Below are positions 1 to 64,000 of a stretch of DNA of 64,000 bases, one piece after another. The translations under genes were made by a program, and so were the position numbers. The stretch is taken from positions 3,348,001 to 3,412,000 of the forward strand of contig OZ260663.1 of assembly GCA_965285935.1 (NCBI GenBank), read 5' to 3'. Each line of letters starts with the position of its first letter. Within the stretch, counting starts at the first letter, position 1. Source of the DNA: Ophelia neglecta. Its lineage: Eukaryota. Below the pieces are notes generated by a model, which worked only from the letters and a program-made list of their open reading frames with translations, made no database searches and was not told the DNA's origin.

Positions 1-1757
1 TACAGCGATAATAGAAATAATGAAGCGGCCAGCACCACCGAGAATAGTAGTAATGATTTGGAAGTTGTTTACATGACATATCATTTTTGTGATATATCAT
101 GAGATATTAAGTATCAGAATTCTGGCACAGAATTGACAATATGATACACTCACCTCAATTTTTTATTAATCTCATAATGTACTTGTATTGCCGTAAAATT
201 GACAAAACTTACAACAAGGAAAATAATGCACATGAGAAAAAGAGTAATATATATAGGCGATGCCTAGTTCGCGAGCGCAAGAGAATATCACCCCTTGTAT
301 ATGATAGGATATTCCCAAGGTATTCGAGGGGAACACACAATGGGTGTCAACATGCCATAAGCGAGATCTATATGATATATAATACCCGTTACATACAAAG
401 CACGAGATGGCAATAAATTTAACTTAGTATACAGTATCAATTTAACGATAGGAGGGGTGATGAAACACCCGCTCAGGTTATCATTGCCTCGTCACTGGCA
501 CCAGTGACTGATCTACCTACAGCCCATGAACCCATAACCTGATAACATTTTACCTTTTTCTAATGTAGTAGTATAGGCATTGCTACATATCGTATTTTCT
601 AGCCAAAACCAGTGAATCAATGACCAGCACGCAGGAGCTTGACTTGCTGGTAATTGGTTCACTCCTGTATATATATAGATGTAAATTCTATATTTACAGG
701 CCAAGGTCCTGCTGTACTCAGGTGTCCTGGCTAATGACTCATTTGGACATGTACAGAAATATTGTGTGCATCATGGTTTACGAATGGAAAGTAAAATATT
801 AATAACATATTGATTAGCTTTATTGCCTTGATTATTGGTGCCTGCCCTCCATGGATTACCAAATCAATTTGTGAATTCAAAGTGGCAACTGGGACTTGCA
901 AGTTATACTGTACATAAAGTCCTTAGATTCCAGAGCCCTAAATATATTTGTAGTTCAGACACTCAACTTATTCATCACAAGCTTTGGATTTTGTGAGGCC
1001 TATAATTTTACAGTCTGTATATAAAATAAGAGAGAAAAAGGACTTAAAAGATGTCTTGAGATGGCCTACCCCATGTTAGTTCTCACAGAACTATACACAT
1101 GGGTAGATCATGGTCCTACTTTCAAAGAACTCCCGATACTACTTTAGCAGTCAGGATTGACATACATGAATTATCCCAGTTAGTTTTAAGAGTTAGAATG
1201 TTCATTCATTTAAGTTAAAGTAAATAGCCAATGGCGGCATCAATTTTTGTAAACTTGTTCTCTTTTTGTTTGTAAAAACGAGAAAAAATGTGGCGAATTT
1301 TTAATCATATCGAAAGTTAATAATATGCGACTTTGTTGAAGTTGGTATCAGCGGCCAACCAAAAAATTTGGAATTGTGGCTAGAGCGACCTTGACCCCGT
1401 GTGACGTCACAAACAGGACTCTCATAAGTCAGGGCGGCATTTAACACTGATTCAGACATGGGTAGACATGGGTTGGCCTAGTTTTGGAGTTTCTCGAAAG
1501 GAACAGTTCGTATCGCCTATCATTGTTCTATAAGTTGTCGATTTTTATTTGTTAGATGGTAGGCATAAGTCGATTTTAAACATAAATAACTTGTTGTTGT
1601 GGTTTTTTATTCAAGTACTAATCGGGCCATAGACCCATGGTACATATACATATATACAATATGTTTAAATATTCATGTAGTATAGTCTATACAAAGCTGT
1701 TTTAGTATACATGTTATATGGTCCGTACAAGACTGACATATTATAACCACCCAATTG

Positions 1758-3756
1758 TTCCATAAATTTACAATTAAGATGTTACACCTCATGAAATAGA
1801 CATGTAGCTATTATCATTGTACAATATGAAGGCATTGTGAATAAAATTTGCTACATCTTTGAGCTCACAGTAAGAATTTGAGGACATTAATGAGAAAAAT
1901 GTCTGCAAAGTTGGATGCTCATAGAAGTATTTCTTAATATAAGTTGTCCTAAGCTTTGTAAATAATGGACATACTAACAGAAAATGGTACTCGTCTTCGA
2001 TTATAATCGTGTCAAATATATGCTGACAATATGGACAGATTCTCTCTTCTCTATCCATCAAACCTCAATATTTTTCTATGGCTAACTTGTGAGCTGAACA
2101 TCGAAATCTAGCTAGAGAGCATTTATGTTTAAAAGATATATTAGGACAAGACAAATATTTCACAGGTTCGAGCTGCGATTTATACCCTGAATACATATCT
2201 AATTTACTATATGATAACAAATAACTGTGCCAATCTTGATCAGCAATATCAGACACTCTTTGTCGAAATTCAAGGATATCGCCAACACTTTGCTGAAGCC
2301 ATACATGACCAAAACCATAGGAAAATAAAGTCCTGCGTACACTGCCTGCCCAAGTTTGTCTCCCATTATTATCAAGATTCTTCAACATATTATAACAAGC
2401 CTTAGGTAATCTGTCATTGCCCATTTCTAATATATTAAGCCAGTATTTTACAAATTTAAGGACGCAGTGAATATATAGTGGTTGTCGTCCGCACTAACCC
2501 AATACAGCTGCTGTTGGTGTCTGTGAGGGGACGTTTAGAACGAATTTACAATATTTTCTTTGGATAGCCTCAATCTGCTCCCCTACATCACAGCCCCAAA
2601 CTTCTGCACAATATGAGAGTATTGGTAGGACCAATTTATCAAATAAATCAAAATAAAGATTGAATGATAGTCTACCACATTTTTTATGAAGATGTTGTAT
2701 TGCTCGCATAGCTTTCTTGGCCTGTGCAGCCAGAGTATTAAAACAAGGTGTCCATAAATTTCCATAAATTTACAATTAAGATGTTACACCTCATGAAATA
2801 GACATGTAGCTATTATCATTGTACAATATGAAGGCATTGTGAATAAAATTTGCTACATCTTTGAGCTCACAGTAAGAATTTGAGGACATTAATGAGAAAA
2901 ATGTCTGCAAAGTTGGATGCTCATAGAAGTATTTCTTAATATAATTTGTCCTAAGCTTTGTAAATAATGGACATACTAACAGAAAATGGTACTCGTCTTC
3001 GATTATAATCGTGTCAAATATATGCTGACAATATGGACAGATTCTCTCTTCTCTATCCATCAAACCTCAATATTTTTCTATGGCTAACTTGTGAGCTGAA
3101 CATCGAAATCTAGCTAGAGAGCATTTATGTTTAAAAGATATATTAGGACAAGACAAATATTTCACAGGTTCGAGCTGCGATTTATACCCTGAATACATAT
3201 CTAATTTACTATATGATAACAAATAACTGTGCCAATCTTGATCAGAAATATCAGACACTCTTTGTCGAAATTCAAGGATATCGCCAACACTTTGCTGAAG
3301 CCATACATGACCAAAACCATAGGAAAATAAAGTCCTGCGTACACTGCCTGCCCAAGTTTGTCTCCCATTATTATCAAGATTCTTCAACATATTATAACAA
3401 GCCTTAGGTAATCTGTCATTGCCCATTTCTAATATATTAAGCCAGTATTTTACAAATTTAAGGACGCAGTGAATATATAGTGGTTGTCGTCCGCACTAAC
3501 CCAATACAGCTGCTGTTGGTGTCTGTGAGGGGACGTTTAGAACGAATTTACAATATTTTCTTTGGATAGCCTCAATCTGCTCCCCTACATCACAGCCCCA
3601 AACTTCTGCACAATATGAGAGTATTGGTAGGACCAATTTATCAAATAAATCAAAATAAAGATTGAATGATAGTCTACCACATTTTTTATGAAGATGTTGT
3701 ATTGCTCGCATAGCTTTCTTGGCCTGTGCAGCCAGAGTATTAAAACAAGGTGTCCA
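1758..3756. repeat. Tandem duplication of ~997 bp (period 1002) at the LINE 3' end
   Basis: 1758-2754 matches 2760-3756 with only two visible substitutions. The junction carries a doubled TCCATAAATT (2751-2770). Confidence 0.95.
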
Positions 3757-6235
3757 GCATAATCTGGATGAAAACAATATGCCCAAATACTTATAATATG
3801 ACACTACTTCAACAGGTTTTCCATTATAAAACCACTTTTCATTTTTACGTAACTGTCCTCCATTGCGGAAAACCATAACTTTTGTTTTCAACAGGTTTAC
3901 TTGCATACCATACATTTTGCAAAAATTACTAAGTATGTTTAATTCTTTCTGCAATCGGCCTACCATGTCATTGACCATAGAAATGTCATCAGCATACGTC
4001 AATAGAAGTACTGAGGGGAAATCTTTGGTAACAAATATTCCATCACAATTATTTAAATACAATAGTTCAATGAGTTCATTTAAGTATAGTATAAATAAAA
4101 GAGGGCTTATCATACAGCCTTGTCTAGTCCCTGATATACAATTAACTAATTCACTCAATCCATGGGGCGTTTTTACACAGGATTGTAATTTTGAATACAT
4201 GGATCTAAGTACAGACAAAACCTTTCCATGGATACCTTCTTTTATCATACCAAAGCTGCACATAAGGGACTGAGTCGAACGCCTTACTAAAATCAATGTA
4301 GGCACAATAGAACCGCCCTCCTTTTTTGCTTAAATACTTTTGAGCCATGGAATATAACGAAAAAATATGATCAGTTGTCGATCGACCCTTCCTATATGCA
4401 GACTGATATTCACTATATTTATCATATTCATCAGCCCAATTTGACAACCTATTGTTGATAATTTTCATAAAAATCTTACCAACCGTGCATAAAAGAGAAA
4501 TGCCACGATAATTACCAACCTCTGCCGTTGACCCTGATTTAAACAAGGGGGATATTATAGCCTCACACCAGGAATCGGGATAGACACCATTATCCATAAT
4601 AGCATTAAACAGAACATACAAGTGTGGCACAAGGATACCTGTAGATGATTTAAACATTTCATATATTATGCCATCAGGACCTGCTGCTTTACCATTTGGC
4701 AAGTTTGTAATTACTGAATATATTTCTTCGGTTGAAATCTCACAATTTAAGATTTCAGGATCAATAACGTTGCGCTTATCACCTTGTAGGTCATAAGAGT
4801 CAATTAAATCTGTAGTTTGAACCAGAACTGTCTGACTGAACATTTAGTAGTCTTTGGAAATAATTATACCATTCTCCAATTGAAATATCCTTATTTATAC
4901 CAGCATTATTTGAATTAATATCCTTAAGTTCTTTCCAGACACAATTGTTTGTTTTTACAGCCTGGAGTATGGTATGGTGGTTTGACTGCTTAAATAACAA
5001 TTTCTTAGAACGACAAATATCCTTTAAGTGTTTCTTAGCAGTCAGATAAAAATCAAGACGAGCATTGCTATTAACTCTGCGCCATGCATTAAGAGCCTTG
5101 TTTACCTGCTGTTTTGCTACCTGACAGTCCTGATCCCACCAGCCCTGATTCCTGTCTGTGACATGTACTTGTATGTTATGTTTTCGATGGTGACTTTCCT
5201 TGACTTCGCCTGCTTGTTGTATAGCTTGGATCAGTATGGAGGCTGCTATATTAATGTTGCCGTTTTTTGCATGCTCATCAGACTGCATTAAAGAGTAAGT
5301 TAATTTTGGGTTTTGCAATGCTGTGATGAAGTTACTTGGCCCTGACTCTCCCCACTTAAAACGAATACAGCTGTCAGATGCATTATTCTCACTGTAATTG
5401 TTGTTTGTGTCATTTACTAGTGCTTTCATATTGCAGCTAACTGGAAAGTGGTCCGAATAAGGCATTTGCTTCACTTCTATATCACACACGTATGGGAAAA
5501 GTTCAGTCGACAGCAGTACATAATCAACTAAGCTCCTGCCCTGCGATGCACAAAATGTAAACTCTCCATGCATGTCGCCAGGGAATCGACCATTTCCAAT
5601 GTGTAATCCAAGAGTTTTACACATGTTAATAAGAGCTAGTCCAAATTTATTCACATCTTCATCTTTTGAGGACCGTGTCATTTTAAATGGATCAACATCA
5701 TAATTCTCGATAGCAGCTGGTATTGGCGGAGCAGAGTCGCAATGAATATAGTCTGGTAATACCCCAGTTCTAGCATTGAAGTCTCCAAATATAACAATAT
5801 AGTTTTCACCTACGAAGTTATTGATTTCTGCTTCCAGAGTCACTATACCATCAGATTCTAGTGACTGTTCATAAAAAGTAGAGTTTGAGTCCGGTATATA
5901 ACAGCATACAAAGACAACATCTTTATCTGTTTTGAATAATTCTCGTTTGCATTTCACAAAAATTGCATAACTGGTTTTATTTGACAATGTTACTCTTGAT
6001 AAGTAAAGCTATACCGCCTGGTGTTCTGCCACGTCTACGTCGTTTATTTCCGTGTGCAGAATAGATGTTATATTCTCTTCCAAACAAGTCAACTGTCCTG
6101 TCATCGTTTTAAGACCAGGTTTCATTTAGACCAACTATGTCATAATCCCTAATAAATTCCTGACAATCTTTGTTATCAACACTAGCAAGTCCATGAATGT
6201 TCCAAGATAATAATTTGAGAGAATCACATATTAGT
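2791..6235 (-). pseudogene. LINE ORF2 (AP endonuclease, reverse transcriptase, C-terminal CCHC), frameshifted
   Basis: SWNIHGL and GLNETW near 6120-6210; GDFNAR, VDY, SDHFPV; KAAGPDGI, YRGISLL, DFSKAFDSV, GTRQGCMISP, YADD, YKYLG; CPYC...EDEYHFLLVC. Confidence 0.9.
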
Positions 6236-6249
6236 AGATTTACTGACTT

Positions 6250-7076
6250 AGAGGGTCTATGGCTAAATTTCTAGGATTCTCGTGTATTGCCTTGTTCAGT
6301 TTTACGGTTGAGTGTGTGACAGGGGACCAGATTATCATTGGCATCTAGGGTGTGGGGTATATCATCAATCAGTAGCTTGTCGTAGCGCTTCACCCACCTT
6401 GCATCGAGGTCGTTCTCCTTGGTCCCTTTTAGAGAAATCGATGGCTCTGGATAGAATGGCAGATTTATCCTTCCATCTAAGAAATTTTGCTACTATTGGC
6501 CGAGGTTCAGCTCTACCTGGGAATTTGTTCCTACGCGATGAGCTCTCTTAATTTCCCAAACATACTGGTCTTTGGCATCAGGGAAATCAAATTGCTTTTC
6601 TATTACATCTCTTAAGACACATTCAGACTGGTCCCAGGACTCATGACCTTCTTCAGGTATGTTGTAGAACATGAGATTATTTCGGCGGGATTGTTCCTCT
6701 AGGTAGTCGACTTTGTTTATAACGTTTTTCATGTTTGTGTTAATGATTTCAATTGCTGCCTCGCAATTGGATACCTTACTGTCCGATACGGTTAAGCTGT
6801 TTTGGATTCTGGTAAGTATATTGCCCATTTCTTTTTGGCTTTCCTTTACTTTTCTAAATTCATTTCTGAGAGACGTGAGAATGTCTACAAGACCTGTGAA
6901 TCTCATATTGTCAGAGTTTGGGGATCCGTATGTATCTGGTGACTGCGATATCGATGCAAAGTCAGCGAGGCATGGTGACGTGGGCGATCAAGTAGGTTTC
7001 TTCTGTGCCGGCGTCACCACACTGCTGTTCGAACTGTCGGAACTCCTTAGGCGCTTTTTTTTCCCACCACTTTCCA
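6250..7076 (-). pseudogene. LINE ORF1 (coiled coil plus Transposase_22/RRM-like), disrupted
   Basis: LEEQSRRNNLMFYNIPEE and IKRAHRVG motifs in ORF 6493-6906; upstream stop and downstream frameshift. Confidence 0.8.
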
Positions 7077-7561
7077 TATATCCGTCAGCACGACATTCTT
7101 ACGACAATTAACAGCTATATTGCCTGAATATATAATGAAAAAACCTCCAAAACAGATGTCCGCAAAATTTAATGTGCCTACCACGTGACCACGGCCTCTA
7201 CTCCGTAAATAACTTGTCACATTTGTAATTATTTCAATTTAGGTATCCGCATTGGCTATTTATTTTAAGCAGGGAAGAACTATATTGGGCATTGTTCAGC
7301 CAATGAGAGAATAATAGGTTAAAGACTATGATGCACACAACAATCAATCACCTTGTGGCTATGTTACAAGTTAGCTAGCATGCCGCAGAGGATAACATAG
7401 AGCCAAAGGGTACATAACATTCTGGTTTGGGAGCACATACACTCCATCCACTACCCACACATATCAAAATATTCGGCAAATAACTTCAAGTCATAAGTTA
7501 CCTGGTGTAGGCCTTATAAACATCTTCCATGGTTCATGTTCTGAAAATATAAACATTGACC

Positions 7562-7787
7562 GGCTATTGATTAAACGCGGAGGTGCGGAGGCTATGCGGA
7601 GGCGGAGGTCATGAGTATTTCTGAGTGGCATGAAGCAAATTATCGTCAGCAAGGAAACGGTTAGGACGGAGGGTTAATTTTAGGGTCAGGGGAAGGGTTA
7701 GACATAGGTTTGATAGGTCTAGTGCTCTGTTCTAATTTCGGGATTTACCTCCGCAAGGCTCTGCGCCTCCGCTTTTAATCAAAAGCC
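7562..7787. mobile_element. MITE with GGC...GCC termini, 8-bp TSD and internal telomere-like motifs
   Basis: TSD CATTGACC at 7554-7561 and 7788-7795; imperfect TIR GGCTATTGATTAAACGCGGAGG; internal GGTTAGG/AGGGTTA. Confidence 0.85.
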
Positions 7788-8633
7788 CATTGACCATTGT
7801 AGTTACCAATGACATTTGATGAATTTTAGGTTCAAACATATTCTGCTTCATAATAATACATATATATTATGCTGTTCTCTCCTGTTTCTACATTTACCGG
7901 GTAATCACCATAATCTCATCTGTTCTAAAAATCAATCTATATGTTTGTTTGAACAGTTGCCTACATACAATTGTACCTTCAAACAGAAGGATAGTTTAAT
8001 GTGTGGTCTAGATGAGCAAGTAAAAATCATTTCAACTGAATACATGAAATGCTTTATTTACTCACCTGTGCTACTTGTCAGTTCAATATTTTTATTTGGT
8101 CATATTCCAAACCTCAATGGGTAATGGGAAGTTAATATTATCAGTAATCTACACCAATGAATTGTCTAATGGGGTACTAGGGTATAAATCGTATATATAG
8201 AAGGACTTGGACAAGTTTGTTATTTTTTTTCCATTTACTATGGGAGTCATTTTCTCTAGGAGCTTGAACCAGAACATAGAAAAATATAGACACATACTGA
8301 CATTTAAAATATACAATATATATTCACAAAATACATCATGTACATTGAACACATAAATACATGTATTTATACAATCCCACTAGATTTGTATGTCAATGTG
8401 CATATACGATTACCCATCACCATGGAATGTTAATTGTTAGGTTTGACAAACTTATTTTAGACTTCACACAAATAAAATGGTTACAGTCCGAAACATTTGA
8501 TTCAAAATTGAATATGTTGCTATATACTACAAGGGTATGTCTCCAAAGATTTGTTCCATGGTTTGAGTGTAAGTTTCTTTTATTAATATCATTTGTCTCA
8601 GAAACTTCACTAATGGCAATCAGCTTTCCTTTA

Positions 8634-8969
8634 GGGCTTTCCCAGATATTTTCCAACCGGGTGTGTGTGTGTGTGTGTGTGGGAGGGGGGGGGGCAATGA
8701 CTTCTTTCTTGAAGATAGGGAGGGCTAAATGAAAAATCCTGGGAGATGGGGGTGTTTTTTTTATAATTGTCCAAGGGCTGGGATAATTTTGGATTTAAAG
8801 TGAGGTAGAGAGGGGGCTCTGGGGACAAAGCTTGTCCAGGAGGTGGGGATTCTCACAAAACATTGTGTCTGGGGTATGGTAGTTCTTGGGAAAAGATGTG
8901 TTCAGGAGAGGACGGTCCTGAAATAATTGCCTCCCACCCCTCCTGGTGGCACATTTTCTGGAACAACCC
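8634..8969. mobile_element. PIF/Harbinger-type MITE (degenerate)
   Basis: TTA TSD; GGGCTTTCCCAGA...TCTGGAACAACCC termini; related termini at ~26244-26780 and 27197. Contains (GT)n and a G-run. Confidence 0.6.
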
Positions 8970-9388
8970 TTATCAGGACAAATCGATTATACATGTAGCG
9001 GTAGTGAATTTTGAGCGAAGAAAAAAGAATATTATCACAATATTTATCCCATTGAGGAATCATTATCATGTATTTGGCCAACTGGTATAGTAATTATCCT
9101 ATGTTTGGGCAATTAAAACATTCTCTTTAGGTTAGCGACGCTCATGTCACCCACCCTAAAAGATGTTAAAATTAGCTAATAGATAATTTTGATGAAAAAG
9201 GCATTAACCATTAACACTGTTTGAGTAGGAACTTAGAGAGTCACTTTGACTTCAGAAGGCTATTCATAGTACAACATTCATAATAACTGACCTGTGCCAT
9301 ATATTGAACTCATTAGAAACATTTGTGCTATAAAAGAAAATGACATTGAAAGACAAGAGATAGTTTCAGCGGCATGGTAAACCCTGCA

Positions 9389-9453
9389 TTTAAGGAGAGA
9401 CCGCTCGATTAGCCTAGCGCTACTCGTTCAATCCAAATAAATATGTTTAAACC
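9389..9453 (+). mobile_element. 65-bp 5'-truncated retroposon tail insertion
   Basis: 10-bp TSD AAACCCTGCA at 9379-9388 and 9454-9463; ends AAATAAATATGTTTAAACC; absent from the paralogous copy near 63920. Confidence 0.7.
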
Positions 9454-10079
9454 AAACCCTGCAGAAGAGACAACTTGATATGCAGAAATAATACAAACAG
9501 AAATCAAGAAACAGTAGTAGGGAATGGATAGCATATCCTTGGATTATTGATATATCCTCGTCATAAATATTTTGCAGATAAAATGTCAACCTCTAATTAT
9601 ACAATGAAAAAAAGGAAATGATACAAGAAGGCAATTGAAGTTCAGGCAAGCACCCTACTCTCCGTTAATTTGTTTATTACTTAGAATAAACCCGGAGTAA
9701 TGAGGGTGATGGAAAGAAATCTTGTGAAGCGATGATACATGTACATATGGTAAAGGTTAGAGCTGACTTAAAGAGACCTCTACACTTTGAAACTATTTGT
9801 GCACAACTAATAGACAAACTAAGGGCATGAAGAGGCATGTTACATGGGACGTGTTGGCAATAAATATACAAGATATAGAAAAAGTATTCAATAATGCTAT
9901 TACATACCAGGCATATATGTATGAGCTAACAGTGGTACCGGAAGATTACTGAATATATATATTAATGTATATATATACAGTATATATATACATTGTGTAT
10001 ATGGCTGTGTTTAAATTATTATATGTACTTATTAATACTTTCAGTGGTGGGCCAAGCGCTTGAAGTCCCAGGAAGGAAT

Positions 10080-10820
10080 CTCCTCATCACTTGATGAGTC
10101 AAGCACATTCAAATCTTTGTTGATGGAATCCATCATGACACGAAACCACTTGTTAAGCAAGTACATGTCAGGATGGATTCCATCATAAAGATGAGTGTAC
10201 ACGTACTTAGTAATTTTTTTTTTGCTTATTTCTACAAGTACCTCTTTTCTTAGTTACCACTTTAAGAATATCTTTGTCCCAGCTTATGAATCTTAAACCT
10301 AATTCTCTATTGATTGCAATTATGTGATCATTGATAGTATGAATATCAGTTTCCAAAGCCATTTGTTGTTCATGCAGAACCTGTTCACTACAGATTTGTT
10401 GGAGGTCAATTATATATTTTACTGTATTGAACGACTGACATTTTGACAAGGAGGCTGGAGGAATGGTGACAATTTTTAGAGAATAACATTTTTTAGCCAG
10501 GTATGTTTCAGATAATTTAATTGAGAAAGAATATGATGGCATTTTCCAGTGGAATCATACATTATTGAGTAACCTTTCTGAAATTTCACCTTTGTTGTCA
10601 AATTGCAAATCCCAGCAGCAACAATTATATGTATTTTGGAATTTGCACCTACTGGTAACATGGAAATGGTTTGAGCTATGGATTTATGAAGTGTTTCAAT
10701 TGTAGCACCAGGTTTTATCATGGGAATGACATTCCAGCTGGCTGGTACTGGGTTCTCCTCCAGATACTTCTGAAGCCCCCTTCCCCGAGAATCTGCCCCA
10801 ATGATAACGTGATTCATTCT
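10080..10820 (-). pseudogene. SGNH/GDSL hydrolase-like gene, frameshifted
   Basis: Block I VIIGADSRGRG, block II PGAT, block III AAGICNL, then IVTIPP, and block V LYDGIHP near 10170-10190. Confidence 0.75.
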
Positions 10821-11557
10821 GAAAGACAATAAATCTAATATTGAAAAGCCTTGTGGTATGCAGAAAGGTTTTCCAGTAACATTGACCCTGGTCTCCACGT
10901 AGAAATAGCAAGTAGGGCTGCAGGCTGGGTATTTTTGTGATTCAAAATTTGTGTTTTTGTGTAATTAGACTGTAGTAATGGGATAGCCTGTAGCAGTCAT
11001 TGGCTCATGTTAGGTAGAGTTTGTACATGTATGTTTGAAATGAAATTTGCTCATCTATTTACTGTGAGATTATATCCCCATTGTGGTCCAACTCAGAAGT
11101 TCACCCTTTTTCATAATGAAATGATTTTAACTTGGAGTTAGCCAACCACCCAACCCCTTTTTTAAATGTGGGTGAAACAATCTAGTGGCACAACCAATAT
11201 GTATTTACTTTTTTCCACAAATCAAAGTGGACCTCAAACTACCAAACACTGCTTCCAAACAATTTAACTTAGAAAAATACTGTGACTTTTTGAGATGGCC
11301 CTTAAATGAAATGATGCTTAACCAAAGTCCAGATTTATAAATTACTTCTTCTGACTCAATAGTCAGCATAAATGTTAGCGACGCACATGTCACCCACCAA
11401 TGTTGCAGCTATATTGCAGAGAAAGTATTTATATAAGTAAAGATGGCTTTGGTTAAAAGATTGCTTCCAACTGGCAAACATGCTTATTTTTTGTAAATGT
11501 AAGATTGCATGATGTGAGGGGCTTCACTAAATGAATTGATTATATATGATTTTCATA

Positions 11558-13100
11558 TCATTCTTCATAATTTAATGGCTTGTCTGGTTTTATAGTGCGA
11601 AGTATTGACATAAAGGAATTTTCAGTTTTCAGATGGCTTTTTTCAAGCTTAGTTTCCTGGGACAATTTGTTTAGTCTAGCTATTTCTGTTGACCTGGCTG
11701 TAGTCAACGGGGTGTTGACATTGTGACAGAGTCGATCCTCATTTATTAAAACACTGGCATGAAAGGCAAAATCTGGGTCTGAAACAGAATCCCCTGGTGT
11801 TTTAGCCCTGGATAAAGCAACATAAAGTGCCCCTGGGTTACGGGATTCAAAACTTCTCGTCCCTGGATTTATAACTATATATTTACTCATTTCCCCCTCC
11901 CCAATTGTCATTCCTTGGCACCTGGAATGGTTGTTCTTTTGCAACATCCACAGTCAAGTCTTCTTTCAACTGGTACAGCAGGGACATATGTGGGAAAATG
12001 ATCTATGAATACACGGCCAGAGTATTTTGGAAATTTACAATAACAACATCTGGAATACAGTCTCTTGGGGATAGACCGGAAGGATAAATTATGTCTATTA
12101 TTTCACCAACAGCTCCATTAAATAGACCAAACTTGACTTCTAAATTTACTGTCAGAATTACCCTTGCTCCCCTACAGAGATAAAATGTTCGAGCAAGGCC
12201 CCCCACATTTCTCACTTGAAGCAGAGTTAGCATGTGGCCCATACATTAGTGCATTAATTTTTGCAATTGGAGAGAAAGCATTCACCTCCAATAAATTCAT
12301 TTTATTGTGTTTCCACTCATCTTCATGATTAGGAAATACAAACAAACCATATTTATGCATCCTATTTAATAAGTCAGGTCCATGACTGTGTTTCAGGTTG
12401 TCCCATTGAAATCGTTGAAGCCAGTGAGCTTGATGAGGAGTAATACTATAATTTCTAAGAGCATTTAGGATATTTTTAAATAGCAGTTGATGATTATTTT
12501 GGCGCACAATTTTTTCAAGTTATATCACGGTTTTAAATGATTGCCATACCATGGCTCCATGTATAGCAGCAGTAACTGTTATTTTTACAAAAATACACTG
12601 GTGAATCACATACAGGTGGAAGTTAAATGTCATCTCCCATGAATATTACTACCGGGATCCCACCCCACTCAGTCAAACTATTATTTTTACCCCACCTAGC
12701 ATGAAACTCCATCCAACCTAAAGTTTTGCAACCAACCAAAGACCTTTCATCAACTATTAAACAAAGGAGGTCCCTGCAGTTATTTTGTAGGGCTCCCCAA
12801 TATTGCCATTTGGGGGAGACATACCTTTATTTGCCTTAGAGCCAGTAGGTATCTTTAAAAATCGATGCAGAGTCAAGCCAGATATAAGGTTTGCACTATT
12901 GCCAGTTGGACAAACAACCTGTACAGATTTATTTACGTTGAAATATTGTCGGATGGCATAAACTAACCATTTGATTAAGTAAGATTAACCAGAACCAGCA
13001 GCACCTGCAACTATGACTCTAATTGGGCTATGAGAAGAGGGATCTGTGTGATATGTAATTAAATTTTCCATTATCAAGTTGAAGGCAAATTTTTGATCAG
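11558..13100 (-). pseudogene. PIF1-family (SF1B) helicase domain of RepHel
   Basis: VIVAGAAGSG*SY (Walker A Lys mutated to a stop, ~12985-13020), IVDERSLVG, VRQ, GARVILTVN...GLFNGAVG, QGMT, LYVALSRA. Confidence 0.9.
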
Positions 13101-15124
13101 TATTCATTGCTTGTAAATTGATATTTGGTTAATCTGAAGTCATATCTTCCATATTTTCATGAATTGCTTTAATGGCAGTGTCTAGCCATGTTGTTGTGTT
13201 CTCAGGGTATGGGAGAGTCTTGGAACTCCAATTGAAATCAGGCCACCATCATCATAATTAAAATCAGAAGTGAAATCATCCTACACAGCATTTGGCTGTA
13301 TTGCATCAGCCCATTAAGGTTGTTCAATTGCTGAATCATAAGACTGATTTAATAGGGAATCCTCATCCAAACTATTGTGAGATGTATCAGTGTGGCGCTT
13401 GGCTCCTTCAATGTCTGCGTTGACAAAATTAGGACATTCAGCAGTGTTTAAAAAGTTTTCCATGGCTACAATCCAATCTGGACTTTCACCTGCTATATCA
13501 CTGATTTTTCTCCAGTTAGGAGAATGCAATAATAACATTGTTCGGCAGTATTCAGGATTAAGTGGCCAGGTTGCACGAACAGACCCCCGAGCTATAACCG
13601 GAACCTTACCACTATTACAAATAAATTGATGCCACGATGATTTGTCACTCTCTTTCCGGTTAAGATATTTATGTAGGGGAGTTAATTTTGTGATGGTGGA
13701 GCCTGAGCGTTCCAAAACTCGGGACCCAGTCATACTTATTGTCTGGAACTGGTGACTACAACGATAAAGTGGGGACCCAGACAATTCAAAGGAAGCTTCT
13801 ACTGCTGAAATATCTCTTTAACAGTACCAAAAGTAATTTTGAGACAACTGATTTCGCTGTAGCCCCAGTTGACTCATCTGCAGAGTTTACCATGTCATGA
13901 AACAGGTCAGATACAGCGCCAGTCGGCTCACCCCCCTTGCAGGCATACCCAGAGACATATCTTTCGGCTGTTATTATTTCATCAACAGATGGATTTGTTG
14001 GATTTCTCTTAGAGAGTATAATGCTAACATCACCATTTGCACGCCAAGCTTGGGTGTGAAAGCGAGAGTGTTGGACTAAGGTTGGATGGTCCCTTTCAAG
14101 TTCAAGTCACATACAGCCATTTTTGTCTTTTACTATTGCTGGAGTAGATCTGAATTCTTTTCCAGGATTTTCCTTTGTGCCAAACTCCATTCTACAAACT
14201 TTCCCTCTAGACTTACCCTGAGGCTGCCGTAAGCAGTAGTCAGAGCATTTGTGTATATTTATTTTATTTGAAAGCAAAAGGTGATCCTCTAAGATACTAT
14301 GTTGACTATCAGAATTGTCCATAAATAATTTTAAAAGTGGATTACTTTCTTCAGTGGGAGGGGTAGCTGTTCCCTCTGGTGGTGGCCATAATTCTTTTCT
14401 TGGATTACTATTGTCATCATTGCCTGCTGGGTGACAAGCTGTCATAGCAAAAGCAGATTTGGCCCAGTTGGCAAGTTCTTTGGAAATTTCATCATCAGAG
14501 AGGTTATTTTGCACAGCATCATAAAGTAAATTATGAGGTTCTCTGTCCGACCTCCAACACAAACCATGTCAGTGGATCATCCCCCTTGATTTTGCGAACA
14601 CATATCTGTACCAATAACTTTCACCCCAAAAACAGTACGCATAACTGTGTTAAAATAAGATGTAGTCCTTAAATCAAAATACCTGCCTACTATGTGTGAA
14701 TTACTTAAGATGGCATTAAATAATTGGGATGAATTGTCAAGATTGATCTCGTTCCCAGAAGTTATTTTGGAATAGGATTGAAGTAATCGTCGCAAAGGTT
14801 TGAAATAGAATTATGCACCGCTACCTGTTGTGAAAAAAGATGGCAAACCATTGTTTGTTTTTATTTGAAAATGTATTAGAGATCTTAATTCCTGTGCCCT
14901 TTTAGCCCAATACTGTGATGTTCCCCTCAGAGATCCCCCAAAATAAAGTATTTTTTTCCCAATGCTATTATTTTGATCTTCCATTAGTGACCTTAGTTCT
15001 TCTATGGATCGACATATGTTGGTCTCCTAACTGCTGTTTAACAATAAATGAAGATTGTTCTAATGTTCTCTTTCTCATGATGATGTTGTGCACAATAAAT
15101 TTGAAAAACTGATGATTGGCAAAT

Positions 15125-15368
15125 GGCATACTGGAAAACCTGATACGAAATACGAAGGAAATACGAGATACGCAGATACGAAAAAATAAGATAGAGTTGG
15201 GTTATGACGGGGTTAGGAGTAGGGTTAAGCTAGCAACCTAACTAAATCATTCCTTACTAAACCCTTCACCCTAACCCTAACCTAGTCCATATGGCTACGT
15301 TTTAAACACCTCGCATCTCGTATCTGCGTCTCGTATCTGGTATTTCGTATCAGCTTTTCCAGTATGCC
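15125..15368. mobile_element. MITE copy 1 (GGCATACTGGAAAA TIR, 9-bp TSD, telomere-like core)
   Basis: TSD TTGGCAAAT/TTAGCAAAT; GATACGA subterminal repeats; CCCTAACCCTAACC. Confidence 0.9.
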
Positions 15369-15400
15369 TTAGCAAATCGCCCATCTTGATACCATAGAAG

Positions 15401-15645
15401 GGCATACTGGAAAAGCTGATACGAAATACCAGATACGAGACGCAGATACGAGATACGAGGTGTTTAAAACGTAGCCATATGGACTAGGTTAGGGTTAGGG
15501 TGAAGGATAAAGTAAGTTATGGTTTAGTTAGGTTGCTAGCTTAACCCTACCCCTTACCCTGTCATAATCCAAGATCAATTTTAATTTTTCGTATCTGTGT
15601 ATCTCGTATTTCCTTCGTATTTCGTATCAGGTTTTCCAGTATGCC
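15401..15645. mobile_element. MITE copy 2, same family, opposite orientation
   Basis: TSD CCATAGAAG at 15392-15400 and 15646-15654; reverse complement of copy 1 with several substitutions. Confidence 0.9.
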
Positions 15646-16979
15646 CCATAGAAGGTATTCGGCCCACTGAGCCATAGACTCACATGTACAAGATCTATTT
15701 ATACGATAGTCACCAGTTCCATATGGGAATAATGAAGGAAAGTCCAAAGTAAAAAAATAATTTGTGGTGAATTCAGATATTGGATTATTTTGGCGTGTAG
15801 GCCATGGAATTGATATTTTGTTGCGTGCTGACTTGGTAACTTGGCCATGATCTGAACCAACCACATCCTTAACTATGAACTCAACTTCTTCACGTATATC
15901 TACTGCTGGTTCTGGCAAAAGCACACTAGATGATGTTTCTTGATCACCAAAATCACCTGCATCAATTTGTTCTTCTGCAGGCCCTTTATCATTTCTGTGT
16001 CCTGAATCCCTATCATACTCAATGGTTTGGATGTCACTGTAACGTTATTCACCATCAGTAGGCAAGTTAAGCAATCTTTCCTCAGAAATTTCAATGTCAT
16101 GCTATGCAGAGTTGTTAATTTTTAACCACAATAGGGCATGCTGAATCTTAAATCTTCGAATATTGAATTCCTTGTTGGTATCACGTCTGCCTTGCTTTCT
16201 GACTCTAATTAATTTTATTTCATTGGGAAGGCGTGGTAGAATTTTCGCTGGCTCATTTACAGATACAGTAGCATCACTAATCAAAGGAGAATTTGACACT
16301 GGTTTAACATTAACTACAGAACTGTTTTTATGTTTCTTTTTTTTTTTAATTATTCACATCCTTACTCATCAGGGACTTGCTATTTGACTCGTTCACATTC
16401 TGTTCATTTTGTTTACATGCTTTGCATTCCTGATCTTGTACAGACATACATGCATCCCTAGAAGGTGGTTTCTTGCCATATGTACATGTATCATTCTTAC
16501 CATAGGCATGGTCTATCTTAATTCTTTTGTGCATATTGATTGTCGTTGCAGGTCCTTGTGCTTGAGCACAACATGGTGCAGAGGTATTAGGGTTTACTAT
16601 GAAAGAGTCAGAATTATGCTTGGAATATGCATGATCTGAATCAATAACATGTTTCTGATGCTGTTTTTTTTTGTACTTAGGGCTCTAAACAATTGTCCAT
16701 GGTTGTTCCACATTCTTCCGGGCATAGCTGTGTTCTGAGTACATCATAGTTGAGAGGGAGAAGATATTGAGTGAGAGAAGGATTGAGCTATATTGTCCCT
16801 AGGAGGTGTAGGCTCATTTTGTAGAAAAGTTGCAGTGGCTTCCTTCTGCTTCTGGGGCCCTGTTCTAGAGGTAGAAGGCAATAGGCCAGGCCTTCTACCT
16901 CTATTAGGTCTTGTTGGGGGAAAGAGGGGTGAGATGAGGGGCTTTTGGCATTAGAAACAGTGACAGACAAAAATTGAAA

Positions 16980-17497
16980 GTCCCATTCAGATTGATTAGA
17001 TTGAAGTGGAGACAGCGGACATAATAATTGGAAATGATTCCCTGCAAGCAAAAGATGAATATGTAGGTCTCCAAAGGTATGGGTCTCAGGATTGTATGTT
17101 GCTACACGGGATTTTACACCAGAATTTTTGTCGGCGAGTAGTTTATAACCTTTTGTCCAAAAAGTTATTGTACACCCTAATACCTTTGCAGCTGCTCTGA
17201 CCTCAGCAGTGCTAGCCCATCCTGACCTCAGCATCATATTTGCCCAGTATGCCTCCCTAGAGTCAGTAGTTAACTCATGAACCATCATGACAAGATTTTT
17301 CCATTCCTCCCACTCTCTGAAAATGGTGTCACAAATGTACTATAATGAGGAGTCACAGAACAATTGCCATGATAAAATAGGCTGAGACAGTGGAAAAAAC
17401 AATCACCATCACCAGGGACGTTGAATACTTGGCAGGGAGTGGAAAAAATGTCGATGGTGTAGGTTGATCGTATCAAGGACAAGTCAAACCCCTTCAA
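16980..17497 (-). pseudogene. OTU-like cysteine protease domain at the RepHel N-terminus
   Basis: VPGDGDCFFHCLS (Cys box), WASTAEVRAAA, HLLLAGNHFQ (His box), split by a frameshift. Confidence 0.85.
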
Positions 17498-18530
17498 AGT
17501 ATTACCAGAGGCAGAGGTGCCTTTGAAAAGGTGACAAGGTGATATTTTCAGGGCCAGTCACAGTAGTACCCCCATTAAAAGGGGGCCTGGTTAAGTTGCT
17601 AATGGAATAAGAATGGTCTTGATTAGAACCATGAGGAAATTTCCATGGCTTGGTTTTATTAGAAAACCAGGGATTGGAATATGACCTGTCAGAATCCATT
17701 TGGGCTTGTTGTTGATTCTCTCTAAGCAGAAAGTCCACAAATATATGAAAGCTGGAATAAAATCATCACTTAATATATTTCATTTTCCAGTGCACTTTTC
17801 ATCAGGCCATGTTTTAGAAAAATGCCAATTTTCATCTGTAAACTTTGTGAAGGATATGTATTGTTATTATCGAATGCTTCAGCCTTCAATCCCTTCATAT
17901 TTCAACAACCAGATATATAAGGAAAATGAAAATTCTGCTGCTGGTCCTACTGACACAGTGAACTGAAAATTGATGTTCATGATCATAATTCATTTTATGT
18001 AATCATGTGGAAAAAGCCCGGAAGGGGGTATTTGGTTGAAATTATGGTAAGGGTGTGCCGATAAAAAGGCACCTGTCTGCCGAAAAATGCTCATGCTTAT
18101 TCTCGACACTAAGTGGGTCGCCCAAATCTAAGAATATAGACATAGAACCCTGACAGGAGAAATCACCATACGGATACCTTTTAAAATGGCAAGGTTTATG
18201 AAAAAGATGTCCTTAAAAGGAGCGAAACATGAAAAAGATACCCTTCAACACTTCATTTGTTGTCTAATTGTAATCCCCAGTAATGTAAGTACTCACTCTC
18301 CCCATGGAAAGATAAAAAATAGGACCGGCTGTGAAGCCTGCCATTGATAACTTACCTGAGCTGAGAGACACGAGCAATGTACAGAAACGCAATAGCTCTT
18401 CAAGAATATAAACGCTGGAAGAAATGAAGAGAGTGAATTAAAGAAAAACTTTTGCTCAGTGTGAGAACTTGTAGCCCATGAAAGTTAGGCTGAAAAACGT
18501 TGTCAGTCGCAGAGAAAGCAAACCAATACA

Positions 18531-18687
18531 TAAAAGGTACGCCGTGATGAAAGGTACGCTGATTGCCGTGATAAAAGATACGCCTGTGATAAAACGTATG
18601 CTTTTCAGCGCATCTTTTGCCACGCGTGATAAAACATACGTCTCGCGAGAAAAACCTTATTTTCGCTCAGGCGTACCTTTTACAACA
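18531..18687. repeat. Repetitive TIR-like fragment with a Ginger-like ...ACAACA end
   Basis: About five copies of (G)ATAAAAGGTACGC variants, plus an inverted GGCGTACCTTTTACAACA (reverse complement TGTTGTAAAAGGTACGCC). Confidence 0.45.
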
Positions 18688-21600
18688 GGCTGTGGAATTA
18701 CGTACGCTGGAAGCAGGCGTGTTATATCGAACAGGTCGATTCATTCAGCTGTATATACGCAGCAAGTGCTATTTTTTGTGTGCTGCGCTTGTTTCCTGTT
18801 CCGTGTGATGGCGTTTAACGAAGGTGTATTTCCTACGTAAAATGGTTAAGCTCCGGGTAAAGCTATAGAAATTTGTGTGTTATAATCTTAGACAACACAC
18901 GCCATTGGAGAAAAACATTTACTGCGGTGGTACAGCATAAAGTATTTTTTTTTAAAATTTCAAATGTTCTAATTATTGCTATTTCCAAAGGACGGTTTAC
19001 TACGGTTGCGCATTATTAGATACACCGGGTCATTACCAGCGGGCAACAATATAGTAAAAAAGATGTATTATCGTAAAAAAGTTTAGTGGCCTTGCTAGAA
19101 AAGTCCCCTGCTCGAAACGACCTGGGACCCTTCTTTTGAGCCATCTGGATTGATGAAACGGTAGGGTATTTTATTCTATAGTTCATCTCACGATCTTAGT
19201 ACAATGCCTGTGATATATTATCAACATTTATAAACTGTTTGTATCATTCACTTATTTATAATTTTTTCTCTAATTTCAGATAAATAAAAATAAAACAAAT
19301 ATCTGTGCAATTACCTCCCGAAACACATGTATAACTGCCTCCTCCCCCCCCCCCCCCCCCCAAGGTTCTAGCTGTGTGATGGGCTCAGGGGGCTGTTCTG
19401 AATCGGCAGAAGCGCGAACGGCGAACGCGGACCTCCAAAATTTGTAGCATTATGGTAACGGCCTATGGTAACTGCTACAGCGAATCGCTCACATCCTGCA
19501 CAGCTGGATTAGTCTGGAAGTTGAAATAATCACACCTTGAATGACAACTAATTGCAGGCCTCGAAATAATTTGTTAAAAGCTTGGCAGCATTATTTCCGT
19601 AATCGATAACCACCGGCACAACCAAAGCGGGATTGCCCAAATCGGCCACGGACAAAATCAGCCATGTCGACACTATATATATGTTTCTATTTGCGGCAGC
19701 TAGGCCTGAGTCGGTAGTGATTAAGGGATTAAAATTTCTATCCAAATTCGACCCACAAAAGTTAAATGATTAAGGGTTTATAATAATTATGGGTGACAAA
19801 TCATCGGGGGTGAGGGGATCCATCCAATACTTGATGGCACCACCTGTTCTGATTGGGGCTTACGAAATTATTAACATTAATTAACTGTATTTGGGGAAGG
19901 AGAAATGTGGCACCATCAGGTAGATATGAAATATGCAATCCCATAGTGGTCCAATTATTTTTAGTGGTAATCGCATGCCTAATAATGCAGCTTCATCAAT
20001 CATCATTTAGGGGGTTAATTAGTGATTTGATACAAGAAGGATTTTAGGGGGAAAGTCTTCTTGACCCCCCCCCCATCCATCAAATCACTAGCCCATCCCT
20101 GCTGGTTTTAGCGACTAGCCCCCCCCCCCCCCCCCCTACTTCATTAATGTGATTAATTTCCAGTCAGTGATTGCTTGATAATTTCGTGGCAGTCCGCACT
20201 GTCATTACATGATAGGCCTCCTATATTATTTGTCAATGCCAGAGATTACAAGTCCCCCATCTTCGAGTGCCATACGTAGTCGCCGTACATACTTATTTTA
20301 TTTCTATTATCTGAGTTTAGAAAGCAATATGACATGGGAATGAGCAGTAATATATATATATATTTTAAATTCTCGCGATCTATCTGGCGGTAAAATGACC
20401 ACAAGTTAGTTTTTACGCCCTCCAAGACCAAAACAACGTGTCCCGCCATGTTTGGTGTTGCATACGTAGCGTGACACTCCACGGCAGATTATCCTCAATG
20501 TGTCACCACATTGCTTGATCAATGAATCAACCTTTTTTTGCCCGTCAGAAACCCAATCATGCTTCTAGTGCACTGTAAACTGGGGCTAGTCTTTGATTGA
20601 AAACTTTTTACATTACATGTATGATGCCTACGAAGCAGGCCTATTATATCAAATATGTCAATTAGCTACCAGTTTGTGAGGGGGGGGGTCTATATGCACT
20701 TGTCACCTTTCTTGTTCCTTTTTGTGATAAGGGAATAAAATAACACTATAGGTATATTTTTTACTTTTATTTATTACAATTTTCACCTTATCAAAGTGAA
20801 TGTCAAACATTTCAATCCGCTTGCCATACTATTACTACACAGATGCTGCCAGGTCACATCACTACTTTTTGTTTAAAATACATTCTATAAAGTTTTGGAA
20901 CAGCATATTAAAAAAACAACTTAAATAACACATAATTGAGCACAATTATGTGTAACACATAATTGAGCACAATTATCTGTCATTTGTCATGTATCAAGTA
21001 TTAGCTTTCTGTTTCTTGAAATGTAATACCAACCTTATTGCTCTTGTTTGGTCCGTATCCCGTGCTGTCGTCACTAGTCTCAAAAACAAGGTAGTCATTG
21101 AACCTCTGTTGAATAACATAAACATAAATCATGGGCAAATTATATTCTTTCCACAACTATTCCACATTAAAAAAAGTTCAAGACAATGTTTTACAGCTTG
21201 ATACATGACTTCTCAAACAGTAAGTCAAAAAGGCTTTTTTTAGATTATGTCATGTTTGAAAAAAAATTATGTAGCCTGCGGTAGGCCTATATATTAAGCA
21301 CATGAGGCATTTAATGTTACCTTTTTCATTACAATACAAGTGTGAATTTACCTTGTCATTTGCTTTAGGGTTTCTTTTAGGGTATCTTTTTTCTGTTTCC
21401 TTGATTCCATGGTGAAATAAAGACAGCAGATTATGTTACTGAAATTTGTGTACCATTTTATTTTTTCAATTTATCTAGTTTTTATGGTTTTGGTCTACTA
21501 TATATATAACTTTGCAGCAAGCCTGTTTTGACCTCCAGATTTTACAAATAACTAATATGCAAATTCTAGCATTACTGACATACAGATCTAAATGTGCCTT

Positions 21601-21959
21601 TACCTGGGTTGCTTTGCCATAATTATGGTCTTCTGATTGTGATAACATAAACTCTTCTGTTTTATAGAAAAGAAGATCTATATATCTGTTAAGAATGTTC
21701 ATGCCAAGTACAATAAGACGGCCTTTATCAATCAATCCATGGATGAAGAAAACACCTTATAATATACAGTTCCTATCAATGTTGACCCATTGTAAAGCAT
21801 CATTTAGAGCATCTGCCCAAAACTTGATTTGAAGGGTTTCTCGGCTTTTAACACGATGTATACATAACAGGGCCACACATTTGGGGAGAAGTCACAATTT
21901 TATCCATTCGACCATTCCCTTTTTAGTACCATATGCTTTATTACAAATGGACTACTTTT

Positions 21960-23894
21960 ACATGTTTTAGGCAATTATCTCTCCAAGGATACAGCCTTCC
22001 CTGTTCGCAAGGTCTTCAGCTTCACTAGCTGAAACAGCACGCCCTGTCATTCCATCTAGTAAGATCCTATGAAAAAAATCGAATTTTTTATTGTTAAAAC
22101 TTTGATTGGAAGTAAGTTGTATATTAATGCAATAAATCTCATGGTGTAAATCCATTTACATAATTCATTTACCATGTGTTATCTTCAAAGCAGAGGTTCC
22201 TGTAATGTGAATTGCCTTACAGGCAGCCTGCGTACAACACAAAAAGGTCTCCCATGTTGCCAGTTAAAAATTCCTCTGAGAAGCACATGGTCTTGCTCAG
22301 TTTAAGGTTAGGATCTTTTACTCTGGATTTGATGTCAATTACTATAAATTCTCCAACCTCAAACGTGAAACGCTGGTCATAAGTTGTCTACATATGTAAA
22401 AAGATAGGTTTGATGACAAATGAATAGTACAAGGCAACTGAGAGAAGTGTAAGAACTGATAGGGTTGCCTTTTGATGGAAGGCATATTATTTCAAAAGGG
22501 CCAATAAAATTTGAGCAGTTTTGTAATGAGAAACAAGAATTTTAAATCTTCCAGGCCCTGCTGATAACTTCAACACCGGAGTCCACAGGGGCAATATACC
22601 TAGGTGTCTCATGTTAAATACACTTTTTGATTAATTGACTACACTAAACTAAAAGTACAACCCATTGGCCAATTATGGTTGTGCCCATTCATACATCCTT
22701 ATAAAAGAACTGTTTATTTATTAACGATACCTCAGTTTGTTGGTCGAAATATCTTGGTCCCTCCATTGACTTCAGAATTGCTTCTCCGACCTCGGTGCCT
22801 TCTTTGTCTGCCACCACTTGGTGTGTCAAAAAAGCTGAATTGCCAGAGTGAATGAAGTTCGAACCAAGTTATTTTTATTTCTGGGCATGACTGCATTACC
22901 TTATGGCTACCTGCATGTGTGATTGGTATCTGAGATTAGTTTTACCACCATAAAGTTTGTAACAGTTAAAACTATTATATTGAAATTGCCATAATGAATG
23001 GTACTTGAAAGATTTAATTGCTTAGAATATTGACTTTATCTTTAGGTGATGTTTATGAATGCCTTCTACGTTATAATCTATTGAATAGCCTTCAGCAATC
23101 ATACATGACATGTTGACCACCTTCTCAGCACAGGGATATTTTGCAACATCCCTCACAAATGTCTTGCTTATTCCTGCATGCAAATGTATGTGACTGTCAT
23201 AGAAAGATAAAGTAAGCAATTTGTTCTGTCATGTACATATTAATTAATTAATTCTTTCTCAGAATGCATAATACTTTACTAATACACCATAACCTGTTCT
23301 GACTTCCTCTATTTCAAGAAGTAGGTTTTGTATAATTTTCTGGTAAGGTTCCCCATGCATCTTGAAATTCAGCAGTTGCTTAATCTATAGCTTTCAGGAT
23401 GTTGCTCACTTGGCCCATGTACAGTTCTTTGAAAACCTGAAAATAATTAATTATTCAAGATTTTAGTTTTGTTAAAATTTGTTTTTTTTGTGTTGGTTTA
23501 CATTAACATTTATGTAACAAAAATGTTGTATGCATCCCTAATTATTATGCAAGTACTAGTAGCAAGAAATGACACTCAAATGCCATACACTGATTATATT
23601 TTAAGGAATTTATCACTTATTTGAGTGTCATGACTACCTTAAAATTACAGGTAATTGAATTGAACAGGGAAGTAATTTATAGGTCCTGGGTATAATAGCT
23701 ATTTTTTACCGCATTCTTCTGGTTGCCACTTTCTGTCATTTGGGCTGCCTTTATTAAATTTTTCATTTGGTGCCCGAGGTGGCCCACAGCAGCCTGACAA
23801 GTTCATGAAAATGATCTTGTCTCATGAGGATGTTCATGACAGCTGCCAAATAGCACTTCCCATTGTCGCTGGGGAATTTTGTCTTTTTTCTCCA
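21960..23894 (-). pseudogene. USP/C19-like cysteine peptidase domain (C-terminal part of the integrase gene)
   Basis: Exon 23894-23710 DNGKCYLAAVMNILM (Cys 23853-23855); exon 23436-23294 EFQDAW; exon 22387-22173 LFVLYAGCL*GNSHY...NT(W) (His 22205-22207); spliced in phase to exon from 22066 (W)ILLDG...GCIL. Confidence 0.6.
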
Positions 23895-24115
23895 CTGAAA
23901 AAGTGTTTTTGCAAAAAATGAATGATGTTTTAGAAATGATACTTATTTCTAGGGCTGACTATTTTCATATTAACTGCAATAGATCTAGATCTATACAGTA
24001 GGACTGAGCACACTTGCTCTTGATTGTAGATGCCCAGAATTTCAGAGACTGCCCAAGTTTGTCATTGATTTACAAGAAAATTATCTTACTTCGATCTCTG
24101 CTGTCAAAAGACATA

Positions 24116-24160
24116 TATTATAATTATAATTATAATTATAATTACAATTATTATTATATA
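24116..24160. repeat. (TATAAT)n-like simple repeat
   Basis: tattataattataattataattataattacaattattattat. Confidence 0.8.
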
Positions 24161-25538
24161 TATTCACACATACAATTTGTTGGAATAACTCATTAGCAAA
24201 TATGCCTATAAAATGATAGGATTTGCTGTGTCACCTAGGTGCTGGTCTTGTGCATCGAACCTTAAATTTCTCGCTGCTACTTTCCTTGCATGTTGCCGTA
24301 CTGGAACCTGGAGTGTGTATTTCTATTATATATCAGTTTGCATTGTATTAAATGAACATAAACAAGTTTTTTTTATTAGAAACCTGCATAATCAAAACGA
24401 ACCCTGCATGACATATATCACATCACGTCATAGCTGTCAAAACACTTTTTGACAATGTCTGCCAACAGCATTCCTTAATAGCTAGCCTAAAAATGATAAA
24501 TCGGTACTACAAAATGTCATAAAATGCACATAAGTAAATGGCTAGATGGCTGATATCGCAAGGGTTGTGGAGCTGAGCACCAGCTCGGCACACAAACATA
24601 TTTTAATGTTCACAAAATGTAATAGATGTATAACATGTTAAAGCCATTTTTAAAATGTGAAGGTTTAAGGAACCTTCTTTCATCCTTTTTTATTGAACCA
24701 CTAACTTGATATATGTAGACGGTACAGTTGGCAATATACAAAATATACCCAACTTAAGACTTGAAACCACATAGTGCTTATGTGCCCTTAAGCTCTAAAA
24801 ATCGAACATTGCTGATTAGCAGCTTCCACTTGCAACAATTGGAAGCTTAAGGTCCCTTCATCATTTAACTGTTTCATTGATTAATAAAGGGTTGCTTTAC
24901 CTTTGAAAAAAATTCTTCTGCTCACCACAGAGTTAAGTAACTGTTTGGTTGTTCTAATTTTATTTTCTTCTACTAGTTCTAGTGGTGACAGGCGCAGTCT
25001 ACTACTTCCCACAACGTCAATTATTCGTACTGGCATATTCTTCATACTTGCTTTTGCTCTATCCCCTTACCAAAAACTGATGCATTGTTTGTGCATTGAT
25101 TTAGCATTGGATTGGTGGCATTTAAATGCAAAATAGCATTTAAATGCTTTTGTTTCAATGGTTTTGTTACTGGTGTGGATCAAGGCATTGAATTAGAAAA
25201 AGCATTGAAAGAGCATGTCCACGGAGCGAAATATTTAAAATAGCATTTAAATGCTTTCATTTCAATGCATTGAAATGCCAAATCAATGCCTTTATGTTAA
25301 TGAGGTATGCATTTCAATGCAGAAACAATGCTTACATTTCAATGCATTGAAATGCAGAAACAATGCTTATATTTCAATGCCAATTCAAGGCATTTATGAT
25401 AATGAGGTTTGCACTGTTTGGATTCAATGCAACATACCATGCTACGTATATATGGTATACATCGAAGTTTTATATAAAGTTCACCTTAGCAGTCAAAACG
25501 AAACACAAATAAAAGTTTGACATACCAAACAGGACCTT

Positions 25539-27550
25539 AACCACATCAAGGTAAGAACCCACTGTCTTAGTTTGGACCAGTCTTCTGCCCAGTATGAGGT
25601 TTCCAGTGAGTTCATACCTAGGGCTCTTCCTGGGTATAAAAAGAAGAGACTTGGCAGTGGGTTCTTACCTTGACGTGGTTGCCCAGCTTGTGCTTTACAA
25701 AACAGAACCCTCACTGACAGAGTTTATAAGGTTTATTAGTTACATGTTACAGACAAGTACATGGATGTATATGGAACTTTCTTTTATCTATTTATTAAAC
25801 AACTAACCTTTTATGTTCCTTTACTAACACATTTTAGTCAGAAAAACAGAATGACCCACATGGTGTCTATGTGTCGTTAAGCCCCAAAAATCCAAATCCA
25901 AATACAGACAAGTACATCAAACCAGATCATGATAACATGAAATTACAATTTCACTCATTGTTTCTTCTGGAGGGTTACCCTGGCATTTGTAATTTTGTTT
26001 TGGAAGATCACACGAATACTGCTGGGGTCCTCTTCAAACCCCAGCTATATTGCTTTGGCATGCATGAAATCTGAAATGACAATAATAAATCATACAAGTT
26101 GGATGTACATTGATTTCCTTCTGTGACTTGACAATATATAGAGGTCTATGTAACATGTGTGAAGAATCATTGTTCTGAAAGGAGTAAAAACTGGTTGATC
26201 GAATTAATATTGTTCATAGTTTCACTTAGTGACGGTTGGATATGGCTGTTCCAGAAATTGTCCTCAGGGTGGCGTGAGCAGCAACGACTTTGTTGTGCGG
26301 GATAGGGGGGTTAAATTGGAAAAAGCCTGTCCGGCACATTGGGGAAAAATGGAAAAGCCTATCCGGCGGACAGGGGTGTATTTGAAAAAGTGTGTCCAGG
26401 GTAGGGGGAGGGGTATAAAACAACTCATGGTGGTGATTGGTGCGAGGGTATAGCCTACTTATAGGTTCGAGTAAATCATTTGTGATGTGTCTAAGGGGCA
26501 GAATTACCGTTGTTAATTATTCCATATATTCTGTTGTTCGGTACACCGCTGACTGTGTTTCACTTGCACATCCATACATTCTCCAGCAAGAATATATTTG
26601 CGACTTTGTTCAATCACTAGTCAGTCATATATACCTTTACCCGGTGCGAACAAAACCCAAACACTGTCAAAGCAGCAATACGCAGTTCCGGCAGGGGCAG
26701 TACGATCTAAATTCAACTTTCTCACAGTTAAAACAAGTTGCCGCCCATCCCTCCCTAGGACAATTCTCTGGAACCGCCCTGATTCATAAAAGGAAATATC
26801 TTTTGAAATAGTTCATCTGCTTTCTACCTGTAACTGCACTTTTTTTCAGGACATCCAAGGAATCATTTGCTCCTTTAGAGAGAGCCAGTTCTTCTACTGA
26901 GAAGACTAAGCCTATCACCTTATTTAATAGATACCTAAAAAAATATTTGAAAAGTGTTGAAGACTGATGTATCAAAGAGACAGCAAAACTTGATTCAGCT
27001 TTTCTGGTTTAATTTGACTGTAGATCTAGTTGGAAGCGAAGTTGTGTAGCATATCACAAGCCCTTATGCATGTCAAATCACCACAAATATAATGAAGCAG
27101 TATGAAAATCTTACGCTCGCAACCGGTGATTTGGTATAATCTTTTACGGGTAAAGAGACATGATTATATTAACATTGATTCTTCAAATTATATTTAGGGC
27201 TGTTCCAGTAATTGTCCCCAGGGAAACTCTCCGGGATATGGGGGATGAATTGGAAAAGCCTGTCTGGGATATAGGGGGTAAATGCAAAACCCTGTCCGGC
27301 AGATGAGGGTGTATTTCAAATAGTGTCCGGGATAGGGCGAGGCTGGACTTTCAAACACATGTCTGGAAATCAGGGTTAAACCAACATATAATTTAGAATA
27401 GTCACGGTTGTTCTGTTTTGTAAAGCACAAGCTCGGCAACCACGTCAAGGTAAGAACCCACTGCCAAGTCTCTTCTTTTTATACCCAGGAAGAGCCCTAG
27501 GTATGAACTCACTGAAAACCTCAAACTGGGCAAAAGACTGGTCCAAACTA
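25539..27550. repeat. Inverted pair of a ~140-bp repeat (25568-25708 and 27410-27550); first copy has a local 26-bp inverted repeat
   Basis: The two copies are reverse complements with a few mismatches. AACCACATCAAGGTAAGAACCCACTG (25539-25564) is inverted at 25655-25680. Confidence 0.85.
25955..26934 (-). pseudogene. BEN-domain gene remnant carried by the CACTA element
   Basis: Exon 26934-26828 YLLNKVIGLVFSVEELALSKGANDSLDVLKKSAVT splices in phase 1 to exon 26070-25955 DFMHAKAI*LGFEEDPSSIRVIFQNKITNARVTLQKKQ*. Confidence 0.65.
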
Positions 27551-29646
27551 TGTTATTGAAGCAACTTAACTATTTTAGCACCCCACCCAGGCACAAAAGG
27601 CTGTGTAAAGCATATAATGAGTGATTGCGTAAGTTTTTGTTCAATCCACAGGACAATGTTCTGGCAAGAACAAATAGCCTAATGGTGTTTTTTCCCCTAG
27701 TATCAAAACGTTACTCCAACACTGGATGTATTATCATCCGAAAAGGGGCAAGTTTTTTGAGAAGGAATGTTTTATTGTTTTTGACTTTTTCACAGCAAAC
27801 AAAAACAACTGAGTCTCAGAACTCAAGTAAAGCTGACTTGCATCATAGTGGTGATAATGACTTGATTCAGAGTCACCTAATTTTTCCAAGCTGGTTTCCA
27901 TTCCTGCAGTCTACTCTGACATAATTATTCCCTCCATGAGGCAATAGTAACTTTTCCAATTGAAACTTTATTGCCTGTGCATTCTGTAACTGCATCTAAG
28001 CGGTAGCTTGTATATATAGGCCAACAATTTATTGAGTACTTGTATATTAATCATTAGTTAGTGGTCATTGGTTGAATAGATCTACAGCATTCTTTCTGAG
28101 GGCTTGAATTGGAAGGGTAAACTATCTATAGTTTCTCAAAATGAAGCTTTTTGCAATATAAAAAAGAATAACTTAGTAATTTTGAAATGGAAATTAATAC
28201 TGAACATATGGATTTAGTTTTTTCTTTCAACATCATGACAAGAAGTTTTTTCAAAATCACACCAGCAATATAAACTAGCTCTACAGAATCAATGCTTTGC
28301 TGATCAATCCAGGCCTTAATGTGAAAGCAGTTTATCCATGATTCCAGGAGCATTGTTTCCATCATCAAAACAATGCTTTCTGATATTTCAATGCTCATTC
28401 AATATATTTAAACCATTGATTTCATTAAAAAAAATGCCTTGAAATATTTCAATGCTCAATCAAGGCTTTTGAAACATTGATTTGGCATTTTAATGCTGTT
28501 AAAAGCATTTAAATGCCAAATCAATGCATTCTTTTTGGTAAGGGTCTCTATTTGGTACTTTATAATATCCTGTGTCTCCTTTTGAGATAACCTAAGCAGA
28601 ACAATACATATAAAAATATAATTTATTTCCTGTTTTGTGAAGTTCCAGGTGATTATTACTATTAATCTGTCTTGTCTGTGCTTCTTTCTTTTGTTCTGCA
28701 GTTTCCAGTCTTGTTGCCGCATTCTCTGCGTTGAAAACTGCTGCAGGCGTAACTTAGCTCCATACATTATGTGAATCCTCCCTTGAACAAAAAAAAACAT
28801 AATTCAGAAAGTGAAGTGTCTGGCAGGGTAATTATTGAAATATTTCTATATATACTTATTTATTTTTACCCCTGAAATTGGGATGATCATCAGTCTATTC
28901 ACGAAGGTGATTTGTACAATCATTTTCAATGGTGTACCAAACAAATTTCTACCCATTAAATGTTGGTTCTGGCCTGCCATCCACGAGGAGTTCCTCATAT
29001 ACACTGATATCTGGCTCCATGGTTCTTACATCCTTGCTCCTCTCAGCGGCTGGTTGCCACACTTCAATTGGAGCTAAATTTCTACCGCCTCCACTGAGGG
29101 AGGAGTGGATCCGGTTGCTGCAAGGTAGTAACTAAATGCAATTTGTATGAATCAGACTACCCCCCTCTTTGGCTATTCCATAAAATTTCCACATAATGCA
29201 AAATAATGTCAAGAGCAATGTACACGCCTTGTTTGGTAGCAATCAGATAAACTATGTGGAAAAATAAGTGTTAAATTTTGGAAATACCAAAGCTGACACA
29301 ATAAAATAGAAAAAGGGCAATAACTATATCAAATTTGGTATGATCAACATGGCTATCTACTGGACATGGCTGGCTAGCTGGGCTTCTGAGTTAGTCCGAG
29401 GGAATCCATTGAATTTAAAGTTTTATAACTGCCATCCAAGCCTAACATTATAGGTGAAATATTCTGTTGGATATCTGGAATGTACAAAATGGTTAATTTT
29501 TAAATAAGGTGGTGCTACAGAACATATTTTCTCAAATTTGTGGTGTCAGATAGGATATCATGGAGCGGCCATGTTGAATATATGGCCATGTGAACTCGTT
29601 CAATAGCTCTGGTTGGTACTTCGCCACAGTGATTCTAGCAAATTAG

Positions 29647-30465
29647 ATGGAAACTCCAGACATTGGTGCAGGGAAACGCCAAAGGAGCCAACTGACCCCG
29701 GATTCTGGTGACTCTCAAATAGGTCTCAACAAAATAAGAAAAAATTTAGAAATGTCTTCAGAAGCCGAAAGTCTACAGGTGAGCAGTCTGGACCTTAGCC
29801 CGGTGGAAGAAATTGTCTCCAGCCATGTAGAAAGTATGAAGAAACAACAAGACCAGTTCAGAGGTGAGATAATAGAAGCAGTTAAAAACCAAATACAGAA
29901 ACAATTAGATGTGCTGGAGAATAGAATAGTTACTTTGGAGCAGAGAAAGGATAACATTGAGAAAGAAAATGATAGATTGAATACAGAAGTTAAGACTCTG
30001 AAACAGAATGTGAAAGAGTTGATGTCAAAATCTATAGAGAACAACCAGTATTCAAGGAAAACAAATGTCAGAATTTTTGGTATGAAGGAACAGGAGGAAG
30101 AAAACTGCAAATCTGAGGTCCAGAAAGTATTTAAAAAGCTAAAAATAAAGAGTGGTGAAGAATGGATAGATGTGGCTCATAGAGTGGGCAAAATGCCAGG
30201 AGATGAATCAAATGAAAAACCAAGGGCTATGATAGTTAGAATGGTCAGTTTTGAATTGAAGGAGAAGGTTATGAAGTCCAGGAAAGAGCTGAAGGGAACT
30301 GAGGTGTCTATACAAGACGATATGTGCTGGGAATATATGAGATATATAGCCTATCTCAAGAAGAAAGAAGCAGTTCAGGATGTCTGGACATGGATGGGAA
30401 AGGTGTTTGTCAAATTGAAAAGCACCGGAAATAAAAAGAAGCTGAGGTATGGAGAAGAAATTTGA
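29647..30465 (+). CDS. L1/Tx1 ORF1 protein (coiled coil plus RRM/Transposase_22-like)
   Basis: 272-aa open ORF; NQYSRKTNVRIFG, IDVAHRVG, PRAMIVR, VSIQDD, WTWMGKVFVK. Confidence 0.9.
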   Translation: METPDIGAGKRQRSQLTPDSGDSQIGLNKIRKNLEMSSEAESLQVSSLDLSPVEEIVSSHVESMKKQQDQFRGEIIEAVKNQIQKQLDVLENRIVTLEQRKDNIEKENDRLNTEVKTLKQNVKELMSKSIENNQYSRKTNVRIFGMKEQEEENCKSEVQKVFKKLKIKSGEEWIDVAHRVGKMPGDESNEKPRAMIVRMVSFELKEKVMKSRKELKGTEVSIQDDMCWEYMRYIAYLKKKEAVQDVWTWMGKVFVKLKSTGNKKKLRYGEEI

Positions 30466-33400
30466 TGTGGACTTTTTGCTGAACATTGTTTTATACTATT
30501 GAAACTGATACACAGACCAGGTAAGCCAGGCCAGATAGGCAGGTGGGTACTGTGCCTTGAAACCCATTGTGACTGTATGAGGTTGTAGGCACACTCATTG
30601 TTTACTGGGTGCTGTATGGCTGATGAATTACTGTGTCTGAACTATTCACACTGACTGGCTAGTCAGTACAATCCCACAAGAGTAAATGTTTTAAACTTGA
30701 CATTGTCTCTGTTAGAACAATGCAACATTGTGTTCAAATGTCAAGCTATAAGGTAAACTATTTGCTCAGGTTTTTTATAGAAATAGGTATAAGTAATTAT
30801 TAGGTGATACAGGTACAAATAAGGTTATTGTATTAAAATACTATGTTTACTTATATATAGACTTGTAAGATGTGGAATTATATAATACTGGGAGGCTAGA
30901 AATTAAGTTTTTCTTTAGGGATGTGTTTGAGCTTTACAGGAAATTCTGTGAAAAATAAATGTCTCACACAAGACAATATAAGGTTCAATAGAGAAATGGC
31001 ACAATGATAGATGGTATGGCATTCCTTCGGACGGGTCAGCCAACCCGGTTAATTTCCTAGTTTTGTTTTTTGTTTTCTTATTTTTTTTCCCCTATAATTC
31101 TATTCCCACTTTTTTTTTTCTTTTTCTCCACTGATATTTATTTATCAAACAGATAGGCCTAGGCAAAGTCAGTCTGGCTTCAGTATGCCTAGAAGCATGG
31201 GAAACATGCCTGTGCCAGTAGACATATCACGGTCCCTTTATTTGCAAAATATTCCCTTGCATATTAGCTATAAAATTACTATTAACTATGGATAAAGTGG
31301 TAATAAAAGGCAGGCACTTCTCCAATGCTGGTACTAAGAAAATGTTCACTTGTATGTGTATGCGCTGTGATTGTAAGATACGGTTACTATTGATTGTTAA
31401 CGCCCTTGGCTTAGCCAATGGGGGATAGTTACCAAAATATAGGGGGTCCTATGAGGGGGGTTGAAAATTGCTTAAGACTGGAATCAATGAATGTAAGAGG
31501 TTTGGCAAACCGTGAAAAAAGGAGAGATATTTTTAATTATCTTAGAGAAAAGAAATGTGACATCTGCTGTCTACAAGATTTTCATTGTTCCATTGAAAAG
31601 GTTACTATGTATGAGCATGAATGGGGTCTGAAAAGTATTTATAGTTGTTACAACTCGAGCAGTAGGGGAACAGCCATTTTATTGAATAATACTTTTGAAT
31701 ATAAAATTTATGAGGTCAAGCTAGATGATTGTGGTAATTGGGTGGTTCTTGATATAGAAATAGAGGGTACAAGGTAAACTTTAATATCTCTTTATGGTCC
31801 AAACAGGGACACCCCTGATTTCTATAAACATATATCCTCCTTGATAGAATCTTTTGAAAATGCTACCGTAATACTGTGTGGCGATTGGAATTTAGTACTA
31901 CAACAAAATTTAGATACCAAAAACTACAGAAATGAAAATAATGTAAAGGCTAGAGATCAAGTTACAGATATGTGTACAAAATTTGATTTGTGTGACCCTT
32001 GGAGGGTACAAAACCCAAATATGAAACAATACACTTGGAGACAGAGAAACCCATTAAAATTTGCAAGACTTGATTTTTTTCTGGTAACTGAGGATCTGTT
32101 AAATCTCACAAAGAAAGTAGAAATTTTACCCTCTTATAAGTCGGACCATTCTCTGATTATTCTTAATTTAAACTTGAAGGGCGAAGGTCGGGGTAAAGGT
32201 TTTTGGAAAATGAACACTTCATTAATTGGGGACAAAGATTATGTGAGTTTGGTTAAAAACACAATTAGAAATACTATAGAACAATATGCTGAGCCAGACC
32301 AGAATCTTGATTCTAAGGATATTAATTTCTCTATATCAGATCAGTTGTTTTTTGATATGTTAAAAATGAATATTCGCTCTAGAACGATCCCCTATTCGGC
32401 TAGGAAGAAAAAATTATACCAGAAAGAAGAAAAGGAATGCGAGGAAGAAATTATAAAACTCGAACAAAATATAACTAAACTAAATATGGAAAATGCACCT
32501 GTAAATAAAATAGAATTGGTAACACACGAGTTAACTACAAAACAGGAAATATTGAACAGAATTAGAGAGGAAAAGATTAAGGGCATTTTGTTGAGGACAA
32601 AAAGTCGCTGGCACGAATTGGGGGAAAAGCCAACCAAATATTTCTGTAGTCTGGAAAGAAGAAACTATGTTAGTAAACTTATATCTAAATTAAGAAACGA
32701 AGGAAATGATTTGATTACTGATCCTACTCAGATTCTAGAAAAACAAAAAGAATTTTATAAAAAGCTATATGATAAAAAACATAAAGATTTGAAGAATTTA
32801 GACCTTTTTTTGAACCCAGAAAATACTAATAAATTAACAGAACCCCAAAGGGAGGAATGTGAGGGACTGATAACAGAAAATGAAATTAAATTGGCATTAA
32901 AAAATATGGAAAATAACAAGACGCCTGGCCCCGATGGTTTCCCTGCAGAATTTTACAAATTTTTCTGGCCCGATTTAGGGCATTTCGTTATAAGATCCTT
33001 AAACAATGCATATAACAAGGGGGAGTTGTCGATCACACAAAAGCAAGGTGTAATAACCTGTTTACCAAAGGGGGGGAAAGACAGAGAACTTCTAAAAAAT
33101 TGGAGACCAATTTCATTGCTAAATGTGGACTATAAGTTACTTTCTGCTGCTCTTGCAAATAGACTTAAACAATTTCTTCCAGACATTATTGGCAATCATC
33201 AGAAGGGTTTTATTAAAGGTAGATTCATAGGAGAAAATACTCGTCTAGTTTATGACGTTATAGACTACTTAAAAAGAAACTCACAGACTGGGTTACTACT
33301 CTTGGCTGATTTCGAAAAAGCATTTGACACAATTGAATGGCATTACCTAGATAGGGTGCTATATGCATATAACTTTGGCCCATCATTCATTAAATGGTTT

Positions 33401-33565
33401 AATATAATTTACAAAAATGCCTGTAGCTGTGTTATAAATAATGGTTTCTTTTCTGAGTTTTTTACTCTGGGGAGGGGTTGAAGACAGGGGGACCCTCTAT
33501 CTCCATATTTGTTCTTACTAGCAATTGAGCCCTTGGCTCTAGCTATAAAGAGAGACAATAATATT

Positions 33566-34344
33566 TGTAATACACCAAAACAAACATTGTAAACATTGTA
33601 CATTGGTCAACAATTCCATTGTAATGTAATTTGACTCGAGGTACAACACAATAGGCTGTGTAATACACAGGGTTGTATATTGAATGTATTGAAAGGTATT
33701 TGCTATTGTGTGGGGTCTTGACCACTTGACCACTAGTAGGCAGTGTGCACAGACTGCCTTGGTGTAGCATGCTTACAGCAGGACACACATTTCAAGCTAT
33801 CAACACATTTCAAGCTGTCAACACTGTTTTTGACAAATTATGTAGCCCCCAAAGAAGGTAAAGTAGCCAAATTAGTTTATTCTTACATATGGAGTTTCTG
33901 ACAATACTGTAGCAGTAAATTTGATGATATATTCATTGTGTATTTCCTTTAATTTAAGTCAGTTTGTAGCTTCAAATTTATTTGTTCTCCTAGCTGTGTA
34001 TATGCCTGTATAGGCCAGTATAGGCTACACTGTACAGCACCATAGGCTCATTACTGGTAATACTGGTACCATTGGTAAAACATAATAGTTAATGCTAGAA
34101 TTCACATTAATTTAACTAAAATATCCATTATTAGTTTCTTTTGTGTTAAACATAGAGTATATAGTCTGGTACATTATTACATTTTTTTTTTTACAGTTTA
34201 ACCGTCATTGCTGATTGCAAGTGTTCAAGCATTAGGCACCTCTAAACAAGAATTGACATTTGTACTGTATTTAACTGAACTATCAATACACTAATATCAA
34301 GCAAAAGGACGTGTTTAGCTTTATTGGGGCTGTCAAGGGTTACA
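33566..34344 (+). repeat. 5' LTR (779 bp)
   Basis: TGTAATACACC...AAGGGTTACA, near-identical to the 3' LTR. Confidence 0.97.
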
Positions 34345-34445
34345 TAAAGTTAAACTTCTTTTGTGATTGAAAACTGCTTCCAGGCATCCTACATGTGACA
34401 ACTTCAGTGATTCTGTGTTTTCAAGCTTCTTGTTGTACATTCACA

Positions 34446-37400
34446 ATGTCGTTTGTGAGGCAACAGGATCAAGCCAAGAAAAACAGGAAAGGACTTAAGA
34501 CTCGCATCACAAAAGTCTTGAAGGAGCTATCTGAAATTCCCATGGTCGAGACTAATTTTACAACAATACTTAAGAAGACAAAACAGCTGTCTGAAGCTAT
34601 TGTTCAATTTGAAGATGCTTGTGCTGACTTTCACACTATGTTAATCAAAGATGAGGACTTGCAGAAATCTGATGAGTACCTTAAACAAATGGTGGAAAAA
34701 TATGTAACTGAGATAAGGAAATATGAAGATTGGTTACAGGCTACAAAAAGTACTGTACAGAACAGGATCAGTTCTGATGGCAGTTTAAGGACACCGGATT
34801 CATCTCAAACACGTTTCAAGGAGATTAGGCATGAATCCAGAACCCCAACTGGACGTTCTGATCGTGAAGGACATGACGAAGAGATTGATTCTGTTAGTGA
34901 TGCAGGTGCAAGTAATGTTTCTATTACATCTTCTGTTATGGCAGCTCAACGACTCAAGGCTGAAGCTGAAGAAATGGAATTAAGGCTTCGGAAAGAGAGA
35001 CAGGAAATGGAAGATGAAAAACAAGCCTTTGAAAACAAGCAGCGCCAAGAGGAAGCTCGGCTAAATAATATGCGTCTTGAATTTGAGCTCCAGCAAAGAT
35101 CGTTGCAGCTAGAAATGAAAGAACGTGAAATTGAGTATAAAGAAAAGGTTCTCAATATGGCTGCAGAGGACAACAAAACTGTTCGGTTTCTTCCAGAGCC
35201 ACCTCAAGCCAGATCTACCCCTAGTAGTGTTTCTAAGGGCAAAAGGCGTCCACCTTCCATTATTCCTACAAATATGTATACTGAGGATAATAGGCCACAT
35301 GACCAATATCCTGAACAGAGCAATATGCCATCCAGGGGGTCACCGCCTACTGATTCACCACCGGGCCAGCAGGGCAGACCAAATCAGATTGACCCAACTA
35401 TGCAGTTTATGCAACAGATACTGAATAACAGTATAACAAATCAGAGAGAAATAGCAGAGTTTCTTGGCAACACCACGACTGTGTTACAGCAAACATTGCA
35501 GCAAACCATGGTACAGAATCATCAGAACCAACAGACATTAGTACAGTCTCTTCACCTACCCAAGTGCGATTTACAAACATTTGATGGAAATCCGATCAAT
35601 TATTGGTCTTTTATCCATGCATTTGAAGAGAATGTTCATATTGAGAGCCTTGGTAATGCTGGGAAGCTATCAAGACTCCGACAGTATTGCACAGGACAGG
35701 CAAAAAAGGTGATTGAAAGTTGCAGTGTCATGCCACCTGATCAAGGGTACCAGAGAGCTAGACAATTATTAGAAGAGCGCTTTGGGAATGCATTCACAGT
35801 TGCTGAAGCATGGTTGGAGAAGATTGAGAAACTACCAGATATTACCAACCAAAAGGCACTACAAACTTATGCTGATGAACTACAGAACTGTAAACAGACT
35901 CTGAAAAGTATGGGTTACATCAGTGAGTTAGACAACAGTCGTAGTTTGTTACGTTTGGCTCAGAAATTGCCTAGAGATCTCCAGAAGAGTTGGTCAAAGA
36001 AAGTAGTAGAAATAAAGGTTCAGAAAACCAGACGCCCTAAGGTAAAAGATCTAGTAAAATTTGTTGCGGTATCTGCCGAGGCAGCTCGTGACCCAGTTTT
36101 TGGTGAGATGTTCATGTCTAATGACAAATTCAAACAACAAGGCAAGAAGAAGCAAAGGATCAGAGGAGGAAAAGACAAGGACAAGAAAGGAGACATGACT
36201 TTCATTACCCAAACAACACCACCACAATCACCACCACAATCACCACCACAATCACAACACGAGCAATCGATCTCAGCTGCAGCAGCAGCTGTAGCTACAC
36301 CAACTCGTCCACCATTGAAGTGCCCCTATTGTCAAGCACAGCATATTCTATTTGGTTGCTACCAATGGAAGTCCCTACCAGTCAGGGATAGACTAAACTT
36401 TGTACAGAGTAAGCATTTGTGCGTCAACTGCTTGAAACCTCATCGTACTAGTGAATGCAGAAAACCAACTGTGTGTTCAATTGAAGGCTGCGGACTTAAG
36501 CACACAAAATTTCTGCACCTGCCCCGACAACGACCTCCAGATGCCACACTTAACAGCCAGAGCAATGGTCAGACATCTCAGTTGACACTCCAGACAACAC
36601 CCCAAGCATCGGCAAGTCAGAATTCTGGACCTCAAGCGAATCAGACACCCCCGTTAAACTCGTCAACGCAGTCACAGCCTACTGAGGCGCCTACCAGCAC
36701 CCCAACATATGCGACTTATAAGGTCACTGGGGCCGGTGTGGGTAAAGTGGCAATGCCAATTGTTCCCTTGAAGATTCGTGGAAAGGACTCAGAATTCATT
36801 CAAGTCTATGCCATGTTAGATAACTGTTCTACTCAAACGTTTTGTTCTGAGCAGCTGGCTGATAAGTTGAAGCTGGAAGGTGAGCAGAAGACAATATATC
36901 TGACTACATTGGAAGAGGAGAGAAAACCGATAGGCTCAAGGCAAGTGGCCCTCGAAGTGACTGACCTCGAGGAGAACCACACTATCAGTCTCAACAATGT
37001 AGCCACGAAGACAAACCTAAACATTAACAATGACCTGCTCGTAACCAATGAGGATATCCATAATTGGCCACACCTGAGAGACATCCAACTACCGGATGTC
37101 CAATGTCAAGAAATTCATCTTCTAGTAGGGCAAGACAACGCAGATCTCTTCTATCCTGAAGAAAGAAGAAAAGGACAAGTTGGAGAGCCATATGCAGTGA
37201 AGACAATATTTGGTTGGACACTCCATGGACCTCTCAAGAAAGGACACAAAGAATCTTACAGTCACTTCACAGACACTGACAACACCCTGAATCTCCAAGT
37301 ACAGAGGTTTTGGGAAATAGACAATACCAATTTCGAAGACCAATTGACCTACTCCTTGAATGATAAGAAAGTCATTCAGATGTGGAATGACTCTCTAGTC

Positions 37401-40400
37401 TTTGAATCAAACCACTATAGTTTGGACATACCGTTCAAATGTAGACCACCTCAGCTAAGAGACAACAGATCTATGGCTGAACATCGGCTACGCCTTCTTG
37501 GCAAGCGCCTAAATCGAGATGACACGCTCAAGAACAAATATATCACTGGCATACATGAACTCTTGGACAAAGGCTATGCTGAACCAGTGTCTCCCGAGGA
37601 AATGAAACGCCAGGATGGCGGAGTGTGGTATCTCCCTCACCATCCTGTTTTCAACTCCAAGAAACCTGACAAAACTAGGATTGTTTTTGACTGCAGTGCG
37701 AAGTTTTGTGGCCAGTCACTTAATGATGCAGTTTATCAGGGTCCAGATCTCACTAATAACCTCCTGGGAGTACTGTTGAGATTCAGACAACAACCTGTTG
37801 CCTTTATGGCAGATGTCGAAGCAATGTTTCACCAAGTGTTGGTGAACAGGCCTGATCGTGATGCCCTCAGATTCTTGTGGTGGAGCGATGATAATCCACA
37901 AAATGCTCCTGATACCTACCGGATGACAGCGCATTTATTTGGTGGTATTTGGTCACCTAGCTGTGCTAGTTACGCTTTGTGCCGCACTGCCATAGACCAC
38001 AGCAACAAGTGTGCCTCTGATGCAGTGACTGTGGACACTGTATTAAGGAATTTTTATGTGGATGACTGCCTAAAATCCTTAGAGACAGAAGAAGCTACAA
38101 TCCATTTGGTGAAACAACTCAAAGTTCTTTTAAAGGCTGGAGGCTTCAAACTGACCAAGTGGATCAGTAATTCTAGGGAAGTTTTGCGATCTCTGCCAGA
38201 GAGTGAATGGGCCAAGGAGATGAAGTCTCTTGATCTCGACAAGGATTTCCTGCCACTGGAGAGAGCTCTCGGTCTCCTTTGGATGGTGGAGATCGACACA
38301 TTCACATTTGATGCCAAAGTTAAAGACAACCCACTGACTCGCCGGGGACTGCTAAGTACAATGAGTTCGGTTTATGATCCCCTCGGCCTGGTCTGTCCTT
38401 TCATCATGGTAGCCAAAATGTTATTCCAGAGGCTCTGCCGGGAGAACATGGGATGGGATGATCCTATGCCAGCTGAAGTAGCATCCCAGTGGGGCCGGTG
38501 GTTGGAAGATTTGCCACAGTTGCGCAGGTTTCAGCTTCCAAGATGTGTCCAACCCAGTTCAGGTCATGCCACTATGTGCCAACTACACCACTTTTCGGAT
38601 GCATCCGAACTAGGGTTTGGAGCAGTAACTTACCTTCGCACAGTGGATGATCAGGGTAGAGTTTTCTGTATTCTCCTCATGGCCAAAGGAAGACTGTCAC
38701 CTATTAAAACACTTACCGTTCCACGTCTGGAGCTGACAGCAGCTGTTGTATCCACTCAGCTTGATGCCATTGCCAAGCAACAGATGGACATTGAGCTTGA
38801 ACCTTCCAACTATTGGACTGACAGCCAGATAGTACTTCACTACCTGACAAATCAAGACAAAAGATACCAGACTTTTGTTGCAAACCGACTCGAGAAGATT
38901 AGACTACAGTCTGATTGTTCACAGTGGAAGTATATCAGCACAGCTCAAAATCCAGCTGATGACATCTCTCGCGGAATGACTGCTACAGAACTAATTGCGA
39001 ACAGAAGATGGATTGAAGGACCACATTTCTTAAAACTCCCTGAGTCACATTGGCCAAAACAGCCCGACCTGTCAGGAAACAGTTTGACATCAATACCAGA
39101 GATCAAGAAAGACACTAAAGTGTATCATGTTGTCAACCGCAGCCAGTGTGATATCATAGCAATGCTGGCTGCTCATCATTCTGACTGGTACAAGCTTAAG
39201 AAAACTGTAGCTTGGTTACTTCGCTACAAGTCTTTCTTGTGTGACAAAGAGAAAACACCAACTGGTCCCCTGACAGTGAAGGATTTGCACGAAGCAGAAT
39301 CACAAATTGTAAGATATCTTCAGCTCAATGTAAATCCTGATAGCATCAAGCAGCTACAGCCTGTCCTCAACAGAGATGGCATTTTATGTGTGGGCGGTCG
39401 AATTTCTCAGTCAGAATTACCAGAGAGAATCAAACATCCATGGATTTTACCTCTGGGACCTGTCTCAGACATGATAATCCGACACTATCACATTGTCACA
39501 GCGCATTCTGGTGTTGAAAGAACCTTATCAGAACTGAGACAACACTTCTGGCTCATCAAAGGGAGACCTTCGATCAAGTCCATCATATACAAGTGCATTC
39601 CCTGCAAGAAGATGAAAGCCAAACCACAGTACCAACTCATGGCGGAATTACCAGCCGACCGGATCCTTTCAGGTGTGAATCCATTTGAGCATGTAGGTGT
39701 GGACTTCTTCGGGCCATTCATGGTAAAAAGAGCCAGGTCAACCGTCAAACGATATGGGTGTGTTTTCACTTGTCTCGTTATCAGAGCTGTCCACATAGAG
39801 ATATGCCACACATTGGACACAAACTCATTCATAGATGCACTTCAGCGGTTTATCAGTAGACGTGGTAGTCCAAGGCTCATTAGATCGGACAATGGCACCA
39901 ATTTTGTTGGCGCGGAGCGAGAGCTGCGGCAATCCATTGAAGAATGGAATCAGGGCGCCATCAATGACTTCCTTCACCAAAAGGCCATCCAGTGGAATTT
40001 CAATACACCTACGGCATCTCATACAGGTGGTGTGTGGGAACGTCTAATTAGGTCAATCCGCTCAACACTGAAAGGCCTAATCACCCAGCAGACCTTAACT
40101 GATGAAAGCCTTCTCACCCTCATGTGTTTGGTGGAGGGAATTCTAAATGGGCGTCCTCTCACCAAGGTATCGGATGACCCCAAAGATGACAACCCACTTA
40201 CGCCTAACCATCTTCTACTGCTCAGAGCAGGACCACAAGCACCTCCTGGAATCTTCAGCAAGGATGATGTGTACCGCAGAAGATGGCGCCAAACTCAATA
40301 TCTGGCGGATATCTTCTGGAGACGCTGGACCAAAGAGTACCTTCCTATACTTCAGCTGAGACAGAAGTGGTTAACACCGAAAAGGAACTTCAGGCCAGGT

Positions 40401-40625
40401 GACCTGGTTCTGGTTACCAATGAACAGCTTCCTCGTAATCAGTGGCCTCTTGGGCTCATCCTCAAGTCATACCCAGGAGTGGATGGACGAGTTAGATCTG
40501 TTCAACTAAAGTTCCAAGGTTCGGTTTATAATAGACCTACCAACAAACTTGTGCTCTTAGAGGGAATTTCCCAAGAAAGTGTACTATCCCAAGGTGAACC
40601 AAGACAAGTGACTCTTAATAACTGA
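34446..40625 (+). CDS. BEL/Pao Gag-Pol polyprotein (~2060 aa)
   Basis: DUF1759-like gag (FDGNPINYWSF), three Cys/His knuckles, protease LDNCS, RT YVDD, RNase H FSDASE/WTDS, integrase HSG..CIPC, VDFFGP, SDNG, WERLI. First ATG at 34446. Confidence 0.97.
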   Translation: MSFVRQQDQAKKNRKGLKTRITKVLKELSEIPMVETNFTTILKKTKQLSEAIVQFEDACADFHTMLIKDEDLQKSDEYLKQMVEKYVTEIRKYEDWLQATKSTVQNRISSDGSLRTPDSSQTRFKEIRHESRTPTGRSDREGHDEEIDSVSDAGASNVSITSSVMAAQRLKAEAEEMELRLRKERQEMEDEKQAFENKQRQEEARLNNMRLEFELQQRSLQLEMKEREIEYKEKVLNMAAEDNKTVRFLPEPPQARSTPSSVSKGKRRPPSIIPTNMYTEDNRPHDQYPEQSNMPSRGSPPTDSPPGQQGRPNQIDPTMQFMQQILNNSITNQREIAEFLGNTTTVLQQTLQQTMVQNHQNQQTLVQSLHLPKCDLQTFDGNPINYWSFIHAFEENVHIESLGNAGKLSRLRQYCTGQAKKVIESCSVMPPDQGYQRARQLLEERFGNAFTVAEAWLEKIEKLPDITNQKALQTYADELQNCKQTLKSMGYISELDNSRSLLRLAQKLPRDLQKSWSKKVVEIKVQKTRRPKVKDLVKFVAVSAEAARDPVFGEMFMSNDKFKQQGKKKQRIRGGKDKDKKGDMTFITQTTPPQSPPQSPPQSQHEQSISAAAAAVATPTRPPLKCPYCQAQHILFGCYQWKSLPVRDRLNFVQSKHLCVNCLKPHRTSECRKPTVCSIEGCGLKHTKFLHLPRQRPPDATLNSQSNGQTSQLTLQTTPQASASQNSGPQANQTPPLNSSTQSQPTEAPTSTPTYATYKVTGAGVGKVAMPIVPLKIRGKDSEFIQVYAMLDNCSTQTFCSEQLADKLKLEGEQKTIYLTTLEEERKPIGSRQVALEVTDLEENHTISLNNVATKTNLNINNDLLVTNEDIHNWPHLRDIQLPDVQCQEIHLLVGQDNADLFYPEERRKGQVGEPYAVKTIFGWTLHGPLKKGHKESYSHFTDTDNTLNLQVQRFWEIDNTNFEDQLTYSLNDKKVIQMWNDSLVFESNHYSLDIPFKCRPPQLRDNRSMAEHRLRLLGKRLNRDDTLKNKYITGIHELLDKGYAEPVSPEEMKRQDGGVWYLPHHPVFNSKKPDKTRIVFDCSAKFCGQSLNDAVYQGPDLTNNLLGVLLRFRQQPVAFMADVEAMFHQVLVNRPDRDALRFLWWSDDNPQNAPDTYRMTAHLFGGIWSPSCASYALCRTAIDHSNKCASDAVTVDTVLRNFYVDDCLKSLETEEATIHLVKQLKVLLKAGGFKLTKWISNSREVLRSLPESEWAKEMKSLDLDKDFLPLERALGLLWMVEIDTFTFDAKVKDNPLTRRGLLSTMSSVYDPLGLVCPFIMVAKMLFQRLCRENMGWDDPMPAEVASQWGRWLEDLPQLRRFQLPRCVQPSSGHATMCQLHHFSDASELGFGAVTYLRTVDDQGRVFCILLMAKGRLSPIKTLTVPRLELTAAVVSTQLDAIAKQQMDIELEPSNYWTDSQIVLHYLTNQDKRYQTFVANRLEKIRLQSDCSQWKYISTAQNPADDISRGMTATELIANRRWIEGPHFLKLPESHWPKQPDLSGNSLTSIPEIKKDTKVYHVVNRSQCDIIAMLAAHHSDWYKLKKTVAWLLRYKSFLCDKEKTPTGPLTVKDLHEAESQIVRYLQLNVNPDSIKQLQPVLNRDGILCVGGRISQSELPERIKHPWILPLGPVSDMIIRHYHIVTAHSGVERTLSELRQHFWLIKGRPSIKSIIYKCIPCKKMKAKPQYQLMAELPADRILSGVNPFEHVGVDFFGPFMVKRARSTVKRYGCVFTCLVIRAVHIEICHTLDTNSFIDALQRFISRRGSPRLIRSDNGTNFVGAERELRQSIEEWNQGAINDFLHQKAIQWNFNTPTASHTGGVWERLIRSIRSTLKGLITQQTLTDESLLTLMCLVEGILNGRPLTKVSDDPKDDNPLTPNHLLLLRAGPQAPPGIFSKDDVYRRRWRQTQYLADIFWRRWTKEYLPILQLRQKWLTPKRNFRPGDLVLVTNEQLPRNQWPLGLILKSYPGVDGRVRSVQLKFQGSVYNRPTNKLVLLEGISQESVLSQGEPRQVTLNN

Positions 40626-40841
40626 GATAGCTTGGCCAGCCTTGCCGTGTGACCTTCTGATGACGACCTTTGAAATGACTACAGGACAATGATCATATAT
40701 ATATATAAGTATTTTTTTTGTTACTTCTCTATTATTACAGCTCTAATTATTCAAATTTCAACATAGTATCCGACTGACATAACTATTGAGTTTGTTTTGT
40801 TGTTTAAAGATCTTTGTAATGCTCAGCATTAGGGGCCGGTA

Positions 40842-41621
40842 TGTAATACACCAAAACAAACATTGTAAACATTGTACATTGGTCAACAATTCCATTGTAA
40901 TGTAATTTGACTCGAGGTACAACACAATAGGCTGTGTAATACACAGGGTTGTATATTGAATGTATTGAAAGGTATTTGCTATTGTGTGGGGTCTTGACCA
41001 CTTGACCACTAGTAGGCAGTGTGCACAGACTGCCTTGGTGTAGCATGCTTACAGCAGGACACACATTTCAAGCTATCAACACATTTCAAGCTGTCAACAC
41101 TGTTTTTGACAAATTATGTAGCCCACAAAGAAGGTAAAGTAGCCAAATTAGTTTATTCTTGCATATGGAGTTTCTGACAATACTGTAGCAGTAAATTTGA
41201 TGATATATTCATTGTGTATTTCCTTTAATTTAAGTCAGTTTGTAGCTTCAAATTTATTTGTTCTCCTAGCTGTGTATATGCCTGTATAGGCCAGTATAGG
41301 CTACACTGTACAGCACCATAGGCTCATTACTGGTAATACTGGTACCATTGGTAAAACATAATAGTTAATGCTAGAATTCACATTAATTTAACTAAAATAT
41401 CCATTATTAGTTTCTTTTGTGTTAAACATAGAGTATATAGTCTGGTACATTATTACATTTTTTTTTTTTACAGTTTAACCGTCATTGCTGATTGCAAGTG
41501 TTCAAGCATTAGGCACCTCTAAACAAGAATTGACATTTGTACTGTATTTAACTGAACTATCAATACACTAATATCAAGCAAAAGGACGTGTTTAGCTTTA
41601 TTGGGGCTGTCAAGGGTTACA
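40842..41621 (+). repeat. 3' LTR (780 bp)
   Basis: Differs from the 5' LTR by two visible substitutions and one T in a homopolymer run. Confidence 0.97.
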
Positions 41622-43684
41622 ATATTGCAGGTTTACACATTGCAAATGAATTATTTGACACAGGTCAATATGCTGATGACACTTTCTTGTTTCTGGATGG
41701 TTCACAGAAATCCCTTAGAGCAGCAATTTCTATCTTTGACAGGTTTGAGAAATGTTCCGGTTTAAGACTAAATAAGGATAAAACAGAAGTTGTTTGGATA
41801 GGGCATAATGCCCATTTACAAGATAAGATATGTGCGGACTTGGGACTGAGGTGGGTTTCCAATTTTAGACTGCTTGGAATTAATTTTACTCAAAATTTGG
41901 AAGAGATGGAAGATATAAATTACTCGATAAAACTCATTGAAATACAAAAGATATTAAAAGCTTATGGAAAACGAAACTTAAGCCTGTTTGGAAAAATCAC
42001 TGTAATCAAGACCCTGGCTATTCCTAAGCTTGTGCATGTCTTATCGGTTCTCCAAGCACCAAGTAAGAGGTTCCTTGATGAGCTTAAAGGTACATTTAAT
42101 GCTTTCGTTTGGAATAATGGAAAGCCTAGGGTGAAAAAATGCGTTTTGTCCCAGAGTATTGAAAATGGTGGGGTCAAAATGACTGACTTGGACTTGTACA
42201 TTGCTTCCTTGAAAATAAGTTGGGTAAAGAGATTGTACACTACTTCAGGCTCATGGCAGAGTTTGTTTACAAGTATCGTAAAAGAGACAAGGACTTGTGA
42301 TATTTGGAAATTAGATGTAAAATCATTGAATTTGGTGGGGGGAGTTAAAAATAAATTTTGGGAGGAAACACTTCTATCATGGAAGATGTTTTTAAATATT
42401 GTTGAAGAGAATGTTCAAGATATACTTGAAAGACCACTTTGGAATACATATTTTGTTAGAAATGAAAACTTGAATTTATTGGCCCCTAAGCTTTATGATC
42501 GGGGATGTTATATGATTAAACATTTGTATGATATTGAAAGTGGTAATCTTTTGTCATATGAACGGTTCATAAATAAATTCCACATACGAGTTAACTATAT
42601 AGATTATCTGTCCTTAATATTAAGTGTTCCCACTGAATGGAAATATATGATACAGAACATGATAAACCGGGACAATTCAATTGTAAATGAAACCATTGTT
42701 GGCAAGGTAATATCTTATGAAAAGGTGTGTAGTAAAGTGTATTGGACTTTTATAGAAGGGAAGGAAACTGTATATCCAAATTCTTGGTCTAAATGGAATG
42801 AAAAATTAGGAATATTTTTGGAATTTAAAGATTTCAAGAAATACTTCATGTTGCCCTCTAAGAGCACTAGAGAAGCAAAACTTAGAAGTTTTCAGTATAA
42901 GATATTACATCGCTTCCTGCCAACAAATAAATGGCTATATCTGTGTAAGATAAAGTTGGATAATAAATGTACCTTCTGTAAATTGGAGGTTGAGACTCTT
43001 GAACATCTATTTTTTCACTGTCCATGTGTATCTGATCTATGGGAACAGTTGAAAACCTGGCTTCACCCAAATATTGTATTTGTACATCCTATACAGGAAA
43101 AGCATGTTATGTTGGGTTATACAGGTGTTGGTGGAAATATAGAAACTGAATGTATTAATATTATCTTTTTGTTAGTAAAGAGATACATATACATTGTAAA
43201 ATGTAAAGAGGGGAACTTGTCTTTTGCACAGCTGATATCTTTTGTTCGAGATTACTATGTTACAGAAATGCAATCTCTAAGGTACATGTCAAATGGAAGG
43301 CATAAACTGAAAAAAAGGTGGACCATTATCGAGGAGAAGCTGCTTGCAACAGGTTAATATCCAGATAGATGAATATATGTCAATAAACTTTGTGTTATAA
43401 TGTTTTTTGTACAGCTGATATCTTTTACTCGAGATTAACATGTTACAGAAATGCAAAATTTTGTTGTACAAATTCATGTAACCATCTCTGTATTATAATG
43501 TGCTCGGGAAATAAAAAAAAAAAAAAAAACAAAAAAAAACATGGCTATCAGAAGTGCCAAGGTTTCCATACTCATACTGCCTGATTGATAATTTTGAGGG
43601 GGAACCTATTGTGAATTCATGGTCGAAGGGCCAAAATTGTTTCGAATTAACGTGGAGGGGGCCAACATAATTAAGTTTGACTTA

Positions 43685-43975
43685 GGGACGGACCATTAGA
43701 TATCTAGGGGGGGGGGGGGGCAGAGAACTTGGCTCTAGTTAGGAATTTTTTTTTCATGAATAAAGTTGACAGAAAATTTTTTTTCACCACAGAAACTGCC
43801 AGATTATTTTTTTCCTCTGTATGATATATTTTTTTACTTAAAAATAATAGGCAGATTATTTTTTTTTTATGTATTTTTCTGGCAGATTATTTATTTTTGA
43901 GAAAATCAAAGCCAGAAAATTTATTTTCATTTTTTTCTGCCCCCCCCCCCCCCTAGATATCTAATGGTCGGTCCC
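43685..43975. mobile_element. PIF/Harbinger-type MITE
   Basis: TTA TSD and ~40-bp TIR GGGAC(G/C)GACCATTAGATATCTAG(G)nCAGA. Sits immediately after the GTAA splice donor of an integrase exon. Confidence 0.9.
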
Positions 43976-46900
43976 TTACTTGTATTCAAACACAGCTTTT
44001 TTTACCGTTACTTCAATATTACTCTCGGGTTCTTCTATGACGACTGCTGTCAAAATCATTTTCAACGTCTGGTTGAATCTTTCGAATCGGCCACCAGTAG
44101 CCGGGTCTCTAGGTATTCCTCTTCGCATGAGTACCCCAAATTGTTTCATGGTGGCACTAAATTATAAACCAAAATCAGTACTATGCATGATAATTATTTG
44201 AGCTGTTTCAATAGACAATGAAGTGCTGATACATTATTCATTTACTTAGACATACACAAAAGCTTTCCCAATGAACTGGGATCCATTGTCTGTCTGGACC
44301 GTCTCCGGTGTTCTACCCAAACTCCAGAATAGAGAGCAGAATATTGCGGCCACAGCTTCACTGGTTAGGGACTCCTTTGAGATGATATATGCCTAAGCAA
44401 ATCTGTGAAGAGAAGAAAGTGGTAAGAGTTATATGTTGAAAGGGTATTTATCCAGAATTGGCCATCCTTATTCCATAAAAAATATAAACAGAGCCCTCTA
44501 CTAATATAGCCACCTTTATTTATTTTTTAAGGAACAAATACATTTGTTGCATGTGTTCTTATCTTACCGACTGAAATAATCTAAGACAGTCAGTATCCAT
44601 ACAGCTTTTTTGGTCACCGGGTTTACAAACATTGTTAGATCTGACCCAATCCGCTCAAAGACACGATATATCCTCTGGGGCTGTCTGGCCACATGGCAGA
44701 CTGGTAGGTCCTATATAATTATGTAAGTTGAAATTATAAATATTATATAAAAATTAACATGATTATACAAAGAACTAAGGGCATTAGAATTAGAATTAAA
44801 ACAGGGTTGGATCCTGTTGATTGCATGATACAAAGATTAGGCTTATTCAAAACTGATTTTGAGCATACTTTTGCAATTTAGCCAATGGAAATAATGTCCT
44901 ATAAAACCATTTTCACCTTCATTGTGTTGCAGTTCTTCACCACGTCTAATACTGTCTGGTATCTGATTCCTGCATACATTGGAGCAATCTGCAGTCGGAA
45001 ACATGGCATGAACAGAAGGCAAAGGTTAATTAGTATTTTTCATGGTTGAAATTGTTTCAGTTTATAATTCAGGCTACATTCACTGCCCATTCCTCTGACT
45101 TAAAGAGGCCGCACATCTATGTTCCTTTCCTCAAATCAGTTCCTTTGTCAAATAGGCCTAACCGTATAACATTGACGAATGAGCCCTGAAGACGTAGTTC
45201 ATAACTGTTACAGTGAAAATCACTTCGCTTTTTTGTTGTTGCAGACTACATACATTTTTCAAATCTAGCGCACCACATGAAAAAAGTTTAATTACGTATG
45301 TTTTGTATAGGCCGTTGGTTCCTATATGGGCGTGCAGTGTGTGCTTCCTCTGCACTGTTTCTCGTACTTTGTCCTCTGGAACAACCTTAATGTTTGAAAA
45401 CATAACAAATCAATTGATACTGAAGTATTCTGTATCAACTTACCCGACAAACAGCCAAAAATATCATAATCTTTTTACAAAATTGACATCAGGGAGTGGA
45501 AAAAATTAGACACAATTATTGGCATAATAATGTTCCAACATTATGATATTGCAGGAAAAGAAAACTGACTTTCCATTGGTTTTGACCTGTCTAAAGAGAC
45601 CACTTGCCGATAAAGATTATCACTTGTTGAGTTCTTAATTAATTCATAAGTTTCACTGTATCTGAACAAACTCATCTCTTCACATCATAAATAAAGCCCT
45701 AGATATAGCAGTTTCCAAACCACTAACACTTCCCACGGAGTATTTGCAAAATGCAATAAGGGCTTGTACCAGTTCCTAAAGTTTTGGTGCCATTAGTCGA
45801 GTAGCTCTTGGTAATAATTAAAATTAAAGTGCAAAAAAACAGAATATTTGAGTCAGATTATGTTAACTGGGTTTGTCTTTCATTGTCATTTTTTGGAAAT
45901 TTCAATGTAAAATTTTGATTTTTAAGCCCATAATGCAACATTGCCACATGTGCAAGGTGCTAAATTTTGGTATGCTGTGCCCAGTCAAATTAAAGCTTCT
46001 GAGAGTGTCGAGGTGTTTATACCCTGATGTAAGGCTTATACTGTAGAATGTATTTTTTTAAATTGTGTTGTATATGATATGTTGGCTCTATTGTAATGAG
46101 TAACCATGTGATAATCTAGGCTTGCCTCACCTTATGCACTACTATGGGATATTAGTGATTTTGATTAATACAGTTTTTGATTTTTTTCATCCCAGCGCAT
46201 GTTTAGGCCAAGTAAATGACCAACTGTCCATTATACTTAGCACTCAAGAATTATACCTTGGTATTATATACTTGCAAGCCATTTATCAAATCATTTGGTT
46301 TCAAATATATAAACCTGGGTGTTGGATGGATAAGAAAAAGAAAAGTATGTTTTGTGGTTCGTTTAGAATATGACTTGAAGAGGATAGACCAACGATGGAC
46401 AAGTTTTCCTTTGTACTTCATGACATCATAACCAATTGGCTACCACACTTTATTAAGTTGGTGATTATTTTGTGATGAAGAAATACCCTATTTACTCTGC
46501 ATAACTGCTTTGTGTGTTTCTATATGTATTTGTTTGTTTATGTAGAGACAATAATTGAAATTGAATTAAAATTAAAATAAATCTTAAAATTTAGAAACAG
46601 CACAAGGACTCCAAAATTGTGTAAATAAATGGGTATAAAACCAAATATAAGCATAAAGGCTGGAGAAATGTGCTACAACTTGAACCTCACAACATATATT
46701 TTGAAAAGGTGCAAAATAAAGTATGTAATCCCAAATAATATGGATTAGGTGTTACTGGTAACACGAACGACCCTAAATTAAAATTTTATTTCATTAACCC
46801 CGACACTTACAATGGATTTGACATAGTTTTCCATCAAGATCTCTACAATCTCACTCAATGCAGAAATAAATGCTAGCAGGTGATATTTGTGGATTGTTAG

Positions 46901-47848
46901 TCCAAGGCTGCACTGCATTTTCAAAATGAACTCACCAGTAATTTGATAAAAGGTGGTAACAGGCAGGCAATGATATTGGGCCACAGTTAAAAATTTATAT
47001 GATCATAGGCCAGAAATTGGTCAGCGAGAAGAGAAAAAAATAAAATAAAATGATTTCCCTTCCTACCTACCCCTACATTTTTCAGACCTGTGACAGGAAA
47101 CACATTATCAATTTTGCTGGGCAAAAACAGTATTACTGGTGTAGGAAAGCTTGGTTTCCAATCATTGTGTATGAAGTAGTTAAAAATACTTTAATGTTAT
47201 AGGTTTAAACTTGAAAAGTCGTATATGTGAGAAAATTATATTAGACCTGTATCAGTGTATGCCTACGACAGAACCAAGTGCCGGAATTTTAGATCATTCA
47301 GTTATTTTCACATTTTTATGCTACGGACTGATATTAATGCATTGATCTGGCGATGCAAAGTAGGAACTTGAGCGCCTCGCACCTAGATTTTGCCTCAAAT
47401 TCCTGGGTAACACATATAAATTTGTTGACATTTTTCTCACTCAAGGAGATTGTGGAATTCGCTGACATTTGGTTTTACATTTATATTTTATACTGCATTC
47501 TTTTCAATAACTGTGGACTTTGAGAGAGACTGCGACTTTGCTTTTTAATTGCTTGAAGTACTGAGCGAGTTAACCGGACTACGTATTCCGGGGGAATGGG
47601 GGGGGGGGGTCCAACTGAAGTAAATATCGGACAAGTTAAATTTCATGTACATAATTTTAAACTACTGTTGACATAGTATTCTCGTAAAGAAGCAAATACA
47701 TTTAATGCTACATTTAATAAGTATCCAATCCATTAGATGTCATCGTAACCCATGGAATTTTATATGTCGCTTGATCAGTATACACAACAATATCATTGCA
47801 TTTGTGCCATTTATTATAATATGTATACACAAACCTTGACTTTTCCAG

Positions 47849-49500
47849 TGTAAGTGGCATGTGCAAACATGTAGCAGCTCTGTTGTACAGCACTGTTCAA
47901 GCCGGGAAACAAGGAGCAAGTATGGCCAGCACCAGCAAGCTGCAAACTTGGCACAAGCCTACTGGCCTAGCTGATTCAGCAGCTCTATCCGAAGTGAAGA
48001 CTCCCAAAGCAGGGCCAGCCATGGCATTTAAGATGAAAACAAGAAGGGATACCTTTGATCCTCGCCCTATGACCATGAGGGGGAAAAGTCTTTACAAGAC
48101 TTCAACTTGGATGCTTTATCTGATGCGACAGGTGGCAGAGCCGCAGCTTTGCTCTATGCAGGGCCTTATAGAAAACCACATGCACCCCTGTTTGATGAGC
48201 TTGACCTATCTGATGTTTCACATGAGCTTTGTGCCACAACTACCTATGCTGTCTCTGATGTACTAACTACTTTTATCAAGGACAACCCATCATCACCTGG
48301 AGAACTTATCACAATACTGGCAAATTTTGACCATCAAGGACGTGATGAATTGGTTGCAGCCACTGTCAAACAATCTGAGTCTGATATTTGGATGAAGCAG
48401 AGAAGGGGCAGAATAACAGCATCAATTATGGGTATTGTGCTTGGTAAGTAGCTAAAAAAACCCGCCACTCGCATAAAATAATTGATTAGGCTTTCTAGAA
48501 AACTTTAGATTTTTTTCAGATCATGTCAATTTCAATTTCAACATCACTGGCCAGTTACTGAGCATAGTCAGTGGGATCATGGGTTATTACCCAGCCCAGG
48601 CACTAGCCTTAAAACACGGCAAAACCTACGAGCCAGTAGCACGGAAAATGTACAGCATAGGAATGAAGCAGACACATAAATGCCTAAAGGTTGAAGAGAC
48701 AGGTACTACTACATTCATAAAGATATATTTGTGCTACGGCCTTATTTTTGAACTAAATGTGAATTAATCTTGTGAGAACACAATTACCAGTAGAGAATGT
48801 AATCTATATTTGGTAAACTTGATATCGTTAATTTATCTTGAAACTCTCAACATGGTACTAGACATTGCATGACCCCACAGAAAATATTCAACATTTAACC
48901 CAACAGTCCTCTCATGGATATTTTGTTGCACTTGAGGTGTACAGAATGCTCCAATTCCACCAAACCTCAACTTTTCAAATGGGAAAGCCCTAAGTAATTT
49001 CTTCTATTGATTGAGTTGATGTCTTTTCAGGAATGTGGGTCTCTCACAGCCACCCTTTCATCTCCGCTAGCCCGGATGGCCTGGTTTCCTGTGAATGCTG
49101 TGGAGATGGCATTTTGGAAGTCAAGTGCCCCTACAGTGCTGCCCATATGAGCATAATGGAGTATGCCCAAGGAAGTGGTTCGTCACGAGAATCAGGCCCT
49201 GTTACGTACAAGGGTAGCAAATTGTCAGTAAATGAAAACCATCATTATTTCTTACAAATTCAGACCCAGTTGTTTTGTACTAACAGAGTCTATTGTGATC
49301 TTGTGATTTTTTTACCTCATGGCAGCTCAAAAGACATATCTGAATGTACTTTCAGAATCTACCAGAACAAACCTTTGATAGCTAGCATTTTGGCAAAGTC
49401 AAAGGCATTCTTTTGTGAAGTAGTTTTTGGGGAACTTAAATCACAGAAGTATCTTAAGATGAGGAACGAAAAAAAGGCAGAAACTGAACATAGTACATAG
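47849..49500 (+). pseudogene. SWIM zinc finger plus YqaJ/lambda-exonuclease protein (spliced, frameshifted)
   Basis: CKHVAALLY; TSKLQTWHKP; TVKQSESDIWMKQRRGRITAS; KHGKTYEPVA; FISASPDGLV...LEVKCP; YFLQIQTQL...CDLV. Confidence 0.88.
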
Positions 49501-49807
49501 CACTGTTGTTATCGTTATATTAAGATCAATTGTTCGTAATAAAATATCAAGACTATTTACTAGTATTTAGGTATCTGGAAATCTCAGTCTGTTAACCTGA
49601 TGAACATATCTATTTGTGATGTGTGGATATGCTTTAAAATGAGCAAATAAAAAAACAAAAACCTGTTACCATTGAACGATTTGGGGTCTTTTTATTCCAA
49701 AAAATGTTGACAGTATTCAGTAAAAATATTAACTAGATACAATTTGAAGCCTGTGAACATATTGGGCACAGCAAGGGATTTAGATTGGTGAAAGCACAGC
49801 ATACAAC

Positions 49808-50016
49808 GGCTTTGTGTAAACGGCGAAAGCAGCGAAAGCAGCATTTCACAATACTCTAAAAAATTAGTTATTTTATAACCCAACCCTAACCGTAACTCAA
49901 TTCTGTTTTTGATATAAATGGGTATGGGTAGGGTTATTATTGTGTTCATATTAGCTCAATTTAAGAAGCCATGCCGCTTTCGCCGAAGCTTTCGCGTTCG
50001 CCGTTTACACAAAGCC
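49808..50016. mobile_element. MITE with GGC...GCC termini, 8-bp TSD and telomere-like core
   Basis: TSD CATACAAC; 20-bp TIR GGCTTTGTGTAAACGGCGAA; internal AACCCAACCCTAACC and GGGTAGGGTTA. Confidence 0.9.
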
Positions 50017-50289
50017 CATACAACAGCTGTTGGCTGCATTAAATGAAACCAACTGACCAGAACTACACCACCTAGAAGTTTGTAGTCACGAAGGTGAGAT
50101 CCTCTCTACATGATCATGTGCATGAGCTATACATATAATAAAATGATCATAATCATTTTCATATACTACCGCAGGTTGTTACAAATTCACTCTTGACAAC
50201 ATTTATAGGCTACATGAACAAAAACCTTGACAAACTATTTGATATTCAACGTACATTTTAAGACTTGACAACAGATGCCTTCAAGTTGG

Positions 50290-52492
50290 TTAATGCACAG
50301 CATACAATAGAAGCTGGCTCCATCAGGTCAAACTGGGTGATGGGAATCACGCCACTAAGAATAGTGTAATCACGCAAACGACCAATGACCCTCTCCACAT
50401 GTATACGGGCATGTGCAGTAGCCTTGTTTTTTTATTCTTTGCTTCTGAAAACTGTTTACCCTTTTTAACAAAAGGTGGTACAAGAAAACGTACACCATTT
50501 TCCAACATAACACCATCTAATCTGAAGCCTTTGTCTGCCATACAAGCATCACCAGGCTTGAATTTTGATATCAAATTGAATTTGGAAAATATCTTAACAT
50601 CAGACATGTTACCCCCTACAGGAGGTGAAATATATGAAATGGATCCACCTGGTGTACATGACAGCAGGAATTTGACAGTAGACCTGTTTTTATAGGTAGA
50701 AAACACCTGTGAATTTGCTTCTGCAAATGATTTTTTTTCAGCTGGAATTTCAAAGCAGTCAATAATGCTTACAACATTTTCCCACCTTTTAAAACACTCC
50801 GGATAGCAGTCGGACAATTGTTCTGTATCAGGCCAGTGTGTGAGGCCACCTAGTTCATGGGCTAAAAGAGGGATCCAGGTTGAATTATTTTAGACACGGT
50901 TGATACTGAAATGGAAAACAAAAAGGCTGTAAACTGTTCCGTCAAATTTAATTTCAACTTCATGAGTGTTAACAAAAGTTCATCTTCAAGCTGGAGAGTG
51001 CGAGTTGGTCCAGGCTTTTTTTTCTCCTCTAACAAATAATCTGGGGCTGAGGATGAGCTTGGTGACCAATACTGTATTTTGGAAGCAGCCTCCTTGACTT
51101 CATTGAAAACCCAACTAAATGTTGAGAAGTCCAGTGTGGAGGTTGGGTGTCTACATCAGAATCCTTGAATTTTTCAACAGAATACTCATTCTGTCCTTCA
51201 ATTTATCATTTTCTTCTGCCATATTCTTTGTGTGTTCCTCGAGTTCTTTGTTGCGTATTTCTAGAGTCCTTTTTTCACCTTCTAGCAATGCCACATTTTC
51301 CAATAGCTCTTTGATGTGTATTCTTAAATTTGCTACATACTCAGTGCATCCTCTGTTTTTACATTTAGGTTTTTCCTCTGAAACCTCACTGTAATTATGC
51401 CACCCTGGATGTCACTAACAAAGTCACTGTTCATAATGTCTGCCAGTAATTGACCTGCATGCTTGACATTTATAGCTAAGACTGCATCAGCTAAAGCAGC
51501 ACTGCAGAACAACAGCTGCTGTGTGATGTTGTGGAGCATGAACTGTAGAAAATCCTCTGACATACATGTATGCTGAGTGATGTGAAGGATGATGGGTTTC
51601 CACAGGCAGGGGCTGAGACCTGCCACTACCTTACATAACTCACACAGATTCCTTGCCCAAGGTGGGTAACTCCTCATTTACAAAGATGGTGGTGTGCTTG
51701 GTTTCCCTTCTCTGAGAAACACAAGGTGTATCCAGTGAAAGTGGCATATAGATCTAGTAGCATTTTACCACGGATCCTCTAATCAAATTTGATTTCAAAG
51801 TTACTGCTCTGCTGTTGCCCACAAGCCCACATTGATCTAAATTTTGTACTAATACTTTTCCCACTTTTCCTTGTTAAGAGATTGTATGAATAATAGCTCA
51901 CTATTAAAATTTGACCATTATGTCTTAATTTACTTATAAATAATTATATGGTTAATAGTGCAAATATACCTCATTCCATGTAATCATTTAATGTGATAAC
52001 ATTGGCATGTGCCTTGCTGAAGCTTGTTCCTACAGCACTTGGTACCCAATAATATATACTAATCTTGTTGTATCACACATTTAAGAGTGGTTCAACCAAT
52101 AAAAACATTTAAATGCATAAAAAATGTGGTGCCATAGAATATAGGCATCTCACACAACTATGCATCAAATCGTTAAATTAAAGTTGAACCAACCAATCTA
52201 TGAAAAAGAGGAAAATTAGGAGGAACAAGCCATGTTAGTTTATAGAAGGAACAAAATTACTCCATTCAAAATGGGCATATATCCACTTAAATTTATTAAC
52301 TCAAATCAAAACAGAATTTTCAGACACATATCTAACTTACTTAAAGTGGTTGCTGCATATCCTAGTGAGATGTGACACCTGGTATGCATCCTTTTTCCCA
52401 TCTCTCTCTAGTTTTTTCTGCCAGGTCCCATACTCCTCAGGTCTAGGCCGGTGAAATTTGAGCTGATTAAGGGGCAGGACAACTTGTCTGTA
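50290..52492 (-). pseudogene. THAP-domain DDE_Tnp_4 (ISL2EU/Harbinger-like) transposase
   Basis: FHRPRPEEYGTWQKKLERD...RICSNHF (52341-52490); EDELLLTLMKLKLNL HTH (~50945-50990); IIDCFEI, GGNMSD, MADKGF; after a frameshift, AHARIHVERVIG. Confidence 0.88.
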
Positions 52493-53475
52493 ATGGGGCG
52501 AATAGATCTTGTTATATTTCTTTAAACATGGTCACGATAGTCAGTTAAGTCAGTTATCCAAGATTTACGTACTAGGCAGGTTAATTTTGGGTTACCATAA
52601 ACAGATTAATGCAAGGTTTTTGATTGGCCATGGCAGGACCATGGGTTATGGCATATTGATTTTCACAGTTTACCTTAATATATCCATGCACAAATGATGG
52701 CTACTAGTATTGCACTGTCAACTATTGCACATTTTAGTGAAATTTTCACTGTGTAGTATCTATACTAAACTATACTATAGCAGGGATTTCATTAAAAGGA
52801 GGTAACAGGAAAAATTTACCCGTTACAGGACATCATCTTACCTGCCGTTTAGGCCTGTTTTAGATACTTATTATAGTGTTTGTTCCAAAGGTTTCCTGTA
52901 ATATTTACCTCAAAATTGTTACCTGAAAAATTACTGAAATAGGCTATAGGGACTGGGCTAAACCTGTATTACACATGTCCTACGTACAATCATGGGTTAA
53001 TCAGTAACCTCTCATTTGGTCATGTACTAATAGTATGGTATTCATATATTCAGCCCAGGTGGACACACCCTTCACCACTGACTGTTCACCACTACCATGC
53101 ACAGGCTCTGGACAGCTGGAGTCTTGACTTACTCGTACTGAGCTGCACAACGTATAGCTATACATATTGCAGCGTATCTACTCGGTATTGAGAGCATGTG
53201 CACCTGCTTTTGACTGTATGGACTATGGTATAGTCTGTTAGCAGTCTGGTTATATTGGCATGTACCCTACCCATACCTGCCATGAGCCTTGTTGAACATG
53301 TGAATAATGTCATGTACCCAGCTACCATCGAAGTTTAGGAGCCCCTTAGTTAGATGTAATGAGGCCATTGGCAGTCTCATAGTAATGAACCAATTTATAA
53401 AGCATTAATTTAAGTAATTGTTGGTAGTACTTGTCTTTCAAACGCCTATCGTTCCGGCAGGATGCTACATTGCAG

Positions 53476-55554
53476 GTGGTCATGATTGACAGAGCGTCTT
53501 CAACAGTGCAGGGATTTCAAATCAAGGAAATACCTGCTTTGTAAATGTACTTTTACAAGTACTGAGGGCCTCAGATGTCCATGTGGCAGTTTCTGGACAC
53601 AGCATATGTAGGTATTAACAGTTGCGGATATAGATATAAGCAGAGAGTGTAAGCCGCTTTGATACTGATGAACATAAGTAAGATTACTAAAATCTTGTAA
53701 AGTGGTATTGATATATGTTGTTTTTGAACATGCCTTTTATAAAATAGAGTGGCAATGAAGGTTATCAATTTATTGGCACAATTGGTGGTACTATAAAATT
53801 ATTCCGTATTTATACAGGTAACATTGGACCTAACTGTTTGTTGTGTATTGTGCACAAATTCTTGTTTCACAACTCAGTAGATGTCCAAGAGTTGCTAACA
53901 GGTGGAGTATATTTTTCAGCAGACAGTAAACTTTCATTGCACTAAAAGTCTAAATCATAAACTTTATTTATATCTTAAAATATCACAAACAATATGTATG
54001 TTTATTACTGCATAAATCAACAATCATTGCTTACTGTATATGAATTGTTCTTCAGTCATATGAACAAACTTTATCATTGGTACTCAAGAGGATGCCAGCG
54101 AGCTTCTTATTTCTTTCGTTCACAAATTTGAAGATCAGATTGACGATCCCCTTTTTAGTTGGACTTGTATGGAGATAGGTTAGTTATAAATTCTGGGGGA
54201 CAAGGAATTTACAAGGGCTAATTATCTCAACCCTTATAATATATATTGGAACTGAAAAAAAAACCTACAAATTACATAAAGTTCAAAAAACCTTAGTATT
54301 CCATATGTTCAATGTATTTTTGTTTTCAGTCCAGTGCAACCACTGCCCTAGAATGAAAATTGAACCACTCCCTATGAGTGTTTTAATTGTACCAGCAGTA
54401 AGTATAGTATATTTTTATGTAATATATGGATGCATGAAAGGGCATCTGCATTTTGGAATTAGTTGGTGGATGGACCTGGTCTATTAAATTTGACCAAAAT
54501 GGAATGCAAAATTACCCCCTCCCCTCACCTACACACAAGCTCACCTACATGTACATCATAGACCACAAAACTAAGACAAGTAAATTTTGGCTTCAGAATA
54601 CAACTCTTGCTGAAGCAATTGATACATACTTTGCTCCAGAGAGCAGAGAGGAGACCGATGCCTGTATCGGGTGGGTATACTTTTAAAAACTGTTCTAACT
54701 ACATGATTAAGGAACCATTATGGACTACTTTATAGTTTCATATTCAATGACTAACCTCATATTTATATTGCAGCTATGGAAGATTTGATAGTAGAACGAA
54801 GTCAATTGCAATTAAAGATTTGCCCAGAAACTGGGTAATCCAATTTACAAGGCCAGTACCATGCAACGGCTTAAACAACAATTGGACTTACTTTATCACA
54901 TTTACCAACCAATATTGCTTCATTTCACAGGGAAGCTGACCAACTCATCTCTTTGGTCAAATACGATGAGTTAATACAAGTCATGGTAAACGATAAGGTG
55001 AGTTGAAGACATGTACATAGATAAAGGCAATTCATTATCGCAACAGGAATAGGTGCTTTTTTTTAATTGGTAACTAATCTATTTCTCACACAGTGAAGAT
55101 AAGGTGTTTTTATCATACCTTCTTTGAGACTGCAACAACACTTTTCCTTCTAGCTTGTGGAAATGGACCTTGCTGCAGTAATAGTGCACACTGGGGATCC
55201 CTGTGCAGGACACTACACTGCGTACACAAAATTGGGAGATGTATGGCAACATATGAATGACAGTTTGGTAAGTAAACCTGACAATGATATGGCAAAAACA
55301 AAATTTTTGTATTCAGTTAACTAGGAGTCAAACATACTGAGTGAAATCGCGCAGTGAAATCATAAAGCATGTTAAATCAAACATATACATGCACATTACA
55401 TTTAACAATACATAGCATAGATATTAGAGAAACTTATTTGGAATTTAAAATAGCATGATTATATATTTTTGTAATTATCTGATTTTATAGGTCAAGAAAG
55501 TAGATTGGTTAGAGGTGCAAAATTGTCCTGCCAACATCCTGCTTTACAGGAAAA
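53476..55554 (+). pseudogene. Ubiquitin-specific protease (C19, USP17/36/42-like) catalytic domain, about 9 exons
   Basis: Exons give D*QSVFNSAGISNQGNTCFVNVLLQ (Cys 53535-53537), HSICNIGPNCLLC, FIIGTQEDASELL, VQCNHC...VLIVP, TLAEAIDTYFAPE, IKDLPRNWVIQFTR, DLAAVIVHTGDPCAGHYTAY...WQHMNDS (55154-55267), VKKVDW...ANILLYRK. Two in-frame TGA codons; one donor is non-canonical. Confidence 0.88.
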
Positions 55555-55741
55555 GTAAAAATAATTAAACTTATCTCACCTTTATTTCAAAAGTTGAAAA
55601 GTTAAGTTTTTTTTATCAAATAACTGCTTGTCACACTCCTTGATGTATTGCTAAAAAACCCAAACAAGTTTAACCATATAAATTTAGAAAAAAGGACTGC
55701 AATAAGAATGTATGAAACTTTTTTCATTCACTTTTTCTCAG

Positions 55742-58700
55742 AACATCTAGCTCAATCTGAAGAACCGCAGCCATGTGCCCTTCCAGCTGCCTTTCATCTT
55801 GAGGCTATGCCCTGCCAGGGATATGAGCCTCAAGAAGTAATTTCTTTATCTGCTGAAGCATTGACCCTGCCCTCTGAAGAGTCCATGTCTGCTTTGTCAT
55901 CTGACACTTCTCTAGTTGTTTATCAGACTTCAGAAAAGAACACAAAGTTTGTTCAGAACCAATACAAAATATAACAAAACATTACTTTAATATAAATAAT
56001 AATAAGAGCAGATGTAAATCAACTTGTATCTCTCTCTCTACATATATGTATACATATCGGGGAATATGGGAAAGATATATTTATGATTGCTTTTAATAGT
56101 TGGCATTTTGAAGGGTAAAATCATAGAATATTATATTGAAATACAATCTAAATCCAAAACTTCAATTCACAATAGAGTTCTTCAACTCCAATTTACCATT
56201 TTTGAATTCAACCTATACAAAAGTCATAACCAGGCAGTAATTAGCTTGAATCAATAGTGTATGCATGTTTCCTTTTTACAATTAAGTAATTGTTGGAAGG
56301 CAAGAGGGCACCTACAATTATTTGAGAATCAATTTTTAATTGCCATTTTCATATACAAAAGCATATAAGCCATTGCAAGTGACAGTGTCCAGGGTTCATT
56401 GGTAGAATGGGATGGTCAGCGTCATGAGCCAATGTATGTTGCTTAGCTGAAGCTAATGTCACGCTCAATAGAGATAGCTAATGACGCCAGACAACTTGGT
56501 GCGAGGCACATTTCATGTTAAAAATTCTGCGGGCATCGGATTTGGATTTTTGGGGCTTAACTTTGCGGGCATCGGATTTTGACACAAACTGGCCTGGTCT
56601 TTCTATGAAGGCCCACCAAGTCACCTGCAATGGATAATGTGAAAATGTATATTGATATTTGATTCTCCTGTAATTTTAGGTTGGATATATACATGATATT
56701 TTTAATGTTATTTTTCAGCACAAATAATGATAATAAGAGGAAGGCACATTCATTTGCAAAGGTAATTACATTGGAAATGCGAAAGCATATATACACTTTG
56801 ATATCATAAAATATATATCTAAAAGTTCTGCCTATGAACGCAAGAGCTAAGCTGATACATTATTACAAGGTTACCTACTTTTAAAATAGTAACCAGGGGC
56901 ATGGATTTCACCCAAAACACAATAAGTATTCTGGGCAATAAGCTTATGATTAAAGACCCTTTTACATCCTGTTTTGGCCATTTGTTACTTGCTTTAACTT
57001 CATTTCCAATTATATGGAAAGATAACATAATTCTACTTTTACAGCAAGACACAAACGAAAAAGTTCCTAAAAGGAAGATAGGTGAGAATAAATATCAAAA
57101 CTATTGTCATTGTCCTGTTCAATGCACTGTTACAAATTAGATATATAAATCTATTTAGGACAAAACCATTTTCAAAGAAAAATGTTTACACATGTTTCTT
57201 TGTAGTGACAGAAAGTCGACAGGGTTCAAGTGTAGAGGTGCTTCCAACAATGCCACCTTTGAAGGCAGCAGTGGTAAACCCATCACCTTTTCCTGCCATG
57301 TAAGGAGCATTTTACTTCAAATTCACTTACATGAATAAAGGAAATACTTCAAAGATATTATACGGTGGAGACATGGGCTGAAAGAATTCTACAAGATTAA
57401 ACAATAGTGGGGTTCTAAGTAACAGTTACATAAATCACTAATTAACAATTTTAAAGGGGAAACAGCACATAAAAACATACCAGAACCTGGCAAACAATTG
57501 GCCGAAATCATGTTTTTCAACTCCTTAAAGTTAATCATATAAAAAATATGCTCTGTATATCTGTCGGCCTGTTTAAATACTCAACACGATATTCTTTTTT
57601 TTACCGTTGGAAAGCAAGAGGGCACCCCCAATAGGTTTCTGATTGAAGTATTTGTAATCATATTTACTGTATAGTTTCAGTGATGAGGAAAATGAACTGG
57701 ATAAAATGTTTCAATCGTAACAAAGTGATTTGCACAGAAAAATTGGAGCACTGGAGGAAGGAGTCCCGATAACAATGGTAATTCATTGCTCAAATGCCAT
57801 TCTTAATATTCTTTCATGACTGGTAAAGGTAATTTAATAGGCATGGATAACATAAAGTAGCCAAGGATAAGAGGTTTTGAGCTAATTTATTACTGCATTG
57901 CAAATTATGCATAGGGTAGTAGACATGCCAGTTGAACAGACTAGCATTGTCTTATTGGATTTGTGCACAGTAAGATGTTAAGATGGGAGCATGTCTGTTT
58001 CAGATCAAAGAGTCGGTGCAAGAAGTAGATGCAATTTTGTTCAGGCATAAATTTGAAGAAGTGAAGTTAGTATTTTAATATGTTTGCATGTCTCATAATG
58101 TCCAAAATTTTATAATATAATAGCAAGCAAAGTTCTTTGAAATAGAAATCCCTCCTTGTATGGAACAGATTCCCCCCCCCCCCCTCCCCTCCACCTTTTC
58201 CTAATACATGTATTACATTTAAATATTAGAGGTGAATCAGTATACCGGTTTGTCAGGATAGATTGGTATTTAGTTACAATACAATAATATCGGTATTCAT
58301 ACAGAGTCAATACATTTGATACAGTGCACAAATTTTGGGTTGGCTATTAATTTTCACCTTAATTACAATGTTGATAATTTTGATCTTACATTTGCTGAAC
58401 TAAAAAGAATGGCGGTACTCTTGTGCAAAATAAGCTGGAAACACCTACCTGAACCAGTAGAGCTTTATCTTTGTTTCACCCAAAAGGTAACTGCATAGGA
58501 CATAATTTATGATGAATAAACCATTATTTGCGTAAACAACTAGATTTTAAGTAGCTCTGCTGGCCACATAGCCCAGAGGGACACCACTCAACAACAGTGG
58601 CCTTTCTACCAATAGTATAATTAAAAAACATGTTAGGAGTTAACAATGCAGCTCTGGTAGCTCCCTCAGCCCAAAATTTAAAAAAACTCTGCAATGATCC

Positions 58701-59730
58701 TTCAAAATAATCCTATGCCCCATATGCTGGTTGGTCAAAATATATCTTCTTTTTAGTGTCAACCATTGCCTTCTGATGAGAGGGCAAACTTTTTTTTTCA
58801 TTTTTTGCCTAAAGTTATAGTACAAAATGTGAATTAGCTCCATGATTATTTCTTTTTCAATTTGTTGTTTCCACAGAGTCTTCATCATGTCATGCAATAT
58901 TTAAAAGTGGAATTTTGTAGATACATCAGTTGCAGCAGGTATAATACATAGTTACCAAAGAAATAATGTGGTATATAAACTAATAAAACTAATAAGTCCA
59001 TGACACCCTCAAAATTAATTGCTAAAAACAATGGAAATAACTTAAAATGGTAAGAAAACAAAATACTTAATCTTGACATTTTCCTGATGGTCATATTTTT
59101 TTGATGATACGCTTTTTCTTTTGCATTATTTACTATGAAAACTTATTATTTTCAGATGTTTACCAAAAGTTACTTCAGGCTTTCTTTAAATAATAAAATA
59201 TATTTTTCCCAAAATGGATGCCTGAAATAGGACGACAGTAAGTGCCATTACAATTCTTAACAATACTATCTGAGGACTATTAGTAAATGCTGGAATGGAA
59301 AGGAAACAATTTGATAGTCAAAAGTGGAATGTAGTTGCTTCTATGCAATAGGCAATTCTCAAACAATTTATGGCTTTCCTTCTATACTTTTTGCCTATTA
59401 TCCTTTGCAAATGGTATGACAGCAACTGCTGTTATTCAAGTTACCAAACTAAAGGCAGAACATATGAAGCACTTCGCTAATTGGTTGGCTCGCCCTAGTT
59501 TGGAATCTGGGCAAGTAGGCCACATGAAGGGCAGTCCAGATTCAATATTTATTGGCCATGATGGAAGGCCACTCATACTGTGAACAACAATCAGAAACGA
59601 TGAATAATAAATCAGCTGTTTGGATTATGGTGTTATTTGTCGAGAAACCTCTGAGGTTGTTTTAAACAAAGGCTTTTGTGGTGTGTGTACTCCTAAATAT
59701 TATGACAGCAGCCATCAAATTGTCAGGTAC
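55742..59730 (+). pseudogene. Further decayed plus-strand exons, probably the C-terminal extension of the USP gene (domain unidentified)
   Basis: Run of short AG...GT-bounded segments at about 55742, 57045, 57206, 57675, 57915, 58004, 58325, 59156 and 59352; the first is phase-compatible with the last USP exon. Confidence 0.4.
56544..56563 (-). mobile_element. 20-bp SINE/LINE 3'-tail insertion with 16-bp TSD
   Basis: TGCGGGCATCGGATTT at 56528-56543 and 56564-56579. The insert is the reverse complement of the GTTAAGCCCCAAAAATCC tail also seen at ~25876-25903. Confidence 0.75.
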
Positions 59731-60359
59731 TAAGCTACAGAGATACATACCTTTTATTATTCATAAGTTGTAGCGGAGAAGCCTTGTGTAGCAGTGGCTA
59801 TTTGATCATGTTGGTAGCAGTGTGGAATTCAGGTGTTAAGTATTAGATGTGGTTCTGATAGCACACATTTAAGGTTTTGCATTGCATGCCACTGAACCTC
59901 TTTCTGTCGTTAATCTATGGCACAACGTGCAGATGTTCAATATCTTCTGGGACTTTATGGTATGTTATTAACTATACTATATCTCATTGAGTCTGAGATG
60001 TCATATTATTAGTGGTGTAAATTAAGACGAGCGTTTTGGTTTAAGTCCCGTATTTCACTTCACAAACCGTGGGTGAGCATTGCCAGGCTACTATGACAAT
60101 AATCCCATCCCTCACTGGGTAAGCTTAAAACGTATAGTCTGAATATATTTTGACCGCTATGTTATTGCAAACACAGGAATGTAATTTTCATATACATTCT
60201 AATATCATATGGCTAATTTGTTCATTTAACATTGTAAGAAACCACTGTGAAATTCCCCTTAATTGTACCTTTGTTTTACATAATTTTACTTTTTTTTCCA
60301 GACAATAATTAATTTGTATAATTATCTTATGATTTTGACTGAACCCTCTTTTGTACATA

Positions 60360-60499
60360 ACCATCACCTTTTTACGCCATACCAGAATAAAGTACTTTTA
60401 AGTAACTCCGGAATATTCATACCAGACGTGATCAAGATTGGAAACCTGATCTCCCACTTGCGAGGCGAACACTCAACCACTCCGCCACACTGTGGTGGT
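60360..60499 (-). mobile_element. tRNA-derived SINE remnant
   Basis: Minus strand has an A-box TGGCGGAGTGG, an anticodon-arm-like TTCGCCTCGCAAGTGGG and a degenerate B-box GGTTTCCAATC, followed by a non-tRNA body. Confidence 0.55.
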
Positions 60500-60831
60500 T
60501 TCAGATTACCATGGAATTACACGTCTTATACACTGAACTATAGCCAGCTATCATTTCAAATCATCTTTGTTCCTTTCTGAAACATCTGGGAGCGAAAAAA
60601 CGGCACTGACAACTTCCTGGAGGTCACAGCTTGAGCTCTATGACAGCCGTTACTTGATTTCCGTCCCCTCCTTCTATCCCATGAGGCAAAGGCCCCAAAA
60701 CAGCAGACAGCCAGCGTGACGTAGTCAGCAGTATTAAAAGAGAACTGTCATGTTGTACATGTCCCACGTTATTTGAACCATTGATCAAACACCTAAACAT
60801 ATCCTTCAGAAAAGAAACAAAATCCATTTAA

Positions 60832-61566
60832 GGAGGGTCACTGGGGTACCATTGGCAAAATGGGGGAAAATTTGGGGAAAAATTGAAACATCATACAGAA
60901 AGTTAAAACCAATACACAAATATTCGCCATTATTCCTTTCATGGGAATCGGCAAGAATTTGAAAATATTTGATTGTGCCGCACCCAAAAACAGACCTGTT
61001 CCCATGGTAACCTATACAAATAGCAAAATTAAAAAAATAAATAAAACGAAATATATCTAGAGTTTTTATGCACATTGCTTTGAAAAAAGTATCCCCATAT
61101 AGGCAACCAACTATTGTGCATCAAATATTATCATGACCTAATCTTGTCAAAGTCAAGGTCAAAGGTCAAAGGTCGCTGACTATCACAATTTCAATATTTT
61201 AACATTTGGGCAATGAATTTTGTTTAATACAGAAAAAATTAGTGCCGTAAGCCTATGAAAATTGTACATCATTTGAAAGATTAATATGTCTACAACAAAG
61301 TAAGAAGAAAAAATCAGACTTGTTGAATCTTTTTTAAGCAATTTCTGATCACTTTAAAACTATGGGGCCTATTTTCCCATATACTCCCATTATAAAACCT
61401 GCACTGAACCCCTATTTTCATGGAATTTTCAACAGGACACAGCAAAAAAACGAGGTCCGCTACCCATGTTTTTCTTTCCACATTTTCAATCTATCAAACA
61501 AGAGCTTCAAAAAAATGAAATAAAATATACATGTTTGACAAAAATTTTTTACCCCAGTGACCCTCC
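60832..61566. mobile_element. Kolobok-type MITE, 735 bp
   Basis: Perfect 17-bp TIR GGAGGGTCACTGGGGTA with TTAA TSD on both sides. Confidence 0.9.
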
Positions 61567-62077
61567 TTAATTTATATTCTGGGCCTACCCGCTAATTCTC
61601 TGGCGTGGTAGTGGAGGTACCATGACTATTAATTTACCATACCCATATGCCCAAGGTACCAGGGTACACGGGCCACGGACCCACAAACACTTGAATCTAT
61701 GGTGGACAGGGGGAAAGCAACAGTATATACACATATATATTCCCCTTGTATACAATATGGTTATCATGTTGTTTTGCCCCCTGTCGAGCACAGATTCAAG
61801 TGCGCGTGATCAGCACTGCTTTCTTTACCTTTTTACAAGCCAGCTTTACACAAATAGTTTGTTTTCTACAGGCATGGCCTGGTTCATGTGGTTCAACCCG
61901 CGTGTTCCAGTATCGCGCGCAAAGTCTCGGCCGACTTCAGATTGTCGTGAAAAAGACAATCTACTTGCCGTGAAAAATTGTAGAACCAGTGACCTGCATC
62001 CCTTATATAGTTTCCATTCAGACATGATAACATTATCCTTAAAATGATGCATGAACGCATGTCATTCCTAAAATATT

Positions 62078-62127
62078 AGCGAGCGCAAGCGAGCGGCCCC
62101 GAAGGGGCCGCTCGCGGAGCGAGCTCT
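62078..62127. other. Perfect GC-rich hairpin within GCGAGC repeats (possible rolling-circle element terminus)
   Basis: GCGAGCGGCCCC-GAA-GGGGCCGCTCGC (62089-62115), flanked by further GCGAGC units. Confidence 0.6.
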
Positions 62128-62974
62128 ATAGATAACGTGTATGCGTAGGGAGAAAGTGCATAAGAAATCTAAACAAACTATGTATAGAGATACCACAGTA
62201 CTCGAACCAACTTGGTTTCCTTGGTCAATATCCGGTAAAGTGGTAGCCACAGTAGTAGTATTTGAACGTAGTCGTGTTTGTAGTAGTACTTTTTGAAGCG
62301 GAATTTGTCAACTTTCAGGTAGTTGCGCAAATTACAATGTAAAAAATCGAAATAAGTCTAAGTGTACACTTAATTCCTCGTAAATAATACTTAATTACAT
62401 AACCTTATTTATTCGGGGAAAAAAAACACCACATCTAAGATTGTGAGAGCGAATTTTTAAATACGAATTTAAATTTGCAACTCCCGTTGTAGTCTCGTCT
62501 GCAATCCCGCAGATCTGAGGCCAGTTCCGTATGGATGGGTGCAAAAAAAAGTCAATCACTAGTAGTTGTTTCGATACCGGTTATCTTGTAATCAGGGTAT
62601 AGTATTGATCTTCATCAGGGTCAAATAAATTGAAAAACCCTAAAGCTCGTGAGCTGTGAGCGGCCTGTTCACTGGAAAACACGTGCAGGCCACAACGAGG
62701 CTACAATTGCGCGTCGTCTGCTTTGTTTACATCTGCTAGTCGGCTGAGCTGAACCCCGGACTGTTTCTGCTGCACAGGTAATGTAGTCTTGCAATTAATC
62801 AATGAACGTAACTCGATCTAGAAATAACTAATTGGTGAAACACCAGAATATTTCAAACCTAATATCTCGTTCCAATTAAATCCATGAAAATATTGGTACA
62901 TTTATTGAAATCTTCGTAGTGTTCAAGACCAGTCAATGTCAAGGCCACAACTGTCAAAACGCCAACTGACAGGC

Positions 62975-64000
62975 CTATCTGTTTTGGTTTGCTTTCTCTG
63001 CGCGTTAAGACTAGCAACGTTTTTCAGCCTAACATGTGCTACAAGTTCTCACACTCAGCAGAAGTTTTTCTTTAATTAATTTCTTTCTTGCAGCGTTATT
63101 CTTGAAGACCTGTTGTGTTTGAACTTTCTATACGTGTCTCTCAGGTAAGTTATCAATGGCAGGCTTCACAGCCGGTCCTACTTTTTATCCTTCCATGGGG
63201 AGAGTGAGTACTTACATTACTTGGGAGTACAATTGGACAACAAGTGAAGTGCTGAAGGGTATCTTTTTCAGGTTTCTCTCCTTTTAAGGAAATATTTTTC
63301 CTAAACCTTGCCATTTTGAAGGATATGCTAAAAGGGGGATTTCTCCTGGCAGGGTATTATGTCTATATTCTTAGGTTTGGGCGACCCAGTTAGTGTCGAG
63401 AATAAGCATGAGCATTTTTCGGCGAACAGGTGCCTTTTTATCTGCACACCATTACCATAATTTCAACTAAATACCCCATCCGGGCTTTTGCCACATGATT
63501 AGATGTGAAATGAATTATTATCATGAACATCATTTTCCAGTTCACTGTGTCAGTAGGACCAGCAGCAGAATTTCCATTTTTCTTCTTATATATCATTTTT
63601 TTTTAAATATAAAGGGTTTGAAAGCTGAAGCATACAATAATCACAATATATATCCTTCACAAAGTTTACAGATGAAGATTGGCATTTTTCTAAAACATGG
63701 CCTAATGAAAAGTGCACTGGAAAATAAAATTTATTAAGTGAAGATTTTATTCCTTCTTGTATCACTTCACTTTTCATTGTATAGTTAGTGGCTGACATTT
63801 TATCTGCAAAATACTTATGAGGAGGATATATTAATAATCCAAGTATATGCTATCCATTCCCTACTAGTTTTTCTTGATTTCTGTGTTGTATTAATTCTGC
63901 ATACCTAGTTGACTTTTCTGCAGGGTTTCCCATGCCTCTGAAAGCTATCTCTTGTCATTCAATGTCATTTTCTTTTATAGCACAAACGTTAATATAATGA
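62975..64000 (+). mobile_element. Inverted, coding-less paralogue of the Helentron flanks (runs off the window)
   Basis: 62975-63753 is the reverse complement of ~17754-18530, and 63752-64000 of ~9310-9631, joined at CC. Roughly 85-93% identical by eye. Confidence 0.9.

Follow-up and report, generated by a model that had tools for sequence, protein, structure and literature searches.

The window analysed here, a stretch of 64,000 nucleotides, holds an intron-rich integrase gene on the minus strand and a USP gene on the plus strand. The two genes are divergent, both are broken, and they are enclosed by two long inverted arms (Table 1). The predicted head-to-head arrangement is borne out as a divergent orientation and nothing more, since no start could be placed for the USP gene. 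A search of Rfam gave no matches.

Table 1. Features of the 64-kb window, in order of position; the inverted arms (9310-9631 plus 17754-18530 versus 62980-64000) bracket both genes
Feature	Position	Strand	Remarks
Left arm, outer visible part	9310..9631	+	89-90% inverted match to 63752-64000
Helitron-like insertion that interrupts the left arm	9632..17753	-	Non-canonical ends, GG on both sides; OTU E 0.049, PIF1 E 0.017 (weak)
Left arm, inner part	17754..18530	+	86.4% over 795 columns to 62980-63753
Ginger-type mini-element at the left arm's inner edge	18531..18684		Inverted ends; probable ACAG duplication; first bases missing at the left end
Exon-like pieces downstream of the USP-like tail	21030..21965	-	Read by eye; no Pfam match (one piece)
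USP-like tail	21965..23894	-	Cys motif 23861, QDA-like 23367, CxxC 23157, His motif 22213, Asp motif 22062
Exon with GD...GPY/F-position stretch	24901..28591	-	Split by a 3.5-kb insertion; both sides in the same frame
Nested TIR element in that exon	25064..28544		Presumably CMC/EnSpm-like; CCC...GGG ends; 2-bp duplication TC; subterminal repeats
Two post-core exons	28660..29117	-	tblastn to L001 E 0.008, to L004 E 6e-4; shared junction
LINE (endonuclease, RT, zf-RVT) in an integrase-gene intron	29358..43538	+	11-12 bp target duplication
Young BEL/Pao retrotransposon within the LINE	33566..41621	+	LTRs 99.6% identical; duplication ATATT
MITE in an integrase-gene intron	43685..43975		Duplication TTA
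Integrase gene, 5' part, six exons	43982..45790	-	N-terminal, two zinc-finger and three DDE exons
Exon-like pieces, perhaps 5' exons of the ISL2EU-type element or of the USP gene	45800..47740	+	No Pfam match
ISL2EU-type transposon core	47740..52720		SWIM-YqaJ on +, THAP-DDE on -
USP catalytic domain, 9 exons	53462..55554	+	Cys box 53526, QED 54085, CxxC 54335, His 55205, Asn-Asp 55253
Further exon-like pieces of the USP gene	55742..59720	+	No Pfam match; no atlas match for one piece
High-copy repeat insertion	60425..62300		Right end approximate; depth up to 9854; 47-59 loose ends at 60425
Right inverted arm	62980..64000	-	Continues past the window end

The integrase gene and the USP gene

The original prediction placed an integrase gene on the minus strand with a start near 45.8 kb, and Pfam searches bear this out for a gene running from about 45790: among 21 pieces scanned, two of the four integrase pieces matched (rve, E 2.6e-4, at 44252-44386; rve_3, E 0.046, at 43979-44161), and all three acidic residues of the catalytic D, D and E motifs are kept, at 44650, 44296 and 44089. 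The gene comprises at least 15 exons, the first post-core exon carrying on the core across the LINE-filled intron, and its exon layout is common to the window and two relatives, L001 and L004. Dense short introns, likewise foreseen for both genes, measure 95-301 nt in this gene (five introns) and 60-223 nt in the USP gene (eight introns). The H2C2 finger retains its His pair and first Cys, the second Cys not being seen in the window's copy; relatives match Integrase_H2C2 in Pfam (E 9.4e-5 and 0.0045). At the GPY/F position lies a stretch that is similar by eye, without the letters GPY/F and without a Pfam match, while the N-terminal exon (YPYY position) is frameshifted and does not align significantly to relatives (155/2000 and 482/2000 shuffles scoring as well). 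A GGRFE motif is invariant in all six aligned relatives. Upstream of the integrase gene, the contigs of relatives extend for no more than 0.6-1.3 kb. Searches for full-length homologues recovered none (0/409, 0/10 and 0/8000 candidates), none of 10 candidates from viral contigs proved related, and Pfam found no OTU or Ulp1 domain at the integrase C-terminus. The integrase appears to fall outside both Ginger1 and Ginger2 in their 2010 definitions.

The tail of this gene had been assigned a USP domain, a claim partly supported, by motif order and by a relative, but not by profile searches. The Cys, His and Asp motifs follow the order found in USPs; no Pfam profile, UCH included, matched any of 19 pieces scanned at E<=10, and UCH did not match the pieces of L004, which lies in another assembly. 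Since the exon pieces were chosen by eye, the shuffle tests that follow are biased in our favour and the stop counts given below are lowered. The C-terminal half of the tail aligned to L004 with a Z of 6.05 (0/1000 shuffles), and the L004 tail aligned to the true, plus-strand USP with a Z of 3.69 (1/1000 shuffles). The window's own tail did not align to the plus-strand USP (Z 0.18 for the C-terminal and 1.44 for the N-terminal half), so that the tail is tied to a true USP only via L004. The His and Asp exons recur in L004, where a Trp codon is split in the same way; the exons that would lie from the post-core exon to the second half of the tail are missing there, which is why the Cys motif of L004 is unseen. 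The window's His exon, aligned directly to the two L004 exons, gave no significant score (886/2000 and 1667/2000 shuffles), PDB returned no match for this exon or that of L004, and the tail had no match in a sequence atlas, where neither of two exons searched, one from the tail and one exon-like piece of the USP gene, gave a usable match. On motif order and the L004 link, the integrase tail may be a divergent USP-type protease, which would be fused to the integrase in one protein and would adopt the USP fold.

On the plus strand, a USP gene had been expected from about 53.5 kb, and UCH matches to the Cys box (E 2.6e-4) and the His box (E 8.6e-6) confirm it (Pfam); Cys box, His box and Asn/Asp occur in the order that characterizes USPs (MEROPS C19). 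The gene is that of a diverged USP, for which the proposed USP17/36/42 label is weakly supported: the His exon is closest to USP36 (E 0.002), but the Cys exon is closest to USP2 and the QED exon matches no USP. Its divergence is probably too great for a conserved orthologue of host USP36. No MULE or SWIM profile matched upstream of it (Pfam). By eye, a SWIM-like stretch can be made out near 53190, immediately before the Cys exon.

Insertions, inverted arms and decay

At least eight unrelated insertions have accumulated in the 64 kb. The ISL2EU transposon predicted between the two genes is identified by YqaJ (E 2.7e-12), DDE_Tnp_4 (E 7.9e-21) and THAP (E 9.7e-5) matches in Pfam; its ends were searched for and not found, and none of the 15 joints listed skips it (81 further joints lie outside that listing). 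A duplication between 46.9 and 52.8 kb was considered and rejected (150 against 97.5-136 for only eight shuffles, from a loose alignment). Two contigs of another sample depart from the window's sequence at 46068, and the 46-47 kb region may therefore also occur at another locus that has no integrase gene.

The stretch at 18531-18687 had been taken for a Ginger-like TIR fragment. It is instead a self-contained mini-element without a partner on the right. Its end matched three times at three or fewer mismatches, always within the mini-element itself, and was absent from 34 of 34 loci examined; the right arm shows the empty site of the mini-element. It looks like a small Ginger-type insertion and not the terminus of a large unit, and its probable ACAG duplication may be a decayed ACGG, one of the Ginger1 target sites given in passages of PMC2836005.

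The long inverted arms are an addition to the original prediction. Both left parts together share 913 of 997 aligned bases with the right arm (91.6%), and the arms measure at least 1.1 kb; the left arm may reach further left, the comparison ending with the window's right end. Similarity stops at the inner edge, and an inward extension was rejected (score 32 against 24-34 in shuffled sequence). No frame of the arms has a synonymous excess, as coding constraint would leave, and the arms have thus diverged neutrally. The idea that they form a separate TGT-ended element was also set aside, the TGT being better read as a remnant of the mini-element's target duplication. To the left of the left arm, at 7.8-8.6 kb, lie exon-like pieces, and open frames occur in the arms; with these, the arms could belong to another gene-bearing unit.

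Scattered nonsense codons had been noted in both genes, and our models contain 7 in 669 codons (integrase gene) and 2 in 545 (USP gene). A decay of 4.2% per copy gives an expectation of 3.6 (0-8) and 3.0 (0-7) respectively, with which both counts agree. Depth was taken from contigs of one other sample (run X1) and is not a copy number, offering a weak hint: summed depth was 196-408 on the arms and 115-274 on the USP gene, compared with 50-72 for single contigs and up to 23219 for true repeats, so that arms and USP gene appear low-copy. In the same run the integrase core had a depth of 72-98, below that of the USP gene, with a climb from 72 to 156 towards the integrase 5' end; the flank just inside the right arm had 149-213, and arm depth was not clearly twice this value.

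One large element or several

We regard it as quite possible, if a little short of an even chance, that the integrase gene, the USP gene and the arms are the parts of a single giant element, related to Ginger and now decayed, that had long TIRs and two modules of USP type. This reading is supported by arms that enclose both genes, have drifted neutrally and look low-copy, and by the failure of any shorter TIR pair bounding either gene alone to exceed the shuffled maximum (seven region pairs). It also draws support from a plus-strand USP too diverged for a conserved host USP36 orthologue, and from the deubiquitinase add-ons that are normal for Ginger1 in the passages of PMC2836005 used here. 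A single large element of about 20 kb without its younger insertions had been proposed from the outset; subtraction of the six inner insertions leaves about 19.6 kb between the arms, in good accord with that size. In favour of the proposal stand the long low-copy arms, the similar extent of decay in arms and genes, and the recurrence of an integrase with USP-like tail in L004. Its terminus, on the other hand, proved to be a separate small insertion, and no TGT...ACA termini or TSD for the large unit were found within the 64-kb window, the end of which the right arm reaches; left of the left arm no Ginger-type terminus was established (one candidate site in 9.4 kb). Were the arms its TIRs, the whole might, with the same somewhat less than even confidence, be a now dead transposon of the cut-and-paste kind, from an integrase lineage related to Ginger, which spanned 22 kb or more without later insertions and had TIRs of at least 1.1 kb. 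The minus-strand gene would then have encoded an H2C2-DDE integrase ending in a divergent USP-type protease, and the second, divergent gene a free-standing USP extended by a long tail. Excision and reinsertion of the whole unit would fall to the integrase, and the proteases would deubiquitinate the integrase itself, chromatin, or repair factors at the insertion site.

A nested arrangement seems unlikely, if not strongly so: an ordinary-sized, Ginger-related integrase-USP-like transposon, its short TIRs eroded, would lie inside another low-copy, long-TIR element (a Mutator or foldback type) to which the arms and the plus-strand USP belong, the latter perhaps as the tail of another transposase. 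The loose end at 46068, the lower depth of the integrase core relative to the USP gene and right arm, and the SWIM-like stretch all speak for nesting; yet no MULE or SWIM profile matched upstream of the USP, no TIR or TSD was found for a separate integrase element, and the climb in depth towards the integrase 5' end is also compatible with internal deletions in copies of a single unit. Still less probable is a chance graveyard, in which a dead integrase transposon came to rest beside a duplicated, decaying host USP paralogue and the arms arose by inverted duplication on the spot or are two members of a small repeat family. Such an origin suits the crowd of unrelated insertions and the exon-like pieces left of the left arm, and neutral arm divergence is compatible with any duplication. 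Against it, the USP is short and only distantly similar to the USP36 of the host, the arms surround exactly the gene pair with their likeness ending at the inner edge, and dispersed copies seldom pair: an inverted pairing within 60 kb by chance, for a repeat of 4-20 loci in assumed genomes of 0.3-1 Gb, has a probability of 0.0004-0.04, a figure that covers dispersed copies and leaves local duplication outside.

Long TIRs are also typical of Polintons, and the locus could in principle be part of a Polinton, or of a large endogenous DNA virus, that uses a Ginger-like integrase, which we consider very improbable. Intron-containing Ginger2-like integrases do mobilise crab nimaviruses of 265-285 kb, according to the parts of PMC10871703 drawn on here. 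Against such an origin, a six-frame read-through Pfam scan of 18531-29650, insensitive to short exons, gave only one chance match among the six frames and no polymerase, capsid or ATPase family; an H2C2 finger is present here, whereas Polinton integrases lack one; and the viral-contig candidates were unrelated.

Relation to described integrase transposons

Ginger elements are intermediate between cut-and-paste transposons, LTR retrotransposons and Polintons, and those described so far are all small. If real, an element of 20 kb with two genes and long TIRs would widen the range of the group and illustrate the growth of an integrase transposon through gene uptake. A USP tail would likewise constitute a third deubiquitinase class on Ginger-type integrases, after OTU and Ulp1; it would strengthen the conjecture that transposases must reverse ubiquitin marks set by the host, and provide a domain to assay. 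With more reserve than for the single element itself, we suggest a putative new lineage, present in several species, of giant (>20 kb), intron-dense, long-TIR DNA transposons with an H2C2 integrase outside Ginger1 and Ginger2 and two USP-class deubiquitinases in divergent genes. The integrase lineage with a USP-like tail stands even should the single-element reading fail. Because the exons are very short, such elements escape annotation based on ORFs and profiles. No Ginger-USP element was found in the open literature, and a Repbase entry may exist.

In the passages of Bao et al. (2010, PMC2836005) relied upon here, Ginger1 elements are 2.6-7 kb long and have TIRs of 40-270 bp with TGTNR ends (40-297 bp for described Gingers as a whole), a 4-bp CCGG/CCGT TSD, 0-4 introns, and one gene with OTU or Ulp1 domains. 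The present locus resembles them in its H2C2 and DDE integrase, putative C-terminal ubiquitin-type protease domain, introns and apparent low copy number, but differs in its 15 or more exons, USP-like tail, second gene, arms above 1 kb and core motifs; moreover, no TIR pair of 40-270 bp was found round the integrase gene. Ginger2/TDD elements, for which the same passages give 2.7-6.7 kb, TIRs of 45-297 bp, a 4-5 bp TSD, no GPY/F and no reported protease domain, come closer than Ginger1 in core motifs, sharing an LQSDNG-like second Asp and a PR-x-P before the Glu motif (by eye, from eight passages; alignment in the PMC10045372 supplement). The GGRFE motif, however, was not found in that supplement, where alignment gaps could hide it, and the integrase gene alone, without insertions, exceeds the Ginger2/TDD size range and has no short TIR pair.

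As regards size and cargo, the Ginger2-mobilised nimaviruses offer the parallel of a very large unit moved by a Ginger-like integrase with introns, yet they are viral genomes with 46-bp TIRs in the account of PMC10871703, and no viral genes were found here. Polintons and Mavericks have an integrase without a zinc finger and carry genes for a protein-primed polymerase, an ATPase and a capsid, none of which was found in our low-sensitivity scan of 18531-29650. A transposon-borne, USP-class (C19/UCH) deubiquitinase is known from Trichomonas XP_001314237 (PMC2836005) and from HLE2 Helitrons (PMC11417382), but on other transposase classes than an H2C2 integrase, and the cited passages describe no divergent second USP gene. 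Finally, IS3EU/GingerRoot elements are integrase-related, reach 12.9 kb and capture gene fragments (PMC6839031, PMC10045372, in the sections consulted); theirs is an integrase without the HHCC finger, with TA...TA ends, TIRs of 100-150 bp and a 6-bp TSD, whereas the integrase described here belongs to a lineage in which the H2C2 finger is present.

Integrase gene and its tail

In a window that is AT-rich, animal-like in composition and dense in transposons, the minus-strand integrase gene of the original prediction, placed near 45.8 kb, was recovered: its DDE core matches Pfam rve (E 2.6e-4) and retains 3/3 catalytic acidic residues. One of its exons is interrupted by a 3481-bp TIR element, CMC/EnSpm-like, with a 2-bp duplication and the same frame on both sides. 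About 1 kb beyond this exon, Cys, QDA-like, CxxC, His and Asp motifs follow one another as in the usual USP layout; Pfam recognises none of these exons, with no match for any of 19 pieces scanned. Strand, order and spacing suggest that the tail would be fused to the integrase across 24900-23894.

A profile search returned eight proteins, five of them exon-sized pieces with matching boundaries, and of 288 candidates in a metagenome scan 34 were confirmed. Three of the 34 are members of the window's integrase lineage, and these three come from a single other assembly. Two of these relatives (L001 and L004) have five exons in common with the window and the third (L002) the Glu exon only, with exon junctions at identical codon positions. 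L004 runs on into the tail's latter half, where a Trp codon is split after the His motif as in the window. When chained with X, this half aligns with the window tail (Z 6.05, 0/1000 shuffles) and with the true USP, encoded by the plus-strand gene (Z 3.69, 1/1000 shuffles), the pieces for tail alignments having been picked by eye; the window tail and true USP do not align directly (Z 0.18). The tail is thus, judged from sequence, a conserved component of the integrase lineage and probably a divergent USP. In L004 (4074-4643) the post-core exon is directly joined to the tail's second half, as if internally deleted, and donor type differs in one intron each of L004 and L001 (GC-AG in L001).

Features in and around the candidate unit (X1, one sequencing run of another sample)
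Feature	Position	Strand	Remarks
LINE	1758-3756	minus	3' kilobase duplicated in tandem, 99.8% identity; very recent event or assembly artefact
Exon-like pieces left of arm	7813-8729	plus	good splice sites, no meaningful Pfam match; could be part of arm's outer portion or of neighbouring gene
Left arm	9310-9631 + 17754-18530		divided by 8.1-kb Helitron-like insertion
Helitron-like insertion	9632-17753		weak OTU and PIF1 matches, non-canonical ends; SGNH-like ORF (by eye), 10479-10964; internal 530-bp foldback, 15114-15645
Arm splice donors	18356; 63146	minus; plus	strong, outward-facing, ~170 bp from inner edge; adjoin CpG-rich patches
TIR element in integrase exon	25064-28544		subterminal repeats; 141-bp inverted pair, 97% (25568-25708, 27410-27550); Cys-rich coding pieces
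Integrase gene, continuation past LINE-filled intron	from 29117	minus	
BEL/Pao element in LINE	33566-41621		very young; LTRs 99.6% identical, open 2084-codon ORF
Intron after DDE core			MITE and 14-kb LINE, the latter enclosing BEL/Pao; target duplication for each
Integrase gene, 5' part			six exons: N-terminus, zinc finger divided over two, DDE core
Integrase gene, start	~45790	minus	
Stretches on either side of ISL2EU-type core	45800-47740, 52720-53460		
Small repeat between two ISL2EU genes	49800-50020		very high-copy (bin depth 23219 in X1)
Frames directly upstream of USP Cys exon	53034-53380		decayed, Cys-rich, SWIM-like; no Pfam match; depth bin raised (418-480 in two runs)
USP domain	53462-55554	plus	compact, nine exons; UCH matches at both boxes
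Further exon-like pieces of USP gene	up to ~59700	plus	
Right arm	62980-64000		continues past window end

Plus-strand USP gene and candidate termini

The second gene had been described as USP17/36/42-like. A plus-strand USP it is, possibly of that subfamily: among solved structures the His exon comes closest to USP36 and the Cys exon to USP2, each with a weak match, and the QED exon matches no USP. We infer that the gene is not a conserved host orthologue; a search for its start codon found none. The ISL2EU transposon expected between the genes is represented by an ISL2EU-type core, for which no recognisable ends were found.

The long inverted arms are real candidate termini of a large unit. 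They agree at 913/997 bases, similarity ends at the inner edge, and no frame shows coding constraint. The sequence enclosed by the arms has a net length of 19.6 kb; with their visible parts the figure is 21.8 kb, the right arm continuing past the window end. The Ginger-like TIR fragment once offered as a terminus is instead self-contained: the ends of 18531-18684 are inverted with respect to each other and match nothing elsewhere, with ACA before and ACAG after, where the right arm's corresponding site has a single ACAG. We interpret it as a mini-element of Ginger type, with 4 bp duplicated and 3 bp lost; the target sites given for Ginger1 in PMC2836005 include ACGG.

One unit or several, and relation to Ginger

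What the original prediction described is borne out for the most part, with the terminus corrected. A single giant element enclosing both genes is plausible but unproven, and we put it at slightly under an even chance. Contigs came from one sample in three public runs (51-58% of sampled words in common with the window). Summed depth in X1, which does not equal copy number, was 72-98 on the integrase core and 156 at the integrase 5' end; the USP gene had 115-274, the right arm 196-408 and single contigs 50-72, hinting at a few loci; one USP contig (depth 165) carries a 114-nt intron insertion not in the window. Against a single unit stand the lower depth on the integrase core than on the USP gene and right arm, a loose end at 46068, and the absence of joints skipping ISL2EU among the 15 of 96 listed. 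Half of the arm divergence is 4.2%, at which decay 3.6 stops are expected in the integrase gene and 3.0 in the USP gene; the observed 7 and 2 are compatible with this, the test being a weak one. The window copy is dead.

Most likely, the integrase would have excised and reinserted the whole unit via its TIRs, and the proteases would most likely have stripped ubiquitin off the transposase, or off chromatin and proteins of repair. A similar role is suggested for OTU and Ulp1 domains by Bao et al. (PMC2836005). USP domains are already known from other transposon classes, according to PMC2836005 and PMC11417382; the literature searched, Repbase lying outside the search, yielded no Ginger element that carries a second gene or a USP domain. 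The proposed way of working is shared with Ginger. Set against the descriptions in PMC2836005, the unit differs from Ginger1 in size, TIRs, introns and domain content, and from Ginger2 in size and TIRs; its integrase core motifs, judged by eye, lean towards Ginger2.

Follow-up and report, generated by a model that had tools for sequence, protein, structure and literature searches.

A dead Ginger-like transposon in Ophelia neglecta belongs to an intron-rich lineage with a predicted integrase–USP fusion and AAA ATPase genes of apparent host origin

A Ginger-like DNA transposon copy, rich in introns and now dead, lies in the 64,000-nucleotide window analysed here (Ophelia neglecta, contig OZ260663.1, positions 3,348,001 to 3,412,000). 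In the best explanation of the locus, which is probably correct, the element is a cut-and-paste transposon of ~23 kb that encodes an integrase fused to a ubiquitin-specific protease (USP)-like domain, i.e. a predicted deubiquitinase, and, when complete, it also has a gene for an AAA ATPase, acquired by capture and likely to serve the element. The parts of this explanation that are directly supported are the ends, the target duplications, the multiple copies, the spliced frames, which are open, and a gene order found in three families.

Exon mapping placed 16 of the 18 exons of C12, a compact sister copy in the same genome, on the minus strand of the window; exons 9 and 10 have been lost, exons 11 and 12 are truncated, and an insertion interrupts exon 8. 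In gene order, the remains of the element are as follows.

45386..47699, minus strand: long first intron; homology ends at 47699, the donor of the first coding exon, and that exon and the 5′ end are missing
45296..45385, minus strand: exon 1, H-x4-H of the HHCC finger
44917..44988, minus strand: exon 2, with the CxxC of the HHCC finger, of which one Cys is gone through a 9-nt deletion
44568..44710, minus strand: exon 3, first catalytic Asp (FERIGSD)
44256..44402, minus strand: exon 4, with the second catalytic Asp (TDNG) and one stop; its C12 counterpart matches Pfam rve at E 9e-5
43980..44156, minus strand: exon 5, catalytic Glu (RRG.P.DPATGGRFERF)
28953..29117, minus strand: exon 6 (NRIHSS...EVWQPG)
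28667..28781, minus strand: exon 7; one stop, donor mutated
28545..28591, minus strand: exon 8, first part
24901..25063, minus strand: exon 8, second part (SH3-like tail of the integrase)
24090..24307, minus strand: remnants of linker exons 11 (24307-24218) and 12 (24114-24090); exons 9 and 10 deleted upstream
23710..23894, minus strand: exon 13, Cys box (GKCYLAAVMNIL); one frameshift
23304..23436, minus strand: exon 14, QD box; one stop, one frameshift
23105..23198, minus strand: exon 15, USP-like domain; 9-nt deletion, acceptor mutated
22731..22834, minus strand: exon 16, USP-like domain
22173..22387, minus strand: exon 17, His box (LYAGCL..NSHY); one in-frame stop
21970..22066, minus strand: exon 18, catalytic Asp (W-ILLDG over the junction) and last strand of the USP-like domain
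20840..20953, minus strand: point at which an internal deletion of ~6 kb took out the FIGNL1-like AAA ATPase gene; alignment with the C7 copy breaks off at 10425 and resumes at 16561 (gene-oriented coordinates)
18530..18846, minus strand: the element's 3′ end, with subterminal repeats; the outermost ~9 bases are gone; 90-94% identity to the C2 and C7 ends, which are flanked by TSDs

Most of what the first-pass annotation had read from the letters of the window stands: the split minus-strand exons do rebuild one protein, the D-to-E spacing is 35 residues, and seven of the ten motifs quoted are found directly on the minus strand, with the other three spanning exon junctions or the insertion. The QD box is likewise present, although the string 'FQDAW' quoted for it was created by a frameshift (the open copy reads FQDVGE). 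That the copy is dead is borne out by four in-frame stops, two frameshifts, two nine-base deletions and two mutated splice sites, and both its AAA ATPase gene and its first coding exon are lost. The proposed extent of 21000..45800 has to be enlarged, with homology to the element running from 18530 to 47699. An extension to window position 62975 that would take in a second USP gene was rejected: no terminus of the family was found right of 47000, and the sequence at which five other copies end does not occur in the window.

Later insertions account for the interruptions that had been described as an L1/BEL nest in an intron and a CACTA insertion in an exon; both are present.

29358..43537, plus strand: intronic L1-like retrotransposon lying between exons 5 and 6, 14.2 kb with the nested BEL; poly(A) tail, 11-12 bp target duplication, RVT_1 and Exo_endo_phos_2 matches
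33566..41621, plus strand: BEL/Pao LTR retrotransposon inside the L1-like element; 780-bp LTRs with 99.6% identity
25064..28544, strand unassigned: element with CCC...GGG ends splitting exon 8, which we take to be of CMC/CACTA type; 3.48 kb, 2-bp target duplication
43684..43976, strand unassigned: small insertion with inverted repeats, in the same intron as the L1-like element and not in the C12 copy

The structure of the gene is best seen in the sister copies. C12 has 18 GT-AG exons that encode 762 residues with zero stops, and stop-free frames of 764 and 831 aa were assembled for two further families, B and C, against the 762 aa of family A; every intron is GT-AG and the phases are alike. 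Families B and C share 43-47% integrase identity with family A, and the fusion, the intron phases and the catalytic triad are common to all three. Since removal of 17 canonical introns gives a frame of 762 aa free of stops, with phases that recur in two diverged families, the exon chain is not due to chance; splicing of the transposase is thus predicted from the open frame and its conservation across families. For exon 13 of family B, the open frame was obtained with a downstream acceptor, and an earlier frameshift reading was dropped. A conserved first exon lies before the HHCC finger.

Mobility is documented by the ends. Family A elements, ~23 kb long, have TGT...ACA ends, inverted repeats and 5-bp AT-centred target duplications; the duplication is perfect in two of the three copies with both ends and absent from the short one. 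The ends are common to five copies with four unrelated flanks, and the C12, C2 and C7 copies are 99.7% identical. In family C, a nested derivative compared with its empty site has a CCGG duplication; the 3′ end of the large family C copies is not cleanly fixed. No complete copy was seen among these elements: C12 lacks the 3′ end, and C2 and C7 are internally deleted. Contigs of unrecorded kind from three sequence runs display the C7 deletion and no intron-type joints, and have no bearing on expression. Comparing whole elements across families, only the transposase-USP and AAA genes are in common; reverse transcriptase-like pieces are confined to single families and look like nested insertions.

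Judged from sequence, an in-frame fusion of the integrase (HHCC/D-D35E/SH3-like) to a USP-like (C19) cysteine protease is supported. The first-pass annotation had proposed this fusion, and the open relatives in all three families do run on in frame through the protease exons rather than stopping before them. A global hhalign comparison with USP12/46 gave 95.2% (E 7.8e-9, 261 columns) and put Cys, QD, His and Asp/Asn in register, so that the triad aligns; the His box alone reached 92.2% and the Cys-box half alone 11%, with at most 0.56% for 40 shuffled controls. Against a host USP profile, families B and C took ranks 1 and 2 among 906 sequences, and family A alone was not distinct from shuffles. 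Pfam UCH was the only match of the Cys-to-QD stretch, at E 0.093 and 12.8 bits against a curated cut-off of 23.9, for half a domain still holding an intron; single exons gave no UCH match in Pfam. UCH also tops the ESM atlas list with a score of 2148, under the recognition level of 2300.

Despite 24-30% identity, the families conserve the Cys, the Asp and Glu of the QD box, the His-Tyr and the Asp/Asn-Gly. The usual oxyanion Asn at -5 of the Cys is not kept (Ser or Phe at -5, followed by an invariant Asp at -4), nor is the second Asp after the catalytic Asp/Asn, which is Gly instead; because of these two losses, the predicted activity may be low or changed. The fingers region contains no CxxC zinc motifs, and the His box is shortened. 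Between C12 and the window copy, dN/dS is 0.25 for the integrase and, over few sites, 0.62 for the protease part. An AlphaFold model of one exon had a pLDDT of 46, too low to support a search by fold. Searches of solved structures, run with small profiles or individual exons, suggested galectin-3, a serpin and the estrogen receptor, which were rejected for lack of catalytic residues or near-noise scores, and otherwise gave no match; zona pellucida clusters, matched in the atlas by the His-box exon of family A, were dismissed on the same grounds.

As to classification, H-x4-H, CxxC and D-D35E are present in three families, with Pfam rve matching exon 4, and together with TGT...ACA ends, inverted repeats and a short duplication these are the hallmarks of the Ginger superfamily. 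The earlier reading of a spliced, retroviral-type integrase of a DNA transposon stands, while the label 'Ginger2' given with it is not established, because the features are mixed. Absence of the GPY/F motif after the core (in each of the three families, the SH3-like exon retains just the Pro of the motif) and the 5-bp duplications of family A are Ginger2/Tdd-like traits; the C-terminal cysteine protease, the introns and the CCGG duplication of family C are Ginger1-like. Pfam found neither OTU nor Peptidase_C48 on any piece, leaving UCH as the sole protease match.

Word-limited, and hence weak, searches of protein databases with the Cys-box exon and the integrase exon profile gave no match. A full HMMER scan returned 17 matches with E up to 0.001 and no full-length protein; of 16 inspected, 14 are short or the size of an exon, with roughly half of these stopping at a shared intron position, and two resemble ordinary Gypsy-type integrases. 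None of the ten looked up bears a name, and no match reveals whether a protease follows. Scans of metagenomes and viral contigs yielded three and two short matches, respectively, of 11-22 residues.

A meiotic-clade AAA ATPase gene lies downstream in all three families, at the same position and on the same strand. Its identity differs: FIGNL1 in family A (best solved-structure match, E 1e-48), katanin p60 in family B, again by best solved-structure match, and a divergent member in family C. In a tree with rough support values, built on 148 columns that were projected from tblastn fragments of which some are biased towards the query, the A and B genes are each sister to their own host gene. The AAA genes appear to have been captured from at least two different host genes. 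The family A gene has an open 377-aa frame over nine exons and matches host FIGNL1 with 90% protein identity, the same exon boundaries and a dN/dS of 0.03; of the FKTA and FVPP sites that mark the RAD51-binding region of FIGNL1, FVPP is present, and the host FKTA exon was not detected in the element. For family C, identity to the host paralogues tested is ~45% at best, with Walker A, Walker B and the KW loop kept. No start codon was found for the AAA gene, no host exon upstream of the AAA region was matched in family B, and two of three family B copies have a stop in the gene. In some copies the AAA gene is dispensable.

If the best explanation holds, the HHCC/D-D35E/SH3 part would bind the subterminal repeats, cut at the TG...CA ends and insert with a 4-5 base stagger. 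The fused protease could strip ubiquitin in cis from the transposase, or from break proteins, and so delay degradation, as has been proposed for Helitron deubiquitinases. Once cutting or joining is done, the AAA hexamer would pull a protein from the DNA. For family A, its likely substrate would be RAD51 at the break, since two FIGNL1 features, the FVPP site and the KW pore loop, are retained; the spent transposase complex is the alternative. Taken further, this animal lineage would be a three-part machine in which the integrase works with a USP deubiquitinase of its own and with a dedicated AAA+ remodelling ATPase, the last recruited repeatedly from the FIGNL1/katanin clade of the host and stripping RAD51 or spent transposase from the break. 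This larger proposal is tentative and rather doubtful; if true, it would be a eukaryotic counterpart of ATPase-assisted bacterial transposons.

The AAA genes could instead be passengers, picked up at the 3′ side of an element with a functional fusion and conserved through selection on the donor-species gene before entry. Gene capture is common in integrase-related DNA transposons, as described for GingerRoot (PMC6839031), the window copy lacks the gene, two of three family B copies have a stop in it, and a foreign-species FIGNL1 would likewise give saturated dS and low dN against the host gene. Yet the same small AAA clade recurs in all three families in one position and orientation from at least two sources, the family C gene retains its motifs at low identity and the family A frame is open; we consider passengers unlikely. 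A role of the ATPases in cell division or meiosis (microtubule severing, control of germ-line recombination) rather than in the transposition reaction is more improbable still. The severing of microtubules by katanin would fit such a role, as would the fact that the AAA member taken differs between families. FIGNL1, for its part, is described as removing RAD51 (bioRxiv 2024.07.16.603765). However, the unmatched upstream exons in family B and the undetected FKTA exon in family A suggest that native targeting has been lost.

Doubt may also attach to the protease, which could have a USP-derived fold and work otherwise than as a deubiquitinase, binding ubiquitin or chromatin, or cleaving a transposase precursor, a ubiquitin-like modifier or another substrate. 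The missing oxyanion Asn and second Asp, the shortened His box, the fingers without zinc motifs and the dN/dS of the protease part between two copies would all agree with this. Against it, all three catalytic positions are conserved in families that share only a quarter of their residues, and transposon-borne deubiquitinases of another class are reported to be active in vitro (PMC9741609), making a non-deubiquitinase improbable. Next to no credence can be given to the idea that manual exon picking joined two neighbouring genes, one for the integrase and one for the protease, or that a host gene has been domesticated: no full-length protein was found in the databases, but in three families the linker exons connect in frame with like phases, and ends, duplications and near-identical dispersed copies attest mobility. 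The integrase–USP fusion with a serving ATPase remains the preferred reading.

Eukaryotic cut-and-paste transposons are thought of as small, one-enzyme elements; this lineage is 3-8x larger than published Ginger elements, and its ~18 introns hide it from ORF-based annotation. As described, Ginger1 (Bao et al. 2010, PMC2836005) shares the integrase-type transposase, H2C2 finger, DDE core, C-terminal cysteine protease, introns and TGT ends; its duplication is the 4-bp CCGG or CCGT/ACGG, of which CCGG was seen in one family C insertion, and it has a YPYY motif before the finger. Its protease, however, is OTU or Ulp1 rather than USP-like, and it has GPY/F, 0-4 introns and 2.6-7 kb (PMC2836005), whereas the lineage here has no GPY/F, 17-18 or more introns and ~20-25 kb, 5-bp duplications in family A and a second gene, the AAA ATPase. 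Ginger2/Tdd elements, with target duplications of 4 or 5 bp, agree in H2C2 and DDE without GPY/F, in TGT ends and, for TDD-4 and TDD-5, in the 5-bp duplication; these sources list no C-terminal protease for Ginger2 and a size of 2.7-6.7 kb (PMC2836005, PMC10045372, PMC3575427). Unlike in Ginger2, the perfect inverted repeat here is short and followed by repeat arrays. Helitrons also carry deubiquitinases (OTU, VTD, UCH/USP), including Pfam UCH capture in HLE2 Helitrons, yet are described as rolling-circle elements without a DDE transposase, whereas here the domain is fused to an integrase and far more diverged (PMC11417382, PMC9741609). None of the Ginger papers found reports USP capture, in print for Helitrons; the predicted fusion adds the USP class to the cysteine proteases joined to Ginger transposases.

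Among bacterial transposons, Mu (MuB, ClpX) and Tn7 (TnsC) have a dedicated AAA+ partner, and bacterial AAA+ transposition regulators bind target DNA. IS21 similarly joins a DDE transposase and an AAA+ ATPase in one mobile unit, IstA/IstB (PMC11208146). Here, in contrast, the partners would be peptide-threading meiotic-clade enzymes from host FIGNL1/katanin genes with a putative role. Recurrence of this clade in three families, from at least two different host genes, points to a transposition step limited by host ubiquitin and repair machinery. With open frames for all three enzymes in the genome, two long-standing questions can be put to the test: what makes transposons retain deubiquitinases, and by what route transposition complexes disassemble in eukaryotes. 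GingerRoot, another integrase-related DNA transposon that captures host sequence, is described with a 6-bp duplication, mostly TA ends, 4-13 kb and gene fragments, as opposed to the open multi-exon ATPase domain found here (PMC6839031).

The compact copy on contig C12 of the O. neglecta genome (G000), a sister of the window element within what is here called family A, carries 18 predicted exons separated by 17 GT-AG introns, which join into 762 residues without a stop codon. The predicted protein runs from an HHCC finger through a D-D35E core, an SH3-like tail and an acidic linker to a 279-residue C-terminal domain. Upstream of the 18 exons, at a distance of 4.4 kb, an extra first exon supplies the start codon and can be joined to them in phase. 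The first-pass annotation had proposed a hidden spliced integrase fused to a USP-like cysteine protease; seven of its ten motifs can be read directly on the minus strand, the remaining three spanning exon junctions or an insertion. Both parts do share one stop-free frame, in the C12 copy as well as in two related families recovered with the integrase exon: family B (three copies, 55% identical in that exon, open over 764 residues) and family C (two copies, 52%, open over 831 residues). Intron phases in B and C are those of A, with one additional intron in B; finger and core are 43-47% identical between the families, the C-terminal domain 24-30%. The Ginger-like element with its predicted integrase-USP fusion is real and larger than first noticed. 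Elsewhere, a lone His-box exon (G000:C2:98505351-98505497, locus L038), 53% identical to family A and with the integrase exon absent nearby, is a remnant of a fourth family.

All three families keep the Cys, the Asp and Glu of the QD..E box, His-Tyr and Asp/Asn-Gly of the C-terminal domain; the oxyanion Asn and the second Asp that USPs usually have are replaced there by other residues. Against a USP profile of host USP pieces plus 120 database matches, nearly all USP12/46, the global mode of hhalign gave 95.2% (E 7.8e-9, 261 columns), all four boxes falling in register. The His box alone reached 92.2% and the Cys-box half alone 11%; the controls gave at most 0.56% (40 column shuffles) and 0.07% (reversed alignment). 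With a host-only USP profile, families B and C ranked first and second among 906 sequences, among which family A was not distinct. A family C stretch that is naturally free of stops had UCH as its sole Pfam match (E 0.093, under the cut-off), and UCH clusters headed its atlas list, with weak recognition; no single exon matched UCH. We are confident in predicting a USP fold for this domain and regard cleavage of ubiquitin as its likely activity.

A second, canonical USP gene with introns lies at window 53490-55290 on the plus strand (NQGNTCF, QEDASE, GHYTAY...WQHMND), within a dispersed repeat that has copies at C9:31.50M (96%), C1:31.5M and C1:146.3M. In the two on C1, a DDE_Tnp_4-like remnant sits immediately upstream on the opposite strand. 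The gene may represent a further transposon bearing a USP, one with no relation to the Ginger-like element. An open USP12/46 catalytic domain without introns, possibly a retrocopy, is present at G000:C9:40410095-40411081 (L104).

DNA searches of the same genome returned, besides the C12 sister, partial family A copies on C2, C7, C8, C26, C132 and C12:67.4M; no complete copy was seen among the family A copies found there. Family A is mobile: five copies share their 5′ end, with flanks of four unrelated kinds. Both ends (TGTG...CACA) are present in the C2 and C7 copies, comprising an imperfect inverted repeat of ~25 bases and subterminal repeat arrays, and each of these copies is surrounded by a perfect 5-bp target duplication; a 700-bp derivative has the two ends and no target duplication. 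Because the C12, C2 and C7 copies are 99.7% identical to one another, family A must have moved recently. Adding the 5.0-kb deleted part to the C7 copy (19.7 kb) gives an estimated full length of ~24.7 kb, or ~23 kb minus a nested insert. Family B spans ~20 kb, its three copies sharing the 3′ end TCACA between unrelated flanks and one having a matching 5′ end, and a nested family C derivative shows a 4-bp duplication, CCGG, on comparison with the empty site. Three related termini on C1 (TGTGCTG..., ~76% identical to the family A 3′ end; C1:5112211, C1:1953473 and C1:12856366, L170-L172) point to a further family.

Ginger1 transposases are described as ending in OTU or Ulp1, in elements of 2.6-7 kb with 0-4 introns (PMC2836005), and Ginger2 as being without GPY/F and making 4- or 5-bp duplications (PMC2836005, PMC10045372). 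Unlike Ginger1, the present lineage is without the GPY/F motif; it combines features of both groups. The original Ginger2 label agrees with the missing motif and the 5-bp duplications of family A, but Ginger1-like features are mixed in, and we therefore call the lineage Ginger-like. UCH capture has been published for Helitrons (PMC11417382). In the main texts of freely accessible papers that were searched, we found neither a Ginger-USP fusion nor a DNA transposon with FIGNL1 or katanin. As exon-sized relatives are present in other datasets, the lineage is probably distributed more widely than this genome.

Whole-element comparison revealed an intron-containing AAA ATPase gene downstream of the transposase-USP gene, on the same strand, in all three families. 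In family A it is FIGNL1, an open 377-residue frame in nine exons that is 90% identical across the AAA part to the single host gene on C8; exon boundaries are the same, introns are unalignable, dS is 1.8 and dN/dS 0.03. FIGNL1 is reported to act on RAD51 via an FVPP site and a KW pore loop (bioRxiv 2024.07.16.603765), both retained in the family A gene; the host FKTA exon was not detected in the family A element. The family B gene is katanin p60, with exon DNA 76-84% identical to the host katanin gene and a stop codon in two of three copies, and family C carries a divergent member at most ~45% identical to the host paralogues tested. In a rough AAA tree, A falls beside host FIGNL1 and B beside host katanin, which implies at least two captures. 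Separately, C5:74.20-74.23M (L096-L098) holds a tandem pair of Vps4-like genes, the second with an altered Walker A.

The ends and target duplications imply cut-and-paste transposition by the integrase. The fused protease would offer a shield from ubiquitin-driven turnover, a protection also proposed for active Helitron deubiquitinases (PMC9741609), and the ATPase might pull RAD51 or spent transposase off the break, the least supported of these steps. The AAA genes may instead be passengers captured in another species, since a gene captured there would likewise appear conserved on comparison with the gene of this host.

Of the 18 exons, 16 remain in the window copy, which is dead, as had been recognised: it has four stops, two frameshifts, two nine-base deletions and two mutated splice sites, and some linker exons are lost. 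One intron holds a 14.2-kb L1-like element with a BEL element nested inside, exon 8 is interrupted by a 3.48-kb element, and the AAA gene is deleted. The copy and its surroundings are as follows.

18530-47699, minus strand: extent of homology to the sister copies
47700-51000, where the Ginger-like copy breaks off: decayed element with a YqaJ nuclease (plus) and a DDE_Tnp_4 transposase (minus), presumably of Harbinger/ISL2EU type
10200-17400, minus strand: fragmented frames with an OTU-like piece (16788-17339), which we take to resemble a Helitron-type Rep/helicase
1758-3760 and 2065-7000, minus strand: at the end of an L1/CR1-like element, a tandem duplication of 1002 bp whose 300-nt core matches exactly
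244-18530 and 62980-68682: arms of an inverted duplication, ~86% identical, the left interrupted and the right extending beyond the window

Four pieces from 10200-17400 had no Pfam match at E 0.01. The inner ends of the inverted duplication are exactly the element's clipped 3′ end (18530) and 62980, and aberrant transposition is one possibility for its origin.
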